Shown piece by piece: positions 1 to 56,441 of a stretch of 56,441 nt of DNA. A program made the translations under genes and the position numbers. The DNA comes from Parcubacteria group bacterium GW2011_GWA2_43_13. GTDB taxonomy: Bacteria > Patescibacteriota > Patescibacteriia > UBA9629 > GWA2-43-13. Positions within the stretch are counted from its first letter, which is position 1. The number at the start of each line of letters is the position of its first letter. Below the pieces are notes generated by a model, which was not told the origin of the DNA, did not search any database, and saw only the letters and a program-made list of their open reading frames with translations. The stretch covers positions 1 through 56,441 of the forward strand of contig LCFM01000009.1 in NCBI GenBank assembly GCA_000999025.1, read 5' to 3'.

Positions 1-2
1 TA

Positions 3-182
3 ACCCCGCACACCTTGCGCCACTCGTTTGCAACGGACTTGTTAAGAAACGGCGCGGATATCAGAAGCGTGCAAGCAATGCTTGGCCACTCATCCATCAC
101 CACCACCCAAATCTACACCCACGTCACGGATGAGGGCTTGAAACAAGTACACAAATCTTTTCATTCTCGAAGAAAGCAATAA
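3..182 (+). CDS. Tyrosine recombinase/integrase (XerC/XerD-phage integrase family), 3' fragment; gene starts left of the window
   Basis: The frame from nt 3 reads [41 protein letters not shown]. These are the HxLRHxxAT, LGH and catalytic-Tyr boxes of tyrosine recombinases. TAA at 180-182. Confidence 0.85.
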
Positions 183-189
183 GCCGTAC

Positions 190-621
190 TTACTGACATT
201 GCTCCACAAACTCTATAAAATACTTGGTAAATTTTCTAAAAATATCCGGCGCTTTTACAAGATAGTCATAAACCTTTGTATAGTCCATATCCATATATAC
301 ATGAGCAAGACGGTTGCGAAATCCGACCATATCACTATTTTGTTCGGCAAAATCTTGAGGCATGATGCTTTTTTCTCCCAATAACAGCAACACTTCTTTG
401 TATTCTTTTGCAGAGCATTGGAACACTTCACTTAGTAGATGGTTGCCTACATCCACAATCACTTCAATTCCCCTCAGCATGTACAATTCGCTCGCCGCTT
501 GGATTGTGTGATCATTGAGAAAATCTTCCAGCGACATTTGCCGATAGCGTTCAAGTGCATCTATAATTTCTGCCAATTTCTGCAATCGTGCATGAATAGT
601 TTCTTTATTAATCGGTGACAT
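190..621 (-). CDS. hepT: HepT-type toxin (DUF86/HEPN family)
   Basis: 143-aa ORF with FRNRLAHVY, the Rx4HxY HEPN motif. It lies 21 nt downstream of an MNT-type gene on the same strand. Confidence 0.85.
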   Translation of the reverse strand: MSPINKETIHARLQKLAEIIDALERYRQMSLEDFLNDHTIQAASELYMLRGIEVIVDVGNHLLSEVFQCSAKEYKEVLLLLGEKSIMPQDFAEQNSDMVGFRNRLAHVYMDMDYTKVYDYLVKAPDIFRKFTKYFIEFVEQCQ

Positions 622-642
622 AGATAAAATGTTGCATCAGTG

Positions 643-1095
643 TTAATGCTGAACTGATAGCGCTGTTATATTTCCAAATGTATCATGTTTAAGATGATTT
701 TGCATCATACGGTACTGCACGGTACGTAGATATTTTGTATCTTCATATTCCCGTAAAATAGCTTGCTGATAGTGCATTTTTAATAAATTATTACGAACCA
801 CAATGGGTATGCCAAGTAATATTGCTTGTTGTTTAAGTAGTGGACTATCACATGTTGCGATATTCACTACATCTATCCTATCCTTGCCAATAGCACTACT
901 CACCTCGCCCATTAAACCAATTTCTCTCTTAAAATACGCATCGCGTGGTACGACCTCATCAAATACAATAGCAATATCTATATCTGATAACGGGCCAGGG
1001 TTACCAGAGACATGCGAACCGAATAAATACGCCAAAACAACCTCTGGATGCGAGGCAAACACGGTTTTTAACGTTGCTAACAACTCTTCATTCAT
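643..1095 (-). CDS. mntA: MntA-type minimal nucleotidyltransferase antitoxin
   Basis: 150-aa ORF with LFGSHVSGNPGPLSDIDIAIVF, the GSxxxG...DxD Pol-beta-type NTase motif. It is paired with hepT. Confidence 0.85.
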   Translation of the reverse strand: MNEELLATLKTVFASHPEVVLAYLFGSHVSGNPGPLSDIDIAIVFDEVVPRDAYFKREIGLMGEVSSAIGKDRIDVVNIATCDSPLLKQQAILLGIPIVVRNNLLKMHYQQAILREYEDTKYLRTVQYRMMQNHLKHDTFGNITALSVQH

Positions 1096-1394
1096 ATCTT
1101 TATTGCGTCAATAATGATTGTATTATAGCATACTAAAAGATAAGAATCCAAACGACCTAACACTTCCAAACCTACGAGAGTGGCTGTCGCCGAATGTGAT
1201 TCCGCAATGACCGCGCAAATAACAATTTTTAGATAACCTCACGCTGATTTTTTAGGAAAATTTAGCAAAGAATGACAAAAACACGCCCATTTAGGGTGCT
1301 GTTTTGTTATAAAATTTACTAAAGCAGATTCCATCATTTTTCCCACTAAATTTTACAATTTGGCTAATATTAGCAAATATATGTCTATTTATAC

Positions 1395-1423
1395 TTGACA
1401 ATATCAATTTTACATGATAGAAT
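1395..1423 (+). promoter_or_regulatory. Sigma70-like promoter P1
   Basis: TTGACA 1395-1400, a 17-nt spacer, TG at 1415-1416 (extended -10), TAGAAT 1418-1423. Confidence 0.55.
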
Positions 1424-1488
1424 GACGGGTCAAAATCAAATACAGAAACTTATTCAGACATAACGGGAACTATAAAGAAAATATAGCG

Positions 1489-1517
1489 TTGACAAATATA
1501 GTTAAGTATGTTATAGT
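1489..1517 (+). promoter_or_regulatory. Sigma70-like promoter P2
   Basis: TTGACA 1489-1494, a 17-nt spacer, TG at 1509-1510, TATAGT 1512-1517. It lies 94 bp downstream of P1 in the same orientation. Confidence 0.6.
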
Positions 1518-1523
1518 ATACCT

Positions 1524-2312
1524 GCACAATCAAACAAAATCTTGAAGGAGAGAGCAAGATGACGATTCTTTACACCAAGGTGTTAAGAAGTACTGCTATC
1601 CCCCAAAAGATTGCCCTACTTCTTAGCACCTTATTTGCATCCCCATAGCGCACCACGAATATGCCCACCCGAAGAACGGATTCGTAGATTCGGATGTATT
1701 CGCAGATTAGGATTGCCCCCGTAGCGAGAAACATGGAGAGGAGAGAGGAGAACACTTACCACCTCATGGGATGGTTCACCCCTACCCGCGGGATGGCAAG
1801 GAAAAGCAAGCTCTTTGAGCACAGGCAAACCATATTTATTGGCCTACAAACTCAAAGTTAGCGCTCAACATTGATCTTCTCCATATTCCTCGCTGCGATC
1901 CGAGCTTTATGCAAAGAATCGCAGCGATCACAACATTATATGTGCAAAAAGTTTTGAGCAGATAGCCCCGTCCCTCACTTGGCAACAAGTGCGGGATAGA
2001 GGAGAGAGTATCACTCAAGATTTTATGCCTAACACTGTCACACTCTCATGAAAGTGAGGGTTGAGGATACGGAGTTATACCACTATCCATCCGCCAGCCG
2101 GCGGACGGAACGGCCAACAACTGTACTCCTCCGGTGTGGGTCTGACAGGACCCATGCTGACGTGCGAACTTCCGAACCGAGTTTACTCGGTGAGGAAGGC
2201 AGGCGGAGATGAGATGCTTGCATCTCCACCTACCTTCCTTGTAAGAGGAATGATCTTTGCAACCAATCCACGGCTCGCCATGCGTTTTTTATAAAGCTCG
2301 TGGCGAGTCGTG
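1524..2312 (+). ncRNA. Candidate large structured RNA or long structured 5' leader (unclassified)
   Basis: About 790 nt with no ORF longer than 77 aa on either strand. It is G+C-rich, unlike the AT-rich promoter zone. Hairpins occur in series at 1890-1927, 2090-2105, 2137-2154, 2177-2190, 2194-2238 and 2271-2310, with G.U pairs that only work on the + strand. Confidence 0.35.
1559..1648 (+). CDS. Possible 29-aa small hydrophobic/leader peptide (MTILYTKVLRSTAIPQKIALLLSTLFASP)
   Basis: ATG at 1559 is preceded by GAAGGAGAG (1544-1552), about 35 nt after the predicted P2 start site. TAG at 1646-1648. It is too short for the ORF track. Confidence 0.25.
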   Translation: MTILYTKVLRSTAIPQKIALLLSTLFASP

Positions 2313-2353
2313 GAATTTCTCCACGGCACAACTCCGGAAGGAGTAACGACAAG

Positions 2354-2941
2354 ATGGCCATAAAGGTTGTCTTGGCCGGACCTCCTCGGTCCGGAAAGTC
2401 CTGCTTAAGGGAAGGTCTTAAGCAGGCGATACGACGGATTCCGGGCGCGCCGTATCCCTATGTGATCACGGCTTGCCCGGACGGCGAGGGTTCATGGTTC
2501 CAGGAAACTGTGAACCAAAACCCGGAGCTCGCGGCGGCGTGTAAGGTGGCTTACAAAGCCAAATTCACGCCGGAATTCGTGAAGCGGATCGCAACTTCGG
2601 TCGCGAACTGCCCGCTCGAGCTCACGCTCGTCGACATCGGAGGTATCACCTCCGTTGAAAACGAAGCGATTTGCTCGAGCGCCACTCACATGGTGATCCT
2701 CGCGGGTGATACCGCGAAGTTCGCCGAGTGGCGCGAATTCGCCAAGAAGGTAGGACTCGTGGTGGTAGCGGAAATCTTTTCCGACTACCACGGCACCCAA
2801 GATGTTGTTCCTCAATTGGGCGAGGACAACATCTGGCGGGGATCTGTTCACCACCTCGAGCGGGGTGAACAAGTCGCCGAGCGCCCGACTGTTCAGGCGC
2901 TTGCCCAAATTCTTGTTGAATTGGCAACTCTACAAGAATAA
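2354..2941 (+). CDS. P-loop NTPase of unknown family, adjacent to the Csx3-like gene
   Basis: ATG 2354 is preceded by GGAAGGAG. Walker A is VLAGPPRSGKS and a Walker B/DxxG-like motif is ELTLVDIGG. No further family-specific motif was recognised. Confidence 0.6.
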   Translation: MAIKVVLAGPPRSGKSCLREGLKQAIRRIPGAPYPYVITACPDGEGSWFQETVNQNPELAAACKVAYKAKFTPEFVKRIATSVANCPLELTLVDIGGITSVENEAICSSATHMVILAGDTAKFAEWREFAKKVGLVVVAEIFSDYHGTQDVVPQLGEDNIWRGSVHHLERGEQVAERPTVQALAQILVELATLQE

Positions 2942-3075
2942 TCCTCTGCCCTGCGATTGAATGCGTTACCACATCCAATCGCAGTAGTCATCAACACTAC
3001 CCGCTAAGGCGGGGCCTTTCCCAAGTAGCCATGCTTGGGTGGTAATAAAGGTTTCTCCAATGAGAGGAGAACAAC

Positions 3076-3381
3076 ATGGCTTACTATAAGGTCGAGATAA
3101 TCGAAAGAGGCGAAGCGACAACACTCCGGCTCGCATTCGGCGAGCCCGCACAGAACGACGTGATCGTCCGCGATGCCGTCGCGGCGGTCCAAGCCCTCAA
3201 CCTCGAGGGGGGCAAGGTCATCCGGCTGAACGGGCCTGCGTCTTTGCCGGTGGCGATCGCCATCGGACATGTCGTCGCGCACCTGTACGGTGCCGTGGCG
3301 GCTTTCGACCCGAAACTCGGGAAGTATGTCGTGGCGGTGAGCCACGACCCCGAATTCGAAATCGGACAACTCATCGACTAG
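3076..3381 (+). CDS. csx3: Csx3-like protein (Csx3/Crn3 fold: cA4 ring nuclease / RNA deadenylase family)
   Basis: 101 aa, with GAGAGGAG ahead of the ATG. The core GKVIRLNGPASLPVAIAIGHVVAHLYGAVAAFDPKLGKYVVAVSHDPEFEIGQLID aligns by eye to A. fulgidus Csx3 as I remember it (GVVISGRGPIWLHCFLAHKYHHTPFVAVYDPRLGAVVVQSHSELREGDVIDV). Confidence 0.65.
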   Translation: MAYYKVEIIERGEATTLRLAFGEPAQNDVIVRDAVAAVQALNLEGGKVIRLNGPASLPVAIAIGHVVAHLYGAVAAFDPKLGKYVVAVSHDPEFEIGQLID

Positions 3382-4161
3382 GAGAGTTGCCCATATCCAC
3401 ACGTTTTGCCACCGTTTTAACGAAAATGGTGGGGATAGCCTGCTGGCTTTCGCATGAGGCGCTTTGCAACTATACATCATCAACGCGCGCCTCTTGGTGG
3501 AAGGATATTCGTTCGCGCGAATAACACCTCCGCCTTCTCTCCAGCTTGCAAGTTGAAGCAGAGGGCAAAAAAACTGTTGACAATTAACTTTTAACTGTTA
3601 ACACGTTCTCACTTCAATAATAACTGATCGATCAATACTGCCTTAGAGGATCGCTTCCTCTCCCAAGCATAGGCAACAGAATGGGTAGAACGACACACCC
3701 TTTTATCCCCTCTCAAGAGGGGAACTAAAATATCCTTCCTTGAGGAGGGATAAAGGAAGGTATTATACCTTCTAATCATTCTGCTGTCTGTAATACAGTA
3801 AAAATAGATAATCCAAACAATAAGATGCTGAATAGCGTGCAGAGTGTGAGGTTTAAGAGCCCTCTTGCCCCACATTCTGCAGTTCTGTTCATCATCAAAA
3901 AAGAGGGCATTATATATATGGTTTAAAACATCTTTATCACTAACTCCAAAAGAGGGCTCGCGATTTTTCATCGCACCCTCTTTTCGCTGTTTGCACGCTT
4001 CAAGCAAGCAGTCGTCCACTCTCTTACTAATAAGAGAGAAAAAGAACTTGTTGATAGGCATGGAGATTTCAGAATGAAATCTATCTCACACGATAGATAC
4101 TCTCTCCTCCATTCTGTTCTCCGTGCCTACCAAGATGTTCTTTGATATTACCTCACCCCAA

Positions 4162-4184
4162 CCCTCTCCTTTCAAGGAGAGGGG
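4162..4184. repeat. Palindromic element CCCTCTCC-TTTCAA-GGAGAGGGG (same family as 52876-52966)
   Basis: Inverted repeat read directly from the sequence. It lies just upstream of the PHP gene start. Confidence 0.6.
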
Positions 4185-4219
4185 GGAAGTATGACAACCG
4201 CAAGAAAGGCGGTGATGAT

Positions 4220-5077
4220 ATGTTCGATTTCCAACTACACTCAACTGCTTCGGACGGGACATTGCGCCCGAAAGAAGTGGTTGCGCTCTGTGCGCGCAAT
4301 GGCCTCAAAACCATTGCAATCACCGATCACGACACTGTTGCCGGCGTTGAAGAAGCGCTGACAGCGGGATCGAAATTCGGTGTACGCGTCATTCCAGGGT
4401 GCGAACTTTCGGTGGAACACAATGGCCAGGAGTTCGATATCCTGTGCTATCACATTGACCACCGGAACCTCGCGCTGGTTGAGCGTATGGCGTTTTACCG
4501 CCAAGTGCGCATTGAACGCGCCCACGCGGTAATCGCAAAACTCCAGAAGCAAGGGTTTGCGATCTCGTTTGAGGAGGTCGCAAAGATTGCGGACGGCAGT
4601 ATCGGCAGACCGCATATTGCCAAAGCAATCTTCCTCCACGCCAACAACGTGGAACGGCTTGCACAAATCGGGATCAAAAATCCGTTTGAGTTTGTCGGCG
4701 CGTTTATGACATCAGGAAAAGATGCCTATGTAGAGCGGGAGAAATTCCGTTTTGTAGAGGCGATCTCCCTGGTGCATAACGCCGGCGGTGTTGGCGTGTT
4801 GGCCCACCCGGGCTGGACATTCCGCAACGAATTCGAACAGCGTCTGCCGGCATTTCTTAGCGAGCTAAAATCGCTGGGACTGGATGGCGTGGAAACGTTC
4901 TATCGTACACACGAAGAACGCCACACGCGATTTGTCCATTCCTTGGCGGTTGAGCTTGATTTGAAAGAAACCGCAGGATCCGACTTCCACAATCCCGATG
5001 ATCCGATCTTCCATATGGTGGGAGCGTGGGAATCGTTTGGGATTGAAACCAACTTTGAGTGGATTACTCAACGATAA
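4220..5077 (+). CDS. PHP-domain phosphoesterase (TrpH/YciV, RNase AM-like)
   Basis: MFDFQLHSTASDGTLRPKEVVALCARNGLKTIAITDHDT is the canonical PHP N-terminal HxH...DH metal motif. The start is trimmed to ATG 4220, because the upstream part of the ORF runs through a REP-like palindrome. Confidence 0.85.
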   Translation: MFDFQLHSTASDGTLRPKEVVALCARNGLKTIAITDHDTVAGVEEALTAGSKFGVRVIPGCELSVEHNGQEFDILCYHIDHRNLALVERMAFYRQVRIERAHAVIAKLQKQGFAISFEEVAKIADGSIGRPHIAKAIFLHANNVERLAQIGIKNPFEFVGAFMTSGKDAYVEREKFRFVEAISLVHNAGGVGVLAHPGWTFRNEFEQRLPAFLSELKSLGLDGVETFYRTHEERHTRFVHSLAVELDLKETAGSDFHNPDDPIFHMVGAWESFGIETNFEWITQR

Positions 5078-5144
5078 ATCCGCTCGCGGGGAGAGATGTT
5101 TACGTTTCTCCTCCCCTGCTTTGAGCATATTTTGACCACATGTT

Positions 5145-5172
5145 GTAGAGACGGGGTTAACCCCGTCTCTAC
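5145..5172. repeat. REP-like palindrome GTAGAGACGGGGTTAACCCCGTCTCTAC
   Basis: Perfect 28-nt palindrome, and a member of the GTAGAGACGCCCC...GGGGCGTCTCTAC family seen at least 7 times in the window. Confidence 0.8.
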
Positions 5173-5269
5173 ATGGATGGATATACAAAAAATACTTTCA
5201 AACAAGGGCGCGATCTTTGAAATACCACCCCTTATTCCCTCCTTCAAAAGGATGGGACACTCTGATGAC

Positions 5270-5330
5270 GATGATAGTCGCGAGTGCGGCTGATGGTTAT
5301 ATATCATCATCTGCGCTCGCGGCTATCATC
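5270..5330 (+). promoter_or_regulatory. Long RNA hairpin (26-position stem, 9-nt loop) in the leader of the 5375 gene
   Basis: 5270-5295 pairs with 5305-5330, with 1 mismatch and 3 G.U pairs. The G.U pairs would be C.A mismatches on the other strand. No U-tract follows. Confidence 0.5.
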
Positions 5331-5374
5331 CGATAGCTGAGAATTCTCAACAACATCTCTGGAAGGAGATTTTC

Positions 5375-6679
5375 ATGACACGGTTAGTGTTTGGATCCGG
5401 CCGGTTCGCCGATGTTGTGGCGAACAACCGGAATGATATCATCGTCGGCCCATACGATATGCCGACGAAGTTGGTGGACGTCCGCAAGGATGTCTTGCTG
5501 TGCCTCCCGCAGGAGGTTGGCACGTGGGGCAACTACCCCACGCACCAGGAGAGCTGGCTTGCTCTCCCGTTCGTCGTGACCTGCCACAGTAGCCACACGG
5601 ACGAGGCGGGACTAGATGTCCGCCGCTCAGCGTGGGACGCAATCCCCGTCGCGCAGTGGCCGGCACTCATCGCGAAAGCGGCTGAGTTTGCCGAAGAGTT
5701 CCGCAGCCGTCTAACCGACGCCGGTCTGACGCCCCGCAAGGCGTTCAAGTCGGCAACCCGCGCACTGCAAGACTGCTTGCTGTATGCCGTGGAGCGCAAG
5801 TTCCCGGCACAGCAGGACGTGTTCTTGCAGGACTCCGTGATCGCCCCGCTCGTTGCGGAAGCGAATCGCGGCCGGGCAGGTGAACTCGATCTCGCTGCCG
5901 GTCTCGTGCTTGCCGATACGATCGATGCCCTCGTGGCAAAGATCGCCGGTGAATTCGGTGGGCTCGACGCATGCCGCAAGGCGCTCGGCGAACTCATGAC
6001 CGACTCGCGTGTTGGGCGGGTGATCCTCCTCCCGGAGGGCATTTCGCTTGATCGCGGGGCCGAGCTCGTTGTGGGCGACATCGTGATCGGTGTTCCCGAC
6101 ACGCACGACATGGACATCGTCTCTGTCGTGAATGGTCAGGAAGCGCCAGTGCTCATCCAACTGAAAGACGAGCTGTCGGGTCAACGGCTCGACATCATGG
6201 CGGTCGCCTCGACGCTCGGCGCGAACGAGCAGCTTTCGGGCGGACATCCGGCCTTTCAGTCGGTGGCAGAAATGCTGCTGGCGAATGGTACGGCCCGCAC
6301 CCCCGAGGGCAGCGCGCTTGTCGCGCGGCTCGCAGGCGAAGTCGACCCCGTCGCTCTTGCTCAGAAATACCGGACGGTTGCAAAGGAGTTCTACTCCGAT
6401 GCTTCCGACCGGAAGAGCTGGGCGGCTCGGCGGGCTGGAAACTTGCCGCAGGTCAAGAAAGCGATCCCGCTCTACCGGATCGCTTGTGACCTACTCCCGC
6501 GCGCCGCCTACATGGAACGCGCCGGGAAATTCACCGGCGGATTGGATATCGCCATCCTTGCCGAGTCAGCCGGACTCGGCAAGGTGTACGCCGCGATCCG
6601 ACAAATCATGGATCGCCAGGATGCAACTCAAGACGAGCTTGAGCATATTGCATCGGCGATCGAAACCGTTCTTTCCTAG
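5375..6679 (+). CDS. Hypothetical protein, 434 aa, no recognisable domain
   Basis: Long ORF in the G+C-rich island with GGAAGGAG 8 nt before the ATG. The antisense ORFs across it look like high-GC artefacts. Confidence 0.6.
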   Translation: MTRLVFGSGRFADVVANNRNDIIVGPYDMPTKLVDVRKDVLLCLPQEVGTWGNYPTHQESWLALPFVVTCHSSHTDEAGLDVRRSAWDAIPVAQWPALIAKAAEFAEEFRSRLTDAGLTPRKAFKSATRALQDCLLYAVERKFPAQQDVFLQDSVIAPLVAEANRGRAGELDLAAGLVLADTIDALVAKIAGEFGGLDACRKALGELMTDSRVGRVILLPEGISLDRGAELVVGDIVIGVPDTHDMDIVSVVNGQEAPVLIQLKDELSGQRLDIMAVASTLGANEQLSGGHPAFQSVAEMLLANGTARTPEGSALVARLAGEVDPVALAQKYRTVAKEFYSDASDRKSWAARRAGNLPQVKKAIPLYRIACDLLPRAAYMERAGKFTGGLDIAILAESAGLGKVYAAIRQIMDRQDATQDELEHIASAIETVLS

Positions 6680-6697
6680 AACTTTTGCTGAGCACAA

Positions 6698-6835
6698 TGC
6701 GACCTCGCATGCGCAACGTGCTCTCCTTTCTTCTCCACTGATTGCTCACGCAATAAATGGAGAATCGAAGGAATAACCCGTCACACTCTGCCATGGCAAA
6801 ATGGTCAGAGTTCTCAACGAAAGGCAAAAAGATGG
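6698..6835 (+). repeat. Duplicated intergenic leader module, copy 1 (138 nt)
   Basis: Identical to 7483-7633 except for a 13-nt insertion in copy 2. It contains hairpin 6724-6772 and the palindrome TGCCATGGCA. Confidence 0.85.
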
Positions 6836-7467
6836 GCGCGCTCCTAATAGAAGCGTTGCGCAAATACTTCGTGACGCGACGTACCCGGCGATTCGTCGCC
6901 GATGCATACGCGGGGAAGCTGGGACCAGGACGACTTGTCGTCCTGGTAACCGTGGCGGGATACCGCCTCGCAAGGGTAACGATAAACCCCCACCGCCACC
7001 ACCCCGTCAATGAAAAGCACGTCGTCTACCACGACGATGTGCTGTCGCCATATGATCTCGACATGCTTACAAAACAATATATCGAGGTTACAATGGCAGG
7101 AACGACTGAGGAGGAGCGTGAAGAGCTCCTTGGTCGCTTCCTAAAAGAAAAACGGGTGTGGATTCACCGAGGGGCGAGAGAGAGCGTTTTTTCGCTCTTC
7201 TCAGAAGAAACCCGAGAGGCGACCATGCCCCCAGGGACAAAAATCAACTGGGGATACTGGGATTCCCCTGACGATTTCTTCGACGTTTATGGCATTGTCA
7301 TAAATGGCAATACCCTGGCGATCCGGGCGTTTACGATGCACGGAGAACTGTGCTGGTGGGGGAAAACGACCGACTGGTCGTTTAATCCCAAAAACGTCCT
7401 CTACGGGGAGGGGAGAACCCCGTTGACAACAGAGGAGAAAGATTTATTGAGAAAGCTTTTGCCTTAA
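6793..7467 (+). CDS. Hypothetical protein (about 224 aa; alternative start at 6832)
   Basis: The ORF begins inside repeat copy 1. Its first 14 codons (MAKWSEFSTKGKKM) are nucleotide-identical to those of the next gene. The ATG at 6757 is out of frame in copy 2, so it is unlikely to be the start. Confidence 0.5.
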   Translation: MAKWSEFSTKGKKMGALLIEALRKYFVTRRTRRFVADAYAGKLGPGRLVVLVTVAGYRLARVTINPHRHHPVNEKHVVYHDDVLSPYDLDMLTKQYIEVTMAGTTEEEREELLGRFLKEKRVWIHRGARESVFSLFSEETREATMPPGTKINWGYWDSPDDFFDVYGIVINGNTLAIRAFTMHGELCWWGKTTDWSFNPKNVLYGEGRTPLTTEEKDLLRKLLP

Positions 7468-7482
7468 CACCGCCGTGCACGT

Positions 7483-7633
7483 TGCGACCTCGCATGCGCA
7501 ACGTGCTCTCCTTTCTTCTCCACTGATTGCTCACGCAATAAATGGAGAATCGAAGGAATAGATACGGACACCCACCCGTCACACTCTGCCATGGCAAAAT
7601 GGTCAGAGTTCTCAACGAAAGGCAAAAAGATGG
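7483..7633 (+). repeat. Duplicated intergenic leader module, copy 2 (151 nt, 13-nt insertion at 7561-7573)
   Basis: Compared directly with 6698-6835. Confidence 0.85.
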
Positions 7634-7911
7634 ACGCTGAACGCGGACATCTATTTCTCTTGCGGCTTTTGAAGGATAATGATATCCCCATGGACGGGGA
7701 TGATCTGGAAAAAGCCATTGAGATTGCGTCGCGAAAGTTGCCTTCTGGCGCTTTTGATGAGGCGCAACGCCACTACATAACGCGACATGGGAACTACGTC
7801 TCTCTTGGCTATCTTACATACGCCAAAGGAGTACGGTGGCTTGCCATGTTGCGTCGTGAGTCTGGTCAAGCCGCGTTTGACGCGGCATGCGACGCTTTGC
7901 GTCGCACCTGA
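7591..7911 (+). CDS. Hypothetical protein (106 aa; alternative start at 7630)
   Basis: The ORF starts in repeat copy 2. No domain recognised. Confidence 0.45.
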   Translation: MAKWSEFSTKGKKMDAERGHLFLLRLLKDNDIPMDGDDLEKAIEIASRKLPSGAFDEAQRHYITRHGNYVSLGYLTYAKGVRWLAMLRRESGQAAFDAACDALRRT

Positions 7912-7955
7912 CACCTCCCCCCACCTTCCTCAAGGGTGGAAGAAAGGAAATATCG

Positions 7956-9046
7956 ATGAACGAGCTGTTGCGTCAGGCACTGGGGATTGTCCCCAAGGTT
8001 TCGCGAATTTCTGCCGAAGTCCTCGTCAGTCACATTGACCGTGACGACGAAGTGAGAGCCGCGTGGCTTGCGCTGGTCAGCGGACGGCCGGCGTTCTTCC
8101 TCGGATCTCCCGGGGTTGATAAAACCGGAACAGTTCAGGCGATCGCATCGCGAATCGCCGGAGCCGTGTTCTACGACGAGCTGATGCCGACTGTTGTGTC
8201 GGTGGAACAACTTTTAGTGGAGAGCACCTCCATTGAAGAAGTTCCACTCCCCAACGGTGGCAAGGCGATCCAAACCCGCGACCGCCTTGGCAAAGCGGCA
8301 AACGCGCATCTCGTCTTCGCGGATGAGATTTGGAAGTCCGAGCCCCGCGTGCTCAATATTTTGTTGGATCTCGCGCGCGGTGGCGAAGTTCGGCATGAGG
8401 GAAGGGTTGTCAAAACCCCGCTCCTCGCGTTCCTCGCCGCGAGCAACGAGCTGCCTGATCCCGAGGGCAACCTCGGCGCGCTCTGGTCTCGCATGACGAT
8501 TCGGCTGGTAACACAGCCACTGAATCGAGCGGGAAAATTCCACAGAACATCGTCAACATCGTCCTGGACATCTACCAGGAATTGGCTGACGAATCGTCCG
8601 CGGACTTCGCATGGCTGTGGTCGGACGACCGCCGATTCGGCCGGGTATTCGACATTCTGCAGGCACACGCCTTGCTGGAAGGTCGGACTCGGGTCGAAAA
8701 AACCGATCTGGCGGTGATGGAATGGCTGTGCTGGGACACGCCGGATCAAATCCCGACTGTCCGGGCAAAAATCCTTCCCTACTGCCGAACGCCGCTCATG
8801 GACGCGCAGGAAGCGATGGACGCACTCCTCGCTCCCGGCGGCACCGTGGAGTTGGTTCGTGTTGGAGATCGCGGCAAGGGCGTGCAAGCCATTCAACAAT
8901 GTGAAGCCGCCCTAACGGAGATGAAAAATCTCCAAAACTCCGCCACAGACACGGCGATGTCTGCAAAAATCGGTGAGCTGATCCAACAGCTCGAATCGGT
9001 TAAGCAGGATGTTGTCGCCGTTGTCACCGGGACACGGAGGTTGTAA
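7956..9046 (+). CDS. RavA/MoxR-like AAA+ ATPase, split by a -1 frameshift at 8531-8537 (frame-0 ORF ends at 8717; the -1 frame continues to 9046)
   Basis: Walker A is FFLGSPGVDKTG and Walker B is HLVFADEIWKSEP. The -1 frame carries the RavA-type lid, WLWSDDRRFGRVFDILQAHALLEGRTRVEKTDLAVMEWLCWD (compare RavA SDRRW...LLQASAF..GR...DL...CLW). The joined product is 363 aa. Confidence 0.75.
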
Positions 9047-10668
9047 TGGCAAAAAACATTCGCCCACTCTCGCGACAGGAACTACTGTCGCCTGCGGTGA
9101 CGGATGTGGATGCCTTTACGGCACTCCGATACATCCGTCACCGCGAAACGGTGCCGGCATTACCAGAACTTGAGGACAAGGGAAACCCCCAACTCCCCGG
9201 ATTTGAGTCCGCTCTGCTTGATCTGTACCACGCGCTCTGGTCTCCGGAGCCGCAGGTGAAGGATCAAGTACCGCCGGACAGGCAATACTGGCAGACGCTT
9301 CTTGGTCAGGCAATGGCAACATCTGCCTACCAAGAAACACACGGCTACACCTCCTTGAAGGAGTTTGAGTCCGTCATCGGCACCATCAGCATGGCAGAAA
9401 CCGTGCTTACATTGGTGCCAGAAAAGGACAAAAAACAACTTCAAAAAACCACAGCCGCACAACAAGAAGCCAACCAAATGCAAGAGCAATCGGACCAGGC
9501 GCAAGCCAATGCCGATACTCTCCAGCAGCTGACTGATACCGCGCAAGACGCTGCTGCCTCGGGCAACCACCCGGGCATGTCAGCCCAAGAGGCACAAGCC
9601 CGCGCCAACCAACTTAGCCAGCAAGCGACACAGGCGAAAGCCGATGCCCAAGCTGCGCAAGAGTTGGCGCAAGAATCCGCGTTACAAGCAGAGATCGCCG
9701 CCGAGGAGTTGCTTGGAAAACCCGGAAGCGAGCAAGCGGAGCAAAAACTCCGTGAGCTCACCGGCATTGGCATCCAAGCACTCAAGAAAACCCAAGCCAA
9801 GGTGGAGGAGTTATCCGAAACCATAGAGGCATGGGGACTTGAGCCGGCGGAACTTTCGCAACAGCCCATTCCGGAAGCGCTCGCTCTGCTTGAGCGAATG
9901 CGAAAGAATGAGCACATGCGAAAATTCGCAGCTTTGCTCGGCCGCGTCCGCAGAATCGCGACAAAAAAGGCAAAAAACAAAATCGCCGGCGAGGGCGCGC
10001 GTATGACGAGAACAGAAACCGGGCGCGATATCAAACGCGCGCAACGGTCTGAACTTGTGGCGCTCACCTCGTCGCACCTGCGCTACCCAGCGCTCACGCG
10101 CTGGGCGCATGGCGAGCTTCGGCTCGTTAGCCAACAAACCAAGCAAAAATTAGGCCATGGTCCGGTGATCGTCTGCGAAGACGGATCCGGTTCCATGGAC
10201 GGAGCAAAGCAACAATGGGCCAAGGCAGTCACGCTGTCTTTGGCAACATATGCCAAGCTCCAAAAACGCACCTTTGCCTGGATTCTGTTTGACGCCAGAG
10301 TGCAAAAACAGAAAACATTCCAGGGTGGGAGCGTTTCTCCCAAGAATATGCTGGATATTGTTGAGGCACAGGCTGGTGGAGGAACGGATTTTGAGAAACC
10401 ACTGCGCGCCGCCATGGAGTTGGTAAAGACGCAAGGCCTTAAAAAAGCCGATATCGTGTTTATCACCGATGGCGAATGCGCGGTTTCCGCCTCGTTCCTC
10501 AAAGAATTTCTGGCTGTCAAAGCAGGGTTGGATGTCAACATCATCACTGTTCTGTGTGATGTTGCGTCCGCGACCGCAGAGACGGTCAAGAAGTTCTCAA
10601 CCACGGTCGAAAAGGCCTCCGGCTTCACGGCAGAAGAAGCCGAAAACAAAATCATCAAATATCTATGA
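9046..10668 (+). CDS. ViaA-like VWA-domain protein (partner of the AAA+ ATPase)
   Basis: The start overlaps the upstream stop (TAATG at 9044-9048). The C-terminal VWA domain has the MIDAS motif VIVCEDGSGSM, then ...GGGTDF...ADIVFITDG. The middle region is Q/A-rich and coiled-coil-like. Confidence 0.8.
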   Translation: MAKNIRPLSRQELLSPAVTDVDAFTALRYIRHRETVPALPELEDKGNPQLPGFESALLDLYHALWSPEPQVKDQVPPDRQYWQTLLGQAMATSAYQETHGYTSLKEFESVIGTISMAETVLTLVPEKDKKQLQKTTAAQQEANQMQEQSDQAQANADTLQQLTDTAQDAAASGNHPGMSAQEAQARANQLSQQATQAKADAQAAQELAQESALQAEIAAEELLGKPGSEQAEQKLRELTGIGIQALKKTQAKVEELSETIEAWGLEPAELSQQPIPEALALLERMRKNEHMRKFAALLGRVRRIATKKAKNKIAGEGARMTRTETGRDIKRAQRSELVALTSSHLRYPALTRWAHGELRLVSQQTKQKLGHGPVIVCEDGSGSMDGAKQQWAKAVTLSLATYAKLQKRTFAWILFDARVQKQKTFQGGSVSPKNMLDIVEAQAGGGTDFEKPLRAAMELVKTQGLKKADIVFITDGECAVSASFLKEFLAVKAGLDVNIITVLCDVASATAETVKKFSTTVEKASGFTAEEAENKIIKYL

Positions 10669-10690
10669 GACGCTCCAACGGAGTCGTCTC
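10667..10690. repeat. REP-like palindrome variant GAGACGCTCCAACGGAGTCGTCTC
   Basis: It has the same GAGACG/CGTCTC arms as the REP family and lies right after the VWA gene stop. Two more hairpins follow at about 10695-10730 and 10740-10775. Confidence 0.6.
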
Positions 10691-10859
10691 TACAACATCC
10701 TGCCACGAGGGGAGTTATTACACGACTCCCCTCTCTCCCCGAGCCAACTGTTGTTTAATAGGAGTTGGTTCGGTCAAGGGATTCACCTGTCGTTGCTTTA
10801 CCAACCTACGGTGGCGAAGCAATCTCTTTCAACCCACTTTCTCCTGAAAGGAAATTATC

Positions 10860-13532
10860 GTGGCAGAAGAAAATATCGCCCTCGTCACACCCCAAAAGGG
10901 AAAAAAATGGGATGAGAACCACGAGTGTATCGCCGACCATACAGTCGGTAAAAAAATGCACATCGTGTTCTTGCCGCGAGAAGCACAGCCGGACCAACAG
11001 GTCAGGGTGCGGCTTCAAGAAATTCGGCCTGATGGCCGCGGCAACATGATGTACCGCGGCTTGCCCGCGCCGGTGGAATACATCGAACGCTGGCGCGATA
11101 ACGGCGACGGCACTGCCTCGCGCGTCACCATCTCCCGCGACTGGCTAATGGAAGAACGCGAGGAAGGGGTTATTGAACCCCGCCCGCTTGAAAAGCGGGA
11201 AGGCGAGCCCCTAACCCCAGAAATTACATACTCAGTGGTGTGGGGGGGGAACTCGCTGGAGGACTCTGTGATTGTTGAGACCTCCTCCCGCTGCTATCCG
11301 CAACAGATTGAAGTGGTCAAAGACAATACGATCGTCTGGACCACAGAATCCTACCGCAAGGAGGAGATGGGCAAAAAAACGTTCCATCTCACCCGTCTCT
11401 CCTTAATAGCGAGTACGTTGCGTTCCAGTCGTCTTGCGGTACTGTACACGCCGGACATGGCGGTGAGTGTACGTGTGGGCTACGAAAAAGACAGTGTGCA
11501 AAGAGAGCACACTCACGACACTACTTGGGCTGAAATGCCTGCGTGGTGGCAAGCAGAGCACGAGGCGCAATATCCTCTATGCCTCTGTGGCCGCTACCGC
11601 ATTGAAACGCAAGCCGACGGCTACCCCAAGTGCGAAAAATGTCGCGCCGAGGAAACCTGTGTCCGGTGTTCCAAAAAACCGGTAAAGGTTAAGAACTTCT
11701 CCGGCCGACTGATCTGCACTGTGTGTGAGCCGTACGAGGAGCGCGAGGCCATGATTGAGCGGTCATTCCCTGTTTCCAAACGGGAAGAAATCGCCAATAT
11801 AGCAAAAAAACTCCTCGCCGGCGAAGCATTGCCGCGTGAAACAGGTGAAGTGATCTTGGCGGCAACACTGGATCACATCACCGACGAATCGCGACGCAAC
11901 TCCATCCTGCGCATACAAAAAGAGTACCCTTGGTACTACTTCTGCGAGGATGGAGTGTACGGCTCGCGGTTCCCGAGGGAAACGTTAGAACTGCTCACCT
12001 ACCTTCCCCTTTCAAGTGGAAACGCTCTTGTTGAAATGGTTGCCTGGACCATTGAATGCGACAAGGGTTCCATGCGCGTTGAAGACAGTTTCTTCGCGCA
12101 AAACTTCTACCAGCAGACCCAGATAGCAGGAAAAACAGAAACCCCGACTTTTTCAGAGGCAGGCCTGAATAAGGCCATCGTCGCCGAAAAAATTCGGGGG
12201 AACGAAAGGGATCGTAAAGATTCAGTGCGTCGTTATGCTAAGCTTGCGCAAGCACTTGGCGAACACGACAAACGGATCGAAACGATCCGTGAACGACTCA
12301 ACGCGGATGCGCAGAATTATTCAAGGGCTCTGCAAGAAATTGCAACCATTGAACAGTTCCTGTATAGCATCCAAACGGGCGAAATCTGGCCGGCGGTCCG
12401 TATCAGCCGGCACACAGGCCGCCATTCCAGCCTAACGGTGTGGGCCATTACTGATGATGGATCTCTTCTTGAAGAGTCCAGCAACAGTGATAAAAACACC
12501 GCCGCTTTCGGGGACATCCCAACCTCCACCCTGATCGTGGGCTGGGGGTATGGCTCTCAAGAGAGCCGTTGTAGCGAGAGCTGGCGCATTGAGCGCCGGC
12601 CGGGCGAAAAAGAAAATCGCTGGGAGACCAAACCCGGCGACTACCGCCCGGTAACGGCGAAACAAGTAGAAACACTAAACCGCCTTCGGGGAGAACATAC
12701 AAAGTACTTCTCGGCAGGCGAAGAACTCGGTTGGGATACACGAACTTGGAAACAAGTTACTGTAACAACCGAGGCGTCCCAGTACCTCGTCGGTCAGGAA
12801 GCTACAGACCACGAAGAGATGTTGGCACGAATGCCACTAGATATCTCGGAGTGGTTTGTTGAGTCATCGGAATCCGAGTGGGAGCGTGTGTACACAGTAC
12901 ACCACCGCCCATGCGGATCTTCTCGCCCCAAAGGCGATGACGAACTGCGGTGGATTGAGGCGGCAGTGAAAGCTGAAGAAGGGAAAACCCCTTCACGAGC
13001 TGTTGCCGAAATCGCCCGCGACCTTGCCGAGGTCGCACGACTAACCAAAGGAGCCAAGGGTGGTCATGGAACCATCCGCCTCGAAAAGCGACACGGTCGC
13101 TACCCTTGGCAGAAACGTCGCGAAAACCTCCTCAATATGCTCCACGGTATTGAGGAATACGAGGTAATTGACCGCATCATGGAGCTTCGGATTGGAAGCG
13201 ACCTTGATGCAGTCATCGTTGGAGCAATGGCCTGGCTCGATTCTCGCCGTCTTTCCGTCGTGAGTCCCACGCGGAAAACGGCTGATCCAGCCACCGAGGC
13301 CACAGTCGCGAATGAACCCGCCGAGGGAGTAACCGACAAACCGTCTGAAAAGGCGGGTGTCGTGTTCACCTACCTCGGCAAAATCGGCGGACATCTCCGC
13401 TTCCGGTGTGGCTGTGCCTTCACGGATGCCCTGACAAAAACCGAGGCCCAAAACCTCGGGGACAAAGGATCCGTGGAAATCACCTGCCCGGGTTGCGGAA
13501 AAAACGGCATCGTAAAGAAAGGCGATGCCTAA
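10860..13532 (+). CDS. Large hypothetical protein (890 aa) with clustered zinc-ribbon motifs
   Basis: CLCGRY..KCEKCRAEETCVRCSKK...ICTVCEP gives four Cys pairs mid-protein, and FRCGC...TCPGCGK lies at the C-terminus. No catalytic motif recognised. A GTG start is assumed after AAAGGAAA, so the start is uncertain. Confidence 0.6.
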   Translation: MAEENIALVTPQKGKKWDENHECIADHTVGKKMHIVFLPREAQPDQQVRVRLQEIRPDGRGNMMYRGLPAPVEYIERWRDNGDGTASRVTISRDWLMEEREEGVIEPRPLEKREGEPLTPEITYSVVWGGNSLEDSVIVETSSRCYPQQIEVVKDNTIVWTTESYRKEEMGKKTFHLTRLSLIASTLRSSRLAVLYTPDMAVSVRVGYEKDSVQREHTHDTTWAEMPAWWQAEHEAQYPLCLCGRYRIETQADGYPKCEKCRAEETCVRCSKKPVKVKNFSGRLICTVCEPYEEREAMIERSFPVSKREEIANIAKKLLAGEALPRETGEVILAATLDHITDESRRNSILRIQKEYPWYYFCEDGVYGSRFPRETLELLTYLPLSSGNALVEMVAWTIECDKGSMRVEDSFFAQNFYQQTQIAGKTETPTFSEAGLNKAIVAEKIRGNERDRKDSVRRYAKLAQALGEHDKRIETIRERLNADAQNYSRALQEIATIEQFLYSIQTGEIWPAVRISRHTGRHSSLTVWAITDDGSLLEESSNSDKNTAAFGDIPTSTLIVGWGYGSQESRCSESWRIERRPGEKENRWETKPGDYRPVTAKQVETLNRLRGEHTKYFSAGEELGWDTRTWKQVTVTTEASQYLVGQEATDHEEMLARMPLDISEWFVESSESEWERVYTVHHRPCGSSRPKGDDELRWIEAAVKAEEGKTPSRAVAEIARDLAEVARLTKGAKGGHGTIRLEKRHGRYPWQKRRENLLNMLHGIEEYEVIDRIMELRIGSDLDAVIVGAMAWLDSRRLSVVSPTRKTADPATEATVANEPAEGVTDKPSEKAGVVFTYLGKIGGHLRFRCGCAFTDALTKTEAQNLGDKGSVEITCPGCGKNGIVKKGDA

Positions 13533-13678
13533 TGTTCTTTCCCCCCTCTGCCCACGTGCTTGGCAGAGAAGGGTTTAACCCAAAGCACAAGAGAGGAATG
13601 GTTGGCTTGAGAATAGCAACCATTCCCCCTCTCCTGAAACGCAGAGTATGGTGTTCTGTATTTCAGCCGGAGGGATTC

Positions 13679-14026
13679 ATGAAAAAATTATTGTGGCTGT
13701 CACGCCACAATCCGCTTCCAAAACAAATCGCCGAGCTTCAACGGATCTTTGGAGAGGTTGATGTCCGTCAGGATGTCAATGAGTTCTCCAACGCCGAAGA
13801 AATTTACCGGCGATACCGCAGCGGTGGGTACGACGACATCGTTGTCGTCGCACCCTTGTCCGTCATCGCGCGGTTAATTGACCTTGGCATCAAGCCTCTC
13901 TGGGCACAGATGGACCAAGTCAGTGATCGCAAAAATGCGGATGTGGTTGCAAAAAACCGATTCTATAGGTTCCACCACTTCCGCCGCATCAAAGCCGTGG
14001 TCATGGAGTTTGAGGAGCTTACCTGA
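13679..14026 (+). CDS. Hypothetical small protein (115 aa)
   Basis: ATG 13679 is preceded by GGAGGG. The stop abuts the next gene's start (TGAATG). The upstream part of the tracked ORF overlaps the previous gene and some hairpins. Confidence 0.5.
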   Translation: MKKLLWLSRHNPLPKQIAELQRIFGEVDVRQDVNEFSNAEEIYRRYRSGGYDDIVVVAPLSVIARLIDLGIKPLWAQMDQVSDRKNADVVAKNRFYRFHHFRRIKAVVMEFEELT

Positions 14027-14773
14027 ATGATGAACAAGATTGAAACGCTTCTCAAAAACTTTTCAGAGTTCTGGCTTCACTTCTTTCCGGAAGCCGGAAC
14101 GCTCGACCGCCAGCAGGTGCTGACGGAACTGGACGACGCGGACTTTGGACGGGATAGTACCCGTCCGGATTGCCAACTCGTTAGTTATCAAAACTGTGTC
14201 GCCACTGTGTACGGCGCCTATGAACAGGCGCGTTTCCAAGTGGCGGCCATGGGGCACATATTAAGATCCGTCCGGCAGTTCCCTGCCGGTGGGACACTGG
14301 TGTCCCTCGGTTCAGGACCTGGCTCGTACGAGCTCTGGCTGTTGCTCAACAGCCAGCTCGGGAAAGTGATCCTTGTTGATCACAGTTCCGAGATGCTGGC
14401 GCGGGCCACGAGCATCGCCAAGGAAATCGGCGTGGCGGATCGGTTGCAGACCATCTGCACCGACGCCACGCAAAACAGCATTCCGCCACATACGGCGGAT
14501 GTCATTTTCTCCATCAACGCTCTCCACTGGTCATCCGGCTGGCGAGCGTGGTTGCGAGAAGCGGCGCGGGTTGGTAAACCCGACGCCGAGGTATTCATAA
14601 GCTGCTCGTTGCTCCATCCGCGTAGCAACATCACGCCCGATCAATTCGGGCAAGCAACGCGTGAGTACTTCAATATATCAAAATTCGATATGGTGGTTCC
14701 GCCGCGGCAGATGCCGGACGGACAAACCGCTGTATCGAGCCGCTTCTTCTTTGCGGGAACAAAGAAGCGATAA
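14027..14773 (+). CDS. Class I SAM-dependent methyltransferase
   Basis: Motif I is LVSLGSGPGSYELWLL, the post-I acidic motif is ILVDHSSEML, and DVIFSINALHW is the type-11/12 MTase pattern. Confidence 0.75.
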   Translation: MMNKIETLLKNFSEFWLHFFPEAGTLDRQQVLTELDDADFGRDSTRPDCQLVSYQNCVATVYGAYEQARFQVAAMGHILRSVRQFPAGGTLVSLGSGPGSYELWLLLNSQLGKVILVDHSSEMLARATSIAKEIGVADRLQTICTDATQNSIPPHTADVIFSINALHWSSGWRAWLREAARVGKPDAEVFISCSLLHPRSNITPDQFGQATREYFNISKFDMVVPPRQMPDGQTAVSSRFFFAGTKKR

Positions 14774-14788
14774 TGCACCTTCCCGCAC

Positions 14789-14822
14789 GGCGTCGCTGTT
14801 TACAAACGACGACAGCGACGCC
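14789..14822 (+). terminator. Hairpin (11-bp GC-rich stem) at the end of the island operon
   Basis: GGCGTCGCTGT (14789-14799) pairs with ACAGCGACGCC (14812-14822) and is followed by TCTTCTCC. Confidence 0.5.
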
Positions 14823-14831
14823 TCTTCTCCC

Positions 14832-14869
14832 CCGCACCTATTATTGAAAAAAATCAATAATAGGTGCGG
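14832..14869. terminator. Perfect 16-bp hairpin with an A6 loop
   Basis: CCGCACCTATTATTGA-AAAAAA-TCAATAATAGGTGCGG. Confidence 0.5.
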
Positions 14870-15012
14870 AGTCAGAGGGCTGGTGAGTGGTGTTTGATTC
14901 AAAGAGGAGATGATCTCTTTATCCGCAAGGATCAAAATCTCTCTCCTCAGAGCTCGTCTCCTTGGCGACTCGGATTGCCACTCCCCAGCCCTTTGATTTT
15001 TTTCCCATCACA

Positions 15013-15246
15013 CTACTTCCGCAAAATCCTTACAAATTCTTCCGGCGATACCCCGATATCACGCAATATGGCATGAAGCGTCCCGCGCGGAATATCTTTA
15101 CCCTGATGCCGAGACACTACAGTGCGTCTGCCATCCGCGTGCGCAAACACCAAATGCGCGCTACCGCTTTCCGCGTGTTCAAAAAACCCGAGCTGTTTTA
15201 ACACTCGGATAAGCTCTCTGTCTTTTATCATCGGCAGTTTAGGCAT
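15013..15246 (-). CDS. hicA: HicA toxin (YcfA-like mRNA interferase)
   Basis: 77 aa; KDRELIRVLKQLGF....GSAHLVF.H.....VVSRHQGKDIPRGTLHAILRDIG is the HicA pattern. Confidence 0.85.
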   Translation of the reverse strand: MPKLPMIKDRELIRVLKQLGFFEHAESGSAHLVFAHADGRRTVVSRHQGKDIPRGTLHAILRDIGVSPEEFVRILRK

Positions 15247-15511
15247 ACACGCGGCGAGAGGATTTCTTTTTCAAAGAAGTTCGCGGAGTAAACGAAACTG
15301 TTGCAACAAACTCAAACCCATTATCCTGTGGCACATCCAAACCATCCACAATTAAACTGCGAATATACACATCAATAGCATCTTGAATATTTTTTCGCGC
15401 TTGGTTGATGGACTCACCCCATGTATGACACCCGGGCAATGCCGGCACATAGGCATGAAAGGTGTTGCGTTCATCTGGTTCAATAATAATTCTGTATGTA
15501 TATGATTGCAT
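15239..15511 (-). CDS. hicB: HicB antitoxin (UPF0150 fold)
   Basis: YTYRIIIEPDERNTFHAYVPALPGCHTWGESINQARKNIQDAI. It overlaps hicA by 8 nt. The start is trimmed to Met13. Confidence 0.8.
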   Translation of the reverse strand: MQSYTYRIIIEPDERNTFHAYVPALPGCHTWGESINQARKNIQDAIDVYIRSLIVDGLDVPQDNGFEFVATVSFTPRTSLKKKSSRRVYA

Positions 15512-15653
15512 AACATTTTTACAATACCACACCTCACCCTCAAACACAACATTCTGCGCACGACTCCTCTGTTCTTAAAACTCCCTATCCGCTTATATAC
15601 AGGCGGATGCGAGGTCAGATCAATTTCTTTATAAACAAAAAAAACATCTGACG

Positions 15654-15725
15654 GGTGGCCAGAGGGAATTGAACCCTCGCTAGCGAGACCACAACCCGCT
15701 GTTCTACCATTAAACTATGGCCACC
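15654..15725 (-). tRNA. tRNA-His (GTG)
   Basis: Hand-folded cloverleaf. The anticodon loop TTGTGGT gives GTG. G-1 pairs with C73, the His identity feature. T-loop is TTCAATT. Confidence 0.85.
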
Positions 15726-15741
15726 CGTCAGATGTCTTTAC

Positions 15742-15813
15742 TGTCCCCGCTAGGGATCGAACCTAGATCAGCAGCTTAGAAGGCTGCAGTTCTATCCATT
15801 GAACTACAGGGAC
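15742..15813 (-). tRNA. tRNA-Arg (TCT)
   Basis: Cloverleaf with acceptor GTCCCTG/CGGGGAC, anticodon loop CTTCTAA and T-arm CTAGG-TTCGATC-CCTAG. Confidence 0.85.
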
Positions 15814-15890
15814 ACTCACCTTTACTATCATACCTCATTGCAACGGAAAAATCATATCGTTTCGCGCACCAAACGTCAACTCCGCAAATA

Positions 15891-15919
15891 GTAGAGACGC
15901 ATGGCCCATGTGTCTCTAC
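15891..15919. repeat. REP-like palindrome GTAGAGACGCATGGCCCATGTGTCTCTAC
   Basis: Inverted repeat with one G.T position. Confidence 0.7.
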
Positions 15920-15942
15920 AAAAAAAAAATTACACCATATGC

Positions 15943-15970
15943 GAAAGACGCCCCAACGGGGCGTCTCTAC
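15943..15970. repeat. REP-like palindrome GAAAGACGCCCCAACGGGGCGTCTCTAC
   Basis: Inverted repeat, read directly. Confidence 0.7.
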
Positions 15971-15985
15971 ATATCATGCATTTCA

Positions 15986-18628
15986 TTACTCCTTCATCAG
16001 CTCATTCAATGCTTGACGGGTTTTACCAGAAACACTGCCCCACTCTTCGCTCCATTCGTTTGCTAATCCAAACCTCAACTGAAACTCTCGAACTGCTTGC
16101 TGGGTCATATCGCCGTACACACCAGTTACTAACCCCTGCGGATACACGCTTGAGCCGAACTTCTTCAAAAAACCCTGCACCGCTTTCACTTGCTCACCGC
16201 GAGAACCAACGCCCATATCTTCAGTTACAACATCAGCTCGCTCAACCACGCCTTTTACCGATCCCTTTACAGCAACAGTTTTTGCGGCTTTCAGCGTGGC
16301 ACTCACAACAGAATACGTTGTCCCCTCTTGCATGATTTTCGCGTCAATCGCGTCATTCTTTTTCAGTGCGGTCAAAGATACTTTAATGCCATTGCGTACA
16401 ACTTTCAATTTAGGATCAATCTTCAGTACAATGGTCTTTTTCACAATAACTTTTAATGACGCAGTTGTTACTTGAACCTGTAATGTGGCATTCGCCAACC
16501 GAACATCAGTGACAACGCCCTTTATCGTTGCTTGCACTTTTGTGGATAGTGCCTTTGCTTTCACTTTACCAAGTAACCCCTTCCCCTTAACTGCTATTTT
16601 TGACTGGACAATATTTGCTGATTCATTGCCTGCTTTATCCACTGCCCGCACTGTGTAAAAATACGTCGCGCCACGCGGCACTCCGCTATCAGTATATGCT
16701 TTTCCTGACACCTCATTTGCAACAACATCGCCAATAACTCCCGATTTTTTGGAACGATACAATTTAATGTATTTAAGATCTTTATCTTTGGGATTTTCCC
16801 AGGCAAGCGCAATCCCCGCTGTAGTAACACGAACTTTCACTTTTTGCGGATCCGCTGGCGGAGCTGTATCAGTTCGAGCGATAATCGCAAACCGCGTTAA
16901 GTGCGCGACAGATCCGGTAACCACATGATTTACTTCATCAACTACTGAGTTGGTAATCTCCTGCCACGCGGAACTTGTCTCATCCCAATACCGTAAACTC
17001 AAATCCCGAGGGACTAAACCAAATCGCGTCATATCTACCGGGTTGTATGGTACAGACACAGTGAGTTCAGAATTAAAGGTATTCACTTCCTGTCCTGTTT
17101 GCGTGCGCACTTCAATCTCGTACCCAAAGCCCACAACCCTATCTGCGCCTTGCGAAGGAGTAATCACTTGCGGGGTAATGGAAAGATTCACTGCTTCTGT
17201 TGCGCCAACCGCATTCGGTGGCATAACCACTTTTACTCTATCCTCGCCTGTTACAACAGTCATCTGATCCGGATCCGCAGATGCGGTTACCGGTTCCGGA
17301 AGCTTTACCCCTAATGGAGAAAGATCTAATTGAACCTCGGTTGCTTTACCTGAAACAACTTTTATCGCTGTTTCGCTTGATTTATAGGTGTCGCGCTTCA
17401 ATTCTGTCATTGCCACAATATGCCACACATCTTCGCCTGCAACTTTCAGCGTATACACGCCGTCCTCTTTTGCGTATCCTTCCACATATCCGCCTTTATT
17501 AGACCATGCCCACACAAACCCCCATGTCGGCACTCCGGCAATGGTTACTTTCCCGGAAATCACTGTTGCTTTTGAGCGCAGGGTCAATGTTACACGCGTC
17601 GGCTCATCACCAGACACACTCACCTTTTGTTCTTCCGGATTCGTAAACCCAAATGAGGGAGGAACAAATGCGCGGACATAATATGTGCCCGGCTTTACCA
17701 AAAATCGAAACGCTCCATCCGTGTCGCTGGTTACACCATTTAAATACCTCAGAGAACTTACTGCTTCTTTGGTAAACTGGGCAAATCCTTGACTGGAAAT
17801 TGCAACCCATACGCCGGAAACAGGTTTGCCATTCATATCAACAATCGTGCCACTCACCTCGCCTGACGCGACTGTTACTGCCAAATCCACTGATTCAATC
17901 TGGCCTGATTTTACTGTAATTTTTCGATCTTCTTTTGAACGATGATACTTACCTGCGGTATCATCAATATCATATCCGATAAACCATGTTCCTGCAGGAA
18001 CCGATAATTTATAATACCCCTTAATAGTATCAACTTGCGCGCTGTACCACCCTCCATTACTTCCTGATGCAAACACTTTAAACGGAACATTGATCACTTT
18101 TTCACCTTGCGAATCTACCAAATACCCCACAATCGCGGCGCTTTGTTCTTCATTCACAAAAATTTCAATATTCTTTGTTTCATTGCCAATAATTTCAACC
18201 ACCACGGGTTCGCTGATCGTGTATTTTACTGTGCCAGGTAATTCCGGTTTTAATATATACACTCCGTTTGGCAAACGCACGTTAAACGCGCCATGCTCAA
18301 TAGGAGCGCCCATCGGGAGCCGCTCCCCGCTTTTGCTTGTTACACTGATAAATCCATACACATCGCCCAACACCTCGCCGCCTTTCTTTTTCACAACACC
18401 TGCAACTCCTCCGCCTGCTTCTACTATCACAAAATTAATACCTCCGACTGAACGAGCCCCCACTTTTACAAATTGAGGCCTTACTGCTGTGGTGTATTCT
18501 TGCGTTGCAGTTGACGCAGTATGGAGCCCAACAGTCCAATCACCCGGGGATACGCGCAAACTGTATCTCCCATTCACATCAGTTGCAATGTAACTGGTAT
18601 CTGACGAATTCATTTTCCACGCGCTCAC
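15986..18628 (-). CDS. Large cell-surface protein: CarboxypepD_reg/Ig-like and FN3-like repeats with a C-terminal peptidoglycan-binding domain
   Basis: It has repeated TDxxGxYxL..pGxY beta-sandwich signatures and an FN3-like segment (PPADPQKVKV...YFYTVRAVDKAGNES). The C-terminus, GEQVKAVQGFLKKFG...GVYGDMTQQAVREFQLRFGL, is PG_binding_1-like. The likelier start is ATG 18613, after AAGGTGA. Confidence 0.7.
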   Translation of the reverse strand: MSAWKMNSSDTSYIATDVNGRYSLRVSPGDWTVGLHTASTATQEYTTAVRPQFVKVGARSVGGINFVIVEAGGGVAGVVKKKGGEVLGDVYGFISVTSKSGERLPMGAPIEHGAFNVRLPNGVYILKPELPGTVKYTISEPVVVEIIGNETKNIEIFVNEEQSAAIVGYLVDSQGEKVINVPFKVFASGSNGGWYSAQVDTIKGYYKLSVPAGTWFIGYDIDDTAGKYHRSKEDRKITVKSGQIESVDLAVTVASGEVSGTIVDMNGKPVSGVWVAISSQGFAQFTKEAVSSLRYLNGVTSDTDGAFRFLVKPGTYYVRAFVPPSFGFTNPEEQKVSVSGDEPTRVTLTLRSKATVISGKVTIAGVPTWGFVWAWSNKGGYVEGYAKEDGVYTLKVAGEDVWHIVAMTELKRDTYKSSETAIKVVSGKATEVQLDLSPLGVKLPEPVTASADPDQMTVVTGEDRVKVVMPPNAVGATEAVNLSITPQVITPSQGADRVVGFGYEIEVRTQTGQEVNTFNSELTVSVPYNPVDMTRFGLVPRDLSLRYWDETSSAWQEITNSVVDEVNHVVTGSVAHLTRFAIIARTDTAPPADPQKVKVRVTTAGIALAWENPKDKDLKYIKLYRSKKSGVIGDVVANEVSGKAYTDSGVPRGATYFYTVRAVDKAGNESANIVQSKIAVKGKGLLGKVKAKALSTKVQATIKGVVTDVRLANATLQVQVTTASLKVIVKKTIVLKIDPKLKVVRNGIKVSLTALKKNDAIDAKIMQEGTTYSVVSATLKAAKTVAVKGSVKGVVERADVVTEDMGVGSRGEQVKAVQGFLKKFGSSVYPQGLVTGVYGDMTQQAVREFQLRFGLANEWSEEWGSVSGKTRQALNELMKE

Positions 18629-18630
18629 CT

Positions 18631-21600
18631 TTACACCAGAAACGGAGGAGATGATAGCGCAGAATCGCTCACATCAACATATAATTTATATGTTCCAGGC
18701 GTAACGCTTGTAAAAAATCTTCCTCCTGCGGTAACCCCTGCTGTGATAGAGGTGCCAGATGTTCCAATCAACCGAACAGTAGCAATACCGGCAGGAATGT
18801 ACTCGCCATCAGAACGCGTAACCACACCGCTCACAGTTGTTGAAAGCGTCTGTGCCGGCACAGTAAAATCAACTACTTTTACATTCCCTTCACTCTCGAC
18901 TGAAATTTCTTTTGCCGGCTGGGTATATACCCACGTTGCTGTTGATTGCGGAGTTGCGTACGACCATGTGCCATACCCGCCATATCCTCCGCGCGGACGC
19001 AAGGATACCATCCATATTCCAGAACTAACAGTTAATGAATAGTCCCCTGTTTGAGTTGTTGACGCCGATACCCAACCGCCGGAACTATCTCTGCGATACG
19101 CAGACACCTCGCCATCTGCCACAGGAGTGCCGTCGCTAAAGACCACTTTACCTCTAATCATTGCAGTAGAACTTTTGAACACAAAATTCACTGTCTTGGT
19201 TGCTCCTGCTGTAAGTTCTACTGCCTCGCTTGCAGGTCGCATTAAATTACCTGCAGATGACGGCGAATATACTTCTACCATCACACTTCCTGCGCTTACA
19301 TTTGAAAGCGTATATTCTCCTGCGTTGTTTGTTTGCGTTGTCCAGTATCCGGAACCGGAAAAAGACGAACGCGCCGTAACAGTAGCATACGCCACAGGCG
19401 ATCCAGTGCTATCTTTAACACCACCGGTGATCGTTGCGCCTCCTTGCGTCGGTTCTGTCGCGCCTACAATAAAAGTATATGCCGAGGAAAGCGTTTCAAG
19501 GCCTGACTGATTTCTGACACGCACACGATAATAATATGTTGAACCAGCAGTCAAACCATATAAAAACCCTGTTTGGGTCATAGCGTACGCAGTTGTCCAT
19601 TCAGTATTATTGGAATAAGAAGAAGTTAACCCATACTCAATTTTCCCAACTGTTGGATCATCTGTATTCCACATTATCTGCACTTGCGCTTGCGTATTCA
19701 TCACAACACTCACACTGCCTATCACCGGAGCAGTCATATCTTGAGACGGCGTTGTAGTGCGCGACAAAATAATGTCTGTACTTGATGTAACGCTTGAGGT
19801 CAATGTTACAGAAACTCCTGATGGAGAATACAAATCAGTTCTGCTTGACGGAGGAGAAGCGCTTAACTGGTACGTTCCGGCCGCGATATTTGAAAATGTA
19901 TATGTTCCATCAACTCCGGTATATCCGGAAGCAGACCCATATCCGCCATACCCTGTAGAAGCACCGGTACTGCTCTGCGAAAGCCAAACAGATGATCCGC
20001 TTACAATCGCATTATCAGGCGCGGCTTTTACCGTTACTCTCAAATGCGCAGTCCCGGAAGGTAAACTCCCGGTGGTGGTTGTTGAACGCGGGAGTGTTAT
20101 ATTCACATCAGGATTTGAACCGCTTACCAATGTTATTGGATAATTAGTCATATATCCCAAATCAGTTCTTGTAGTTGGCGGAGAAACACCGATGTTATAG
20201 GATCCTGCGGAAAGATTTGTAAAGGTATAGCTCCCATCACTGCCTGATGTTCCGCTTGAGTATCCTGATGAGCCCGCAGTAGTACTGCCTAAAGAAATCA
20301 TAGCCCCGGAAACAGTTGAATTATCAATAACAGATTTCACCCATACTTTTACCGTTGCTATTCCTGTTGTAGGTGTTTGAGTATCTTGACTAACAGCTGT
20401 TACTGCGGTTGTTGTTACAGACGCGGTATTCTGCACTCCTGCTGAATTTTGCGCGTACGCGCGGATATAATAGGTAGTAAGTGGCGCCAACCCGGTTAAT
20501 GTTACAACTGGCGATGTACTTAATGTAGTTGTCCATGCTGTAAATGTGCCATAGCTTTGCGTTGTACCATATTCAATCCGACCATACACCGATTGATCAG
20601 AACCCCATGTAATATCCAACGATGTGCTTAAAATATTTTGACTGCGTACGTTAGTAATAGTAGGAGCAGTACTTGTCGTTGTACTCTTTGCTGTCAAAGA
20701 AATCTCTTGATTTGATGTTGCGCCAGAAGTTAAAGTAACAACATATGAGGTAACATAATTTAAATCATTACTCCGAGACGATGGTGGAGAAACCCCTAAA
20801 TAGTAACTCCCAGAGGCAAGATTGGAAAATGTATAACTTCCATCAGTAGCAGTGTATCCGGTACCCACATTGCTCCACGTGGAACTACTTAACCCGACAG
20901 CGGCTCCTGAAAGAAGCGTGCCAGAAGAATCCCGCACAACAACGCGCAATCCTGCAGTGCCACTCGTCGAATTATTTGTATTCGTTGTTGAAGAAGAGAG
21001 CGTTTCAAACGCACCTGCAGGGGTTGTGGTGATATTCCCATTCATATCCCGAGCAACAAGGCGATAACTATAGATTGTTACTGGCGTTAACCCGGTAAGC
21101 GGAACAAACACAGTAGAACTACCGCCTGGGGTCATATATACTTCTGGACTGGTCATTGAAAAACTACCAGATGGCCCATACTCAACTTTGACATAGCTAT
21201 TTTCATTTACCGATGTGTAGACCGATGCGCTTGATGACGTAATGCCTGATATGGAACCCCCGGAAACTGAGGGAGGGGTTGTATCTTGAGGTGTCAGCGT
21301 TGTAAACGACCACGTATATGATGTTGAGGTGTTGCCCATGGAATCGCGCGCAACAGCACGGTAGCTATAAGTAGTACTACTTAAAAGACCAGTCAGTTGA
21401 AATGTTGCAGGAGCACTGGCAACCATTGCAGTTTCTGATGTTGATTGCGAAAACGTATTATTAGGACCGTATTCGATTTTTCCATACCCTGCTTCATCTA
21501 TACTGAATTGAACTGTTGCAGATCCTTCCGTAATCGCGGAACCAGAAAGACCTGTTGCTGTTGGAGCAGTAGTATCAGCAGGCGGGGCGACATACTCTGT

Positions 21601-21996
21601 AGTGCTAAATGCACCTTCAGGGGCATAGGTGATTTGCCCTGCTGTTGGCGAAGGATATGCCAATGGCCATACTGAAAACCGATATTTATATGACGTATTT
21701 TGGCTTAGACCTGTAAGCGGAATCAAATTCCACGCCACTGATCCATTCGTATGATACCCATTGACCGTGCTTGTATATGAAGAACTTGAGCTTAACCCAT
21801 ATTCTAGTTTCCAATAGCACGTGTCGCCAATACTGTACCTGACATTTGCGCTGTTTGAGGTGATATCCTGCGCGTATGTGCTGTAAATTGTTACATTTGC
21901 AGTTCCGGCAAACAGTACACCTGCAGGTAATACAAGCTGGAGTATCATAGCCAGCATAAGTATGCGGACACAATATTTGAATACTATTTTTTTCAT
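18631..21996 (-). CDS. Giant secreted repeat protein (1121 aa): signal peptide plus alternating FN3-like and CarboxypepD_reg-like modules
   Basis: The N-terminal hydrophobic signal is ILMLAMILQLVLPAGVLFA. There are at least 4 repeats of the ...IEYG....Y.....T.L..LT.L...T.YYYR.. and ...DGSYTFSNL.AGSY.L.VSPPS.R.. types. Confidence 0.7.
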   Translation of the reverse strand: MKKIVFKYCVRILMLAMILQLVLPAGVLFAGTANVTIYSTYAQDITSNSANVRYSIGDTCYWKLEYGLSSSSSYTSTVNGYHTNGSVAWNLIPLTGLSQNTSYKYRFSVWPLAYPSPTAGQITYAPEGAFSTTEYVAPPADTTAPTATGLSGSAITEGSATVQFSIDEAGYGKIEYGPNNTFSQSTSETAMVASAPATFQLTGLLSSTTYSYRAVARDSMGNTSTSYTWSFTTLTPQDTTPPSVSGGSISGITSSSASVYTSVNENSYVKVEYGPSGSFSMTSPEVYMTPGGSSTVFVPLTGLTPVTIYSYRLVARDMNGNITTTPAGAFETLSSSTTNTNNSTSGTAGLRVVVRDSSGTLLSGAAVGLSSSTWSNVGTGYTATDGSYTFSNLASGSYYLGVSPPSSRSNDLNYVTSYVVTLTSGATSNQEISLTAKSTTTSTAPTITNVRSQNILSTSLDITWGSDQSVYGRIEYGTTQSYGTFTAWTTTLSTSPVVTLTGLAPLTTYYIRAYAQNSAGVQNTASVTTTAVTAVSQDTQTPTTGIATVKVWVKSVIDNSTVSGAMISLGSTTAGSSGYSSGTSGSDGSYTFTNLSAGSYNIGVSPPTTRTDLGYMTNYPITLVSGSNPDVNITLPRSTTTTGSLPSGTAHLRVTVKAAPDNAIVSGSSVWLSQSSTGASTGYGGYGSASGYTGVDGTYTFSNIAAGTYQLSASPPSSRTDLYSPSGVSVTLTSSVTSSTDIILSRTTTPSQDMTAPVIGSVSVVMNTQAQVQIMWNTDDPTVGKIEYGLTSSYSNNTEWTTAYAMTQTGFLYGLTAGSTYYYRVRVRNQSGLETLSSAYTFIVGATEPTQGGATITGGVKDSTGSPVAYATVTARSSFSGSGYWTTQTNNAGEYTLSNVSAGSVMVEVYSPSSAGNLMRPASEAVELTAGATKTVNFVFKSSTAMIRGKVVFSDGTPVADGEVSAYRRDSSGGWVSASTTQTGDYSLTVSSGIWMVSLRPRGGYGGYGTWSYATPQSTATWVYTQPAKEISVESEGNVKVVDFTVPAQTLSTTVSGVVTRSDGEYIPAGIATVRLIGTSGTSITAGVTAGGRFFTSVTPGTYKLYVDVSDSALSSPPFLV

Positions 21997-22116
21997 AGAA
22001 AAAATATCGGTTCCATGTCTATCTCTCTATACCCATTCCATGTCCCCTATTATTAAAAGTACTTTCATTATACAAAACATATCTTTAAATATGAAGAGTG
22101 GATAACTCTTACTCGC

Positions 22117-22770
22117 TTACAAACCAAGGTGCCGATACAATTGCTGATCTAACCATGTTGTTATTTTCATATCAGCGATCGAGGTATCGCCGTGATCCCA
22201 TCGGGGATCAAGTATTGCAATCGTATATGAGCCACTCGCCTTTGCCGCGGCAAGCCCATGGGTACTATCTTCAAAAATAACAACTTCATCTGGCGATACA
22301 TCATATGTTTTAATAAGATATTGGAACACCGCAGGATCCGGCTTGCCCGGCAGGCCCAATGATTGCGTAGAAGCGCACACAGGAATCATTTCTTCAAGAT
22401 GAAATCGTTTTCGGACAAGATTGATACACTCATCAGGAGAGGATGATCCGATACTCATAGGAATGCCATGTTGGTGCAGTGCTTCAATACATTCACGCGC
22501 GCCAGGTAAGAGCTGACACGCTGTTTCATAAATATATTTTGACGCTTGAGTATAACACTCGAGTACATATTCAAATGATAACAACGGATTGCGAGGACGA
22601 ATGATACGATTGTATGTATCAGTAATATTAAGACCCATTGTTTTTTGTGATAATTCAGGCGTAAGTTCAATGCCAAATTTTTTCAGCACATTCGCTTCAA
22701 TATCATCCCAATGAATCTCCGAATCAATCAATGTGCCATCCATGTCAAAAATAACTGCTTTATAATTCAT
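22117..22770 (-). CDS. HAD-superfamily hydrolase (beta-phosphoglucomutase/phosphatase-like)
   Basis: The N-terminal AVIFDMDGTLIDSE (DxDGT) motif I is present, together with the later HAD motifs. Confidence 0.85.
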   Translation of the reverse strand: MNYKAVIFDMDGTLIDSEIHWDDIEANVLKKFGIELTPELSQKTMGLNITDTYNRIIRPRNPLLSFEYVLECYTQASKYIYETACQLLPGARECIEALHQHGIPMSIGSSSPDECINLVRKRFHLEEMIPVCASTQSLGLPGKPDPAVFQYLIKTYDVSPDEVVIFEDSTHGLAAAKASGSYTIAILDPRWDHGDTSIADMKITTWLDQQLYRHLGL

Positions 22771-22799
22771 AGTCCATAGAGTGTATTTTATTTGCCTTT

Positions 22800-23049
22800 T
22801 TAAATCAACATGGTACCGTAATCAATGACATTTCTATGCAAAACAAACTGATACTTATTATTAATGTATGATCCAGATAACAACTGCACCCATACCGCGC
22901 ACACCACAAACCCGGTGCCATTGATGATTGTGAGCAATAATGCATACGCAATCAATCCAGACGGTGGCCTTGCCAATGTAGCGCCAACAATCTTTGAACT
23001 CCTCAATATCCAAAAACCAAAAGAAATGATTGATTCGCTTATACGGTAA
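22800..23049 (+). pseudogene. gpmI: Relic of 2,3-bisphosphoglycerate-independent phosphoglycerate mutase (C-terminal ~60-80 aa only)
   Basis: The ORF 22864-23049 reads ...THTAHTTNPVPLMIVS....GGLANVAPTIFELLNIQKPKEMIDSLI, which matches the iPGM C-terminus (HTAHTxxPVP...LxDxAPTxLxLLGxxxPxEMTGxSL). A possible shifted DHGN-like piece (NQHGT) lies just upstream. About 450 aa of the gene are missing. Confidence 0.7.
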
Positions 23050-23136
23050 CTTCACCTCCTTTTTTATACTATTGCGCCAATTATGCAGAAATCACGTCAC
23101 ATTGACAGTAATTAAAAATTGATACAGTATTACTAT

Positions 23137-23394
23137 ATGAACACCTTAGTTTCTGTAAAAAACAAGCCGATAGTAGGCACATCTTTGCCGCTTCTTGTAG
23201 AAAAAGGAGAGGATGGATTTTATAGCATAGAATGTCCTATTTTAAGCGGATGTTATACTCAAGGGGCAACACTTGATGAGGCATTACAGAATATCCGAGA
23301 AGTGATAAATCTTTGTTTAGAAGAAAAAGAAAACCAAGAAAAAATGAACGGATACCACCCTCAAGAATTGAGCTTTCATACAATCACCGTTTAA
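23137..23394 (+). CDS. hicB: HicB-family antitoxin
   Basis: FYSIECPILSGCYTQGATLDEALQNIREVINLCLEE is the HicB N-terminal fold pattern. The start is trimmed to ATG 23137. Confidence 0.75.
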   Translation: MNTLVSVKNKPIVGTSLPLLVEKGEDGFYSIECPILSGCYTQGATLDEALQNIREVINLCLEEKENQEKMNGYHPQELSFHTITV

Positions 23395-23395
23395 T

Positions 23396-23620
23396 ATGCC
23401 TCCATTGCCTGTTATTTCCGGAAAACAAGCAATCATAGTATTTGCTAAACTTGGCTATCATGTGGAACGTTCCCGTGGTAGCCATTTTCGTTTACTTTGC
23501 GATAGTAAAAACCCTCTTACCATCCCCATGCACAGCACCCTTGGCAAAGGATTACTGCGTAAATTAATACGAGACGCGGAAATATCAGTAAAGCAATTCA
23601 TTCACCTTCTCAATGGCTAA
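23396..23620 (+). CDS. hicA: HicA toxin
   Basis: SGKQAIIVFAKLGYHVERSRGSHFRL........IPMHSTLGKGLLRKLIRDAEIS is the HicA pattern. It starts 1 nt after the hicB stop. Confidence 0.8.
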   Translation: MPPLPVISGKQAIIVFAKLGYHVERSRGSHFRLLCDSKNPLTIPMHSTLGKGLLRKLIRDAEISVKQFIHLLNG

Positions 23621-23635
23621 CTCTCAAAATTCATT

Positions 23636-24085
23636 ATGCCCAAACAACTTACATTGTGCATCGTGCACCAAAATGGGAAGGTGCTGTTGGGCATGAAAAA
23701 ACGGGGTTTTGGAAAGGGTAAATGGAATGGGTTTGGCGGCAAGGTGCATGAAGGAGAAACTATTGAGGAAGCGGCACGGCGCGAATTGCACGAAGAATGT
23801 GGCGTCATTCCCCGCGACCTTATCAAACGCGGGATACTTACCTTTATTGGAGAAGATGAACATGATTTAGAAATTCATATTTTTGAAATACCAGAATTTG
23901 AAGGCACGCCGCGAGAAACCGAGGAAATGAGGCCTCAATGGTTTGATGAGAATAACATCCCATTTAACCAAATGTGGATAGATGATCAGTACTGGTTCCC
24001 TTTATTTTTAAAGGGCAAAATGTTTACTGGAATATTTGTATTTAAAAATGACGAGATTGTTGAATATACTTTAAACATCGTATAA
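23636..24085 (+). CDS. Nudix hydrolase (MutT/8-oxo-dGTPase-like)
   Basis: The Nudix box is GKWNGFGGKVHEGETIEEAARRELHEECG. Confidence 0.85.
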   Translation: MPKQLTLCIVHQNGKVLLGMKKRGFGKGKWNGFGGKVHEGETIEEAARRELHEECGVIPRDLIKRGILTFIGEDEHDLEIHIFEIPEFEGTPRETEEMRPQWFDENNIPFNQMWIDDQYWFPLFLKGKMFTGIFVFKNDEIVEYTLNIV

Positions 24086-24122
24086 GGTATACTATTAAGC
24101 GTGAAGTAATAGTATCCTTTCT

Positions 24123-25049
24123 ATGGAACACAATAATAACCATATTCATCGTGGTATTATCGGTATTGTTGGAGGCATTTTTATTCTCGTGATCGGAGTG
24201 TATTTACTTGCGCGCATGCAAAATACGCCTCAACAACCACAACAAGATACTGCAATCTGCACGCAAGATGCAAAAATGTGTTGGGATGGAAGTTTTGTCA
24301 GCAGACAAGGTCAATCATGCGAATTTACTCCTTGCCCAGATGTTATTACTGAAAACGCGGTGATTAAAGTTACTGAACCTGTTCCATTTGCCAAAGTTGG
24401 CCTTCCTATAACCATCAAAGGAGAAGCCCGTACATTTGAATCAACCGTAAATATCCGCCTTACCAACAGTGATAAAAGTATTTTGACTGAAGACATTGCT
24501 ATGGCACAGGTACCGGATAGTGGCATCTTTGGTCCATTCTCAATAGAACTTTCATATCCAAAACCCAAAACAAATCAGGGATTTGTTGAAGTATTTGAAT
24601 ATTCGGCAAAAGATGGAGCAGAGATATCAAAAATCACTATTCCCATCACCTTTGCTCAACAAGATACAACGACAGTATCACTCTTTTTTAACAATACCTC
24701 GCATGACCCCAATCTACCTGATTGTAGTATTGTGTACCCTATTGAACGACGCATTGCTGTAACAGGCGATACAAACCTTCAAGCTATAAAAGAACTTATC
24801 AAAGGCCCCTCCCTCATCGAACAAACTGCGGGGTATATTTCAAGTATTCCTCAAACCGCAAAACTCAACACTATAACCAGTGAAAATAATAACATTATTG
24901 TAGATTTTTCCAATCTTGATATCCAGGGAGGATCATGCGCAGTCATGGCAGTACGGGCACAAATCATAGAAACTATCAAAGCGCTCACACAAATAGAGAA
25001 TATAACTATCTCCATACAAGGAGAAACCGAGGATATTCTCCAACCCTAA
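24123..25049 (+). CDS. Membrane-anchored Gmad2 Ig-like plus GerMN-domain protein
   Basis: An N-terminal TM helix is followed by an Ig-like segment (IKVTEPVPFAKVGLPITIKGEARTFESTVNIRL). The GerM-like C-terminal part (VSLFFNN......C..VYPIERRI......AIKELIKGPS) follows. Confidence 0.6.
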   Translation: MEHNNNHIHRGIIGIVGGIFILVIGVYLLARMQNTPQQPQQDTAICTQDAKMCWDGSFVSRQGQSCEFTPCPDVITENAVIKVTEPVPFAKVGLPITIKGEARTFESTVNIRLTNSDKSILTEDIAMAQVPDSGIFGPFSIELSYPKPKTNQGFVEVFEYSAKDGAEISKITIPITFAQQDTTTVSLFFNNTSHDPNLPDCSIVYPIERRIAVTGDTNLQAIKELIKGPSLIEQTAGYISSIPQTAKLNTITSENNNIIVDFSNLDIQGGSCAVMAVRAQIIETIKALTQIENITISIQGETEDILQP

Positions 25050-25053
25050 TACT

Positions 25054-25320
25054 ATGCCTCCACATAAACGATTTCGATACAGAATTATTCAAGGAGAAGT
25101 GGCGACAGAACAAGGAAACATTCCCAATGTGGTATGGCGCGGCGATAATCCACAAGAATTCATACCCCCTAATCGCCTTCTTGCGTATACAGAACAACCT
25201 CCGTTCGTTTTAGAAGAGCTCACTGAAAACTGCTGGATTCACCGCGAGTGGAGCGAGGTCGGCATGAAACCATTTGAAACAGAGCCGATCGAACCTCTCC
25301 CCTCACCATCAAAACTCTAA
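25054..25320 (+). CDS. Hypothetical protein (88 aa)
   Basis: ORF only; it lies close behind the previous gene. Confidence 0.35.
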   Translation: MPPHKRFRYRIIQGEVATEQGNIPNVVWRGDNPQEFIPPNRLLAYTEQPPFVLEELTENCWIHREWSEVGMKPFETEPIEPLPSPSKL

Positions 25321-25389
25321 CTTTCGTCTTTACTTGACATTTTCCCTCCTATACCATATACTCACTTCAACGCATTAAAGCAATGAAGT

Positions 25390-25683
25390 ATGGAAACAAT
25401 AGAAAAAAAGCTTCAAACAAAGACAATGCAAAACTTTTTGCAAGCTATTTTAGCGCTCAAAAATGAAAAAGAAGCTCTCGCATTTTTGCGAGATGTATTA
25501 ACAGTGGAGGAACTCATGGATGCCAGCCGCAGGTGGCAAGTTGCGCAAATGCTTTCGCAGGATAAAACATTCAGAGAAATTGAAGAAAAAACCAACATGA
25601 GTTCTGCAACCATTTCCCGTATCAATTACTGGTTGCATCATGGCATGGGCGGATATCAGCTCATGCTTAAGCGATTTTCTTAA
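25390..25683 (+). CDS. YerC/YecD-family TrpR-like DNA-binding protein
   Basis: FLQAILALKNEKEALAFLRDVLTVEELMDASRRWQVAQML...TFREIEEKTNMSSATISRIN matches B. subtilis YerC closely, as I remember it. Confidence 0.8.
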   Translation: METIEKKLQTKTMQNFLQAILALKNEKEALAFLRDVLTVEELMDASRRWQVAQMLSQDKTFREIEEKTNMSSATISRINYWLHHGMGGYQLMLKRFS

Positions 25684-25749
25684 TCACTACGTCTTTCTAA
25701 AGACGCGTAAAAATCTCTTACATATGGGCTGGTGTCGAAGCCCATACCC

Positions 25750-25775
25750 AATACCCCGCTTCGGGGTATTTTTCG
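25750..25775 (+). terminator. Rho-independent terminator
   Basis: AATACCCCG-CTT-CGGGGTATT followed by TTT. Confidence 0.65.
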
Positions 25776-25808
25776 TTCTTTACGCACGCACCAATAAGGA
25801 GAATCTCT

Positions 25809-26558
25809 ATGTCGCCTACATACATCATCACCGCCGCGGGTGGAAACGCAACAGCCATCGTCGTACTCGAACAACCGATGACTCGCGCAGAATACGAGAC
25901 CCGTGGAAAACAAGTCATGTCGCAAACCGAAACCTTGAGGGTTGAACAGGCAGGGTTTCTTATCCCATCCGAAAACCGGTTTGAGATGGCTGGAGGAGAG
26001 TTCTGTGGGAACGCGGCACGTGCTGCTGCGATTCTTCTTGTGCAACAGAGTTCCGGAACAGCTTCATTTACCATGTCAGGGTTTGCAGGCGTTGTTGAAG
26101 GGACTGTGCAAGCTCTCGGCTCAAACAAGTACCAGGTTGAGTGCCGTTTCTCCGGAATGATCGCGACTGTGCAACCTGTTACGACGCGCGACCTCTCTGC
26201 GACAATGGTGGATCTGGGAGGAATCGTCCATGTCGTAGTTGATGGGATGCTTCCCACAGAGTACGAGAAGATGCACAAAACGATCACAACAGATCTTGGG
26301 CTCGCAGACCGCGACGCTGTGGGAGTTATCTGGATTGATCGCTCTAAATCCAGTGTACGCATACACCCCGTAGTGTGGGTACGTAGCGTCGACTCATTCT
26401 TCTACGAAACCTCGTGTGGCAGTGGAAGTATTGCTACTGCCGCTGTTACTGGGCTGGATACGGTTGTTCAACCAACAGGAGAAAAAATCCAAGTCGGTTT
26501 CACGAACAACTCGGTTACTCTCAAAAGCGAGATGGAGATCGTCCATGTCATGCAGTAA
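25809..26558 (+). CDS. DapF-fold (PLP-independent) epimerase/racemase-like protein
   Basis: Two Cys-containing motifs sit in the positions of the DapF catalytic cysteines: EMAGGEFCGNAARAAA and ETSCGSGSIATAA. At 249 aa it is shorter than canonical DapF. Confidence 0.55.
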   Translation: MSPTYIITAAGGNATAIVVLEQPMTRAEYETRGKQVMSQTETLRVEQAGFLIPSENRFEMAGGEFCGNAARAAAILLVQQSSGTASFTMSGFAGVVEGTVQALGSNKYQVECRFSGMIATVQPVTTRDLSATMVDLGGIVHVVVDGMLPTEYEKMHKTITTDLGLADRDAVGVIWIDRSKSSVRIHPVVWVRSVDSFFYETSCGSGSIATAAVTGLDTVVQPTGEKIQVGFTNNSVTLKSEMEIVHVMQ

Positions 26559-27093
26559 CATCACTCTTCTCGAGATTCAAGAAGAATCTCTACCGCATCA
26601 CCGGAAGGGCTTCGTTGATCTGTACAAGGAGGCGTTTGGAGAAGCCCCGTACTTCGAAACATACGATGAAGAAGATATCATCCGGGATGTCTGGAACCCA
26701 CACCTGATTGACGGGTGTATCGTCCTTGCGACCGATGACATGGAAGTTATCGGCCTGGGATGCGCCCTCTCTGTCCACAAGGCATCAGAGATACACACCT
26801 TCTTGTGCTCACTCCCCTCACTGCCGTTTCCAATCGAAACAACTGTCTACATCTCAGAGCTTGCCGTAAACAAAAAATACCGCAGACACGGTATTGGCAC
26901 ACGGCTTGTTTCGGCGATGCTTGATTGGGCACGACGTAATGGGTTTACCCACTACGTGATGCGCACAGCCAGTGAAGGGTCCAACTCAATCGGGTTATTT
27001 CGCAGATTAGGCGCCTGCGATATTCCCCAAGGGATTCAACACTTGCAGAACGTAAATTCTGCGAGTATATCGCGAGTATATCTCTATGGATAA
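26545..27093 (+). CDS. GNAT-family N-acetyltransferase
   Basis: ISELAVNKKYRRHGIGTRLVSAML is the acetyl-CoA-binding Q/RxxGxG/A motif. ATG 26545 overlaps the upstream gene's end by 14 nt. Confidence 0.8.
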   Translation: MSCSNITLLEIQEESLPHHRKGFVDLYKEAFGEAPYFETYDEEDIIRDVWNPHLIDGCIVLATDDMEVIGLGCALSVHKASEIHTFLCSLPSLPFPIETTVYISELAVNKKYRRHGIGTRLVSAMLDWARRNGFTHYVMRTASEGSNSIGLFRRLGACDIPQGIQHLQNVNSASISRVYLYG

Positions 27094-27127
27094 AACTCGC
27101 AAAAGAGGCAACGCTATGCCTCTTTTT

Positions 27128-27802
27128 TTATTTGCTTTGAAAATCTACTGCCGAATACAAAGATTTTTTATGGTTATAAAAACATGCCCACTCTTTATCA
27201 CCATATGAAAAATGCCACCATTCACCGTAAAACGGAGCAAATCCTTGAGAGCGCATCATAATAAGCAACCATTCTCTATTTTCCATCTGCGTGGGTGTTA
27301 CCCCCTTTGCATATGTTTGAATTAACTCCTCGTCTGTAAAATCCGCAATCTTTGTCCCCATATCAATATCGCCGTCAGGTGTTGTAATCGTAAGATCTAC
27401 CGCTCCACCAGTTACATGCCCTGCCACATCTGGGACCGCAATAAAATTGTGTGTATACGAGATAAGCTCATCTTCAGACATATCAGGATACTTTCCGGCA
27501 AGCGCTTTTTTTCTTCTTGTAAAATAATCTAATTGCACTTGAGGATGTCTGTATCCATACACCATACGCAACCGATACTTTTCAAAAACAGAGCCAAGAT
27601 ACTCCTGAACTTGAGCTAATTTTTTGGCAACTGTACTACGTACAAATATCCTATCTCCAACAAATGGCTTCATGTCAAACTTTTCATACTGGCATATGAT
27701 ATCAGGGCATTCTTTTGCCAAATCCACCAATTGTTCATCATTCTCGCCATTTTCTATGGAAACAAGCTGTTGATATGTAAGAATAGTCCCTTTACGCTGC
27801 AT
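27128..27802 (-). CDS. M15-family D-Ala-D-Ala dipeptidase (VanX/DdpX-like)
   Basis: The motifs are VYGYRHP, AGHVTGGAVDL (SxHxxGxAxD type) and GEWWHFSYGD. Confidence 0.8.
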   Translation of the reverse strand: MQRKGTILTYQQLVSIENGENDEQLVDLAKECPDIICQYEKFDMKPFVGDRIFVRSTVAKKLAQVQEYLGSVFEKYRLRMVYGYRHPQVQLDYFTRRKKALAGKYPDMSEDELISYTHNFIAVPDVAGHVTGGAVDLTITTPDGDIDMGTKIADFTDEELIQTYAKGVTPTQMENREWLLIMMRSQGFAPFYGEWWHFSYGDKEWACFYNHKKSLYSAVDFQSK

Positions 27803-27850
27803 AAAAATCTATACCATTAGGTTTTGTTACACGAGTACATCACAGATTGA

Positions 27851-28600
27851 TTAAGATACTTTTTTCGAAAATCCCTCAAACGCTTTTAATGCCTCAACCG
27901 GCACTAAATACACAATCGTATTCGATTGGTCAGAGGACATATCGTTAATGGACTGCAATGTCCTTAAATGCAAGGCACCTGGGGTTTGAGAAAGCATAGC
28001 GGCCGCTTTTGCCAAATTTTCCGATGCGGCTAATTCTCCTTCCGAATTGATAATGACCGCGCGCTTTTCCCGCTCTGCTTCTGCCTGCTTTGCAATCGTA
28101 CGTTGCATATTTTGCGGAAGTTGAATATCTTTCAATTCAACAGAGGTTACTTTTATCCCCCACGGATCGCTTGCTTTATCAACAATGGTTTGAATATGAT
28201 CGGATATTTGATCGCGATTTGAAAGCAACTCATCAAGCGACACTGCGCCAACCACATTCCGCATTGTTGTCTGGGACAATTGTGAAACCGCATAGTGGTA
28301 ACTTTGCACTTCAAGAATCGCCTTTGCCGCTTCAAACACATGATAATAAATAACCGCATTCACTGTAACGGTCACATTATCTTTTGTAATGGTATCTTGT
28401 GGCGGTACATCCACCACCAGGGTGCGCATATCCACTTTTTGCATGGATTGAAAAACAGGAAACACTAACCGCCAGCCCGGATCTTTGATGCCGGAAAATT
28501 TTCCCATAGTCAGCATCACACCGCGCTGATATTGATTGATTTGGCGTATACTCACAAGAATAATCGCCACAACAACAATAATGATGATAAAAATATTCAT
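27851..28600 (-). CDS. SPFH/Band-7 (stomatin/prohibitin-like) membrane protein
   Basis: An N-terminal TM helix precedes the SPFH core (VDMRTLVVDVPPQDTITKDNVTVTVNAVIYYHV) and a coiled-coil AEAEREKRA. Confidence 0.85.
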   Translation of the reverse strand: MNIFIIIIVVVAIILVSIRQINQYQRGVMLTMGKFSGIKDPGWRLVFPVFQSMQKVDMRTLVVDVPPQDTITKDNVTVTVNAVIYYHVFEAAKAILEVQSYHYAVSQLSQTTMRNVVGAVSLDELLSNRDQISDHIQTIVDKASDPWGIKVTSVELKDIQLPQNMQRTIAKQAEAEREKRAVIINSEGELAASENLAKAAAMLSQTPGALHLRTLQSINDMSSDQSNTIVYLVPVEALKAFEGFSKKVS

Positions 28601-28714
28601 AGGTAAAATAATAACGCCTCCACCTCTACTCTACGCTACGCCCCGATCTGCTGAAAGTCAATGGCTCCTCATAAGGGACTGTTTGTAAAATAAGCAAAAG
28701 AGTATACTCATATT

Positions 28715-29263
28715 ATGTCTTTTATTTACACAAAATCAGGGGATTTCGGCACCACAGGGCTTATTGGCGGAGAACGCGTCCCCAAGCACCATCTCCGTAT
28801 TCACGCGATCGGCGATATTGACGAACTCAATGCCGTATTAGGAGTTATTTTAAGTATAATAAAAAATGAAGCGCCTTCTCTTTCTGAACGCATCGAAACA
28901 ACACAACATCATCTGTTTACTGTCGGAGCTCTTTTAGCAGACCCTCAAACATCATCATATCTCACAATTAAGCCGGAATGGATATCAACACTTGAGCAAT
29001 GGATTGATGAATACAACGAAACCCTCCCGCCACTCTCCGCCTTCATCCTCCCAAACGGGACCCCAGCCGCCTCACACCTCCAATTCTCTCGATCAGTATG
29101 CCGACGCGCAGAACGGTCATTATCCGCGCTTCACCAAACCGACTCTCTCCCCCAGGAATTATTGCAATATATCAACCGACTTTCTGATTTTCTTTTTATG
29201 GCGGCGCGCTATAGCAACAGCGAACAAGGCCACCAAGAAACAGAATGGGATAAACAGAAATAA
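28715..29263 (+). CDS. PduO-type ATP:cob(I)alamin adenosyltransferase
   Basis: IYTKSGDFGTTGLIGGERVPKHHLRIHAIGDIDELNAVLG is the family's N-terminal signature. Confidence 0.85.
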   Translation: MSFIYTKSGDFGTTGLIGGERVPKHHLRIHAIGDIDELNAVLGVILSIIKNEAPSLSERIETTQHHLFTVGALLADPQTSSYLTIKPEWISTLEQWIDEYNETLPPLSAFILPNGTPAASHLQFSRSVCRRAERSLSALHQTDSLPQELLQYINRLSDFLFMAARYSNSEQGHQETEWDKQK

Positions 29264-29267
29264 TGAT

Positions 29268-29747
29268 ATGAACGAAACACCCCACAACGACATCGCCCGA
29301 CTTCCCGCTCAAACGAAAAGAATATCTGCAATCATTACAATCCTTTTCTTTTGCGCCATTACCTCCACAGTGCTTGTATCTTCGTGGATTATTACATTTC
29401 TCTTTACAAAAAATTTAAATCAAGAATCATTCACTCCGCAGGATTCACCTCCTCTGGCAATAATAAAAAACACCGGCGCATTAATTCTTTCTTCATCTTC
29501 CCCATCACTGTTCCTTTCTTCTGAAGGATCATTTGATCCTGACGGAGGACTATTGACATACGAATGGGCTATCACAGCCGGTCCGACAACTGCTCACATC
29601 ACGCCCCCTTTTATCGTGTCGCATGACGCATACTATACAGCACATACATCACTCCTTGCTTCTTCCGGAATATGGATCATAACACTTACTGTTACAGATA
29701 ATGAAAATAAAACAGTATCAGCGTCTCTTCCCATAACAGTGGAATAA
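29268..29747 (+). CDS. Membrane-anchored protein with a PKD-like segment
   Basis: A TM helix (ISAIITILFFCAITSTVLVSSWIITFLF) is followed by SFDPDGGLLTYEWAI, a PKD-type motif. The start is trimmed to ATG 29268. Confidence 0.5.
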   Translation: MNETPHNDIARLPAQTKRISAIITILFFCAITSTVLVSSWIITFLFTKNLNQESFTPQDSPPLAIIKNTGALILSSSSPSLFLSSEGSFDPDGGLLTYEWAITAGPTTAHITPPFIVSHDAYYTAHTSLLASSGIWIITLTVTDNENKTVSASLPITVE

Positions 29748-29748
29748 C

Positions 29749-30276
29749 TCACTGCTTATGTGTAATTTTCTTTCTCCACACTATCCATACTCCGGCTATA
29801 AATAAAACACCAAGAACAGCATCTAAAAAGATCACCCACCACACCCATGCGAGGTGGTTGTTTTTTTGAGCAGTAACAGTGAGCGTTATCGGCACTTTCA
29901 ATCCCGCGCCCGGTTTAAAAGATTGAAAAGAAAGTGATCGAGCGACAATAGATATATCAGTAACAAAAACACCCTCTTGCAAGGGAAGCATTTCAATCGC
30001 AATGCGTTTTTCTTGTCCGCTTTCTAATATGATATTCTTCGGTCGCACGCGAATAGCATCTTCAAAATCATCAACAAAAAAATCAAAAATCGCGGCTTCT
30101 GAAGAAGGATTCTTTACCACAAGCGTTTTATACGCAGGTTGCAATACTTGTGTCTGAACGCTCACTTCAGAAGGAATAACCGAAATCCCCAATGCAAAAA
30201 CGTGAGATGCCCGCCATACCAACACCCCTGTAACACACAATAACACGCACACGACCTTCGCATAATTCATAAACAC
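29749..30276 (-). CDS. Exported Ig-like-fold protein with a C-terminal TM anchor (hypothetical)
   Basis: It has a signal peptide, a beta-rich body and a C-terminal WVWWVIFLDAVLGVLFIAGVWIVW anchor. Confidence 0.45.
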   Translation of the reverse strand: MFMNYAKVVCVLLCVTGVLVWRASHVFALGISVIPSEVSVQTQVLQPAYKTLVVKNPSSEAAIFDFFVDDFEDAIRVRPKNIILESGQEKRIAIEMLPLQEGVFVTDISIVARSLSFQSFKPGAGLKVPITLTVTAQKNNHLAWVWWVIFLDAVLGVLFIAGVWIVWRKKITHKQ

Positions 30277-30341
30277 ACCATTCTGACATAACCATTCTCA
30301 CTGTCAACATCAGCATAAAGAAGACGCCCCATCTACAATAA

Positions 30342-31931
30342 TCAATTTCGCGCCTTTCCCCAAATAACCATTTCGCCAGTATGTGTTCCTGCGCGATTGT
30401 ATGCTGACGGAACAGAAACCCCCACATCTAACGTTTTGTGCTCATTCACTCCGAGTGATGATTGAAAATCAGCCCAGTACGCGCTATTGATTTCAAGATT
30501 TTGAACAAACAAATCCGAACCCGAAACCTGCGCGCCGATTGTTAAATCAACACCTCCTCTATTGGAAACAGGAACCTGCACACTCGTTTTTTCTCCGCGC
30601 CGCAGTGTGCCAAAAAAAGCGCTGGTGTCATCCAGTTCAATTCTCGCTTCATGCGCCACTGTACCACCTCCTCCGACTGATACTTGTTGAGGAATATCAA
30701 CTATCACATTTAAAGACACTGATGATTGCGTTGCGATAGCACCGGACACAGTAGATGAAACACTGCCAAACGCCGGCGCTCTCTCTTGCGCATCGCCATA
30801 AAACCACATCACCTTATCGCCAAACATGAGCCGATACTCTCCTGCCGCAACATCACCTTTTCTATCGTTCACCGCATACATCCACCCACGTGTCCCGCTC
30901 GCAGATTTGTTGCCGATTGCTGAAACATACTTTCCTAATGTGGTATCCACAACAACAACATCTAATCCACACTTTTTTCCGGCATCTAATACAACCTGTA
31001 ATGGCGTTGTTACTGATACCGAGGCGCTACATTCTGCAAATGAGTCAGAAACAATTTTTGCATATACAAAATCCTGTGAGTTAGATGCAATAGATGTTCC
31101 TGTTTGATTTTCTTGAGCATTGCCTGACGATGAGATGTTACTTTGCGATGGCTGTATGATATGTACGGGAATTGCATATCCTTGTTCCGCAATCACACGA
31201 AACGCGGCAGATGTTGTGGTTGTATCTTTTTCAAGATATTGCGCAAGCGTTGCTCCACCATTACTCCAACTCTGGCCTTGCGCAAACGCCGCAACCCATG
31301 ATGACGAATATATATTTGACATCGTCTGCCCATATGCAGGAAATCCACCATCACTATTTTGTTTTCGTTTTAAATACGCTACTGCGCTTGAGGTGTCACT
31401 TCCTGCGACACGCAAAAACGCCACTGCCGCAGATGTCATATCAACATCATCTCCACCGCCAACTGCGTAGCCAAAACTCCCGTTTGATTGCTGATTATTT
31501 TTAACTATTGCAAGCGCCGATTGCACTGCGCTGTCACTTACTGACTCCCCTGCTGAAATCAGCGCAAGCCCTGCAAAAATATCGTCATTGATAAGCAACG
31601 GATCGCCAATGTGATTTTGAGATACTTTTGATTTGAGCGCGTGAATTAAATCAACAGCACAAGTTCGAGGATCAATACCTGCCGCTGTCAAACCCAATAT
31701 TCTTCCACTGATATCAATAGCAGAAGATGAATCATTTACTTGAGAACATAACTCGCGAGCATTCACAGGCGTTTCGCCTAATGCGACTTGAGCCATCACA
31801 TTCCAATGGTGAAACGAGCTTTTCACGCTATCTACCAAAGCGGAATTACTGATGGCAAAAACAAAAACACCATGAACCAACACAGCAACTGCAATGAGTG
31901 AAGAGAAAAAGAGAATATGTCTTTTTTGCAT
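30342..31931 (-). CDS. Secreted protein with prenyltransferase/terpene-cyclase-like repeats and a DUF4430-like domain
   Basis: Alpha-alpha toroid repeats are visible (NNQQSNGSFGY.....DVDMTSAAVAFL and YLKRKQNSDGGFP). A DUF4430-type motif (GWMYAVNDRKGDVAAGEYRLMFGDKVMWFYG) follows. The start is trimmed to Met17. Confidence 0.6.
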   Translation of the reverse strand: MQKRHILFFSSLIAVAVLVHGVFVFAISNSALVDSVKSSFHHWNVMAQVALGETPVNARELCSQVNDSSSAIDISGRILGLTAAGIDPRTCAVDLIHALKSKVSQNHIGDPLLINDDIFAGLALISAGESVSDSAVQSALAIVKNNQQSNGSFGYAVGGGDDVDMTSAAVAFLRVAGSDTSSAVAYLKRKQNSDGGFPAYGQTMSNIYSSSWVAAFAQGQSWSNGGATLAQYLEKDTTTTSAAFRVIAEQGYAIPVHIIQPSQSNISSSGNAQENQTGTSIASNSQDFVYAKIVSDSFAECSASVSVTTPLQVVLDAGKKCGLDVVVVDTTLGKYVSAIGNKSASGTRGWMYAVNDRKGDVAAGEYRLMFGDKVMWFYGDAQERAPAFGSVSSTVSGAIATQSSVSLNVIVDIPQQVSVGGGGTVAHEARIELDDTSAFFGTLRRGEKTSVQVPVSNRGGVDLTIGAQVSGSDLFVQNLEINSAYWADFQSSLGVNEHKTLDVGVSVPSAYNRAGTHTGEMVIWGKARN

Positions 31932-31987
31932 AAAAAATCGGGGTGGGTTGTGTACACAACGTGTCGCATCGCAACCCACCGTTCACG

Positions 31988-32527
31988 TCACAGCTCTTCC
32001 CACTTGATCCCATCAAGCCGGATCGTCGGATCGAAATATTGGACGCCGACAAGCACGGCGACCCATACTATCTCGCCGACAGGAACCGGCTCATCAAGAA
32101 GACCGTCCCATGCCCGATACTCTCCCGCGCCCTTGCGGACATAGACGAGAAGATACCGAGCTGGTTGCTCGACTCGAGTGTCGAATTCGACCTCGCCAGC
32201 GAACCCGACGAGCATGTCGCCGAGCGCGGTCGGTTCGAAGATCAGCTCTACCCCATGCGTCTCGAGTTCAGAAAGGAGGGCGTAAACCGTCTTTCCCTCT
32301 TCTCCCACCTCTTGACGAATGAGAGGCAGAATCTCTGTATCGGGATCGACTCGGACGACAGCCCACACTCGCGGGGCAATCCTCTGCGGGATGATCGTTA
32401 CCCCGCGTTTGATCTGTCCCCAAGTGAGTGTCGCTGACGTGGAAGCACACACCACGCCAGCAATCGCTATCAACACACCGAAAACGATCAACCACTTCAT
32501 CCGCCTCATCGCCAATCTCCTTCCCAA
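31988..32527 (-). CDS. Hypothetical membrane-anchored protein, G+C-rich (weak DUF4430-like pattern)
   Basis: N-terminal TM helix KWLIVFGVLIAIAGVV. It is the last gene of the minus-strand run. Composition differs from its neighbours, and the start is uncertain. Confidence 0.4.
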   Translation of the reverse strand: MGRRLAMRRMKWLIVFGVLIAIAGVVCASTSATLTWGQIKRGVTIIPQRIAPRVWAVVRVDPDTEILPLIRQEVGEEGKTVYALLSELETHGVELIFEPTALGDMLVGFAGEVEFDTRVEQPARYLLVYVRKGAGEYRAWDGLLDEPVPVGEIVWVAVLVGVQYFDPTIRLDGIKWEEL

Positions 32528-33004
32528 GAGGTGGCGGAAACAAAAATCCCCCTAAGGTCGGGGGCGTGGAGAGAACATTATTCTCTTGTGAGAGAGAACA
32601 TAAGAGAGACGATGATCCTCATCGATTCCGATAAGGTATCATCTCCCATATCCTCACTCTCACATCCCCTTCCTTGTACCCGCAAGGAACCCGTTTTATC
32701 AATACGGAGGGTGGAAAACAATAAAGCGCTCGGACTTTAACCGTTGCGGTACAGTGAGGGAATTTCACCCTGCTTTCCTTTAAAATTTTCCGTTACTCAA
32801 AGAACACCTTTATCTTACATCACAGAATATTTTTAGCAATGCACAACTTATCCACATATAAAGACAGTAGCCATATTTATTGATATACTACACACCATAA
32901 AGCACGAACCTCGAAATCCGAAACAAATTTAAAAACACCTCCCCCTACCCCCTTCCCTCGACGAGCTCGGGACAAGCTCTTATAAAGGAGGGGGGGTTCT
33001 CCCT

Positions 33005-34051
33005 ATGACTATTCACGAACTTTTAAAAGCCGCGGTTGATAGCAAAGCGTCGGATCTTCATTTGGTTGTAACAAAACCACCAATCCTACGCATTGATGGT
33101 CAATTGCAAGAAACGCAATTGCCGGTTCTGAATGACAAAATTATTGCTGAACTTATTTTTAGCATGCTTTCGCCCCAGCAAAAAGAAACATTTGAACAGG
33201 AACGCGAACTTGATTTTTCCTATACGTTGGAAACTATTTCCCGCTTCCGCGTCAATCTCCATTGGGCTCAAAATACCCCTGGCCTCGTTGCCCGCGTCAT
33301 CCCTTCGGTTATCCCGTCAATGGAAGAAATCCAAATGCCACAATCAGTCCTTCACATGCTTGAAATGAAACAAGGGTTGATTATTTTAACCGGCCCAACC
33401 GGATGCGGAAAATCCACCTCCCTTGCCGCAATGATTGATTATCTGAATATAAACCACGCTCTGAATATTGTTACACTTGAAGATCCTGTTGAATTCAGTT
33501 TTCAAAATAAAAAAAGCATTATCAAACAACGCGAAGTCGGCAGTGACACAAAAAATTTCGCAGGCGCGCTCAAACGGATTCTGCGCCAAGATCCGAATGT
33601 TGTCATGGTCGGCGAAATGCGAGATTTAGAAACCATCGCCGCAACCATTACCATAGCCGAAACAGGGCATCTTGTGCTTTCAACGCTTCATACCATCAAC
33701 GCGGCGCAAACTATTGAGCGTATTATTGACGTTTTCCCTCCTCATCAACAAGCAGAAATCCGCTTCCAACTCGCAAACACGCTCAATGGCGTTATCTCCC
33801 AACGCCTTTTGCCTAAAATAGGTGGCGGAAGAATAGCGGCGCACGAGACCATGGTCAATAACCCGGCAATAGCAAACATGATACGCGAAAATAAGGTTGC
33901 TCAAATCAAAAGCGTTATCCAAACATCGCGAAATATCGGAATGGTAACCATGGAACAAGGGCTTGAAGAATTAGTCGTAAAAAATCTCATCTCTCAAGAA
34001 ACAGCTGACGCATATATCACCGGCTCAACTGTAGCGGCGATTGCATCATAA
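33005..34051 (+). CDS. pilT: Type IV pilus retraction ATPase PilT
   Basis: ASDLHL....PPILRIDG, Walker A LTGPTGCGKSTSLAAMIDYLN, and the Asp/His boxes (DPNVVMVGEMRD; GHLVLSTLHT). Confidence 0.9.
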   Translation: MTIHELLKAAVDSKASDLHLVVTKPPILRIDGQLQETQLPVLNDKIIAELIFSMLSPQQKETFEQERELDFSYTLETISRFRVNLHWAQNTPGLVARVIPSVIPSMEEIQMPQSVLHMLEMKQGLIILTGPTGCGKSTSLAAMIDYLNINHALNIVTLEDPVEFSFQNKKSIIKQREVGSDTKNFAGALKRILRQDPNVVMVGEMRDLETIAATITIAETGHLVLSTLHTINAAQTIERIIDVFPPHQQAEIRFQLANTLNGVISQRLLPKIGGGRIAAHETMVNNPAIANMIRENKVAQIKSVIQTSRNIGMVTMEQGLEELVVKNLISQETADAYITGSTVAAIAS

Positions 34052-34071
34052 CGCCAGCTCCTCACCTCTCT

Positions 34072-35010
34072 ATGATTGACACACAGATACTCCTTACCAT
34101 CCCAGCATTCGCTCACCTGCCTGAAAACGAACAAGATGCGTTATCACGCGTTTTTCAAAAAAAAACTTTCCCTATCAATGGCCGCTTATTTCAAAGCGGA
34201 GACGCGTATGAATGGGTCGGCTGGATACTCAAAGGAGCTGTCGGTATTCGCCATGCTTTTTCCGATTATAACAATGGCATTATCAGAGCCGGAGAGGTTA
34301 TAGCGGAACGCGCGTTATTATTGGATACACAATACCATAATCAAACAGCAATCGCGTTGAATGAAACAATTATCTTGCAACTCCCCATCTCTGACATGGG
34401 AAAAATAAAAAAAGATGCCCCTGACCTTTATCTTCATATTCACCACATCGCACTTGGCGATCTTTCACAACGCCTCTCGCACAGCACAAATAAACTCTTC
34501 GCCATTCACGAAACCAGCACGCTTATCAACACTCCCGATATACGTTTGCAACCATTTGGCAATCGAATACTTGATATCATCTCCTCTGTTATTGATATCA
34601 AAACAGCGCTGTTTGGCGTTTTTGAGCCGTATACCAATGAAATCACCATTGTATCGGCAAAAAATATCGCGCCAACGCCTGATCAAAAATTCATATCACT
34701 CGCTTCTGATCATTTCCTATCTCGTATACTTGAATCGAGACGCGTCACATTGATATCTTCACAAGAGATACAAAAAAATCCGACATGGTACCTTTCCCAC
34801 AACGGACTTATCGCGCCACTTTCCAATCAAAAAAACATCCGTGGCGTCATTATTCTTTCTCACAAACTTGATTCTTTTGAATTTTCAGACAACAATGTCA
34901 TTTTAATGGATATTATAGCGCCACTGGCAATCAGTAAAATTGATGATTTTTTTCGCGCGCGCGAACAGGCGGCAGAAGCAGAACACGCACAAACATCGGT
35001 CTATTTTTGA
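34072..35010 (+). CDS. Cyclic-nucleotide-binding-domain protein with a GAF-like C-terminal half
   Basis: The N-terminal half has a cNMP-binding-like pattern (FAHLPENEQDALSRVFQKKTFPINGRLFQSGD). The C-terminal half has a GAF-like pattern (LIAPLSNQKNIRGVIILSHK). Confidence 0.5.
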   Translation: MIDTQILLTIPAFAHLPENEQDALSRVFQKKTFPINGRLFQSGDAYEWVGWILKGAVGIRHAFSDYNNGIIRAGEVIAERALLLDTQYHNQTAIALNETIILQLPISDMGKIKKDAPDLYLHIHHIALGDLSQRLSHSTNKLFAIHETSTLINTPDIRLQPFGNRILDIISSVIDIKTALFGVFEPYTNEITIVSAKNIAPTPDQKFISLASDHFLSRILESRRVTLISSQEIQKNPTWYLSHNGLIAPLSNQKNIRGVIILSHKLDSFEFSDNNVILMDIIAPLAISKIDDFFRAREQAAEAEHAQTSVYF

Positions 35011-35017
35011 TCCATCA

Positions 35018-35926
35018 CTATTCCCCTCGCAATACTCTGATGCGTTCTGAAATAGGAGGATGCGTCATCCATAATCTCGCAAAGAGCGAGATTTTTTGAT
35101 CCCCGTAATCATCGTCAAGGTTATACGGAGAGCCAAACCACAAATGCGCTGTGGCATGATTCGCCCGTGGCATATCACTTTTATCATGTGATATTTTTTC
35201 AAGCGCCCGCGCCAATCCTTCTGGATACCGCGTAATCAGCGCGCCTGTTGCATCAGCTAAAAATTCACGTTTGCGCGAAATTGCAAGTTGAATCAACATC
35301 GCGATAATCGGCGAGAGAATCGCAAGGATAATTCCTATCAATAAAAAAATCGTGGCTGATTTCCCATGGTCGTCATCATCTGAACGGCCCCACCACATAC
35401 TGCGCAAAAACCAGTCAGAAAGCAGAGAAATAAACCCAACCAGCACCACAACTATTGTGGAAACCAGCATATCTTTATTCCCGATATGCGCAAGTTCATG
35501 CGCAAGCACGCCTTCAATTTCCGTCTTTTCCAATTTCTGCAACAGCCCTGTTGTTACCGCAATCACTGCGTGTTTTTCATTCCTTCCAGTTGCAAACGCA
35601 TTCGGCTGATTGCTTTCAATAACATACAGCCGAGGCATGGAGAGATTCGCGGCAATGCATAAATTTTCAAGCAAACGATACAACTCCGGCGCTGTTTTAA
35701 AATCAACTTCCCGCGCCCGATACAGCGCCAGTGCGATTTTGTCAGACGCGTAATAAGAAACAACATTCATCACAATACTGATACCAATAGCAAAAGGTAA
35801 CAATTCCGGCACCTGTAAATAATACGCAAAAAACCATCCCACACCAATCACAATGACGAAAAACGCAGATACAAGTACCCACGTCTTTCTGATATTTTTA
35901 TCTTGATGAGTATAAAGAGAAGACAT
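35018..35926 (-). CDS. htpX: Membrane zinc protease HtpX (M48)
   Basis: HELAHIGNKD (HExxH) with the four-TM HtpX layout and a C-terminal THPPISERI. Confidence 0.9.
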   Translation of the reverse strand: MSSLYTHQDKNIRKTWVLVSAFFVIVIGVGWFFAYYLQVPELLPFAIGISIVMNVVSYYASDKIALALYRAREVDFKTAPELYRLLENLCIAANLSMPRLYVIESNQPNAFATGRNEKHAVIAVTTGLLQKLEKTEIEGVLAHELAHIGNKDMLVSTIVVVLVGFISLLSDWFLRSMWWGRSDDDDHGKSATIFLLIGIILAILSPIIAMLIQLAISRKREFLADATGALITRYPEGLARALEKISHDKSDMPRANHATAHLWFGSPYNLDDDYGDQKISLFARLWMTHPPISERIRVLRGE

Positions 35927-35927
35927 A

Positions 35928-36518
35928 CTAAAACTTCACCTCTGGCACGGCTTTTTCCACCTCATCCATGTCAAAAAATTCTTCTTTCTTAAATCCGAAC
36001 ATCCCAGCGATAAGATTAGTCGGAAACGTCTCAAGGGCGTTCTTCAGGTCAATCACGGTATTGTTATAAAATCTCCGAGAAGCTTGAACTTTATTTTCCG
36101 TATCAGATAATTCATGCTGAAGTTCAATAAAATTCGTATTTGCCTTGAGTTCCGGATACGCCTCGGCAACAGCGAATAAACTCTTCAAAGCGCCAGTCAG
36201 CATATTTTCCGCCTGCGCATGTTCTTGCGGCGAATGAGCGCCAATGGCATTTGCCCGCGCTTCAGTCACTTTTTCAAACACGCTTTGCTCATGCGTTGCG
36301 TACCCTTTTACTGTTTCAACCACATTCGGGATAAGGTCATGACGGCGTTTCAACTGCACCTCAATATCTGAATACGCCTCATGCACCCGATTTCGCTTGC
36401 GCACAAGCCCGTTATACACTGCCACAATCCACACAAATACAATAACTACTACAATGCCAATAATCCATAAAATATTCATAGAAAAAAGAATTAAGAATAA
36501 AACATGTATACTACTCAC
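35928..36518 (-). CDS. lemA: LemA-family protein
   Basis: An N-terminal TM helix precedes YNGLVRKRNRVHEAYSDIEVQLKRRHDLIPN. It lies directly upstream of htpX. Confidence 0.9.
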   Translation of the reverse strand: MSSIHVLFLILFSMNILWIIGIVVVIVFVWIVAVYNGLVRKRNRVHEAYSDIEVQLKRRHDLIPNVVETVKGYATHEQSVFEKVTEARANAIGAHSPQEHAQAENMLTGALKSLFAVAEAYPELKANTNFIELQHELSDTENKVQASRRFYNNTVIDLKNALETFPTNLIAGMFGFKKEEFFDMDEVEKAVPEVKF

Positions 36519-36562
36519 GCTACCACTTTTTGACTTATTTGTACAGCTTTGATTGTAATAAT

Positions 36563-36597
36563 AAAAAAGAGGCGCCGATCCTTGCTGATAAGCGCCT
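36563..36597 (-). terminator. Rho-independent terminator after purE
   Basis: On the minus strand: AGGCGC-loop-GCGCCT followed by CTTTTTTAT. Confidence 0.5.
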
Positions 36598-36633
36598 GTT
36601 TCGTTCTATCGTAGCAACCCGCCTACTCCCCCC

Positions 36634-37152
36634 TTATTGCGAGCAACGTTTCCCCAGTATCGCTGGTTTCTTGCCGACTTGCAATCTAAGGACATCAGCA
36701 AGTTTGATACCCAAGGCCGGATCCCCGATACTGAGGGCTTGGACCGCCATGATGGCGGCATTGAGAAAGCCACGCCCACCAAACGGCAGAGTCCCCACCG
36801 CAGTTCCGCTTGGCAAGGACTGTATAGCAGAAAGTGCGTCCATGCCCTCCCATTCGCCACCAGCCAGAGGAACTCCAAACACCAGCCGTGTGTTCTCGAT
36901 GATGGCCGCTATGGCACCGGGCAGTGCTGCCGAAAGACCAGCGCCGGCGATGAACACATTAACTCCGCACGTTCGCGCGTCCTTACAGTAAGTAGCCAAT
37001 ATCTCAGGATTGCGGTGAGCGGAGATAATTGAGAGCTCCCACAGAATGCCGCATGCATCCAAGAGAGCAGTTGCTCCGGAATCGTTGAACGCCGACTCAT
37101 CGCTCGTGCTTCCGAGGATGATGACGACTTGTGGGCTGTAACGGATTGTCAT
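36634..37152 (-). CDS. purE: PurE (N5-CAIR mutase / AIR carboxylase)
   Basis: VVIILGSTSD....SAHRNPE....FIAGAGLSAALPGAIAA....GVP is the PurE pattern. It is G+C-richer than its neighbours. Confidence 0.85.
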   Translation of the reverse strand: MTIRYSPQVVIILGSTSDESAFNDSGATALLDACGILWELSIISAHRNPEILATYCKDARTCGVNVFIAGAGLSAALPGAIAAIIENTRLVFGVPLAGGEWEGMDALSAIQSLPSGTAVGTLPFGGRGFLNAAIMAVQALSIGDPALGIKLADVLRLQVGKKPAILGKRCSQ

Positions 37153-37174
37153 TTCACACTCCTTATTGGTTACA

Positions 37175-38536
37175 TCATACGTTCGATGAAAGAGCCAGTG
37201 ACGGATCGAGGTTAAAACGGGCGTACATACTCTGCAGATGACACATACTCGCCACGAAATTGAAACAGGTATTCAACTCCTCTCTTGAAACCAACTTCGA
37301 CACTCGTTTGTCACCTATGTATGCCTCAAGCAGGACGTCACGGAATTCACGGCCAGTACCGACAACCATAAAGGCAGCCGATTGGACCATCCTGTACACC
37401 GTGTCCGGTTCTATCCCCCTTCTCTCAAGTAAGAGTTTCACTTCTTCCGAAGCCCAGCACCCGCGTGAACGGTTAATGCCCTCGGCCATTGCCTTGCGGT
37501 TGACTTCAAGATTTTCGACGATCCATGTCATCCGTTGTAACATGTAGTCGAAAAGACACGTGGCGTCTGGAAACGCAATACGCTCCACGCAGGAATGAGC
37601 GATGTCGCGCTCCAGCCAAGTAGAGACGAGCTCATTGCCCATGACCGCATACCCACGCAGGATTTTCGCCATGCCACTCATGCGTTCCAACAAGGTGGTA
37701 TTGCTCTTGTGGGGCATGGCGGACGAACCCTTTTGACCTTGCTTTCTCGGTTCTTGTACCTCGCCGAAAGGACTGGTTGCGAGAAGTCGAAAGTCTGTGG
37801 CGATTCTCTCGATACCCCCACCTGCTGTTGCCATGTCAGAGAGTAGATTTGCGAAAACGTCACGGCTTACGATCTGCGTTGCCGCGCGCCGCACACGCAA
37901 CCCCAACAACCGACAGACCTCAACCTCCAATTCAGGGGACAGGGTTTCATAGTTCCCCACCGCGCCAGAGCACTTCACCTCCTCGATTCGTTCGAAGGAA
38001 TTAATCAGACGCTCTTGTGCGCCCTCCATCATCTCTATATAGGAGCACACCAACCAGCCAAACGTGGTTGGCTTTGCGTCCTGACCATGAGTTAACCCCA
38101 TACGGTACGTGAACATGTGACGACTGGCGAGTGTTCGCAGAGCGGCGATGAACTTTGCCAAATCCGGCATGATAACGTTGCTGACTTGCCGAAATTGCAA
38201 AGCCAGAGCCGGGACTTCGGTGTCGAACGAGGTCAAGCCGTCATGGATAAAATGCCGAAGGTCTTCCGGCAATGCCCGACGCACAATGTCCACAAAGGCC
38301 TGAAGATCGTGCTCGATCTCTCGATCACGCTCAATGATGGCCTCAACCATCTCTGAAGTCATAAACTCTTCAGGTGTTCCGAGCACAGCCGTGATGCGAG
38401 TGCTGACCTCCTGCCGATAAAGGCCAAGGTTGCACCGTGCTTGAATCACGGCAAGCTCAACCTCAAGCCATGTACGAAACTGTGATTGAAGCGTCCAGAT
38501 AGACGCCATCTGCGTTGGAATGTAGCGTGCTATCAT
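37175..38536 (-). CDS. purB: Adenylosuccinate lyase PurB
   Basis: The fumarate-lyase signature GSSAMPHKSNT is present. The N-terminus MIARYIPTQMASIW follows a TAGGAG SD, and the start is trimmed to ATG 38536. Confidence 0.9.
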   Translation of the reverse strand: MIARYIPTQMASIWTLQSQFRTWLEVELAVIQARCNLGLYRQEVSTRITAVLGTPEEFMTSEMVEAIIERDREIEHDLQAFVDIVRRALPEDLRHFIHDGLTSFDTEVPALALQFRQVSNVIMPDLAKFIAALRTLASRHMFTYRMGLTHGQDAKPTTFGWLVCSYIEMMEGAQERLINSFERIEEVKCSGAVGNYETLSPELEVEVCRLLGLRVRRAATQIVSRDVFANLLSDMATAGGGIERIATDFRLLATSPFGEVQEPRKQGQKGSSAMPHKSNTTLLERMSGMAKILRGYAVMGNELVSTWLERDIAHSCVERIAFPDATCLFDYMLQRMTWIVENLEVNRKAMAEGINRSRGCWASEEVKLLLERRGIEPDTVYRMVQSAAFMVVGTGREFRDVLLEAYIGDKRVSKLVSREELNTCFNFVASMCHLQSMYARFNLDPSLALSSNV

Positions 38537-38632
38537 CTCTCCAACTCCTATTGTCAAATAACGCGTACCGGAGGCACAACACCCTCCGTGTATATCCTCA
38601 TCTTATACTCAATGTACATAAAAAGGCAAACC

Positions 38633-38656
38633 AAAAAACAGCCATAGTGTTGGCTG
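38633..38656 (-). terminator. Rho-independent terminator after tRNA-Lys
   Basis: On the minus strand: CAGCCA-ACACTA-TGGCTG followed by TTTTTT. Confidence 0.6.
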
Positions 38657-38663
38657 TTTGATA

Positions 38664-38735
38664 TGCGCCCAGGAGGATTCGAACCTCCAACCTTATCCTT
38701 AAGAGGGATCTGCTCTACCATTGAGCTATGGGCGC
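38664..38735 (-). tRNA. tRNA-Lys (CTT)
   Basis: Cloverleaf with acceptor GCGCCCA/TGGGCGC, anticodon loop CTCTTAA and T-arm GGAGG-TTCGAAT-CCTCC. There is one G.A mismatch at 27:43. Confidence 0.8.
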
Positions 38736-38761
38736 GCACAACTTTGAATTACGCTTTAAGC

Positions 38762-38787
38762 GTAGAGACGACCCCCTGGGGCGTCTC
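38762..38787. repeat. REP-like palindrome GTAGAGACGACCCCCTGGGGCGTCTC
   Basis: Inverted repeat, read directly. Confidence 0.7.
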
Positions 38788-38805
38788 AATCAATATACTC
38801 TCTTT

Positions 38806-38831
38806 GGGACGCCCCAGGAGGTCGTCTCTAC
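38806..38831. repeat. Degenerate REP-like palindrome GGGACGCCCCAGGAGGTCGTCTCTAC
   Basis: Same family with imperfect arms. Confidence 0.55.
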
Positions 38832-38873
38832 AACGCCATTTCACAAGCCAATACTTATCAAAAACTCGCACAA

Positions 38874-38945
38874 TGCGCCCGGAGGGATTCGAACCCCCAA
38901 TAATTGCTTCGAAGGCAATTGTGATATCCATTTCACTACGGGCGC
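38874..38945 (-). tRNA. tRNA-Arg (TCG)
   Basis: Cloverleaf with acceptor GCGCCCG/CGGGCGC, anticodon stem ATTGC/GCAAT and loop CTTCGAA. Confidence 0.8.
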
Positions 38946-39010
38946 GCTCAAAAACCTTATGTGAGCGTATCATTATCAGAATGTAAAATCAATATCACAT
39001 CATACCAAAA

Positions 39011-39037
39011 AGAGACGCCCCAGGGGGGCGTCTCTAC
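39011..39037. repeat. REP-like palindrome AGAGACGCCCCAGGGGGGCGTCTCTAC
   Basis: Inverted repeat, read directly. Confidence 0.7.
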
Positions 39038-39051
39038 ACATATATACATTC

Positions 39052-39327
39052 TTATTTCAATGCATCTTTTAATGCCTTGCCTGCTTTAAACTTTGGAACA
39101 GTAACAGCAGGGATCTGAATTTTTTGCTCTGGATGTTGCGGATTAACACCAACGCGCGCGGCGCGTTTTTTGGAAGAAAATGAGCCGAATCCTGTGAGCA
39201 CCACTTCATCACCCTTTTTGAGTGTTTCTGTGATAATACCGGTCAAAGCATTCAGCGCATCTTCTGCCTGACCTTTTGCGATGCCGACCTTTTCGGCAAG
39301 TTTCTCCGCGAGTTCTGCTTTATTCAT
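39052..39327 (-). CDS. hup: Nucleoid protein HU
   Basis: MNKAELAEKLAEKVGIAKGQAEDALNAL....GDEVVLTGFGSF....RAARVGVNPQ....IPAVTVPKFKAGKALKDA. The start is trimmed to Met14. Confidence 0.9.
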   Translation of the reverse strand: MNKAELAEKLAEKVGIAKGQAEDALNALTGIITETLKKGDEVVLTGFGSFSSKKRAARVGVNPQHPEQKIQIPAVTVPKFKAGKALKDALK

Positions 39328-39412
39328 ACGACAATAAAGCGATTGTTCCGTAGGCAATGCACACATGTATATAACCTACAGAGAACCGACTTAATTAATA
39401 CTTAATTAATAC

Positions 39413-40225
39413 TTATGAATGAACTTCAATAACCCGATCAACACGCTCAATCGCAATGCATTTTCCTGTTTCAGTATCAATACTCGCAACTACTGCATTC
39501 ATCTGAGCCGTCCCCTCCTCCTTAAGTGTATAGTTTGAGCTTAAATTGGTCAAGAACTGCGCAACCGCCTCTTCACGCGACACGCCAATAACACCGTTAT
39601 AATCACCTGTCATGCCAAGGTCGCTTACATATCCAGTGCCTTGCAATAAAATTCTCGCGTCAGCAGTTGGCACGTGCGTATGTGTTCCAAACACACATGA
39701 GGCGCGGCCATCGGCATACCAACCGAACGCGACTTTTTCACTCGTTGCTTCAGCATGCATATCAACAATGATCACTTTGATATCATCACCAATCTCGGCA
39801 AGCGCACGATCAAATCCATGGAAAGGATTCGCATACTTTTCCTTAAAAAATGCCTGGCCGATAACATTCACTACAGCAATGCGAACACCTCCAACTTCTG
39901 TCATCACAAACCCTTCGCCTGGCACGCTCACGCCCGGCTCTGCCCAGTTATATGGACGAATAACTGTCATTTGCTTTGTATCCATCACAGTCACCCCTTC
40001 TGGTTTTTTATTCATGTGATTTCCTGTTGTAAATACATCAACGCCAACGTCAGATACTTCTTTTAATGTCTCATACGAAAACCCTTTTCCATGAGCGATA
40101 TTCTCGGCATTGGCAATAACCAAATCAACATCATATTCTTTTTTGATGTCTGGTAATAATGCAACCAACGCCCTGCGCCCTATTTTCCCAACAATGTCGC
40201 CAATGGCGAGTATTTTTATAATCAT
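39413..40225 (-). CDS. ymdB: YmdB-family metallophosphoesterase (2',3'-cyclic-nucleotide phosphodiesterase)
   Basis: IKILAIGDIVGKIGRRAL...ANAENIAHGKG..., in the conserved position downstream of rny. Confidence 0.85.
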   Translation of the reverse strand: MIIKILAIGDIVGKIGRRALVALLPDIKKEYDVDLVIANAENIAHGKGFSYETLKEVSDVGVDVFTTGNHMNKKPEGVTVMDTKQMTVIRPYNWAEPGVSVPGEGFVMTEVGGVRIAVVNVIGQAFFKEKYANPFHGFDRALAEIGDDIKVIIVDMHAEATSEKVAFGWYADGRASCVFGTHTHVPTADARILLQGTGYVSDLGMTGDYNGVIGVSREEAVAQFLTNLSSNYTLKEEGTAQMNAVVASIDTETGKCIAIERVDRVIEVHS

Positions 40226-40273
40226 ACAAACGTCAATCCAAAACACGAAACTCGATTTCGTGCTTCGCATGTA

Positions 40274-41830
40274 TTATCTCGCGTACTCAACAACGCGCGT
40301 TTCTCGAATCACAGTCACGCGTATCTCTCCTGGATATTTTAGTTCTTCTTCTATCTTTGATGCAACATCGCGCGCAAGTTTCACTGCCTCCAAATCATCC
40401 ATATCCTCTGGCTTCACAAAAATCCGAACCTCGCGTCCCGCCTGAATAGCGTACACCTTTTCAACGCCAGCAAAAGAAGACGCAACATTTTCAAGCTCTT
40501 GCAAACGCTGGATATAATTCTCATACGTGTCTTTGCGAGCGCCCGGCCGCGCGCCTGATACTGCATCTGCGGTTTTTACAATAATATCTTCAAGCGTCTC
40601 GACATTATCCTCATGATGAGTAACCGCAATACGGGCGATAGGATCGGGTAATCCGTATTTCTTTAAAATTTCATACCCAAGCTGGGAGTGCGCGCCCTGC
40701 ACTTCATGATCAACCGCTTTGCCAATATCATGCAAAAGCCCTCCTTTCACGCATACTGTCACGTCAGCTCCCAATTCTTGCGCTAACAGCTTTGACAGTA
40801 AAGCAACTTCAATTGAATGCTGTAACACGTTTTGACCATAACTGGTGCGATACTTTAATCGGCCTAAAATCTGCAATAATTTTTTATCCAACCCTGCGAT
40901 GCCAACTTCATACGCGGCTTCCTCGCCCGCGCGCAAAATATCTTTTGCAAGATCTTTTTTTGCTTCTTCAACCGCTTCTTCAATCCTTCCCGGATGAATG
41001 CGGCCGTCTAAAATTAATTTATCCAATGCGCGTTTGGCAAGATGACGCCGAATAGGATTGAATCCGGAAACCAAAATGGAATTGGGAGTATCGTCAATAA
41101 TAATTTCCGTGCCGGTAATTTGTTCTATCGCTTTAATATTGCGCCCTTCTTTGCCGATAATCCTGCCTTTCATTTCCTCGCTGGGTAATGTAATAACCGT
41201 TGTTGTGGTTTCCGTGGCATGAGACGAAGCAATCCGCTCCATCGCGGAACTTAAAATCGCTTTTGCTTTCATTTCTATTTCGCTCGTTGACCATTGATCA
41301 AGTTTTCGAATGCGAACCGCAAGCTCATCTTTAGTTCTATGTTCCGCATTTTCCATTAAAATTTGCTTTGCATCCTCCATTGAAAGCCCTGCAATTTTTT
41401 CCAACTTTGCGATTTGTTCTTCGCGAATCGTCTGAATATGCGCTTTCGCATCATCAAGTTGCTTTGATTTGTCTTCCAGTATTTTATGCTTGCCTTCTAT
41501 TTCAAGAAGTTTTTTATCAAACATCTCTTCACGCGTTTCAAGACGTTTCCGCGCATCTTCAATCTCGCGTCGCCTCTGCTGTTCCTCTTTTTTCGCATCT
41601 TCAATAATCTGCAATGCCTTGTCTTTTGCCTCAATCAAAACCTCTTTTTGCTTTTGCTTTGCCTCGTTTAAAATCTGCTCGGCTTTTGATTCAGCCGATT
41701 CAACACTACGTGTTGCTATTGCTTTGCGGTAGACATAGCCGATAATGCCGCCAATGCCAACCGCTATAATCGCAATAATAAAAAACAATGGTGTCATAGG
41801 ACTGTACCATTGCAGGACTCTCATATTCAC
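40274..41830 (-). CDS. rny: Ribonuclease Y
   Basis: An N-terminal TM helix and a long coiled coil are followed by a KH domain (GRIIGKEGRNIKAIE) and an HD domain (GGLLHDIGKAVDHE). Confidence 0.9.
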   Translation of the reverse strand: MNMRVLQWYSPMTPLFFIIAIIAVGIGGIIGYVYRKAIATRSVESAESKAEQILNEAKQKQKEVLIEAKDKALQIIEDAKKEEQQRRREIEDARKRLETREEMFDKKLLEIEGKHKILEDKSKQLDDAKAHIQTIREEQIAKLEKIAGLSMEDAKQILMENAEHRTKDELAVRIRKLDQWSTSEIEMKAKAILSSAMERIASSHATETTTTVITLPSEEMKGRIIGKEGRNIKAIEQITGTEIIIDDTPNSILVSGFNPIRRHLAKRALDKLILDGRIHPGRIEEAVEEAKKDLAKDILRAGEEAAYEVGIAGLDKKLLQILGRLKYRTSYGQNVLQHSIEVALLSKLLAQELGADVTVCVKGGLLHDIGKAVDHEVQGAHSQLGYEILKKYGLPDPIARIAVTHHEDNVETLEDIIVKTADAVSGARPGARKDTYENYIQRLQELENVASSFAGVEKVYAIQAGREVRIFVKPEDMDDLEAVKLARDVASKIEEELKYPGEIRVTVIRETRVVEYAR

Positions 41831-42177
41831 TACTGTTCCAAGGGTAAAAATATCGCATCAAATTCTGTCGAACTAAACGACATTGAAACGATACCCAAAA
41901 GAGTGATCTTCAATCGCTCACAATAAAAAGATTGCCATAACACTCTCATTCCCGTTTTTGAGTCAAATAGTGGATAAAGAAAGCCAATCTATCAGCACTT
42001 CTTGCATAATCGCCCTTACGCACGCGCATCATTCTGCAATGGAAAATAAATTATCAATATCATTAATATACAAAATACCACACTCTTCAAAAATGTTCAA
42101 GCCCCCTGCTTAAAAAAGAAACAGACGCAATATCCATAACAGGCCTATTGCGTCTGCTACCGACGGATCCTCGGTGA

Positions 42178-42765
42178 TTATTGATCCGCCTCCGCCGAGA
42201 GATTCTCGTAAACCGCCCAGACGCGAGCAGAGAGGCGACGCAGTGAGTCGAGAGGATCCTTTACGCGGCATGCGATCAATTCACGCTGATCCTCTGACTC
42301 GAACCCCGGAGCCGCCAACAACACACTCGCGGCATGCTCGCGAGCACATACCTCGACCTCCAGCGCTTGGTGCCAGGAGACAAGAATCGATTCTACCGCC
42401 GCTTGAGCCCATAGCGCAATGGCAGCAAGAGTATCCTCGCTACCGTCCAGATGGAGACGGTCCTGATGCAGATAATCCTCGAACGTCTCGAACACAACGT
42501 CAACGATCTCGGGTGCCGGATTTGGAGGATCATCATCGCCCTGAAACATAACCCCCACACAGAACGTAACGACAACCCGCGGATCGTCGTTGTCGGCGTT
42601 GTGGATTTCCCCGGACTCGAACCATGTCTCGACGGCCGCAGAAAGCGCCATGAGAGCGAGAATCCGAGTGTCCCCAAAAATACGATTCTTCCCGTCCACT
42701 CCTGGCCAGTGGTCTGTCAGAACGTCCATGCCAAACCTCTCCATTGTTGTTATTCCACGCACCAT
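42178..42765 (-). CDS. Hypothetical acidic protein, G+C-rich orphan between rny and clpP
   Basis: ORF only. Composition changes abruptly at both ends. The start is uncertain (Met29 of the tracked ORF was used). Confidence 0.35.
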   Translation of the reverse strand: MVRGITTMERFGMDVLTDHWPGVDGKNRIFGDTRILALMALSAAVETWFESGEIHNADNDDPRVVVTFCVGVMFQGDDDPPNPAPEIVDVVFETFEDYLHQDRLHLDGSEDTLAAIALWAQAAVESILVSWHQALEVEVCAREHAASVLLAAPGFESEDQRELIACRVKDPLDSLRRLSARVWAVYENLSAEADQ

Positions 42766-42867
42766 ACGCAGAATGTCCTCTTTTATAAAGAGAAACACCA
42801 TACTATAGCAAAAGCAGCTCTTTATTACAAGAGCATAGTATAATCTCAAGATCGGGCAATAATACTG

Positions 42868-43458
42868 CTATTGCCGAGGGGCTGTTGCTACGATTTTATC
42901 AACCAACCCGTATTTTTTTGCCTCTTCAGGCGTAAGATAATAATCGCGGTCTGTGTCTTTTTCGATTTTAGCAAGCGCCTGCTTGGTGTGCTTTGCTAAA
43001 ATCTTATTCAACCGATCTTTGGTTTTGAGTATCTGTTCTGCCGTGATCTTAATATCAGCGGCCTGACCTTCAGCTCCGCCCATCACCTGATGCAACATCA
43101 TTAATGAATTCGGCAGTACAAGCCGCTTGCCCTCTGCTCCGCCGGCAAGCAGTACTGCGGCCATGGAAGCGGCCATGCCAATACAAATAGTCATAACTTC
43201 AGCGCCCACGTATTGAATAGTATCGTAAATGGCAAGACCGGCGCTGACTGATCCCCCAGGCGAGTTGACATACAATTTAATGTCTTTTTTCGAATCCTGA
43301 CTATCCAAAAACAAAAGTTGCGCGATAATCGTATTGGCAACGGCATCATCAATAGGACTGCCAAGAAAAATAATCCGCTCTTTCAGCAATCGGGAATAAA
43401 TATCATACGCCCGTTCGCCATAATGCGTTTTTTCAATAACTGTTGGGATGAGATACAT
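42868..43458 (-). CDS. clpP: ATP-dependent Clp protease proteolytic subunit
   Basis: [19 protein letters not shown]...[15 protein letters not shown]...[11 protein letters not shown] is the ClpP pattern with the Ser-His-Asp context. Confidence 0.9.
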
Positions 43459-43518
43459 ATAAATAGGTTAAAAAGCAAAGATTAAAAAATAAAAATAATA
43501 CATTTTTGCTTTTTAATT

Positions 43519-44511
43519 TCACATTACCTGCCATCCATCTTCTGTCTCCAGCAACGTTCCTTGTAAAGAAAATCCTGCCGCCTTTTTGTGTCCCCCTCCT
43601 CCAAAAAACGCCGCGATATGTGCCACATCAATATCATCGCGCGTTGTTCTCAAACTCCCCTTAATCGTGCCGTCAGCCAACTCCATTAACACCATGCCAG
43701 CGCGGATATCCCGTACAACATTCATAATATTCGCCACACTTTCAAGCTCGCCTTCTTTTACTCCGCACTCGCACAGATCACGCTGGGTAATGCACGCTAT
43801 GGCAATTCCGTACTTTTTATGATACTTCAATCGGCTCAAAACCTTTCCCCAAAGACGGAGTGACGCCATATCCTCCACGGCCCTGAATGTATTATTCATA
43901 ATCGTGGACAACTGCGCTCCGCAAGACAGCAGTTCGCTCGCAACCGCCAGCGCCTCATAATTCGTAGCCGCGTTGGAAAATGATCCTGTGTCAGTAAGGA
44001 TACCTGTTAACAAACACGTTGCCATAGACGGCGTTATCGGCTCATGAATGGTTTTAAAATATTCATATATCATCAAACAGCATGCTGAAGCATCTTTTTC
44101 TATCCAATGTATCGTTCCAAACCCGTCATTTGTATAATGATGATCTATCACAACAATAGGTATCCCTGCTGTTTTCCAATGATCAATCATCTTTTCCACT
44201 CCTGCTTGCCGAGCATCTGCAGCATCAAGCGCAATCACAAGATCGGTTACTTGATCCAATGATTGCGGAGTAGATTGAATTTTTTCAACGCCAGGCAAAA
44301 AACGAAAAGCATTCATAACCGGCGCAGGCAAACACACTGTATGAGAAACGCCATGAGAGAATAAATAATCAGAAAACGCCAACACCGCTCCTGTCGCATC
44401 TCCGCAATTTTTATGAGAAACAACAATAACATTATTCGCCTGAAGGCAGAGGGCATGAATCCGCTCTATATCCCCCTGATTGGTAATCCACTGCTCATCC
44501 ATAGATATCAA
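43519..44511 (-). CDS. nrnA: DHH/DHHA1 phosphoesterase (NrnA-like nanoRNase/pAp phosphatase)
   Basis: The motifs are DGDA-like (GDATGA), VIDHHYTN (DHH) and FGGGGHKKAAG (DHHA1). Confidence 0.8.
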   Translation of the reverse strand: MISMDEQWITNQGDIERIHALCLQANNVIVVSHKNCGDATGAVLAFSDYLFSHGVSHTVCLPAPVMNAFRFLPGVEKIQSTPQSLDQVTDLVIALDAADARQAGVEKMIDHWKTAGIPIVVIDHHYTNDGFGTIHWIEKDASACCLMIYEYFKTIHEPITPSMATCLLTGILTDTGSFSNAATNYEALAVASELLSCGAQLSTIMNNTFRAVEDMASLRLWGKVLSRLKYHKKYGIAIACITQRDLCECGVKEGELESVANIMNVVRDIRAGMVLMELADGTIKGSLRTTRDDIDVAHIAAFFGGGGHKKAAGFSLQGTLLETEDGWQVM

Positions 44512-44861
44512 TCATCCTCTTGCTGTGTTTTAAGAGTATCCAATATCTCCTCCATTTCAAGCGCCCGTTCACCTGTTACATCCTCCATAAATATCAATCG
44601 AGGATTTTTTTTGAGTTGAATATGGTGAGAAAGCAGTTGTTCTATTTCTTTCACCTTTCGTATCAGCACAGACAGCGCCGTATGCACATACACAGCAGGA
44701 AGAACCGTAATCCACACTTTACAAACAGCTAAATCACGAGCCGTTTTCACTCGCGTAAGCGTTACCAATACATCTGGAGGAAATTCAATATCACGAGCGA
44801 TAATGCGGGAGAGCTGATGATGAATAACAGAATCAACTTGCTCCATCCGATGCACAGTCAT
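44508..44861 (-). CDS. rbfA: Ribosome-binding factor A
   Basis: RMEQVDSVIHHQLSRIIARDIEFP...VTLTRVKTARDLAVCKVWI. It sits between infB and the DHH gene, as in many bacteria. Confidence 0.85.
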   Translation of the reverse strand: MTVHRMEQVDSVIHHQLSRIIARDIEFPPDVLVTLTRVKTARDLAVCKVWITVLPAVYVHTALSVLIRKVKEIEQLLSHHIQLKKNPRLIFMEDVTGERALEMEEILDTLKTQQEDD

Positions 44862-44865
44862 AGGA

Positions 44866-46875
44866 TTACAATGATAATGTCCGTTTTTTCATTTCAACGA
44901 TATACGCGATTAACGCATCCTTTTCCTGAACATCGCAATCAATACGAATCTTTGCGCCAAATTCGCTTCCGGATTTCACCTGCGGCACGGATTGCTTGCC
45001 GATTTGAAGTTCAACAACTTTCCCTTCTCCGATTTCCTCGCGGCCACGCATAACATGAATAAGCGCTTGCGGATCCAGCGTCCCTTCTTCAACCCGAGCG
45101 CCGATAATCACATCTTTCCCAACTTTTTTAAACAACGCGATAATCACCGCTTTTGCAACGATATGCTCAACCTCCTCCGGATCAAGCAATGCTTCCAATC
45201 GTTCTTTCACAAAATCAAGAAGCTCGTAAATAACAGAAAACTGATGCGGTTCTATCCTGTGCTCTAACGATGACAGCACTTCCTTCCCTGCCTGACTCAC
45301 AGTAACATTAAACCCTAACACATCAATGCCCATATCAGACGCTTGCTTGATATCACTTTCTGTAAAATCACCCAATCCCTGATGCACCACTTTCACCCGA
45401 ACGCTTGGATCATTCAACTTAGACAAAGAGGATATAATCGCCTCAAGCGAACCAATCACATCAGCTCGCAAAATCACCGGATATTCTTTTACAGGATGAT
45501 CCTCATCATCACTGTCTTTATCTTTTGAATGATGAATAGATGACGTATCTTCAATGCGGATCCGAAAATCGCGTTGTTTTTTTACATGTTTTAAACTCGC
45601 CACTTCTTCGCAAATATCGCCAACAGAAGCTGATGTTTTTAATCCGATAATTTTTACCGGCATAGAGGGAGGCGCTTCCACTACCCTCTCGCCGCGATAA
45701 TCAATCATGGATTTAATTTTCCCGTACGCATTGCCCACAACAATACTCGCGCCAATGCGTAATGTCCCGGTATGAACCAATATCGTTGCAACCGGCCCTT
45801 CGCCGCGATCAACACGCGCTTCCACAACAGTCCCGCAGGCAGGAGCAGTAGGATCGGCTTTTAACTCTTCAAGGTCAGCAACTAACAAAATTGTCTCCAA
45901 TAACTCCTCAACACCTGTTCTTTTCTTTGCAGACACTTGAGCGCACACAACTTTCCCGCCCCAATCTTCAGGTAATAAATTCAATTCAGTCAACTGTTGT
46001 TTAATGCGATCAATATCAGCCCCTTCTTTATCAACCTTATTGATGGCAACAACAAAAGGGATACCTGCTCGTTGAATAACACTCAACGATTCAAGCGTCT
46101 GTGGCATAATGCCGTCATCAGCCGCAACAACTAATACAGCAACGTCGGCAACCTGTCCGCCGCGCACGCGCATCATGGAAAACGCCTCATGCCCGGGAGT
46201 ATCAATAAAGGTAATCGGTCTGCCCTTGATTTGCACTTGATACGCGCCGATATGCTGAGTGATTCCGCCACTCTCGGTTGCCACAACATTGGTCTCCCGA
46301 ATAGCATCCAACAGCGTTGTTTTTCCATGATCAACATGTCCCATCACAACCACAACAGGAGGGCGAGTAATAAGATTTTCCTCTTTTTGAGATGAAAGCG
46401 CCTGCTCAAGTTTTTGCTTTTTCACATCTTCTGCCGTTGTTTCCGATCCAGTTAAATCACGATCCACAAAAAAACCAAGGTCTTCGGCAATAATCGCGGC
46501 AGTATCAAAGTCAATGCGTTCATTCAATGCCGCCATCACTCCGTTTTGCATGAGCACGGCAATGAGCTTTGTAACCGGCATTCCCAAACGAATGGCAAAA
46601 TTATCAACAGTAATAACACTTGGTAATTCCACTCTTTTCTGTTGAACCACGCCCTCTGCGCTCTCCTTTTGCTCCACGACACGCTTTTTCAATTCAGCAC
46701 GTTTGCGTTTCATTTCTTCACGCTCCATCAGCTTCCACGCTTCAACAACGCGCTGGGCTAAAATGTTGTCAATCTTAATCGCCCGCTTGCCAATATCAAA
46801 CCCCAACTCAGGGAGCTTTTCACGCAATGTATTCGGTGCGACGTTCAATCGCCGTGCAAGTTCGCTTATATTCAT
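44866..46875 (-). CDS. infB: Translation initiation factor IF-2
   Basis: The G-domain has [28 protein letters not shown] and NKVD. The start is trimmed to ATG 46875, after GAAAGGA. Confidence 0.9.
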
Positions 46876-47005
46876 AAAACAGATCCTTTCAAACCTACTA
46901 AAATTTTGCTTATTCGTCAACTTTTCTCATACATTACGCATCAATGTTTGACCTCTTGGCCCGACTCCATTACACTATAATGTTTCTAAATTAGTCCCAT
47001 GCTCT

Positions 47006-48139
47006 ATGATCCCCTCATCACTTCAACCGGTTTTTGATCTTATTGAAAAAAGTTCATCCATCCTTATCACAACAAAGCACTATGCTAACACTGATGGCAT
47101 AGCGTCAGCGCTTGTTATGGCGCGCATCTGCCGATCGTTAGGGAAACAGGCCGATGTTATTACTTACGCAAATACCGATGCATATCAGTTCTTGCCTGAT
47201 ATCTCAATGATTACCCGCGCGTTTACAGGAGCGCGGCAGTGCCTTATTACGGTCAACCTTTCAGGAGCGGGGTTGGCAGAAGCAGAACATTACCAAGAAG
47301 GAGAAACTGTCACCCTTTCAATTCTTCCCATGGCCGGAAGCGTTGATGAAAAAAATATTACGATCACGCAAGGAAAATTTCTCTATGACGCGATTATGGC
47401 GCTCGATTCTCCTGACCTCGACTCTTTGGGACTGCTGTATCAAGAACATCCTCAATTTTTTCTTTCAACTCCCATTATCAATATTGACCACTCCGCGTCC
47501 AATGAACAGTTTGGCAAAATCAATATCATTGACCTAACAGCAACCTCAACATGCGAAATGCTAACAAACATTATTGAAGATCATTACAAAAATATATTAA
47601 ATAATGATACGGCCACGCTCTTATTATCAGGCGTTATAGAAGAAACCGATAGTTTCAAACGAGCCGTTGTTACTCCCAAATCTCTCACCATCGCAAGTAA
47701 TCTTATTGCCGTAGGCGCAAAACGCGAAGATATTGTAGCCGGTCTGTTCCAAAACAAATCACTCTCGGTATTAAAATTGTGGGGCCGCGCGCTTGCCAGA
47801 ATCAAATGCGATGATCACACCAATATATACTGGTCGCTTCTTGCAAAAAATGATTTTGAAAAAACGGAAAGTTCAGAAGAAGATATTGACGGCGTGATGA
47901 AAGAATTTCTTTCCCACACTCCTCGCGCGTCGCTGATTGTACTGCTATACGAAAAAGGATCAAAAGAAATCGGCATCCGATGCAGAGCGAATACACCTAT
48001 TGATCTTCTGAAAACATTATCATCCATAACTCCTAACGGATCGCATGAAAACATCACAGCCGTTATGAAAGGCGAGGATATCTTAACAGCAGAACGAATA
48101 GTGCTTGAGCAGTTGAACGGCACGCTATCGCAAGCATAA
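47006..48139 (+). CDS. DHH-family phosphoesterase paralogue with degenerate motifs
   Basis: It has DHH-like architecture, but the DHH box reads NIDHSASN and I found no GGGH box. Confidence 0.65.
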   Translation: MIPSSLQPVFDLIEKSSSILITTKHYANTDGIASALVMARICRSLGKQADVITYANTDAYQFLPDISMITRAFTGARQCLITVNLSGAGLAEAEHYQEGETVTLSILPMAGSVDEKNITITQGKFLYDAIMALDSPDLDSLGLLYQEHPQFFLSTPIINIDHSASNEQFGKINIIDLTATSTCEMLTNIIEDHYKNILNNDTATLLLSGVIEETDSFKRAVVTPKSLTIASNLIAVGAKREDIVAGLFQNKSLSVLKLWGRALARIKCDDHTNIYWSLLAKNDFEKTESSEEDIDGVMKEFLSHTPRASLIVLLYEKGSKEIGIRCRANTPIDLLKTLSSITPNGSHENITAVMKGEDILTAERIVLEQLNGTLSQA

Positions 48140-48195
48140 ACATACACACATATTCTTCACACAAAAAATCCGCCCCAAGCGAGGTGGATTTTTAA

Positions 48196-48269
48196 TGGGC
48201 GCGACAGGAATCGAACCTGTGACCTTCACAATGTCAATGTGACGCTCTAACCAACTGAGCTACGCGCCC
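48196..48269 (-). tRNA. tRNA-Val (GAC)
   Basis: Cloverleaf with acceptor GGGCGCG/CGCGCCC, anticodon stem TCACA/TGTGA and loop TTGACAT. Confidence 0.85.
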
Positions 48270-48289
48270 TCTGTTCAAACAACCCCATG

Positions 48290-48361
48290 TGCGCCTGCTT
48301 GGATTTGAACCAAGGACCCTCTGTGTATAAGACAGGTGCTCTACCGCTGAGCTACAGGCGC
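48290..48361 (-). tRNA. tRNA-Ile (TAT)
   Basis: Cloverleaf with acceptor GCGCCTG/CAGGCGC, D-arm GCTC-AGCGGTA-GAGC, anticodon loop CTTATAC (34-36 = TAT) and T-arm CTTGG-TTCAAAT-CCAAG. There is one C.A mismatch at 27:43. Confidence 0.7.
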
Positions 48362-48455
48362 ATGACATCATTAAAACATCCATACTATACTATACAAACA
48401 AGGGGAAAAGCAATGTCTTTATCTTTTTCCAAAAATATGCTTTTCTTGAAGTGAT

Positions 48456-48761
48456 ATGACAAAAAAATTCACCCGTACAATCGAAAATTTCACATGCCAA
48501 CAGTGCAAAACGCATGTTACAGGCAACGGCTACACAAACCATTGCCCGCACTGCCTGTGGAGCAAACACGTTGATATCAACCCAGGCGACCGCGCTCATT
48601 CATGCACAGGATTGATGGAACCGATACAAATAAACATACAATCAAACGAAACCATTATTACCCATCAATGCACAAAATGCGGTACAATAAAAAAAAACAA
48701 GAATCATGAGTCAGACAGCACGTCAGCCATTCTTGCCATGATGAAAAAAAGTCATATATAA
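48456..48761 (+). CDS. RNHCP-domain zinc-ribbon protein
   Basis: FTCQQCKTHV....YTNHCPHCLWSKHVD....CTKCG. Confidence 0.7.
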   Translation: MTKKFTRTIENFTCQQCKTHVTGNGYTNHCPHCLWSKHVDINPGDRAHSCTGLMEPIQINIQSNETIITHQCTKCGTIKKNKNHESDSTSAILAMMKKSHI

Positions 48762-48774
48762 CTGACAGATCGCT

Positions 48775-50346
48775 ATGAGAGAACACGAAAGAACCGACCC
48801 AACTATGATATCGCCAGAATTACAGAATCTTAAAAATTTTTTCACAGAAAAAAAAGATGTGAATTTTTGGCGCGTGGCAACGCTTCTTCAAACCCTATTT
48901 CCTGAAGGGGAAGTGTACCTTGTCGGCGGTATGACCAGAGATCTCGCGCGAGATATGCCAAGCCATGATTATGATTTCGTTATCCGCAATATTGCTCCGC
49001 ATGACGTTGAACGCCAATTGCGAACAGCCGGCTCTGTTGAATTAGTTGGAAAAACATTCGGAGTGTTTAAATGGAAACCCCAAGGATGGGAAACCCATAT
49101 TGACGTCGCACTGCCGAGAACTGATCACGCGCTTGGCACTGGCGGGTATAAAGATGTAGAAGTACAATCAGATCCAACTATCCATATTCATCAAGACCTT
49201 GAACGCCGGGACTTTACCATCAATGCGATTGCAGTGCGGCTGAATGACGGCGAGGTGTTTGACCCCTTTGACGGAATACAAGATATTGCGCAAAAAACCA
49301 TTCGCGCGGTTGGGAATCCGGAACAACGATTTCAAGAAGATTATTCCCGCATACTGCGATGCCTGCGTTTTGTGTGCCAATTAGGATACACGATTGAAGA
49401 AACCACATCACAAACAGTTGAACTCCTTATTCCGCGCATCAATGATCAACTCACTGACGGGAATTGGCTCGTACCGCGAGAACTTGTTGCAAAAGAAATG
49501 ATCAAAGCGTTTATCTCTAATCCAACACAAGCATTAGATATCTACAACACCTATCATGCGCTCCCGCTTCTTCTCCCAGGCATCGAAGAAATGAAAACCT
49601 GTCCTCAACCAAAAAACTGGCATGCTGAAGGTGATGTGTACACGCATACTCGGCTCGCGCTCTCGCTTCTTTCTTCTCCTGAATTTGAACGTGAATGTGG
49701 AGAATCGTATCAATCGCTCAAAACGCATAATCCGCGCCAAGCCGCGCTTATTGTGTTTGGCACGCTCTTCCATGATATTGGGAAACCGCAAACCATTGAA
49801 ACGCCGGAACACAACGGCACTGACAGAATTCGATTTAATAACCATGACAGCGTAGGAGCAATGATGACGGCAAATCTGTGCGATCACCTTGCATTATCAT
49901 CTCCTGAAGAGGTCGGCATCGACTGTGGGAACCTTGCATGGATTGTGCGGTATCACATGGTGCACGCCATGGGCGATATCTCTGAAATGAAAAACACGAC
50001 ATTAGAAAAATATTTTTTCAATCCCAATGTCCCTGGCGACGCGATGCTTAAAGTAATGTGGCTTGACGCATCCGCAACAATAGAACAAGAAGGAAACAAA
50101 CCTGCCATAACCGGATACACAGCGCTCAACAAACGCCTTGCTCAAGTAAAAACCCTTGTTGATGAACGCAATCGCTTGCCCGCGCCACTTGTGAATGGCA
50201 ACGAAATCATGGATATACTCCATATCCCTGCCGGCCCGGCATTGGGAATCATTATTGACGCACTGCGCGAAGAACAACTCAAAGGAACTATTTCAACCAA
50301 AGAACAAGCTCTTGAATATCTTAAAAACAACCATGAAACAATCTAA
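48775..50346 (+). CDS. cca: CCA-adding enzyme / tRNA nucleotidyltransferase with a C-terminal HD domain
   Basis: VYLVGGMTRDLA...DYDF and RRDFTINAIA form the Pol-beta NTase head. The HD motif is LFHDIGKP. The start may instead be Met11 (48805). Confidence 0.85.
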   Translation: MREHERTDPTMISPELQNLKNFFTEKKDVNFWRVATLLQTLFPEGEVYLVGGMTRDLARDMPSHDYDFVIRNIAPHDVERQLRTAGSVELVGKTFGVFKWKPQGWETHIDVALPRTDHALGTGGYKDVEVQSDPTIHIHQDLERRDFTINAIAVRLNDGEVFDPFDGIQDIAQKTIRAVGNPEQRFQEDYSRILRCLRFVCQLGYTIEETTSQTVELLIPRINDQLTDGNWLVPRELVAKEMIKAFISNPTQALDIYNTYHALPLLLPGIEEMKTCPQPKNWHAEGDVYTHTRLALSLLSSPEFERECGESYQSLKTHNPRQAALIVFGTLFHDIGKPQTIETPEHNGTDRIRFNNHDSVGAMMTANLCDHLALSSPEEVGIDCGNLAWIVRYHMVHAMGDISEMKNTTLEKYFFNPNVPGDAMLKVMWLDASATIEQEGNKPAITGYTALNKRLAQVKTLVDERNRLPAPLVNGNEIMDILHIPAGPALGIIIDALREEQLKGTISTKEQALEYLKNNHETI

Positions 50347-51259
50347 CATCACAACCTATCAGGTTCCCCAAAACCTCAATAATGCGCGCATTGACACCGC
50401 ACTCGCAACGCTCGATCCGTCGCGCACACGTTCAGTATGGCAAAAAGAAATCAACGCTGGTCGCGTTATGGTAGATGATAAACTCGCGAAAAAAAATCAC
50501 CGTGTGTTTGAACATGATTGCATACGCATAATGCCTCAACCACAGCCCATACCAGCACCCGCTCCACCTGACGTTAACACTATTTTTGTATGCGACGATT
50601 ATATTATCATTGATAAACCATCAGGTACGGTTGTTCACCCGGACAGTATTCACCCGCAAGGCACAACGCTTATTGATAGTGTTATAAAAACATTCCCAGA
50701 TATTCAAACTATTGATCCTCAATCAAATAGGCCCGGTATTGTGCACCGATTGGATCGCGATGTTTCAGGCGTCATGGTGATTGCCCGAACTCGCACTATG
50801 TTTGATTCTTTAAAGCAACAATTCCAATATCATTCGATAAAAAAAGAATATCTCGCTTTGGCATATGGCATTCTGTCTCAACCTGAAGGAGAAATTACAT
50901 TCTCGATCGCACGATCAAAAACAACAGGAAAAATGAGCGCACGACCGCAAGGCGATCCTCATGCACGCATCGCAAAAACACACTACAGCGTTATTCAGCA
51001 ATTCCCACCAAAATATTCGCTCCTTGCCATACACATTCTTACAGGCAGAACGCACCAAATTCGCATTCATCTTCATGCGTTAGGGCATTCGATTGTAGGC
51101 GACACACTGTATCGTCAAAAAAAATTCACCCCGCCGGCAAATCTTAATAGAATATTCCTCCACTCGCATGTATTAGGATTCAATGACAGTAAAAACACCT
51201 ATCAAGAATATAACTCCCCACCCCCCCCCGACCTTGAACAATTTCTCAATACCCTCTAA
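50333..51259 (+). CDS. RluA/RluD-family pseudouridine synthase
   Basis: An S4-like N-terminus (RIDTALA....) is followed by the catalytic motif HRLDRDVSGVMVIART and by GRTHQIRIHL. The start is trimmed to ATG 50333, which overlaps the end of cca. Confidence 0.85.
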   Translation: MKQSNITTYQVPQNLNNARIDTALATLDPSRTRSVWQKEINAGRVMVDDKLAKKNHRVFEHDCIRIMPQPQPIPAPAPPDVNTIFVCDDYIIIDKPSGTVVHPDSIHPQGTTLIDSVIKTFPDIQTIDPQSNRPGIVHRLDRDVSGVMVIARTRTMFDSLKQQFQYHSIKKEYLALAYGILSQPEGEITFSIARSKTTGKMSARPQGDPHARIAKTHYSVIQQFPPKYSLLAIHILTGRTHQIRIHLHALGHSIVGDTLYRQKKFTPPANLNRIFLHSHVLGFNDSKNTYQEYNSPPPPDLEQFLNTL

Positions 51260-51357
51260 TCTACGTATACTCTTACGTTTTGTCCGCCTCCTCCAGTCGG
51301 CGGATGGCGGATTCGACTTTCGGATTTCGTGCTTCAGATTTTGTATTTTAATTATCT

Positions 51358-51927
51358 ATGGCCCATATATTTGTCATATCAGGTCCATCGCGGTCAGGAA
51401 AAAACACCATCGCAAAAGAATTACTAAAAGACAGAACATTGAACTTGGCACAAGCCATCACCTGCACCACGCGCCCTCCTCGTGAAAACGAAAAAAATGG
51501 GGTTGATTATTACTTTTTAAGTTCTTCGCAATTTCAAGAAATGATAGACAATGATGGATTTATTGAATGGGCTCATGTCCATGATCATATATATGGCACA
51601 AGCAAACAGGAATTCGCCCATTTATTGGAATCAGGCAAAAATGTACTTCTTGTGATTGACGTGCAAGGCGCGCACAATATTAAAAAATCATATTCAGAAG
51701 CAACGATTATTTTTATCAAGCCCTTGCATGCGCAAGAGCTGGAAAAAAGAATGCAAAAGAATGGCTTTTCCGAAAAAGATATTGAATTGCGCATGCAAAC
51801 CGCACAACAGGAATTAGCACAAGAGCCACATTTTGACGCAGTAGTTGTTAATGCCGAAGGCGCGCTCTCAAGCGCAGTAAAAAGCGCAAAAACGATTATT
51901 TCCGAAACGCTTCTAATGCTTGACTAA
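51358..51927 (+). CDS. gmk: Guanylate kinase
   Basis: ISGPSRSGKNTI (P-loop) and TTRPPRENEKNGVDYYF. Confidence 0.9.
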   Translation: MAHIFVISGPSRSGKNTIAKELLKDRTLNLAQAITCTTRPPRENEKNGVDYYFLSSSQFQEMIDNDGFIEWAHVHDHIYGTSKQEFAHLLESGKNVLLVIDVQGAHNIKKSYSEATIIFIKPLHAQELEKRMQKNGFSEKDIELRMQTAQQELAQEPHFDAVVVNAEGALSSAVKSAKTIISETLLMLD

Positions 51928-51982
51928 AAATGGTTTTCTTGATATCCTATCGCAGTATTTATATAAATGTATCTTAATTTCT

Positions 51983-52573
51983 ATGGCAGACGAAGATATC
52001 CAAAAAACAGATGAAACGAGTAGAGAAGAGCCGACGGTACCTGATTCATTACCAGAGGAACAGCCGCAGTCCGATCCTGTTGATGAGCAACCAAAAACAG
52101 AGCCATCAGATGAGGATCCTATGGAAGAAGTGCCTATTGTTTCTCAAGAACCGGAAGCACAGGCCACTCAAGATAGTATTCCTGATACAGAAACCGATAA
52201 TCAGCCGACTGAAATAACAGCAACACTGACTCGAGCTGAACAATTCTCCCAAATTACGTCTGGCACGACTGTTCGTGTTCATCAAAAAATTAAAGATGTA
52301 AACTCAAAAGGAGAAGAGAAAGAGCGTATTCAAGTATTTGAAGGCATGGTTTTGGCGCACAAGCATGGCACTGAAGCAGGGGCGTCTATTACCGTTCGCA
52401 AGGTTACAAACGGAGTAGGAGTTGAAAAAATATTCCCGTTAAACCTTCCTTCTATTGAAAAAATCGACATTGTAAAGCAAGCTCGCATACGTCAATCACG
52501 TCCATACTTTTTGAGAAACTATAAAAAACGCTTAAAAGAAAAACGCATTGATACGACACTGACTCCTGCATAA
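51983..52573 (+). CDS. rplS: Ribosomal protein L19 with an ~85-aa acidic N-terminal extension
   Basis: The C-terminal two-thirds are canonical L19: GTTVRVHQKI...KERIQVFEGMVLA...ITVRKV.NGVGVEKIFPLN.PSIEKIDIV. The N-terminus is rich in E, D, P and Q. Confidence 0.85.
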   Translation: MADEDIQKTDETSREEPTVPDSLPEEQPQSDPVDEQPKTEPSDEDPMEEVPIVSQEPEAQATQDSIPDTETDNQPTEITATLTRAEQFSQITSGTTVRVHQKIKDVNSKGEEKERIQVFEGMVLAHKHGTEAGASITVRKVTNGVGVEKIFPLNLPSIEKIDIVKQARIRQSRPYFLRNYKKRLKEKRIDTTLTPA

Positions 52574-52583
52574 TAGTACGCAA

Positions 52584-52620
52584 GAAAAATGGTTCTCTCA
52601 CTTGCAGAGAGCCATTTTTC
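52584..52620. terminator. Bidirectional-looking rho-independent terminator after rplS
   Basis: GAAAAATGGTTCTCT-CACTTGC-AGAGAGCCATTTTTC. Confidence 0.65.
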
Positions 52621-52781
52621 ATGTAAAATAAGGATAGTGCGATGTGGGAAGCGCTCACATCACGAAAAACAAAATAAAATGCCACAGCATTTTATTTTGA
52701 GAGGAGGAATGTACGGAAGCTGAAGTGTTCAATCCGCCGAAGCGAATTGGACACGAAAGCTGAAGTACCATTCCGACGAGA

Positions 52782-52866
52782 GCCCAGGTGGCGGAATTTG
52801 GTATACGCGCCAGCTTGAGGTGCTGGTTCCCGCAAGGGATTGGAGGTTCGAGTCCTCTCCTGGGCA
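52782..52866 (+). tRNA. tRNA-Leu (GAG)
   Basis: 85 nt with acceptor GCCCAGG/CCTGGGC, anticodon stem CCAGC/GCTGG, loop TTGAGGT and a long variable arm. Confidence 0.85.
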
Positions 52867-52875
52867 GATAGTCAT

Positions 52876-52966
52876 CCCCTCTCCTTATAAAGGAGAGTGT
52901 CACTTTTTCTCCTCTCCTTTATAAGGAGACCGCCACTTTTCTCCCTCTCCTTTATAAGGAGAGTGT
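52876..52966. repeat. Three tandem ~33-nt units, each carrying the palindrome CTCTCCTTTATAAGGAGAG
   Basis: The palindromes lie at 52879-52897, 52913-52929 and 52945-52963, between tRNA-Leu and tRNA-Val. Confidence 0.8.
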
Positions 52967-52983
52967 AGGGTGAGGTTGAGTAA

Positions 52984-53057
52984 GGACAATTAGCTCAGCT
53001 GGTTAGAGCGCCTCGTTTACACCGAGGAGGTCGTAGGTTCGATCCCTACATTGTCCA
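52984..53057 (+). tRNA. tRNA-Val (TAC)
   Basis: Cloverleaf with acceptor GGACAAT/ATTGTCC and anticodon loop TTTACAC. The 3' CCA is genome-encoded (53058-53060), unlike the other tRNAs here. Confidence 0.85.
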
Positions 53058-53090
53058 CCAAATGAAATCTTATATATCAATATAAACACT

Positions 53091-53351
53091 ATGCTTGCAA
53101 ATATTTTTTGGGGACTTGTTGTCCTTGCAATAGGATTTTTACTTTCATGGAAAACAGAATGGTTTGTATCTAATTTTGGCAGAATGGCATGGGCGGAAAA
53201 ATATCTTGGAACCGAAGGTGGCACCCGGCTGGCGACAAAATTCATCGGCTTTCTTGCTATCTTTATAGGGCTCTTGTTAATTACTGGTTTATTTGATAAT
53301 TTCATGAACTGGGCGCTTGGATTCATTTTCCCGCAAGCGCGGAATCAGTAA
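53091..53351 (+). CDS. Small membrane protein (86 aa, 2-3 TM helices)
   Basis: The ORF has hydrophobic segments LANIFWGLVVLAIGFLL and FIGFLAIFIGLLLITGLF. Confidence 0.45.
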   Translation: MLANIFWGLVVLAIGFLLSWKTEWFVSNFGRMAWAEKYLGTEGGTRLATKFIGFLAIFIGLLLITGLFDNFMNWALGFIFPQARNQ

Positions 53352-53366
53352 TATTTTCTTCTGTTT

Positions 53367-53439
53367 GGGCCTGTAGTTCACCCGGTAGAACGCCGCATTT
53401 GCAATGCGGAGGTAAGCGGTTCGAGTCCGCTCAGGTCCA
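53367..53439 (+). tRNA. tRNA-Ala (TGC)
   Basis: Cloverleaf with anticodon loop TTTGCAA and the G3:U70 Ala identity pair. Confidence 0.85.
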
Positions 53440-53506
53440 AAGAGATGAAATACACCCCTCTCCTCCGTGCCTCAAGCGCGTTTTGTTGTAACACTATCTA
53501 TTGTCT

Positions 53507-53580
53507 GGGCTTGTAGCTCAGTTGGCTAGAGCGCTGCATTCGCATTGCAGAGGTCAGGGGTTCGACTCCCCTCAAGTCCA
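53507..53580 (+). tRNA. tRNA-Ala (CGC)
   Basis: Cloverleaf with anticodon loop TTCGCAT and G3:U70 present. Confidence 0.85.
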
Positions 53581-53617
53581 TATCAAAAAATGCATCATGA
53601 TGATGCGTTTTTTGATA
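53581..53617. terminator. Strong hairpin terminator after the tRNA-Ala cluster
   Basis: TATCAAAAAATGCATCAT-GA-TGATGCGTTTTTTGATA. Confidence 0.65.
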
Positions 53618-53791
53618 TGGGATATTCTAAACTTTGCGCGAAATTTCTTTGAACGAAACTGACGCTCCGCCCCGCCCTCGCTTCCGACGGTGATTTTTTC
53701 GGCGGGCTTTTCATTCTTTTCCTTGTCCCGCCCTCCCGACGCGGAAAAGGTTAAGGAACTCCCTTTTTTCTTTACTATTTCCAAATATTTT

Positions 53792-53856
53792 GGTAATATT
53801 ATATTGTGGTTGCGAAGTTTAAGCATAAGTTAATTATACCACAATTTAATATTACT
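53792..53856. promoter_or_regulatory. 19-nt inverted repeat pair upstream of the C-protein gene (candidate C-box/operator)
   Basis: GGTAATATTATATTGTGGT (53792-53810) matches ACCACAATTTAATATTACT (53838-53856) at 17 of 19 positions. The pair ends 9 nt before ATG 53865. Confidence 0.4.
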
Positions 53857-53864
53857 ATTCAAAT

Positions 53865-54056
53865 ATGGTAGAGTCAAACAAAATAAAGCGGTTGAGAGAA
53901 AAACTAGGTTTATCGCAGGAAAAACTAGCCCGGCTTGCCGATGTGTCCAATAATACGATAATCAACATTGAAGCGGGCAAACAACAAAACCCGACTGTTG
54001 ATACAATCAAGAAAATCGCAAAAGCGTGGCGATTGGTCAGTGAAGGGTTTTATTGA
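53865..54056 (+). CDS. XRE-family HTH protein (likely R-M controller C protein)
   Basis: IKRLREKLGLSQEKLARLADVSNNTIINIEAGKQQNPTVDTIKKIAKA is an HTH_3 pattern. It is the first gene of the R-M cassette. Confidence 0.75.
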   Translation: MVESNKIKRLREKLGLSQEKLARLADVSNNTIINIEAGKQQNPTVDTIKKIAKAWRLVSEGFY

Positions 54057-54738
54057 TATAGCAAAAAATATCTACACTATTTCGGTTGATACAAAAGTTG
54101 TTTCAAAAATAATCGAGTTGATGATGTTTCCTGTCATTCAGAAATTTGCGAAAGAGAATAGCTACGAAATGATTTTTTCTGCGGAGCAAAATCATTATCC
54201 CGATGTTACTTTTGTCACGAAAGATAAAAAGAAAATTGCTCTTGACCTAAAAAGCACTTACAGAAAAAATCATGAGGCAATTTCAGGTTTTACGCTCGGA
54301 GCTTTTACTGGATATTTTCGTTATAGGGATTCAAAGAAAAATATCACCTTTCCATACAAAGAATATGACAAACATTATATTCTTGGCATTATTTATACCC
54401 AACAGGAAGAACTAATAGACGAAAACAAAGTTTATACCATTGATGATTTGGAGGACATTTTGTCGGTGGTAAAGGATTTCGATTTCATCGTTCAAGAAAA
54501 ATACAGAATTGCCAAAGATCGGCCCGGAAGCGGAAACACAAAAAATATCGGCTCCTGCGTAAAAATGGATGAATTGAGAGAAGGAACGGGGCCATTTTCT
54601 ACGCTGGGAGTTAAGGTGTTCGACGACTACTGGATAAATTATATGACACTAGAAATGGCACGAAGTGCAAAACTGAAACGACCGCCATATTCAAACCTCA
54701 AAGATTATTTGAAATATCGCAACATAAAAAATCTTTAA
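53968..54738 (+). CDS. Type II restriction endonuclease, EcoRV family
   Basis: EQNHYPDVTF, KIALDLKSTY and PGSGNTKNIGS match EcoRV QQNHYPDFTL, KIAIDIKTTY and AGSGNTTNIGS as I remember them. The start is uncertain: ATG 53968 overlaps the C gene by 89 nt, and GTG 54040 is the alternative. Confidence 0.8.
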   Translation: MKRANNKTRLLIQSRKSQKRGDWSVKGFIDIAKNIYTISVDTKVVSKIIELMMFPVIQKFAKENSYEMIFSAEQNHYPDVTFVTKDKKKIALDLKSTYRKNHEAISGFTLGAFTGYFRYRDSKKNITFPYKEYDKHYILGIIYTQQEELIDENKVYTIDDLEDILSVVKDFDFIVQEKYRIAKDRPGSGNTKNIGSCVKMDELREGTGPFSTLGVKVFDDYWINYMTLEMARSAKLKRPPYSNLKDYLKYRNIKNL

Positions 54739-54740
54739 CT

Positions 54741-55823
54741 ATGAGAAGCGTAAAACAACAGCAATCGCAATTATTCAACGAGATTCCAACGAAAAATGCT
54801 GGCGTTTTACCATCTACTCGCTATCAAGGAAGTAAATATAAAATCCTCAAATGGATAGATTGTTACACAAAAGATTTAGATTTTGACACAGTACTTGACG
54901 CTTTCGGTGGAACGGGTTGCGTTGGCTATATGTATAAGAAAAATGGCAAGCAGGTTTTCTACAATGATTCACTAAAATTCAATCATTATGTCGGATTCGC
55001 TTTGATTGAAAATAAAGAGACCACACTAATTGATGAAGATTTAAATTTTATTCTCAAAAAACATCCTGAAATAAAATACCCGTCTTTCATTTTTGATACC
55101 TTCCACGACATTTATTTTACGGACGAGGAAAATAAATGGCTGGATATAGTCATCACAAACATTGGTGAAATAAAAGATAAATACAAGCAGGCGTTAGCGT
55201 ATTACGCTTTGTTTCAATCTTGCATAATCAAGCGACCATATAATTTATTTCATCGAAAAAATCTCTATATCAGGACAGCAGAAGTTGAACGAAGTTTCGG
55301 CAACAAGAAAACATGGGATACTCCGTTTGAAGATCATTTTCTAAAATTTGTTGAAGAAGCAAACAATGCCGTGTTTGATAATGGCAAAAAAAATCAAGCA
55401 TTTCATTCAGATATTTTTGATTTAACAATTCCGAAAATTGACCTTGTTTATATTGATACGCCATATATTTCTGCAAAGGGTATGGGCGTAAATTATTTTG
55501 ATTTTTACCATTTTTTAGAAGGCATTGTTTTCTATAACGAGTGGTCAAAACTAATTGATGATAATTCAAAACATAAAAAGATAAAAAACGGCAAAAATGA
55601 ATGGTGCAACAAGGGCGAGATACACGGCGCCTTTGAGCGATTATTTGACAAATTCAAAAATTCAATTTTGGTGGTTTCCTATCGTGATGATGGCACCCCA
55701 ACGATATCTGAATTGGTAAATATGCTCAAAAAACACAAAAAATCCATAGAAGTTAAAAAGCTGGACTATAAATATGTTTTGAGTAATGGAAACTCAAAGG
55801 AAGTTTTAATTATTGCCGCTTAA
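54741..55823 (+). CDS. Dam-type (D12 class) N6-adenine DNA methyltransferase
   Basis: RYQGSKYKILKWI, motif I DAFGGTGCVG and motif IV VYIDTPY (DPPY variant). Confidence 0.85.
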   Translation: MRSVKQQQSQLFNEIPTKNAGVLPSTRYQGSKYKILKWIDCYTKDLDFDTVLDAFGGTGCVGYMYKKNGKQVFYNDSLKFNHYVGFALIENKETTLIDEDLNFILKKHPEIKYPSFIFDTFHDIYFTDEENKWLDIVITNIGEIKDKYKQALAYYALFQSCIIKRPYNLFHRKNLYIRTAEVERSFGNKKTWDTPFEDHFLKFVEEANNAVFDNGKKNQAFHSDIFDLTIPKIDLVYIDTPYISAKGMGVNYFDFYHFLEGIVFYNEWSKLIDDNSKHKKIKNGKNEWCNKGEIHGAFERLFDKFKNSILVVSYRDDGTPTISELVNMLKKHKKSIEVKKLDYKYVLSNGNSKEVLIIAA

Positions 55824-55825
55824 TT

Positions 55826-56441
55826 ATGAACAATATCGCCGAAAAATACACAAAACAAATAGATATTTTACTTAAAGAAATTAAGGGTCTTTCAGTGATG
55901 CGTAAAACTTTTAGCAAGTTAGATATTTCTCTTGTTGAAGAAGACAGCGAAGCCCCAAAGGTTCATGAAGCATATGGATCAACCCTGAATATACTTTCAA
56001 ATCTTTTCGGTGCGAAAAGTCCACAAGTAAAATCTTTAATAGATCAAAGGAAGCAAATCGTTTCAAAAAAATATTCAACGGAATATGAATTGAGAGAAAC
56101 TTGCCATTTGGTTTACGGAATTTTAGCAAGTGTAAAAAATGACATCAACGCTGGTTTAATCACTAACATTGTTATTCAAGCGTCGGGTGCAATCATTGGA
56201 GATTTTTTGGCTATTGCAAAAAACGAATTAAAAAATGGTAATAAAGATGTTGCAGCGGTTTTGTCATCAGCTGCATTAGAAGATTCTTTAAAAAGAAAGG
56301 CGGAAGAATTTAGTATTAAGACAGAGGGCAAGGATTTGAGCCAAATTATAAACGCTCTAAAATCACAAGGAATTTTTAGTGGGGCAGAAACTCCGATCGT
56401 TTCGTCTTATGTAAAACTTCGCAATAGTGCTATGCATGCGG
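55826..56441 (+). CDS. HEPN-domain (DUF4145-like) protein, 3'-truncated by the window end
   Basis: Open frame from ATG 55826 to the last base; it is absent from the ORF track because it has no stop. It ends in ...IVSSYVKLRNSAMHA, the Rx4H HEPN motif, and lies directly after the R-M genes. Confidence 0.55.
   Translation, partial: MNNIAEKYTKQIDILLKEIKGLSVMRKTFSKLDISLVEEDSEAPKVHEAYGSTLNILSNLFGAKSPQVKSLIDQRKQIVSKKYSTEYELRETCHLVYGILASVKNDINAGLITNIVIQASGAIIGDFLAIAKNELKNGNKDVAAVLSSAALEDSLKRKAEEFSIKTEGKDLSQIINALKSQGIFSGAETPIVSSYVKLRNSAMHA

Follow-up and report, generated by a model that had tools for sequence, protein, structure and literature searches.

A laterally spreading gene system recurrent in CPR/Patescibacteria that places a Csx3 module beside a MoxR-VWA pair and a large protein of a new family

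What does an island of foreign composition do in the genome of a Parcubacteria bacterium when its genes resemble parts of several different systems? The window analyzed here, 56,441 nt from Parcubacteria group bacterium GW2011_GWA2_43_13, contains such an island at ~2.0-14.9 kb. It is a co-directional and compositionally foreign block. Every real ORF lies on the plus strand, and the junctions TAATG (9044-9048) and TGAATG (14024-14029) are found as originally predicted. G+C content is 0.50-0.60 in each 1-kb bin of 2001-15000, compared with 0.40 in the left flank and mostly 0.38-0.47 in the right, and a finer profile places the step-up at the left end at ~1600-2050. Toxin-antitoxin modules on the minus strand bracket the island, with HepT (190-621) and MntA (643-1095) on the left, and HicA (15013-15246) and HicB (15239-15547) on the right, followed by tRNA-His (15653-15724) and tRNA-Arg (15741-15814), also on the minus strand. 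The gene at the left edge had been read as an integrase fragment, but it is cut merely by the edge of the window; sibling contigs carry a complete tyrosine recombinase of 307 aa there, with rpsO and pnp after it. The island yielded no att repeats, and there is no empty site among 18 contigs with the neighboring hicA.

The sharp step in G+C at both ends might suggest a contaminant joined to a low-G+C genome during assembly. The same MntA-island-HicAB arrangement is, however, present in ERZ4903072, ERZ28564302, ERZ978281, ERZ28563625/641, GCA_001818105.1, JGI 3300025308 and SRR29904088, and the junctions are identical in at least six independent assemblies, made with different assemblers from different samples. 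Because this order recurs in independent assemblies, junction chimerism is excluded. In addition, palindromes of the host GAGACG..CGTCTC type occur both within the island (a perfect 28-nt palindrome at 5145-5172, with the motif at 5148-5169, and another at 10667-10690) and outside it at 38765 and 39012, giving five matches where 0.01 are expected. The REP-type palindromes in the island had been noted as host-like, and they are. We regard a chimeric origin as refuted, with a vanishingly small chance of being correct.

At the start of the island lie genes for a P-loop NTPase and a Csx3 protein. The P-loop NTPase (195 aa, 2354-2941, its start codon taken as called in the related locus L034) matches the 'AAA' half of the AAA-Csx3 family (PADLOC Csx3-AAA, 1.9e-59; AAA-Csx3 C3a67, 1.3e-34), and has a Walker A motif GPPRSGKS with invariant PDGEG and DxGG. 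It has no match in Pfam or NCBIfam and none to a polynucleotide-kinase profile, and an alignment of its family (A7) gave at most weak GTPase-like matches in the PDB. The separate Csx3 gene follows after 134 nt (3076-3381). It encodes a standalone Csx3/Crn3-like protein of 101 aa, an assignment borne out by Pfam (Cas_csx3, 9.4e-5) and PADLOC (N-terminal part of Csx3-AAA, 6.3e-17), and aligns along its full length with A. fulgidus Csx3 (6yud/3wzi, E 0.01). Fused versions of 404-467 aa with Pfam Cas_csx3 are found in loci L007 and L011, that of L007 matching C3a67 at 5e-40, and in L007, L015 and L019 the module has a member of a second type III accessory family as its neighbor (Unk_01/C3a69, 6e-19).

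By homology, the two genes are assignable to the known AAA-Csx3 accessory family of type III CRISPR systems, split into two. This family has been known until now solely as a type III CRISPR-Cas accessory, and its P-loop domain is without assigned function even in the CRISPR context (PMC12409355, PMC9676260). Both domains are thus homologous to those of Csx3-AAA/AAA-Csx3 (clusters 35, 67 and C3a67; Shah et al. 2019, PMC6546367), and the second to the Crn3/Csx3 ring nuclease. In contrast to those accessories there are two genes here, with a MoxR-VWA operon in place of cas genes and a CRISPR array. There are no cas genes, cas10 included, and no CRISPR array in the window, and neither was noticed in the related loci. 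The original prediction found no match to a named system. No PADLOC system model does cover the island beyond the Csx3/AAA accessory matches, but the first two genes belong to a family that PADLOC names.

Within the standalone CPR Csx3 clade the sequence GH..AH...FDPK is conserved. The His/Asp motif is retained in standalone Csx3 and lost in the fused copies, in an alignment where gap placement is ambiguous, and any catalytic competence of the window protein would rest on that alignment. The loss of catalytic residues in fused AAA-Csx3 fits sensing better than degradation.

Further downstream are a MoxR-type AAA+ ATPase gene (7956-9046; Pfam bpMoxR 8.4e-16, AAA_5 and AAA_lid_8) and, across the TAATG junction, a gene for a VWA protein of 540 aa (9046-10668). 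The moxR gene is disrupted. Alignment with intact homologs of 401-407 aa reveals a deletion of 124 nt at 8537/8538, with the loss of 41 codons and a frameshift, while L034, 99.9% identical to the window, has an intact moxR of 404 aa. Because moxR carries this deletion the system copy in the window is probably inactive. Inactivating indels have occurred independently and repeatedly in moxR and in the large gene downstream among strains of 99.6-100% identity. Both the MIDAS and the Walker motifs are preserved across the family. The VWA protein carries its VWA domain at the C-terminus (Pfam VWA_2, 3e-9; VWA_CoxE, 6e-7), with the MIDAS sequence DGSGS at ~aa 376-380, and the N-terminal 360 aa are helical and Q/A-rich. 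The pair had been called RavA/ViaA-like; the domains were correctly recognized, but the RavA-like gene is not intact.

The large protein, which we call BIG (890 aa, 10860-13532), has a conserved N-terminal core of ~500 aa and a variable C-terminus. The core comprises OB-like β-rich barrels, an invariant CxC...CxxC zinc site, an inserted zinc ribbon and a helical domain. We found 24 homologs among 5.8e9 proteins, and 330 representative clusters by profile. There is no Pfam match in 11 members, and the AF2 model (pLDDT 90) has no Foldseek match of E<1e-3 in the PDB or BFVD; local matches to OB-like folds are weak (E > 0.01). BIG is a new family. Its OB-like and zinc-ribbon folds suggest that it may bind nucleic acid.

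Do these genes belong together? MoxR, VWA and BIG form an invariant triad in ~20 non-redundant loci, almost all of them in ultra-small bacteria of the CPR/Patescibacteria (Doudna-, Sacchari-, Harrison-, Uhr- and Liptonbacteria), adjacent and in constant order wherever the related locus reaches far enough upstream. The VWA protein is 40-59% identical in all of them. Of the 15 loci with sufficient upstream sequence, 13 have P-loop/Csx3 genes on the same strand, at most 5 kb upstream. The co-occurrence in other genomes that had been proposed as a check is thus found. In L016 these parts recur in the order P-loop, Csx3, PHP, 434, 115, MoxR, VWA, BIG, with an integrase nearby; L021 has a CBASS cyclase and PDC-S01 adjacent to the system. 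The distribution is patchy, and the G+C content of the system exceeds that of the host flanks in all seven loci tested. We conclude that the island carries a previously undescribed gene system that is recurrent in CPR/Patescibacteria and spreading laterally.

The slot between the two modules is variable, holding a nucleotide phosphoesterase and members of the 434, 106, 115 and Unk_01/C3a69 families. In the window the phosphoesterase is a PHP-family protein of TrpH/YciV type (285 aa, 4220-5077), as predicted (Pfam PHP, 1.9e-13). Its best NCBIfam matches, both below cut-off, are 3',5'-nucleoside bisphosphate phosphatase (3.6e-49) and RNase RNM (7e-42), and it matches 9etk, 3e0f, 7ug9 (a 5'-3' exoribonuclease) and 2yb1 in the PDB at 1e-23 to 1e-26. 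PHP is found in only about two other loci; elsewhere SpoT-like HD_4 hydrolases take its place, present in five loci. The 434-aa protein (5375-6679) belongs to an uncharacterized, strongly conserved family with invariant YPTHQ, D-x-H-D-x-D and GGHPAFQ and 32 homologs, mostly from CPR, one of them (P0056) fused to an HD_4/HD domain. The family adjoins the system in L011, L016 and L030. It has no Pfam or PDB match, and a match to Crov588 was rejected as a repeat artifact.

The small genes differ in their distribution. The family of the 93-aa ('106-aa') protein (7630-7911) lies directly upstream of MoxR in at least six related loci (L007, L015, L019, L025, L030 and L032). The 115-aa protein (13679-14026), with invariant S8, H10, Q16 and VAPL, is a small α/β protein of flavodoxin/CheY-like form (AF2 pLDDT 97) with generic Rossmannoid matches only. 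It has over 120 homologs of 43-68% identity, and its gene adjoins MoxR in L003, L008, L016, L025, L029 and L038, the last a Moorellaceae prophage-like region. By contrast with related loci, where no homolog was found, the window has a 211-aa ORF (6832-7467; '236-aa' from an upstream ATG). Two direct-repeat copies (D1+D2), 96-98% identical, occupy the 5' regions of this gene (6687-6839, 153 nt) and of the 106-aa gene (7472-7637). The last gene encodes a class I SAM-dependent methyltransferase (248 aa, 14027-14773), an assignment upheld by Pfam Methyltransf_11/25, with a match to the PADLOC mad2 MTase region at 1e-13. It is confined to contigs of the source strain and absent from the related loci. 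This distribution makes the methyltransferase, like the 236-aa gene, strain-specific and not a part of the system.

The non-coding parts of the island are equally marked. Two sigma-70-like promoter matches, TTGACA-17-TAGAAT (1395-1423) and TTGACA-17-TATAGT (1489-1517), each 11/12 with a TG extension on the plus strand, are the best two sites in 1000-15700, as the original prediction indicated; the total of ten promoter-like sites in that interval is not above chance (8.4 expected). The predicted structured leader (1525-2353) folds far better than shuffled sequences (z = -11.9 on the plus strand, -8.1 on the minus). It has no Rfam match, and its sequence conservation in related loci is confined to a 14-23-nt GA-rich motif (GAGGAGAGAGTATC, 1999-2012), with a 23-nt match to L030. 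A second hairpin-rich stretch, not stressed before, lies at 3382-4219 (z = -12.9 and -7.7, folded over 3382-4215). It contains the complement of the GA-rich motif (4096-4109), within inverted repeat I2 (1981-2012/4096-4127), and a minus-strand ORF of 150 aa (3609-4061) with no family match. ORF-poor gaps of at least 1 kb also precede the P-loop/Csx3 module in L003, L016, L019, L021 and L030. The two strong hairpins said to close the island are real (14789-14822 and 14832-14869, the latter with 16 perfect pairs; inverted repeat I14), and are convergent with hicA; both lack a U-tract, and neither scored as a terminator. Unexpectedly, strong excess predicted secondary structure was found in the DNA of the system, coding regions included, in every CPR host tested.

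The two non-coding stretches, of ~0.83 kb each with z near -12 and flanking the P-loop/Csx3 pair, bear on the earlier proposal of RNA repair or quality control, in which a kinase-like P-loop enzyme, a phosphoesterase, an end-protecting methylase and a Ro60-like VWA scaffold paired with an AAA+ protein would act with a cognate structured RNA. On paper the parts resemble Pnkp-Hen1, RtcB-archease and Rsr/Ro60-Y RNA. The relatives of PHP include a 5'-3' exoribonuclease and pAp phosphatases, BIG has OB-like and zinc-ribbon modules, and Csx3 was originally described as an RNA deadenylase in work cited by PMC6546367. Yet no RNA ligase (RtcB or ATP-grasp) was found in the island by Pfam and NCBIfam searches, in agreement with the original observation, nor among the 25 of 62 Pfam families listed for 84 neighboring ORFs in 20 related loci, and the reading is unsupported because of this. 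The methyltransferase is generic, not of Hen1 type, and like PHP is not a conserved part of the system; no TROVE domain, Y RNA, tRNA-like RNA or other Rfam match was detected; the stretches are unconserved in sequence; and the P-loop protein lacks a kinase match. We consider the proposal improbable.

Could the triad simply be a chaperone with its client? MoxR-VWA might mature or load metal into BIG, or another cellular complex, as in RavA-ViaA, CoxD-CoxE, NorQ-NorD and CbbQ-CbbO, with the Csx3 module a mere neighbor. A MoxR AAA+ protein with lid, a C-terminal VWA/MIDAS partner and the stop/start overlap are features of such pairs, of ATV p618/p892 and of jumbo-phage MoxR-vWA, and the domain order resembles that of ViaA, CoxE and NorD more than that of conflict-type vWA proteins (PMC7159879). 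BIG has invariant Cys ligands, no effector domain is detected, and MoxR-vWA pairs function in virion and tail assembly (PMC7824862). However, NCBIfam scores are far under the equivalog cut-offs (RavA, 75 vs 681; ViaA, 53 vs 500), the putative client is novel, and no LdcI, Nuo/Frd, Rubisco, NOR or virion genes lie nearby. The patchy distribution, the raised G+C, the toxin-antitoxin and recombinase flanks, the repeated inactivation in sibling strains and the tight linkage to CRISPR-accessory-type sensors also argue against a housekeeping set, which we judge distinctly unlikely.

A different possibility is that the island is counter-defense cargo of a mobile element that destroys immune second messengers. 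Csx3 would linearize cA4, PHP or HD enzymes would finish the products, and the triad would serve the element, perhaps in its assembly or transfer. Ring nucleases are established as a viral means of countering CRISPR (PMC12409355), standalone Csx3 retains its His/Asp motif, and the system repeatedly includes phosphoesterases. Both VWA and MoxR have relatives in PHROG that match along the full length (24053, 3e-52; 19600, 1.5e-21) and homologs in jumbo phages, with relatives in Moorella phage MTATph1 and Bacillus phage 0305phi8-36. The 115-aa family occurs in six IMG/VR contigs and in the Moorellaceae region, with the order 115-MoxR-VWA-DUF6744. The foreign G+C, recombinase and toxin-antitoxin flanks also fit. 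Against this, a search of 2.9 million viral contigs gave no relative of BIG, viral structures gave no match to it either, and none of the loci has capsid, terminase or portal genes nearby; fused AAA-Csx3 has lost its catalytic residues, and att repeats and an empty site were not found. Cargo of this kind is unlikely, although the earlier alternative of cyclic-oligoadenylate degradation is closer to the evidence than RNA repair.

The reading we favor, tentatively and at a little under an even chance, is a conflict module, for defense or counter-defense, that is linked to oligoadenylate-like nucleotide signals and works without CRISPR-Cas. The Csx3 domain would bind a cyclic or linear oligoadenylate-like ligand, which the standalone His/Asp-retaining form might additionally cleave; the attached P-loop NTPase would couple NTP hydrolysis to binding, and PHP or HD enzymes would clear the nucleotide products. 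The MIDAS site of the VWA protein would recruit a MoxR hexamer, which would remodel BIG, a putative nucleic-acid-binding sensor or effector. The conserved linkage, host range and sensor identity suggest such a module, as do the TrpH/YciV-like PHP, the HD_4 enzymes and the 434-HD_4 fusion, and the intact MIDAS and Walker motifs with the confident BIG model are consistent with it. The toxin-antitoxin modules, recombinase, L016 integrase, L021 CBASS cyclase and repeated indels are a conflict-type context. Some points count against it. The system contains neither a nucleotide cyclase nor another source of signal, the window has no cas10 or CRISPR array, and no toxic effector domain is recognizable in any component; coupling of the Csx3 module to the triad is suggested by genomic linkage, which could partly reflect shared island history because CPR genomes are poorly sampled; and the weak OB-like matches and ambiguous Csx3 alignment weigh on the same side.

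The closest published counterparts of such a conflict module are the MoxR-vWA ternary systems with VMAP, iSTAND, FtsH or β-propeller proteins (Kaur, Burroughs, Iyer & Aravind 2020, PMC7159879). MoxR-vWA pairs with a third protein have been treated as conflict or threat-sensing systems (PMC7159879; PMC13622651), with Csx3 among the effector domains listed (PMC7159879). Here too a MoxR, with bpMoxR as best Pfam match, is encoded directly next to a vWA protein and a third, conserved component, in a variable mobile neighborhood with accessory nucleotide-related enzymes. The differences are that a new family supplies the third component, that the VWA domain is C-terminal with no fused effector, departing from their layout of N-terminal vWA and C-terminal effector (a further point against the module), that a P-loop-Csx3 module is linked, and that the hosts are unicellular CPR bacteria with reduced genomes where theirs are multicellular lineages. 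In these CPR bacteria a CRISPR-type signal-sensing module would thus be joined to an ATP-driven remodeling pair and a large protein, outside CRISPR-Cas.

The island is a real, G+C-rich and co-directional block of genes. Its G+C content is 0.50-0.60 in all 1-kb bins between 2001 and 15000, compared with 0.40 in the left flank and, for the most part, 0.38-0.47 in the right, and the rise is placed between ~1600 and 2050 at a resolution of 150 nt. All the credible ORFs lie on the + strand, and the overlapping junctions TAATG (9044-9048) and TGAATG (14024-14029) were confirmed. The two promoter-like sites at 1395-1423 and 1489-1517 are the best two matches in the region at 11/12 each, although the total number of such sites there is at chance. 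Two hairpins (14789-14822 and 14832-14869) that had been described as closing the run are real, but lack a U-tract.

The flanks are HepT/MntA, HicA/HicB, tRNA-His and tRNA-Arg, in agreement with the original prediction. What had appeared to be an integrase fragment at the left edge is an effect of where the window ends; sibling contigs carry the complete tyrosine recombinase (307 aa), with rpsO, an NYN protein and pnp after it. The MntA-island-HicAB order is found again in independent assemblies from several samples, which rules out chimeric junctions. We also considered, and rejected, an integration at tRNA-His with att repeats, as the 3' end of the tRNA is not repeated between rpsO and the recombinase. 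No empty site lacking the island was found among contigs carrying hicA. The GAGACG..CGTCTC palindromes occur twice inside the island and also at 38765 and 39012 outside it, giving five matches where 0.01 would be expected. The two outside (38765-38787 and 39012-39034) flank tRNA-Lys and tRNA-Arg genes, and fold windows there reach down to z = -10.8. Between tRNA-Leu and tRNA-Val there is a 33-nt tandem repeat at 52877-52966 (2.7 copies, 81% matches).

At the core of the island lie three genes. The AAA+ gene, whose reading is split over two frames, matches Pfam bpMoxR (8.4e-16), AAA_5 and AAA_lid_8, and the gene that follows encodes a VWA protein (Pfam VWA_2, 3e-9). This pair is present in all the related loci that reach that far. 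In the 540-aa VWA protein the VWA domain is C-terminal (residues ~370-480), its MIDAS motif DGSGS is intact, and neither an effector domain nor any domain after the VWA was found. It matches PHROG 24053 over its full length. The pair differs from RavA-ViaA in falling below both NCBIfam equivalog cut-offs, with scores of 75.5 bits against 681 for RavA and 53.3 against 500 for ViaA.

The third core gene (10860-13532) encodes a protein of 890 aa that we term BIG. It has 24 relatives in an index of 5.8 billion proteins, and a profile search of 1.84 billion representatives gave 330 clusters, while no relatives were found in IMG/VR. There are no Pfam domains in BIG, nor in ten longer or rearranged members of the family. 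The AF2 model, with a pLDDT of 90 for the N-terminal 507 residues, combines a helical domain with a half rich in beta-strands that holds OB-like barrels, and it has an invariant CxC...CxxC site carrying a zinc ribbon as an insert; neither a propeller nor a P-loop was seen in the model or by Foldseek. Foldseek returned zero matches at E<1e-3 in PDB or BFVD, and the best local matches are OB folds, in ExoVII (probability 0.95, 71 columns) and superantigen-like proteins. BIG is thus confidently modelled but structurally unmatched. A relationship to DUF6744, the third gene after MoxR-VWA in Moorellaceae, was rejected with an hhalign probability of 0.1. In the Moorellaceae assembly GCA_049701195.1 (L038, 8001-11889) a relative of the island's 115-aa protein is followed by a shorter MoxR (372 aa), a VWA protein (473 aa) and the DUF6744 protein, and the integrase, holin and DarA_C in this region give it a prophage-like look.

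Genome and metagenome scans yielded 28 loci, nearly all from CPR bacteria (Doudna-, Sacchari-, Harrison-, Uhr- and Liptonbacteria). Searching by tblastn with all the island proteins, we find MoxR, VWA and BIG adjacent and in the same order wherever a locus extends far enough upstream, so that the genes do co-occur elsewhere. Of the 15 loci with enough upstream sequence, 13 have the P-loop protein in that upstream part, on the same strand, with Csx3 either encoded separately or fused to it. One locus (L016), with an integrase nearby, reproduces P-loop, Csx3, PHP, 434, 115, MoxR, VWA and BIG in order. The genes between the P-loop/Csx3 module and the MoxR triad vary among loci. A 106-aa family is found directly before MoxR in at least six, the 115-aa family in seven, a SpoT/Mesh1-like HD_4 hydrolase of ~197 aa in five, and the 434-aa family in three, one member elsewhere being fused to HD_4. 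A ~175-aa family (PADLOC 'Unk_01, sometimes fused to CARF'/C3a69) occurs in three loci and GNAT acetyltransferases in two. Immediately downstream of the system in L021, on the minus strand at 12120-15412, are a CBASS-type oligonucleotide cyclase (PADLOC 2.6e-55; Pfam SMODS) and a PDC-S01 protein (5.6e-105), which give that copy a defence-island setting.

The P-loop protein of the island (195 aa, 2354-2941) matches the PADLOC profiles Csx3-AAA (PDLC01045, 1.9e-59) and C3a67 (PDLC01059, 1.3e-34), and the Csx3 protein (101 aa, 3076-3381) matches PDLC01045 (6.3e-17) and Pfam Cas_csx3 and can be aligned with A. fulgidus Csx3 over its whole length. Judged by these matches, the two belong to the AAA-Csx3/Csx3-AAA family as a split version; both domains have homologues in the window, but as separate genes and not as one polypeptide. 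They are fused in five related loci (L007, L011, L015, L018 and L019), as proteins of 404-467 aa. In the literature the family is known only as an accessory of type III CRISPR, with an ATPase domain whose function is not known (PMC6546367, PMC12409355, PMC9676260). The domains here are homologous to those accessories, but they are split, there is no CRISPR-like array in the 56-kb window, and no cas matches were found among the island proteins with Pfam or PADLOC. Nor are there cas families among the Pfam families listed (25 of 62) for 84 neighbour ORFs of the related loci.

The hallmarks of Crn3/Csx3 ring nucleases are the catalytic H60, D69 and Mn-dependent cleavage of cA4; the Csx3 of the window was compared with these enzymes by sequence alignment. 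Standalone CPR Csx3 proteins keep GH..AH...FDPK, aligned with the H57-H61/D69 region of AfCsx3. The Asp of FDPK aligns with the catalytic D69, and the two conserved His lie at or next to H57, H60 and H61 (the catalytic His being H60), their position varying with gap placement. These residues are lost in the fused P-loop-Csx3 versions, which therefore look like sensors only. The GA-rich motif GAGGAGAGAGTATC is found at 1999-2012, before the P-loop gene, and its exact complement 2.1 kb downstream, after Csx3, at 4096-4109, so that the pair is bracketed by the two. The motif is also present in ORF-poor gaps upstream of the module in L021 (~1560-1590) and L030 (~570-592).

The PHP protein (4220-5077) is TrpH/YciV-like. 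It matches NCBIfam NF041577 (3.6e-49) over residues 4-258 of 276, under the equivalog cut-off, and PDB entries 9etk, 3e0f, 7ug9 and 2yb1 at 1e-23 to 1e-26 over ~270 residues; it thus resembles characterised pAp phosphatases and 5'-3' exoribonucleases along its full length. The methyltransferase is a generic class I enzyme matching Pfam Methyltransf_11/25 alone. The mix of island genes had been read as resembling the syntax of RNA-repair or conflict systems. Repair is not supported, as no ligase, conserved methylase, TROVE domain or Rfam RNA was found. RNA ligases (RtcB, ATP-grasp/nucleotidyltransferase) were found neither among the island proteins nor among the Pfam families listed (25 of 62) for 84 neighbour ORFs in 20 related loci. 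In Pnkp-Hen1 a Hen1-type 2'-O-methyltransferase is conserved with the system, whereas the generic enzyme here is absent from related loci except contigs of the same strain.

Neither Pfam, NCBIfam, PHROG nor PADLOC gave matches for the 434-, 211/236-, 93/106-, 890- and 115-aa proteins, where paired lengths denote alternative starts. The 115-aa protein is modelled with a pLDDT of 97 as a small flavodoxin/CheY-like domain in which S8, H10 and Q16 are invariant, and its family is also found in viral contigs. The S-x-H...Q motif had raised the idea of a DUF1874/Crn2-type ring nuclease; this was rejected, as the model matches generic CheY/flavodoxin-like folds only, the DUF1874 structures are unmatched and a Pfam match is absent. 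A relationship between the Unk_01 and 115-aa families was likewise rejected (hhalign probability 1.5), and a match of the 434-aa family to Crov588 in the PDB was an artefact of summing weak matches to an LRR repeat protein. The 211/236-aa gene is, with the methyltransferase, confined to contigs of this strain. A 153-nt direct repeat, 96-98% identical (6687-6839 and 7472-7637), precedes the 211/236-aa and 93/106-aa genes and includes a shared pseudo-N-terminus 'MAKWSEFSTKGKKM'. The strain-specific gene looks like an inserted cassette with a duplication of the intergenic leader.

The split reading of moxR might have been explained by programmed -1 frameshifting, as G_GGA_AAA at 8531-8537 resembles a slippery heptamer. 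Yet homologues have 41 extra residues at exactly this point, and a 99.9%-identical contig (L034) has 124 extra nt there, with GGAAA microhomology at the two ends, and its MoxR of 404 aa is intact. We therefore reject frameshifting; the window has a 124-nt deletion at 8537/8538. There is an independent 2-nt deletion in moxR in L036 (~970), an 11-nt deletion in BIG in L054 (window 12007), and an insertion of ~52 nt near the 3' end of BIG in L053 (window ~13318-13333). L034/L040 and L042 are intact; the assemblies with intact alleles include ERZ4903072 (contig k141_2404987) and GCA_001818105.1. Four different frame-disrupting lesions in two core genes of strains that are 99.6-100% identical suggest that in this population the function has been lost repeatedly or selection has relaxed, and the window copy is probably inactive. 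At 18646 the window lacks 111 nt present in other assemblies, as does a Logan contig identical to the window, and a 2027-aa surface protein (CarboxypepD_reg, PG_binding_1) is split there into ORFs of 880 and 1121 aa; other strains have length variants of 952+995 and 1775.

The non-coding stretches of the island are strongly structured, with z = -11.9 on the + strand and -8.1 on the - strand for 1525-2353, and -12.9 and -7.7 for 3382-4215. As for a cognate RNA of the Y RNA or tRNA-like kind, as in RNA-repair systems, they have no Rfam match at E<=1, and blastn and nhmmer searches for their sequence against 32 loci were negative. The upstream gaps are alike in sub-groups only (L021/L030, 69% over 655 nt; L015/L018), and an alignment of five of them was not good enough to build a covariance model. 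A 30-codon ORF (MTILYTKVLRSTAIPQKIALLLSTLFASP) with a Shine-Dalgarno-like GGAGAGAG lies at 1559-1651, directly after the two promoters and overlapping the first long hairpin of the leader.

An excess of predicted folding spans coding and non-coding DNA from 2081 to 14880. In a 160-nt sliding scan the mean z for the whole island is -3.8 (+) and -2.9 (-) compared with -0.6 in the rest of the window (p about 1e-25), and the sense strand is favoured (p = 4.5e-4). Against a null of shuffled codon order the island genes average -3.8 and eight host genes -0.5 (p = 3e-16). Checks at 1 kb gave -6.95 for BIG and -1.10 for a host gene and, in L005, -10.16 for the VWA gene and 0.02 for an RNR gene. The excess is present in all seven CPR loci tested (L003, L005, L007, L016, L019, L021 and L030), which belong to different phyla-level lineages, with z of -2.7 to -3.9 for the system and -1.2 to -1.8 for the flanks; in the same loci the system is 3-14 G+C points richer than each host. 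MoxR-VWA modules of Firmicutes and phages lack it. The flanks of three loci (L002, L020 and L025) are as structured as the system, and so the excess may mark a wider class of CPR island DNA.

We consider it unlikely that selection favours dense secondary structure of the nucleic acid throughout the system, in its coding regions too, wherever the system is found. Such a property would be unusual in a bacterial DNA island, if the excess in coding sequence did come from genuine selection. The cause may be mRNAs built to outlast single-strand-specific RNases, such as cOA-activated Csm6/Csx1-type enzymes or HEPN/HicA toxins; with such RNase-resistant mRNAs, synthesis of a Csx3-gated MoxR-VWA-BIG machine could continue while an RNase-based shutdown is under way. 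Another possibility is that the element has a single-stranded stage.

Taken together, the genes constitute a conserved, mobile, CPR-centred system in which a MoxR-VWA-BIG core is linked to AAA-Csx3 and nucleotide phosphoesterases. [quoted passage not shown] The context is of the conflict type, with toxin-antitoxin modules and a recombinase flanking the island, core genes repeatedly inactivated in siblings, the integrase near L016 and the CBASS cyclase with PDC-S01 beside L021. In the published systems the third component is VMAP, an inactive STAND, FtsH or a beta-propeller, whereas here it is BIG, a new family; and the published vWA proteins have an N-terminal domain with variable C-terminal effectors, while here the order is the opposite and there is no effector. 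For these two reasons the island falls outside the published ternary systems. It extends the MoxR-vWA ternary theme by a further variant, one coupled to an AAA-Csx3 module that is independent of CRISPR, and several of its protein families are uncharacterised. Experimental support for the sensing of threats by MoxR-vWA-type modules is emerging (PMC13622651).

In the mechanism that we propose, the Csx3 module would bind an oligoadenylate-type ligand, cleaving it where catalytic, and the P-loop NTPase would transduce the ligand signal. PHP or HD enzymes would clear the products. MoxR, acting via the VWA MIDAS site, would remodel BIG, a putative nucleic-acid-binding sensor or effector. Of the readings first offered, a real and unnamed system has stood, and the alternative related to cyclic oligoadenylate is now favoured over RNA repair. 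The system may serve defence or counter-defence. The latter role is kept alive by relatives that MoxR, VWA and the 115-aa protein have in phages, but BIG is absent from viral contigs and virion genes are absent, which weighs against a phage origin for the whole system.

The MoxR-vWA ternary theme gains a fifth architecture, and the 434- and 115-residue families are now defined as targets. Fused and split P-loop versions, and putatively catalytic and non-catalytic Csx3 versions, can now be compared as they occur naturally, providing a handle on the P-loop domain of Csx3-AAA. The AAA-Csx3 sensor module is found outside its only known setting, type III CRISPR-Cas, in a recurrent and self-contained operon. 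CRISPR-Cas is reportedly uncommon in CPR bacteria. The system hints that oligoadenylate-type signalling, or the suppression of such signalling, operates in CPR episymbionts without CRISPR.

Follow-up and report, generated by a model that had tools for sequence, protein, structure and literature searches.

Directly upstream of a gene pair in the window (the whole 56,441-nucleotide stretch of DNA that was analysed) lies a noncoding, multidomain structured RNA of about 830 nt, at 1524–2353 on the + strand. An earlier note on this DNA had described strong promoters 5′ of the stretch 1524–2312, and two sigma-70-type promoters are indeed present there, each matching at 11 of 12 positions. Transcription probably occurs from both of these near-consensus promoters, and a transcription start near 1524 is predicted from the proximal one. 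No terminator-like site was found on the + strand of 1524–2353. The features of the locus are as follows.

1395–1423, + strand: upstream promoter, sigma-70-type (TTGACA, 17-nt spacer, TAGAAT; 11/12; extended −10 TG)
1489–1517, + strand: proximal promoter, sigma-70-type (TTGACA, 17-nt spacer, TATAGT; 11/12; extended −10 TG)
1538–1561, + strand: P1, a 6-bp hairpin that folds alone, with the Shine-Dalgarno-like loop GAAGGAGAGAGC, which is GA motif 1
1577–1633, + strand: P2, a 16-bp hairpin with a weak U run (AUUUG)
1733–1752, + strand: GA motif 2, AUGGAGAGGAGAGAGGAG
1874–1927, + strand: conserved AUCUUCUCCAUAUUCC, then hairpin P4 (1890–1927), conserved in position, with differing stem sequences
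1944–1958 with 2014–2028, + strand: P5, a long-range helix (14 of 15 pairs)
2036–2172, + strand: core domain with four helices, P6–P9
2042–2048/2055–2061, + strand: P6, core helix
2068–2072/2121–2125, + strand: P8, core helix
2090–2095/2100–2105, + strand: P7, core helix
2137–2142/2149–2154, + strand: P9, core helix
2162–2264, + strand: three-way-junction domain, with a closing helix (GCGAA..UUCC with GGAA..UUUGC), then P10 and P11
2177–2190 and 2194–2238, + strand: P10 and P11, the arms of the three-way junction
2271–2310, + strand: P12, a 12-bp outer stem with two G·U pairs
2331–2353, + strand: predicted Shine-Dalgarno-covering hairpin CUCC-GGAA-GGAG and spacer to ATG 2354 (−7.2 kcal/mol for 2325–2345)
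2354–2941, + strand: P-loop NTPase, the AAA half (PADLOC Csx3-AAA PDLC01045, E 1e-58, profile positions 107–285)
3076–3381, + strand: Csx3-like protein, the Csx3 half (PADLOC Csx3-AAA PDLC01045, E 6e-17, profile positions 10–99)

The longest open reading frame wholly within 1524–2312 encodes 77 aa (2061–2294, + strand), as the earlier note had stated. The only longer frame touching this stretch is a GTG extension (2300–2941) in frame with the downstream gene, whose true start by homologue alignment is ATG 2354, 3′ of the Shine-Dalgarno GGAAGGAG. Nine ORFs of 43–77 aa in the stretch gave no Pfam match at E ≤ 1. A 29-aa ORF that begins past the P1 loop (1559–1648) is missing in three of the homologous loci described below (L031, L013, and L009), and a leader peptide was ruled out because this ORF is not conserved. 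The stretch had also been called G+C-rich; at 42–53% G+C, this is true relative to the promoter region (31–37%), but not relative to the downstream genes (55–59%). The stretch is at the margin of a G+C-rich gene island, next to a toxin-antitoxin pair.

The minimum free energy of 1524–2353 is −307.5 kcal/mol, compared with −230.9 ± 8.1 kcal/mol for 20 dinucleotide shuffles, z = −9.5. The six hairpins named in the earlier note were each folded in isolation, and all of them form as described: 1890–1927 (10 outer pairs, −18.3 kcal/mol), 2090–2105 (6 bp, −10.2 kcal/mol), 2137–2154 (7 bp, −10.2 kcal/mol), 2177–2190 (5 bp, −5.7 kcal/mol), 2194–2238 (16 pairs and two C·A positions, −24.9 kcal/mol), and 2271–2310 (12 outer pairs including two G·U, −25.1 kcal/mol). 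Helices beyond that list are the 5′ hairpin 1538–1561, the 16-bp hairpin 1577–1633, the long-range helix 1944–1958/2014–2028, and the core helices 2042–2061 and 2068–2072/2121–2125. The stability of the minus strand is likewise high (z = −8.7), so the strand is not chosen by thermodynamics alone.

The two downstream genes match the two halves of a single PADLOC profile, and, judging from these matches, the pair is a Csx3-AAA protein split into two genes. The Csx3-like protein also matches Pfam Cas_csx3 (E 9e-5) and, over its full length, AF_1864 Csx3/Crn3 (E 0.01). The P-loop protein has more than 1000 homologues at 70–84% identity, and its predicted fold is nearest to SIMIBI GTPases, with a TM of about 0.45. 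Wherever the contig reaches far enough, the two genes almost always adjoin, in one order or the other, and the identity of the pair is 70–84% in Patescibacteria-type genomes and 50–65% in other phyla, including cyanobacteria. Csx3-AAA and AAA-Csx3 are type III CRISPR accessory proteins (Shah et al., PMC6546367, clusters 35 and 67), of which Slr7080 is an example (10.1101/2020.07.02.184192). The pair resembles them in that both profile halves are matched and both gene orders occur, like both fusions. It differs in being two genes, in having no cas gene or CRISPR array in the part screened (for cas, 190–22770), and in its MoxR and VWA company. Among the genes of 190–22770, searched with Pfam, NCBIfam, and PADLOC, there is no Cas family except Csx3, and none of the CRISPR families of Rfam reached the gathering score across the whole window. 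The neighbours within 190–22770 encode PHP, MoxR, VWA, methyltransferase, and unassigned proteins; MoxR, VWA, and u206 occur together in about 20 loci. The VWA and MoxR genes are 5–7 kb from the RNA, and the VWA protein has only VWA_2/CoxE at residues 370–478, with no TROVE domain and no PDB relative by sequence. In the literature searched, we found no report of an RNA associated with the Csx3-AAA family and nothing relevant on a described RNA in Patescibacteria or beside Csx3.

A search of 1400–2353 against 160 homologous loci (designated by L numbers) with blastn and nhmmer gave only L081, which is from the same organism and identical, and a weak match to L031. Because of this, homology was traced through motifs and structure. 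The loci were gathered through the downstream protein, so the sample is biased to RNA near the operon. Relatives were found 5′ of the same gene pair, on the same strand, in other Patescibacteria-type genomes, and their architecture is kept, but hardly any of the primary sequence is. The window is collinear with L031, L061, L113, and L131, and the block order is identical in the window, L031, L061, and L131. Among the loci at large, the modules (5′ module, GA motifs, core, and SD-proximal leader) are combined differently, and the lengths range from 0.15 to 1.3 kb. Tandem strong promoters were also seen by sequence inspection 5′ of the homologous RNAs in L113, L021, and L135, and in L031 the same 11/12 promoter lies 5′ of the RNA, at 1185–1213.

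The RNA is structured on the + strand, and its helices covary among homologues that hold a fixed position 5′ of the operon. For P1, with seeds chosen by eye, 77.5% of the cells in 12 homologues pair, compared with 46% when shuffled and 32–39% when slid, and nine of the 10 pairs are changed on both sides. A covariance model of P1 (R1) gave 17 matches, all of them on the + strand and 5′ of the P-loop gene; in the 56-kb window, it matched nothing other than P1. MAFFT alignments of the whole RNAs or of the core were structurally inconsistent and were replaced by a single-sequence covariance model and the alignment made with that model. The resulting core model, R3, for which only the window sequence was used, found L031 1652–1788 (E 5e-7) and L131 3320–3449 (E 0.011). 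Both of these significant matches outside the window are on the + strand, and weak matches at chance level fell on both strands. When the three genomes are aligned to the R3 model itself, 94% of the cells in P6–P9 pair, compared with 31–49% with the partners slid by 1–3 columns, and 18 of the 24 pairs are changed on both sides among these three sequences. A regular expression for the core joiners was too permissive across all loci and gave no additional clear members. P5 shows compensatory changes in L031, L061, and partly L026. The covarying helices include G·U pairs, which would be C·A on the other strand. Furthermore, in 161 loci, the sense-strand density of GGAGAGAG within 2.5 kb 5′ of the P-loop gene is 0.32 per kb, compared with 0.04 per kb antisense or elsewhere. 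The earlier suggestion that selection acts on the + strand RNA thus agrees with the G·U pairs of the covarying helices and the + strand motif, R1, and R3 matches. A noncoding structured RNA, as it had proposed, is borne out by the homologues, by their covariation, and by short ORFs without a Pfam match.

Comparison along the RNA shows which blocks recur. At the position of P2, there is a long hairpin followed by UUUUU in L031, L102, L131, L040, L009, and the L025 group, and the P2 region aligns with L031 (nhmmer, E 2e-4). The block of GA motif 2, which has a 7-nt period (TRF), is also present in L006 (95.7% over 23 nt) and L113. The region 1640–1870 has no detectable homologue, save one 20-nt motif. 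Counterparts of P4 are CAUAUUCC followed by AGCUC/GAGCU in L031 and AUCUUCUCCAGAUUU followed by CUCCC/GGGAG in L113, in a comparison by hand of three sequences only. P5 encloses a hairpin at 1970–1997 and GA motif 3, AGAGGAGAGAGUAUC (1998–2012), a 15-mer common to the window, L148, L146, L160, and L102. The GAGGAGAGAG motif is present in three to four copies, with an 8-fold sense-strand enrichment. In the core, the joiners GGAGUUAUACCA, ACGGCCAACAAC, and GACGUGCG are conserved. The three-way-junction topology, a closing helix with two hairpin arms, was recognized by hand in L031 and L061 as well. Conserved GAUCUUUGCAACC lies 3′ of P11 at 2252–2264, and the block (C)UUUG(A)CAAC was found by hand in L026, L131, L091, and the L025 group.

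At the 3′ end, the predicted CUCC-GGAA-GGAG hairpin covers the Shine-Dalgarno AAGGAG (2337–2342), and a repeat of CCACGG at 2321–2326 could compete for the 3′ arm of P12. P12 occupies the position where many relatives carry the long hairpin of a 117-nt SD-proximal leader of P-loop genes, which has three hairpins and a loop GCCRAU before the SD. A model of this leader, R2, matches at least 25 loci directly 5′ of the P-loop start, the lowest E being 2e-32. Against window 2200–2353, R2 gave nothing at E ≤ 10, so homology of P12 to the leader hairpin is unsupported, and membership of P12 and the SD region (2265–2353) in this leader was ruled out.

The RNA is a family new to Rfam 15 and to the literature searched. 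A cmscan of the whole window at the gathering score found only tRNAs and one AdoCbl-II riboswitch, elsewhere, and Rfam 15 at E ≤ 10 gave only sub-threshold, microRNA-like hairpin matches in 1100–4200. The homologous RNAs of 16 other loci also had no match in Rfam. The earlier note had likened the RNA in size to the GOLLD/ROOL/OLE class, without assigning it to any of these RNAs. In the absence of any Rfam 15 match, it is not GOLLD, ROOL, or OLE, and membership in these families, raiA, or HEARO was ruled out, their models being unmatched at the gathering score. The RNA does resemble GOLLD, ROOL, OLE, and raiA (Rfam; PMC12286853) in being noncoding, several hundred nt long, and made of many covarying helices, in having a biochemical function that is likewise not known, and in having been reached through a G+C-rich, ORF-free intergenic stretch. 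However, it has far less sequence conservation, is modular and variable in length, and is fixed directly 5′ of one operon without its own terminator. No phage or mobile-DNA link was found for it either: the protein alignment had no relative in IMG/VR, the phage GenBank collection gave no match, and the 15-mer AGAGGAGAGAGTATC occurs in 50 viral contigs, all apparently as chance or coding matches with the motifs unclustered. On these results, a mobile or phage origin was rejected, and the earlier idea that the RNA travels with mobile DNA is not supported.

The PyrR binding loops in the pyr leader (Rfam RF00515) and the CsrA-binding GGA hairpins belong to leaders in which a protein mediates attenuation by way of repeated purine-rich binding hairpins. 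The window RNA shares with them several short purine-rich GAGGAGAGAG copies per transcript, at least one of which (P1) is in a hairpin loop, and a place before putatively regulated genes. In relatives, terminator-like hairpins follow the first motif copy, and in a subset of these the motif is complementary to the terminator arm. The motif sequence is different, however, and the window RNA is many times longer, with a multi-helix core that has no counterpart; the PyrR and CsrB/RsmZ families of Rfam gave no match. Ribonucleoproteins of the Ro60/Y RNA type (Rsr–Y RNA) contain a protein with a vWA module. Here too, the genes for a noncoding structured RNA and a VWA-domain protein lie near each other, together with one for a MoxR ATPase. 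The VWA protein lacks TROVE, though, the VWA and MoxR genes are 5–7 kb away from the RNA, there is no Y_RNA match, and the window RNA is about eight times longer. The analogy was ruled out since the TROVE domain was not found.

What is the function of this RNA? The best reading, to which we give not quite even chances, is that it is a long cis-acting leader of the split Csx3-AAA operon, a proposal based on sequence and modelled folds. Such a leader would set the share of strong transcription that is turned into protein, mainly in cis. The 5′ module, P1 with its SD-like GA loop and then a long hairpin, would be a terminator-type attenuator in relatives, and the further GAGGAGAGAG copies and the conserved core would be putative binding sites for one common factor. 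P12 and CUCC-GGAA-GGAG would hide the ribosome-binding site. The likeliest factor would be the operon's own Csx3-like protein, giving feedback control; short purine RNA and cyclic tetra-adenylate are ligands of the Csx3 family, according to PMC6546367 and works cited there. We infer a regulatory role and the factor's identity from the following observations. The RNA runs into ATG 2354 without a terminator and with a predicted hairpin over the SD, and every relative found, among loci gathered through the protein, is 5′ on the same strand. In L031, the hairpin that closes the RNA is repeated directly before the SD of the Csx3-like gene. By a crude scan, 23 of 44 loci have a terminator-like hairpin after the first motif, compared with 20% of control segments. 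The 5′ arm of this hairpin contains an exact complement of the motif in 11 of the 44 (background, 3.3%), which is, as read from the sequence, an antiterminator-like layout. This layout belongs to those relatives and not to the window, where P2 has neither a good U run nor a CUCUCUCC complement and was ruled out as a terminator pairing with the P1 loop.

Several findings stand against a cis-acting leader. The window and the L025 group have the RNA on the same strand and contiguous with the gene. In L031, over 2 kb separate it from the operon, and the interval contains a probable coiled-coil ORF on the opposite strand; a simple 5′ UTR is therefore impossible there. In L013, L018, L026, L061, and L131, 0.6–1 kb with small ORFs separates the RNA from the first gene. 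R2 is unmatched in the window, and the closest AAA relatives (L001, L082, and L012) lack the RNA and have a leader no longer than about 150 nt. Furthermore, 0.8 kb with a conserved multi-helix core far exceeds the need of known attenuators, and the molecule may be a processed, stable RNA instead of a leader.

The main rival reading, somewhat unlikely in our judgment, is a free-standing, trans-acting large structured RNA that would be a subunit, scaffold, or ligand of the proteins of the adjacent genes (AAA, Csx3-like, perhaps MoxR, VWA, and island proteins), with the GA motifs as putative protein-binding sites. In the window, it would simply be joined to the mRNA, or be released from it by cleavage. 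The detached RNA of L031 and the RNA–gene gaps of the five loci above fit this, as do the tandem near-consensus promoters, which are as with stable RNAs, and the conserved core with its conserved single-stranded joiners. Many relatives have a terminator-like hairpin past the 5′ module, and L120 has hammerhead-type processing in front of the mRNA leader. In L113, all three motif copies have switched together to GGAUAGAG, which points to one shared partner, and the co-occurrence of MoxR, VWA, and u206 also counts in favour of this reading. On the other hand, the window has no 3′ terminator, and in the protein-collected, and hence biased, loci, the element invariably lies upstream on the same strand, with no case downstream or elsewhere. 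Its primary sequence is weakly conserved, unlike that of most RNP RNAs, and the closest AAA relatives lack it. Csx3 is the only RNA-binding domain identified, and the VWA protein has no TROVE. Less likely still is the specific form of this reading, in which a stable, abundant trans RNA would be a component or ligand of a CRISPR-independent AAA/Csx3-like (and MoxR–VWA) machine, widespread and highly conserved in bacteria of the candidate phyla radiation, with GAGGAGAGAG docking the Csx3-like protein.

It is improbable that the stretch is a composite with function at its ends only, that is, a 5′ sRNA or attenuator (P1 and P2, about 110 nt), an unrelated fast-evolving spacer, and an ordinary structured 5′ UTR. 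The shuffling of modules among loci, with lengths of 0.15–1.3 kb, and the middle region 1640–1870, almost without homologues, speak for a composite, but the core (2036–2172) and P5, in the middle to 3′ part, covary across genomes, and the block order is the same in the window and three other loci. Very improbable is a decayed protein-coding gene or nonfunctional remnant with hairpins from composition: the site at the island edge beside the toxin-antitoxin pair and the nearly equal folding of the minus strand would suit it, but the short ORFs have no Pfam match, helices are kept by compensatory changes, motifs are strand-specifically enriched, consensus promoters are aimed into the stretch, and no intact collinear ORF was seen in a homologous locus. 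The earlier note had raised this possibility, together with that of a stretch without homologues or covariation; homologues and covariation were both found, as given above for P1 and the core. In L031, the only ORFs of at least 80 aa over the RNA are 1720–1965 (+, 81 aa) and 1942–2244 (−, 100 aa), and in L113 a 1276-nt upstream stretch free of ORFs of 90 aa or more covers the RNA.

To our knowledge, the bacteria of the candidate phyla radiation (CPR), with their tiny genomes, have few known regulatory or structural RNAs, and we know of no established function for Csx3-AAA, even in CRISPR hosts. Here, a long covarying RNA repeatedly precedes one of the most conserved CPR accessory gene pairs. 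The analysis gives concrete motifs, the loop GAAGGAGAGAGC and the core joiners GGAGUNAUACCA and ACGGCNAACAAC, and seed sequences are now at hand for building an RNA family. As a leader, the RNA would be a regulatory element of rare complexity, carrying repeated GA motifs that resemble SD sequences; as a partner RNA, it would define a new RNP. Should it prove to be a stable trans RNA, it would add a new class to the large RNAs of bacterial ribonucleoproteins and give a first hint at the function of the CRISPR-detached Csx3-AAA family.

No ORF longer than 77 aa lies on either strand between two promoter-like sites and the ATG at 2354 (ORF listing of positions 1-4000), which bears out what the earlier note had said of 1524-2312. 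A 213-aa GTG ORF at 2300-2941 is an in-frame, upstream-extended version of the downstream gene. The start of that P-loop gene is the ATG at 2354, eight nucleotides past GGAAGGAG, and more than 1000 homologues begin MAIKVVLAGPP. The strong promoters that had been noticed before the stretch are both good matches, and each of the six named hairpins forms as described when folded alone:

1395-1423, + strand, promoter, 11/12 match with an extended -10 element
1489-1517, + strand, promoter, 11/12 match with an extended -10 element
1890-1927, + strand, hairpin
2090-2105, + strand, hairpin, part of the core
2137-2154, + strand, hairpin, part of the core
2177-2190, + strand, hairpin
2194-2238, + strand, hairpin with two C.A positions
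2271-2310, + strand, hairpin P12, with two G.U pairs

The G+C content is 31-37% in the promoter region, 42-53% in the stretch and 55-59% in the genes downstream. The minimum free energy of 1524-2353 is -307.5 kcal/mol, compared with -230.9 ± 8.1 in dinucleotide shuffles (z = -9.5). The strand of the RNA is not decided by energy, since the reverse strand is likewise very stable (z = -8.7). Directly left of the promoters, and transcribed away from them, are genes for a HepT-like RNase toxin (190-621, - strand) and an MNT nucleotidyltransferase antitoxin (643-1095, - strand), with Pfam E values of 6e-22 and 2e-16.

Related loci, denoted by L numbers, were collected via an alignment of the P-loop protein, 80 each from species-representative genomes and metagenomes. 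Most are Patescibacteria MAGs, and the more distant ones come from cyanobacteria, Poribacteria, Entotheonella and Beggiatoa relatives. With the window RNA as query, blastn and nhmmer found only L081 and a weak match in L031. L081 is the same organism, identical across the RNA segment compared and with a 100% identical P-loop protein. L031 has in common with the window the same 11/12 promoter, the CUUGAAGGAGAGAGCAAG hairpin without a change, ACACCAAGG ahead of a long hairpin and, farther along, AGGAGAGAG, then GGAGUAAUACCA, a hairpin and ACGGCAAACAAC.

A short purine-rich motif, the GA motif, is repeated along the RNA. Within 2.5 kb 5' of the P-loop gene, the sense strand carries its 8-mer GGAGAGAG at 0.32 per kb, an 8-fold enrichment over the antisense strand and over other positions (0.04 per kb in each). 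A locus usually has three or four copies, spaced 125-310 nt; those of the window are at -807, -614 and -353. The 5'-most copy is often in a hairpin loop, the stem of which varies in sequence between genomes. For 12 such hairpins, with seeds picked by eye and so biased toward pairing, 77.5% of cells pair, compared with 46% when shuffled and 32-39% with slid partners, and 9 of the 10 pairs show changes on both sides. The covariance model of this hairpin (R1; P1 at 1538-1561 in the window) gave 17 matches in 867 kb, all on the + strand upstream of the P-loop gene, and no second match within the 56-kb window. A 29-aa ORF, MTILYTKVLRSTAIPQKIALLLSTLFASP, at 1559-1648 begins 8 nt past the GGAG of the P1 loop, a good SD spacing. 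It is probably fortuitous, because a start codon after the motif is absent in L031, L013, L009 and others.

L031 and L061, and partly L026, also have the long-range helix P5 (window 1944-1958 with 2014-2028), with compensatory changes. Model R3, of the core at 2036-2172, used only the window sequence, with its four helices set by a three-way comparison. It matched L031 at 1652-1788 (33.9 bits, E 5e-7) and L131 at 3320-3449 (18.9 bits, E 0.011, or 0.001 in a smaller search), and gave no other convincing match. In an alignment of only three sequences, fitted to the model itself, 94% of cells pair, compared with 31-49% in slid controls, and 18 of the 24 pairs are changed on both sides. The earlier proposal of a structured RNA with selection at the RNA level, and the existence of homologues, are thus upheld. 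Hand comparison added collinear blocks: AUCUUCUCCAKAUU then a hairpin (window 1874-1927, L031, L113); AUGGAGAGGAG (window 1733, L113, L006); and, following GAGUGCG / GACGUGCG, a three-way junction with (C)UUUG(A)CAAC at its end (window 2162-2264, L031, L061), the last block also found in L026, L131, L091 and the L025 group. The shared motifs, helices, R3 matches and collinear blocks place the window RNA in a family that is divergent and modular. The long RNA is lacking in the closest AAA relatives, L001, L082 and L012 (81-82% identity).

The suggested GOLLD/ROOL/OLE class did not hold. At gathering scores, Rfam 15 matched only tRNAs and an AdoCbl-II riboswitch in the whole window, all outside the RNA stretch; at E ≤ 10, positions 1100-4200 gave only hairpin-shaped microRNA models, far below threshold. 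The homologous RNAs of 16 other loci matched no Rfam family. Because these searches were empty for the window RNA and its homologues, it belongs to none of GOLLD, ROOL, OLE, raiA, HEARO, PyrR, CsrB-type or Y RNA, each of which was tried. No account of such an RNA came up in the literature search. The suggested association with mobile DNA was not supported either: neither the protein pair nor the RNA was found in viral contigs or phage records. The riboswitch (32716-32795, - strand, 66.5 bits) and the ten tRNA genes, in four clusters (15654-15813, 38664-38945, 48196-48361 and 52782-53580), are ordinary chromosomal features.

The gene at 2354-2941 encodes a 195-aa P-loop protein and that at 3076-3381 a 101-aa Csx3-like protein (Pfam Cas_csx3, E 9e-5; AF_1864, E 0.01, full length). 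The PADLOC Csx3-AAA profile shows the pair to be a split Csx3-AAA, the P-loop protein covering positions 107-285 (E 1e-58) and the small protein 10-99 (E 6e-17). Among the accessory proteins of type III CRISPR systems, the Csx3-AAA and AAA-Csx3 fusions form families whose role is unknown (PMC6546367; 10.1101/2020.07.02.184192). For the P-loop protein, the AlphaFold model (pLDDT 88) comes closest to SIMIBI GTPases (GPN-loop Npa3, FtsY/SRP54, MinD), with a TM-score of only about 0.45. No Rfam CRISPR family reached threshold anywhere in the window, and no cas gene but Csx3 was found among the genes screened up to about 22.8 kb. Wherever the contig reaches far enough, nearly every locus has the two genes side by side, in one order or the other. 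In nearly all Patescibacteria loci the G+C content of the P-loop gene is 5-20 percentage points above that of the surrounding locus. The G+C-rich block of the window (2354-14773) continues with unknown proteins, including one of 890 aa, and:

4142-5077, PHP phosphoesterase
7887-8717, MoxR
9046-10668, VWA protein, with no TROVE domain
14027-14773, methyltransferase

MoxR, VWA and u206 turn up again in about 20 loci. In the spacer that separates the P-loop gene from the Csx3-like gene (2942-3075) are three hairpins, CUGCGAUUG..CAAUCGCAG, CCCGC-UAAG-GCGGG and CCCAAG..CUUGGG, the last akin to a GCUUGGG-CCAAC-CCCAAGC hairpin ahead of the SD in other loci. Past the Csx3-like gene, 220 nt (3382-3600) are ORF-poor and hairpin-rich, with a strong-looking promoter-like site, ttgacaattaac, at about 3577 (+ strand). 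An A+T-rich patch before the PHP gene holds a 150-aa ORF (3609-4061, - strand) that matches nothing in Pfam, NCBIfam or PADLOC.

The related loci carry further elements:

last ~117 nt before the P-loop start, SD-proximal leader: L001, L007, L017, L030, L033, L089, L093, L100, L102, L116, L118, L120 and others
L120 1062-1116, hammerhead type III ribozyme-like element, CUGAUGAG-UCC-GAAA-GGA-CGAAAC, Rfam 44.6 bits, E 8e-9
L025 3250-3530, L148 200-440, and L146, L160, L093, L128, L106, L135, L020, conserved ~230-nt domain after the first GA motif

The SD-proximal leader (117 nt; model R2, E down to 2e-32) lies directly ahead of the P-loop gene at 25 loci or more and is without an Rfam counterpart. 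It has three hairpins, with the loop GCCRAU: a long one, CUCACGAG..CGUGAGAGG; a small one, GUCGCA-NNN-UGCGAC, overlapping the 3' arm of the long one; and UCGCC-GGCCGAU-GGCGA, ahead of the SD. Compensatory changes occur in 14 of 22 pairs, and the arrangement of competing GCGAC segments resembles a switch. R2 has no match in the window, so P12 cannot be counted as a homologue of this leader. The L120 hammerhead, near threshold (gathering score 48.5), is ~135 nt ahead of the P-loop start and immediately 5' of the conserved leader; its core is found too in L112 (about 730-760) and L110 (about 1568). This suggests that self-cleavage generates the 5' end of the P-loop mRNA in some genomes.

The L025 subfamily, which is better sampled, has the GA motifs and 3' block of the window RNA and an additional well-conserved 5' domain, ended by a strong terminator-like hairpin. 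This ~230-nt domain contains ..CAAGCUGAGGUCUGUUUG..CCGCAUGAA..GCUACUGAUC.. and closes in a long conserved hairpin, GGCGAUUGGGAGAUCUCUUC..GAAGAUAUCUCUCAGUCGCC, with a U run. It has no Rfam match, and its layout is riboswitch-like or sRNA-like. In a crude scan, 23 of 44 loci have a terminator-like hairpin after their first GA motif, compared with 20% of control segments, and more are recognisable by eye; the 5' arm of that hairpin holds the exact motif complement in 11 of 44 (background 3.3%). P2 of the window (1577-1633) lacks the U run as well as the complement. A hairpin with the loop CUAGA(U/G)AAA closes the 3' end of the RNA in L031 (2020-2050) and L061 (about 3500-3530), and appears again in L031 at 4165-4198, directly before the SD of the Csx3-like gene. 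It looks as if the leader end was duplicated there upon insertion of about 2 kb.

We rank first, tentatively, a cis-acting leader. The RNA is upstream and on the same strand in every case, no terminator precedes ATG 2354, a predicted CUCC-GGAA-GGAG hairpin covers the SD, and relatives have an attenuator-like 5' module. Second, and rather unlikely, is a trans-acting partner RNA, for which the tandem consensus promoters and a conserved multi-helix core far exceeding the needs of an attenuator argue. In L031 the RNA is over 2 kb away from the operon, with a probable coiled-coil ORF on the minus strand in between, gaps of 0.6-1 kb occur at several other loci, and the near-threshold hammerhead of L120 lies ahead of the mRNA leader. 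Furthermore, in L113 (2560-3260), the island content of which is closest to that of the window (PHP, u434, u206, MoxR), all three motif copies are GGAUAGAG in place of GGAGAGAG, as expected if one partner reads all; two tandem strong promoters are each ahead of one copy. A composite of short functional ends and a spacer is improbable. A decayed remnant of a gene is very improbable, as the ORF fragments match no Pfam family.

If the RNA is a cis-acting leader, its reader would probably be the Csx3-like RNA-binding protein of the operon itself. Neither Rfam 15 nor the literature searched includes the structured RNA family to which the window RNA belongs, a family tied to a split, CRISPR-detached Csx3-AAA operon in candidate-phyla-radiation bacteria.
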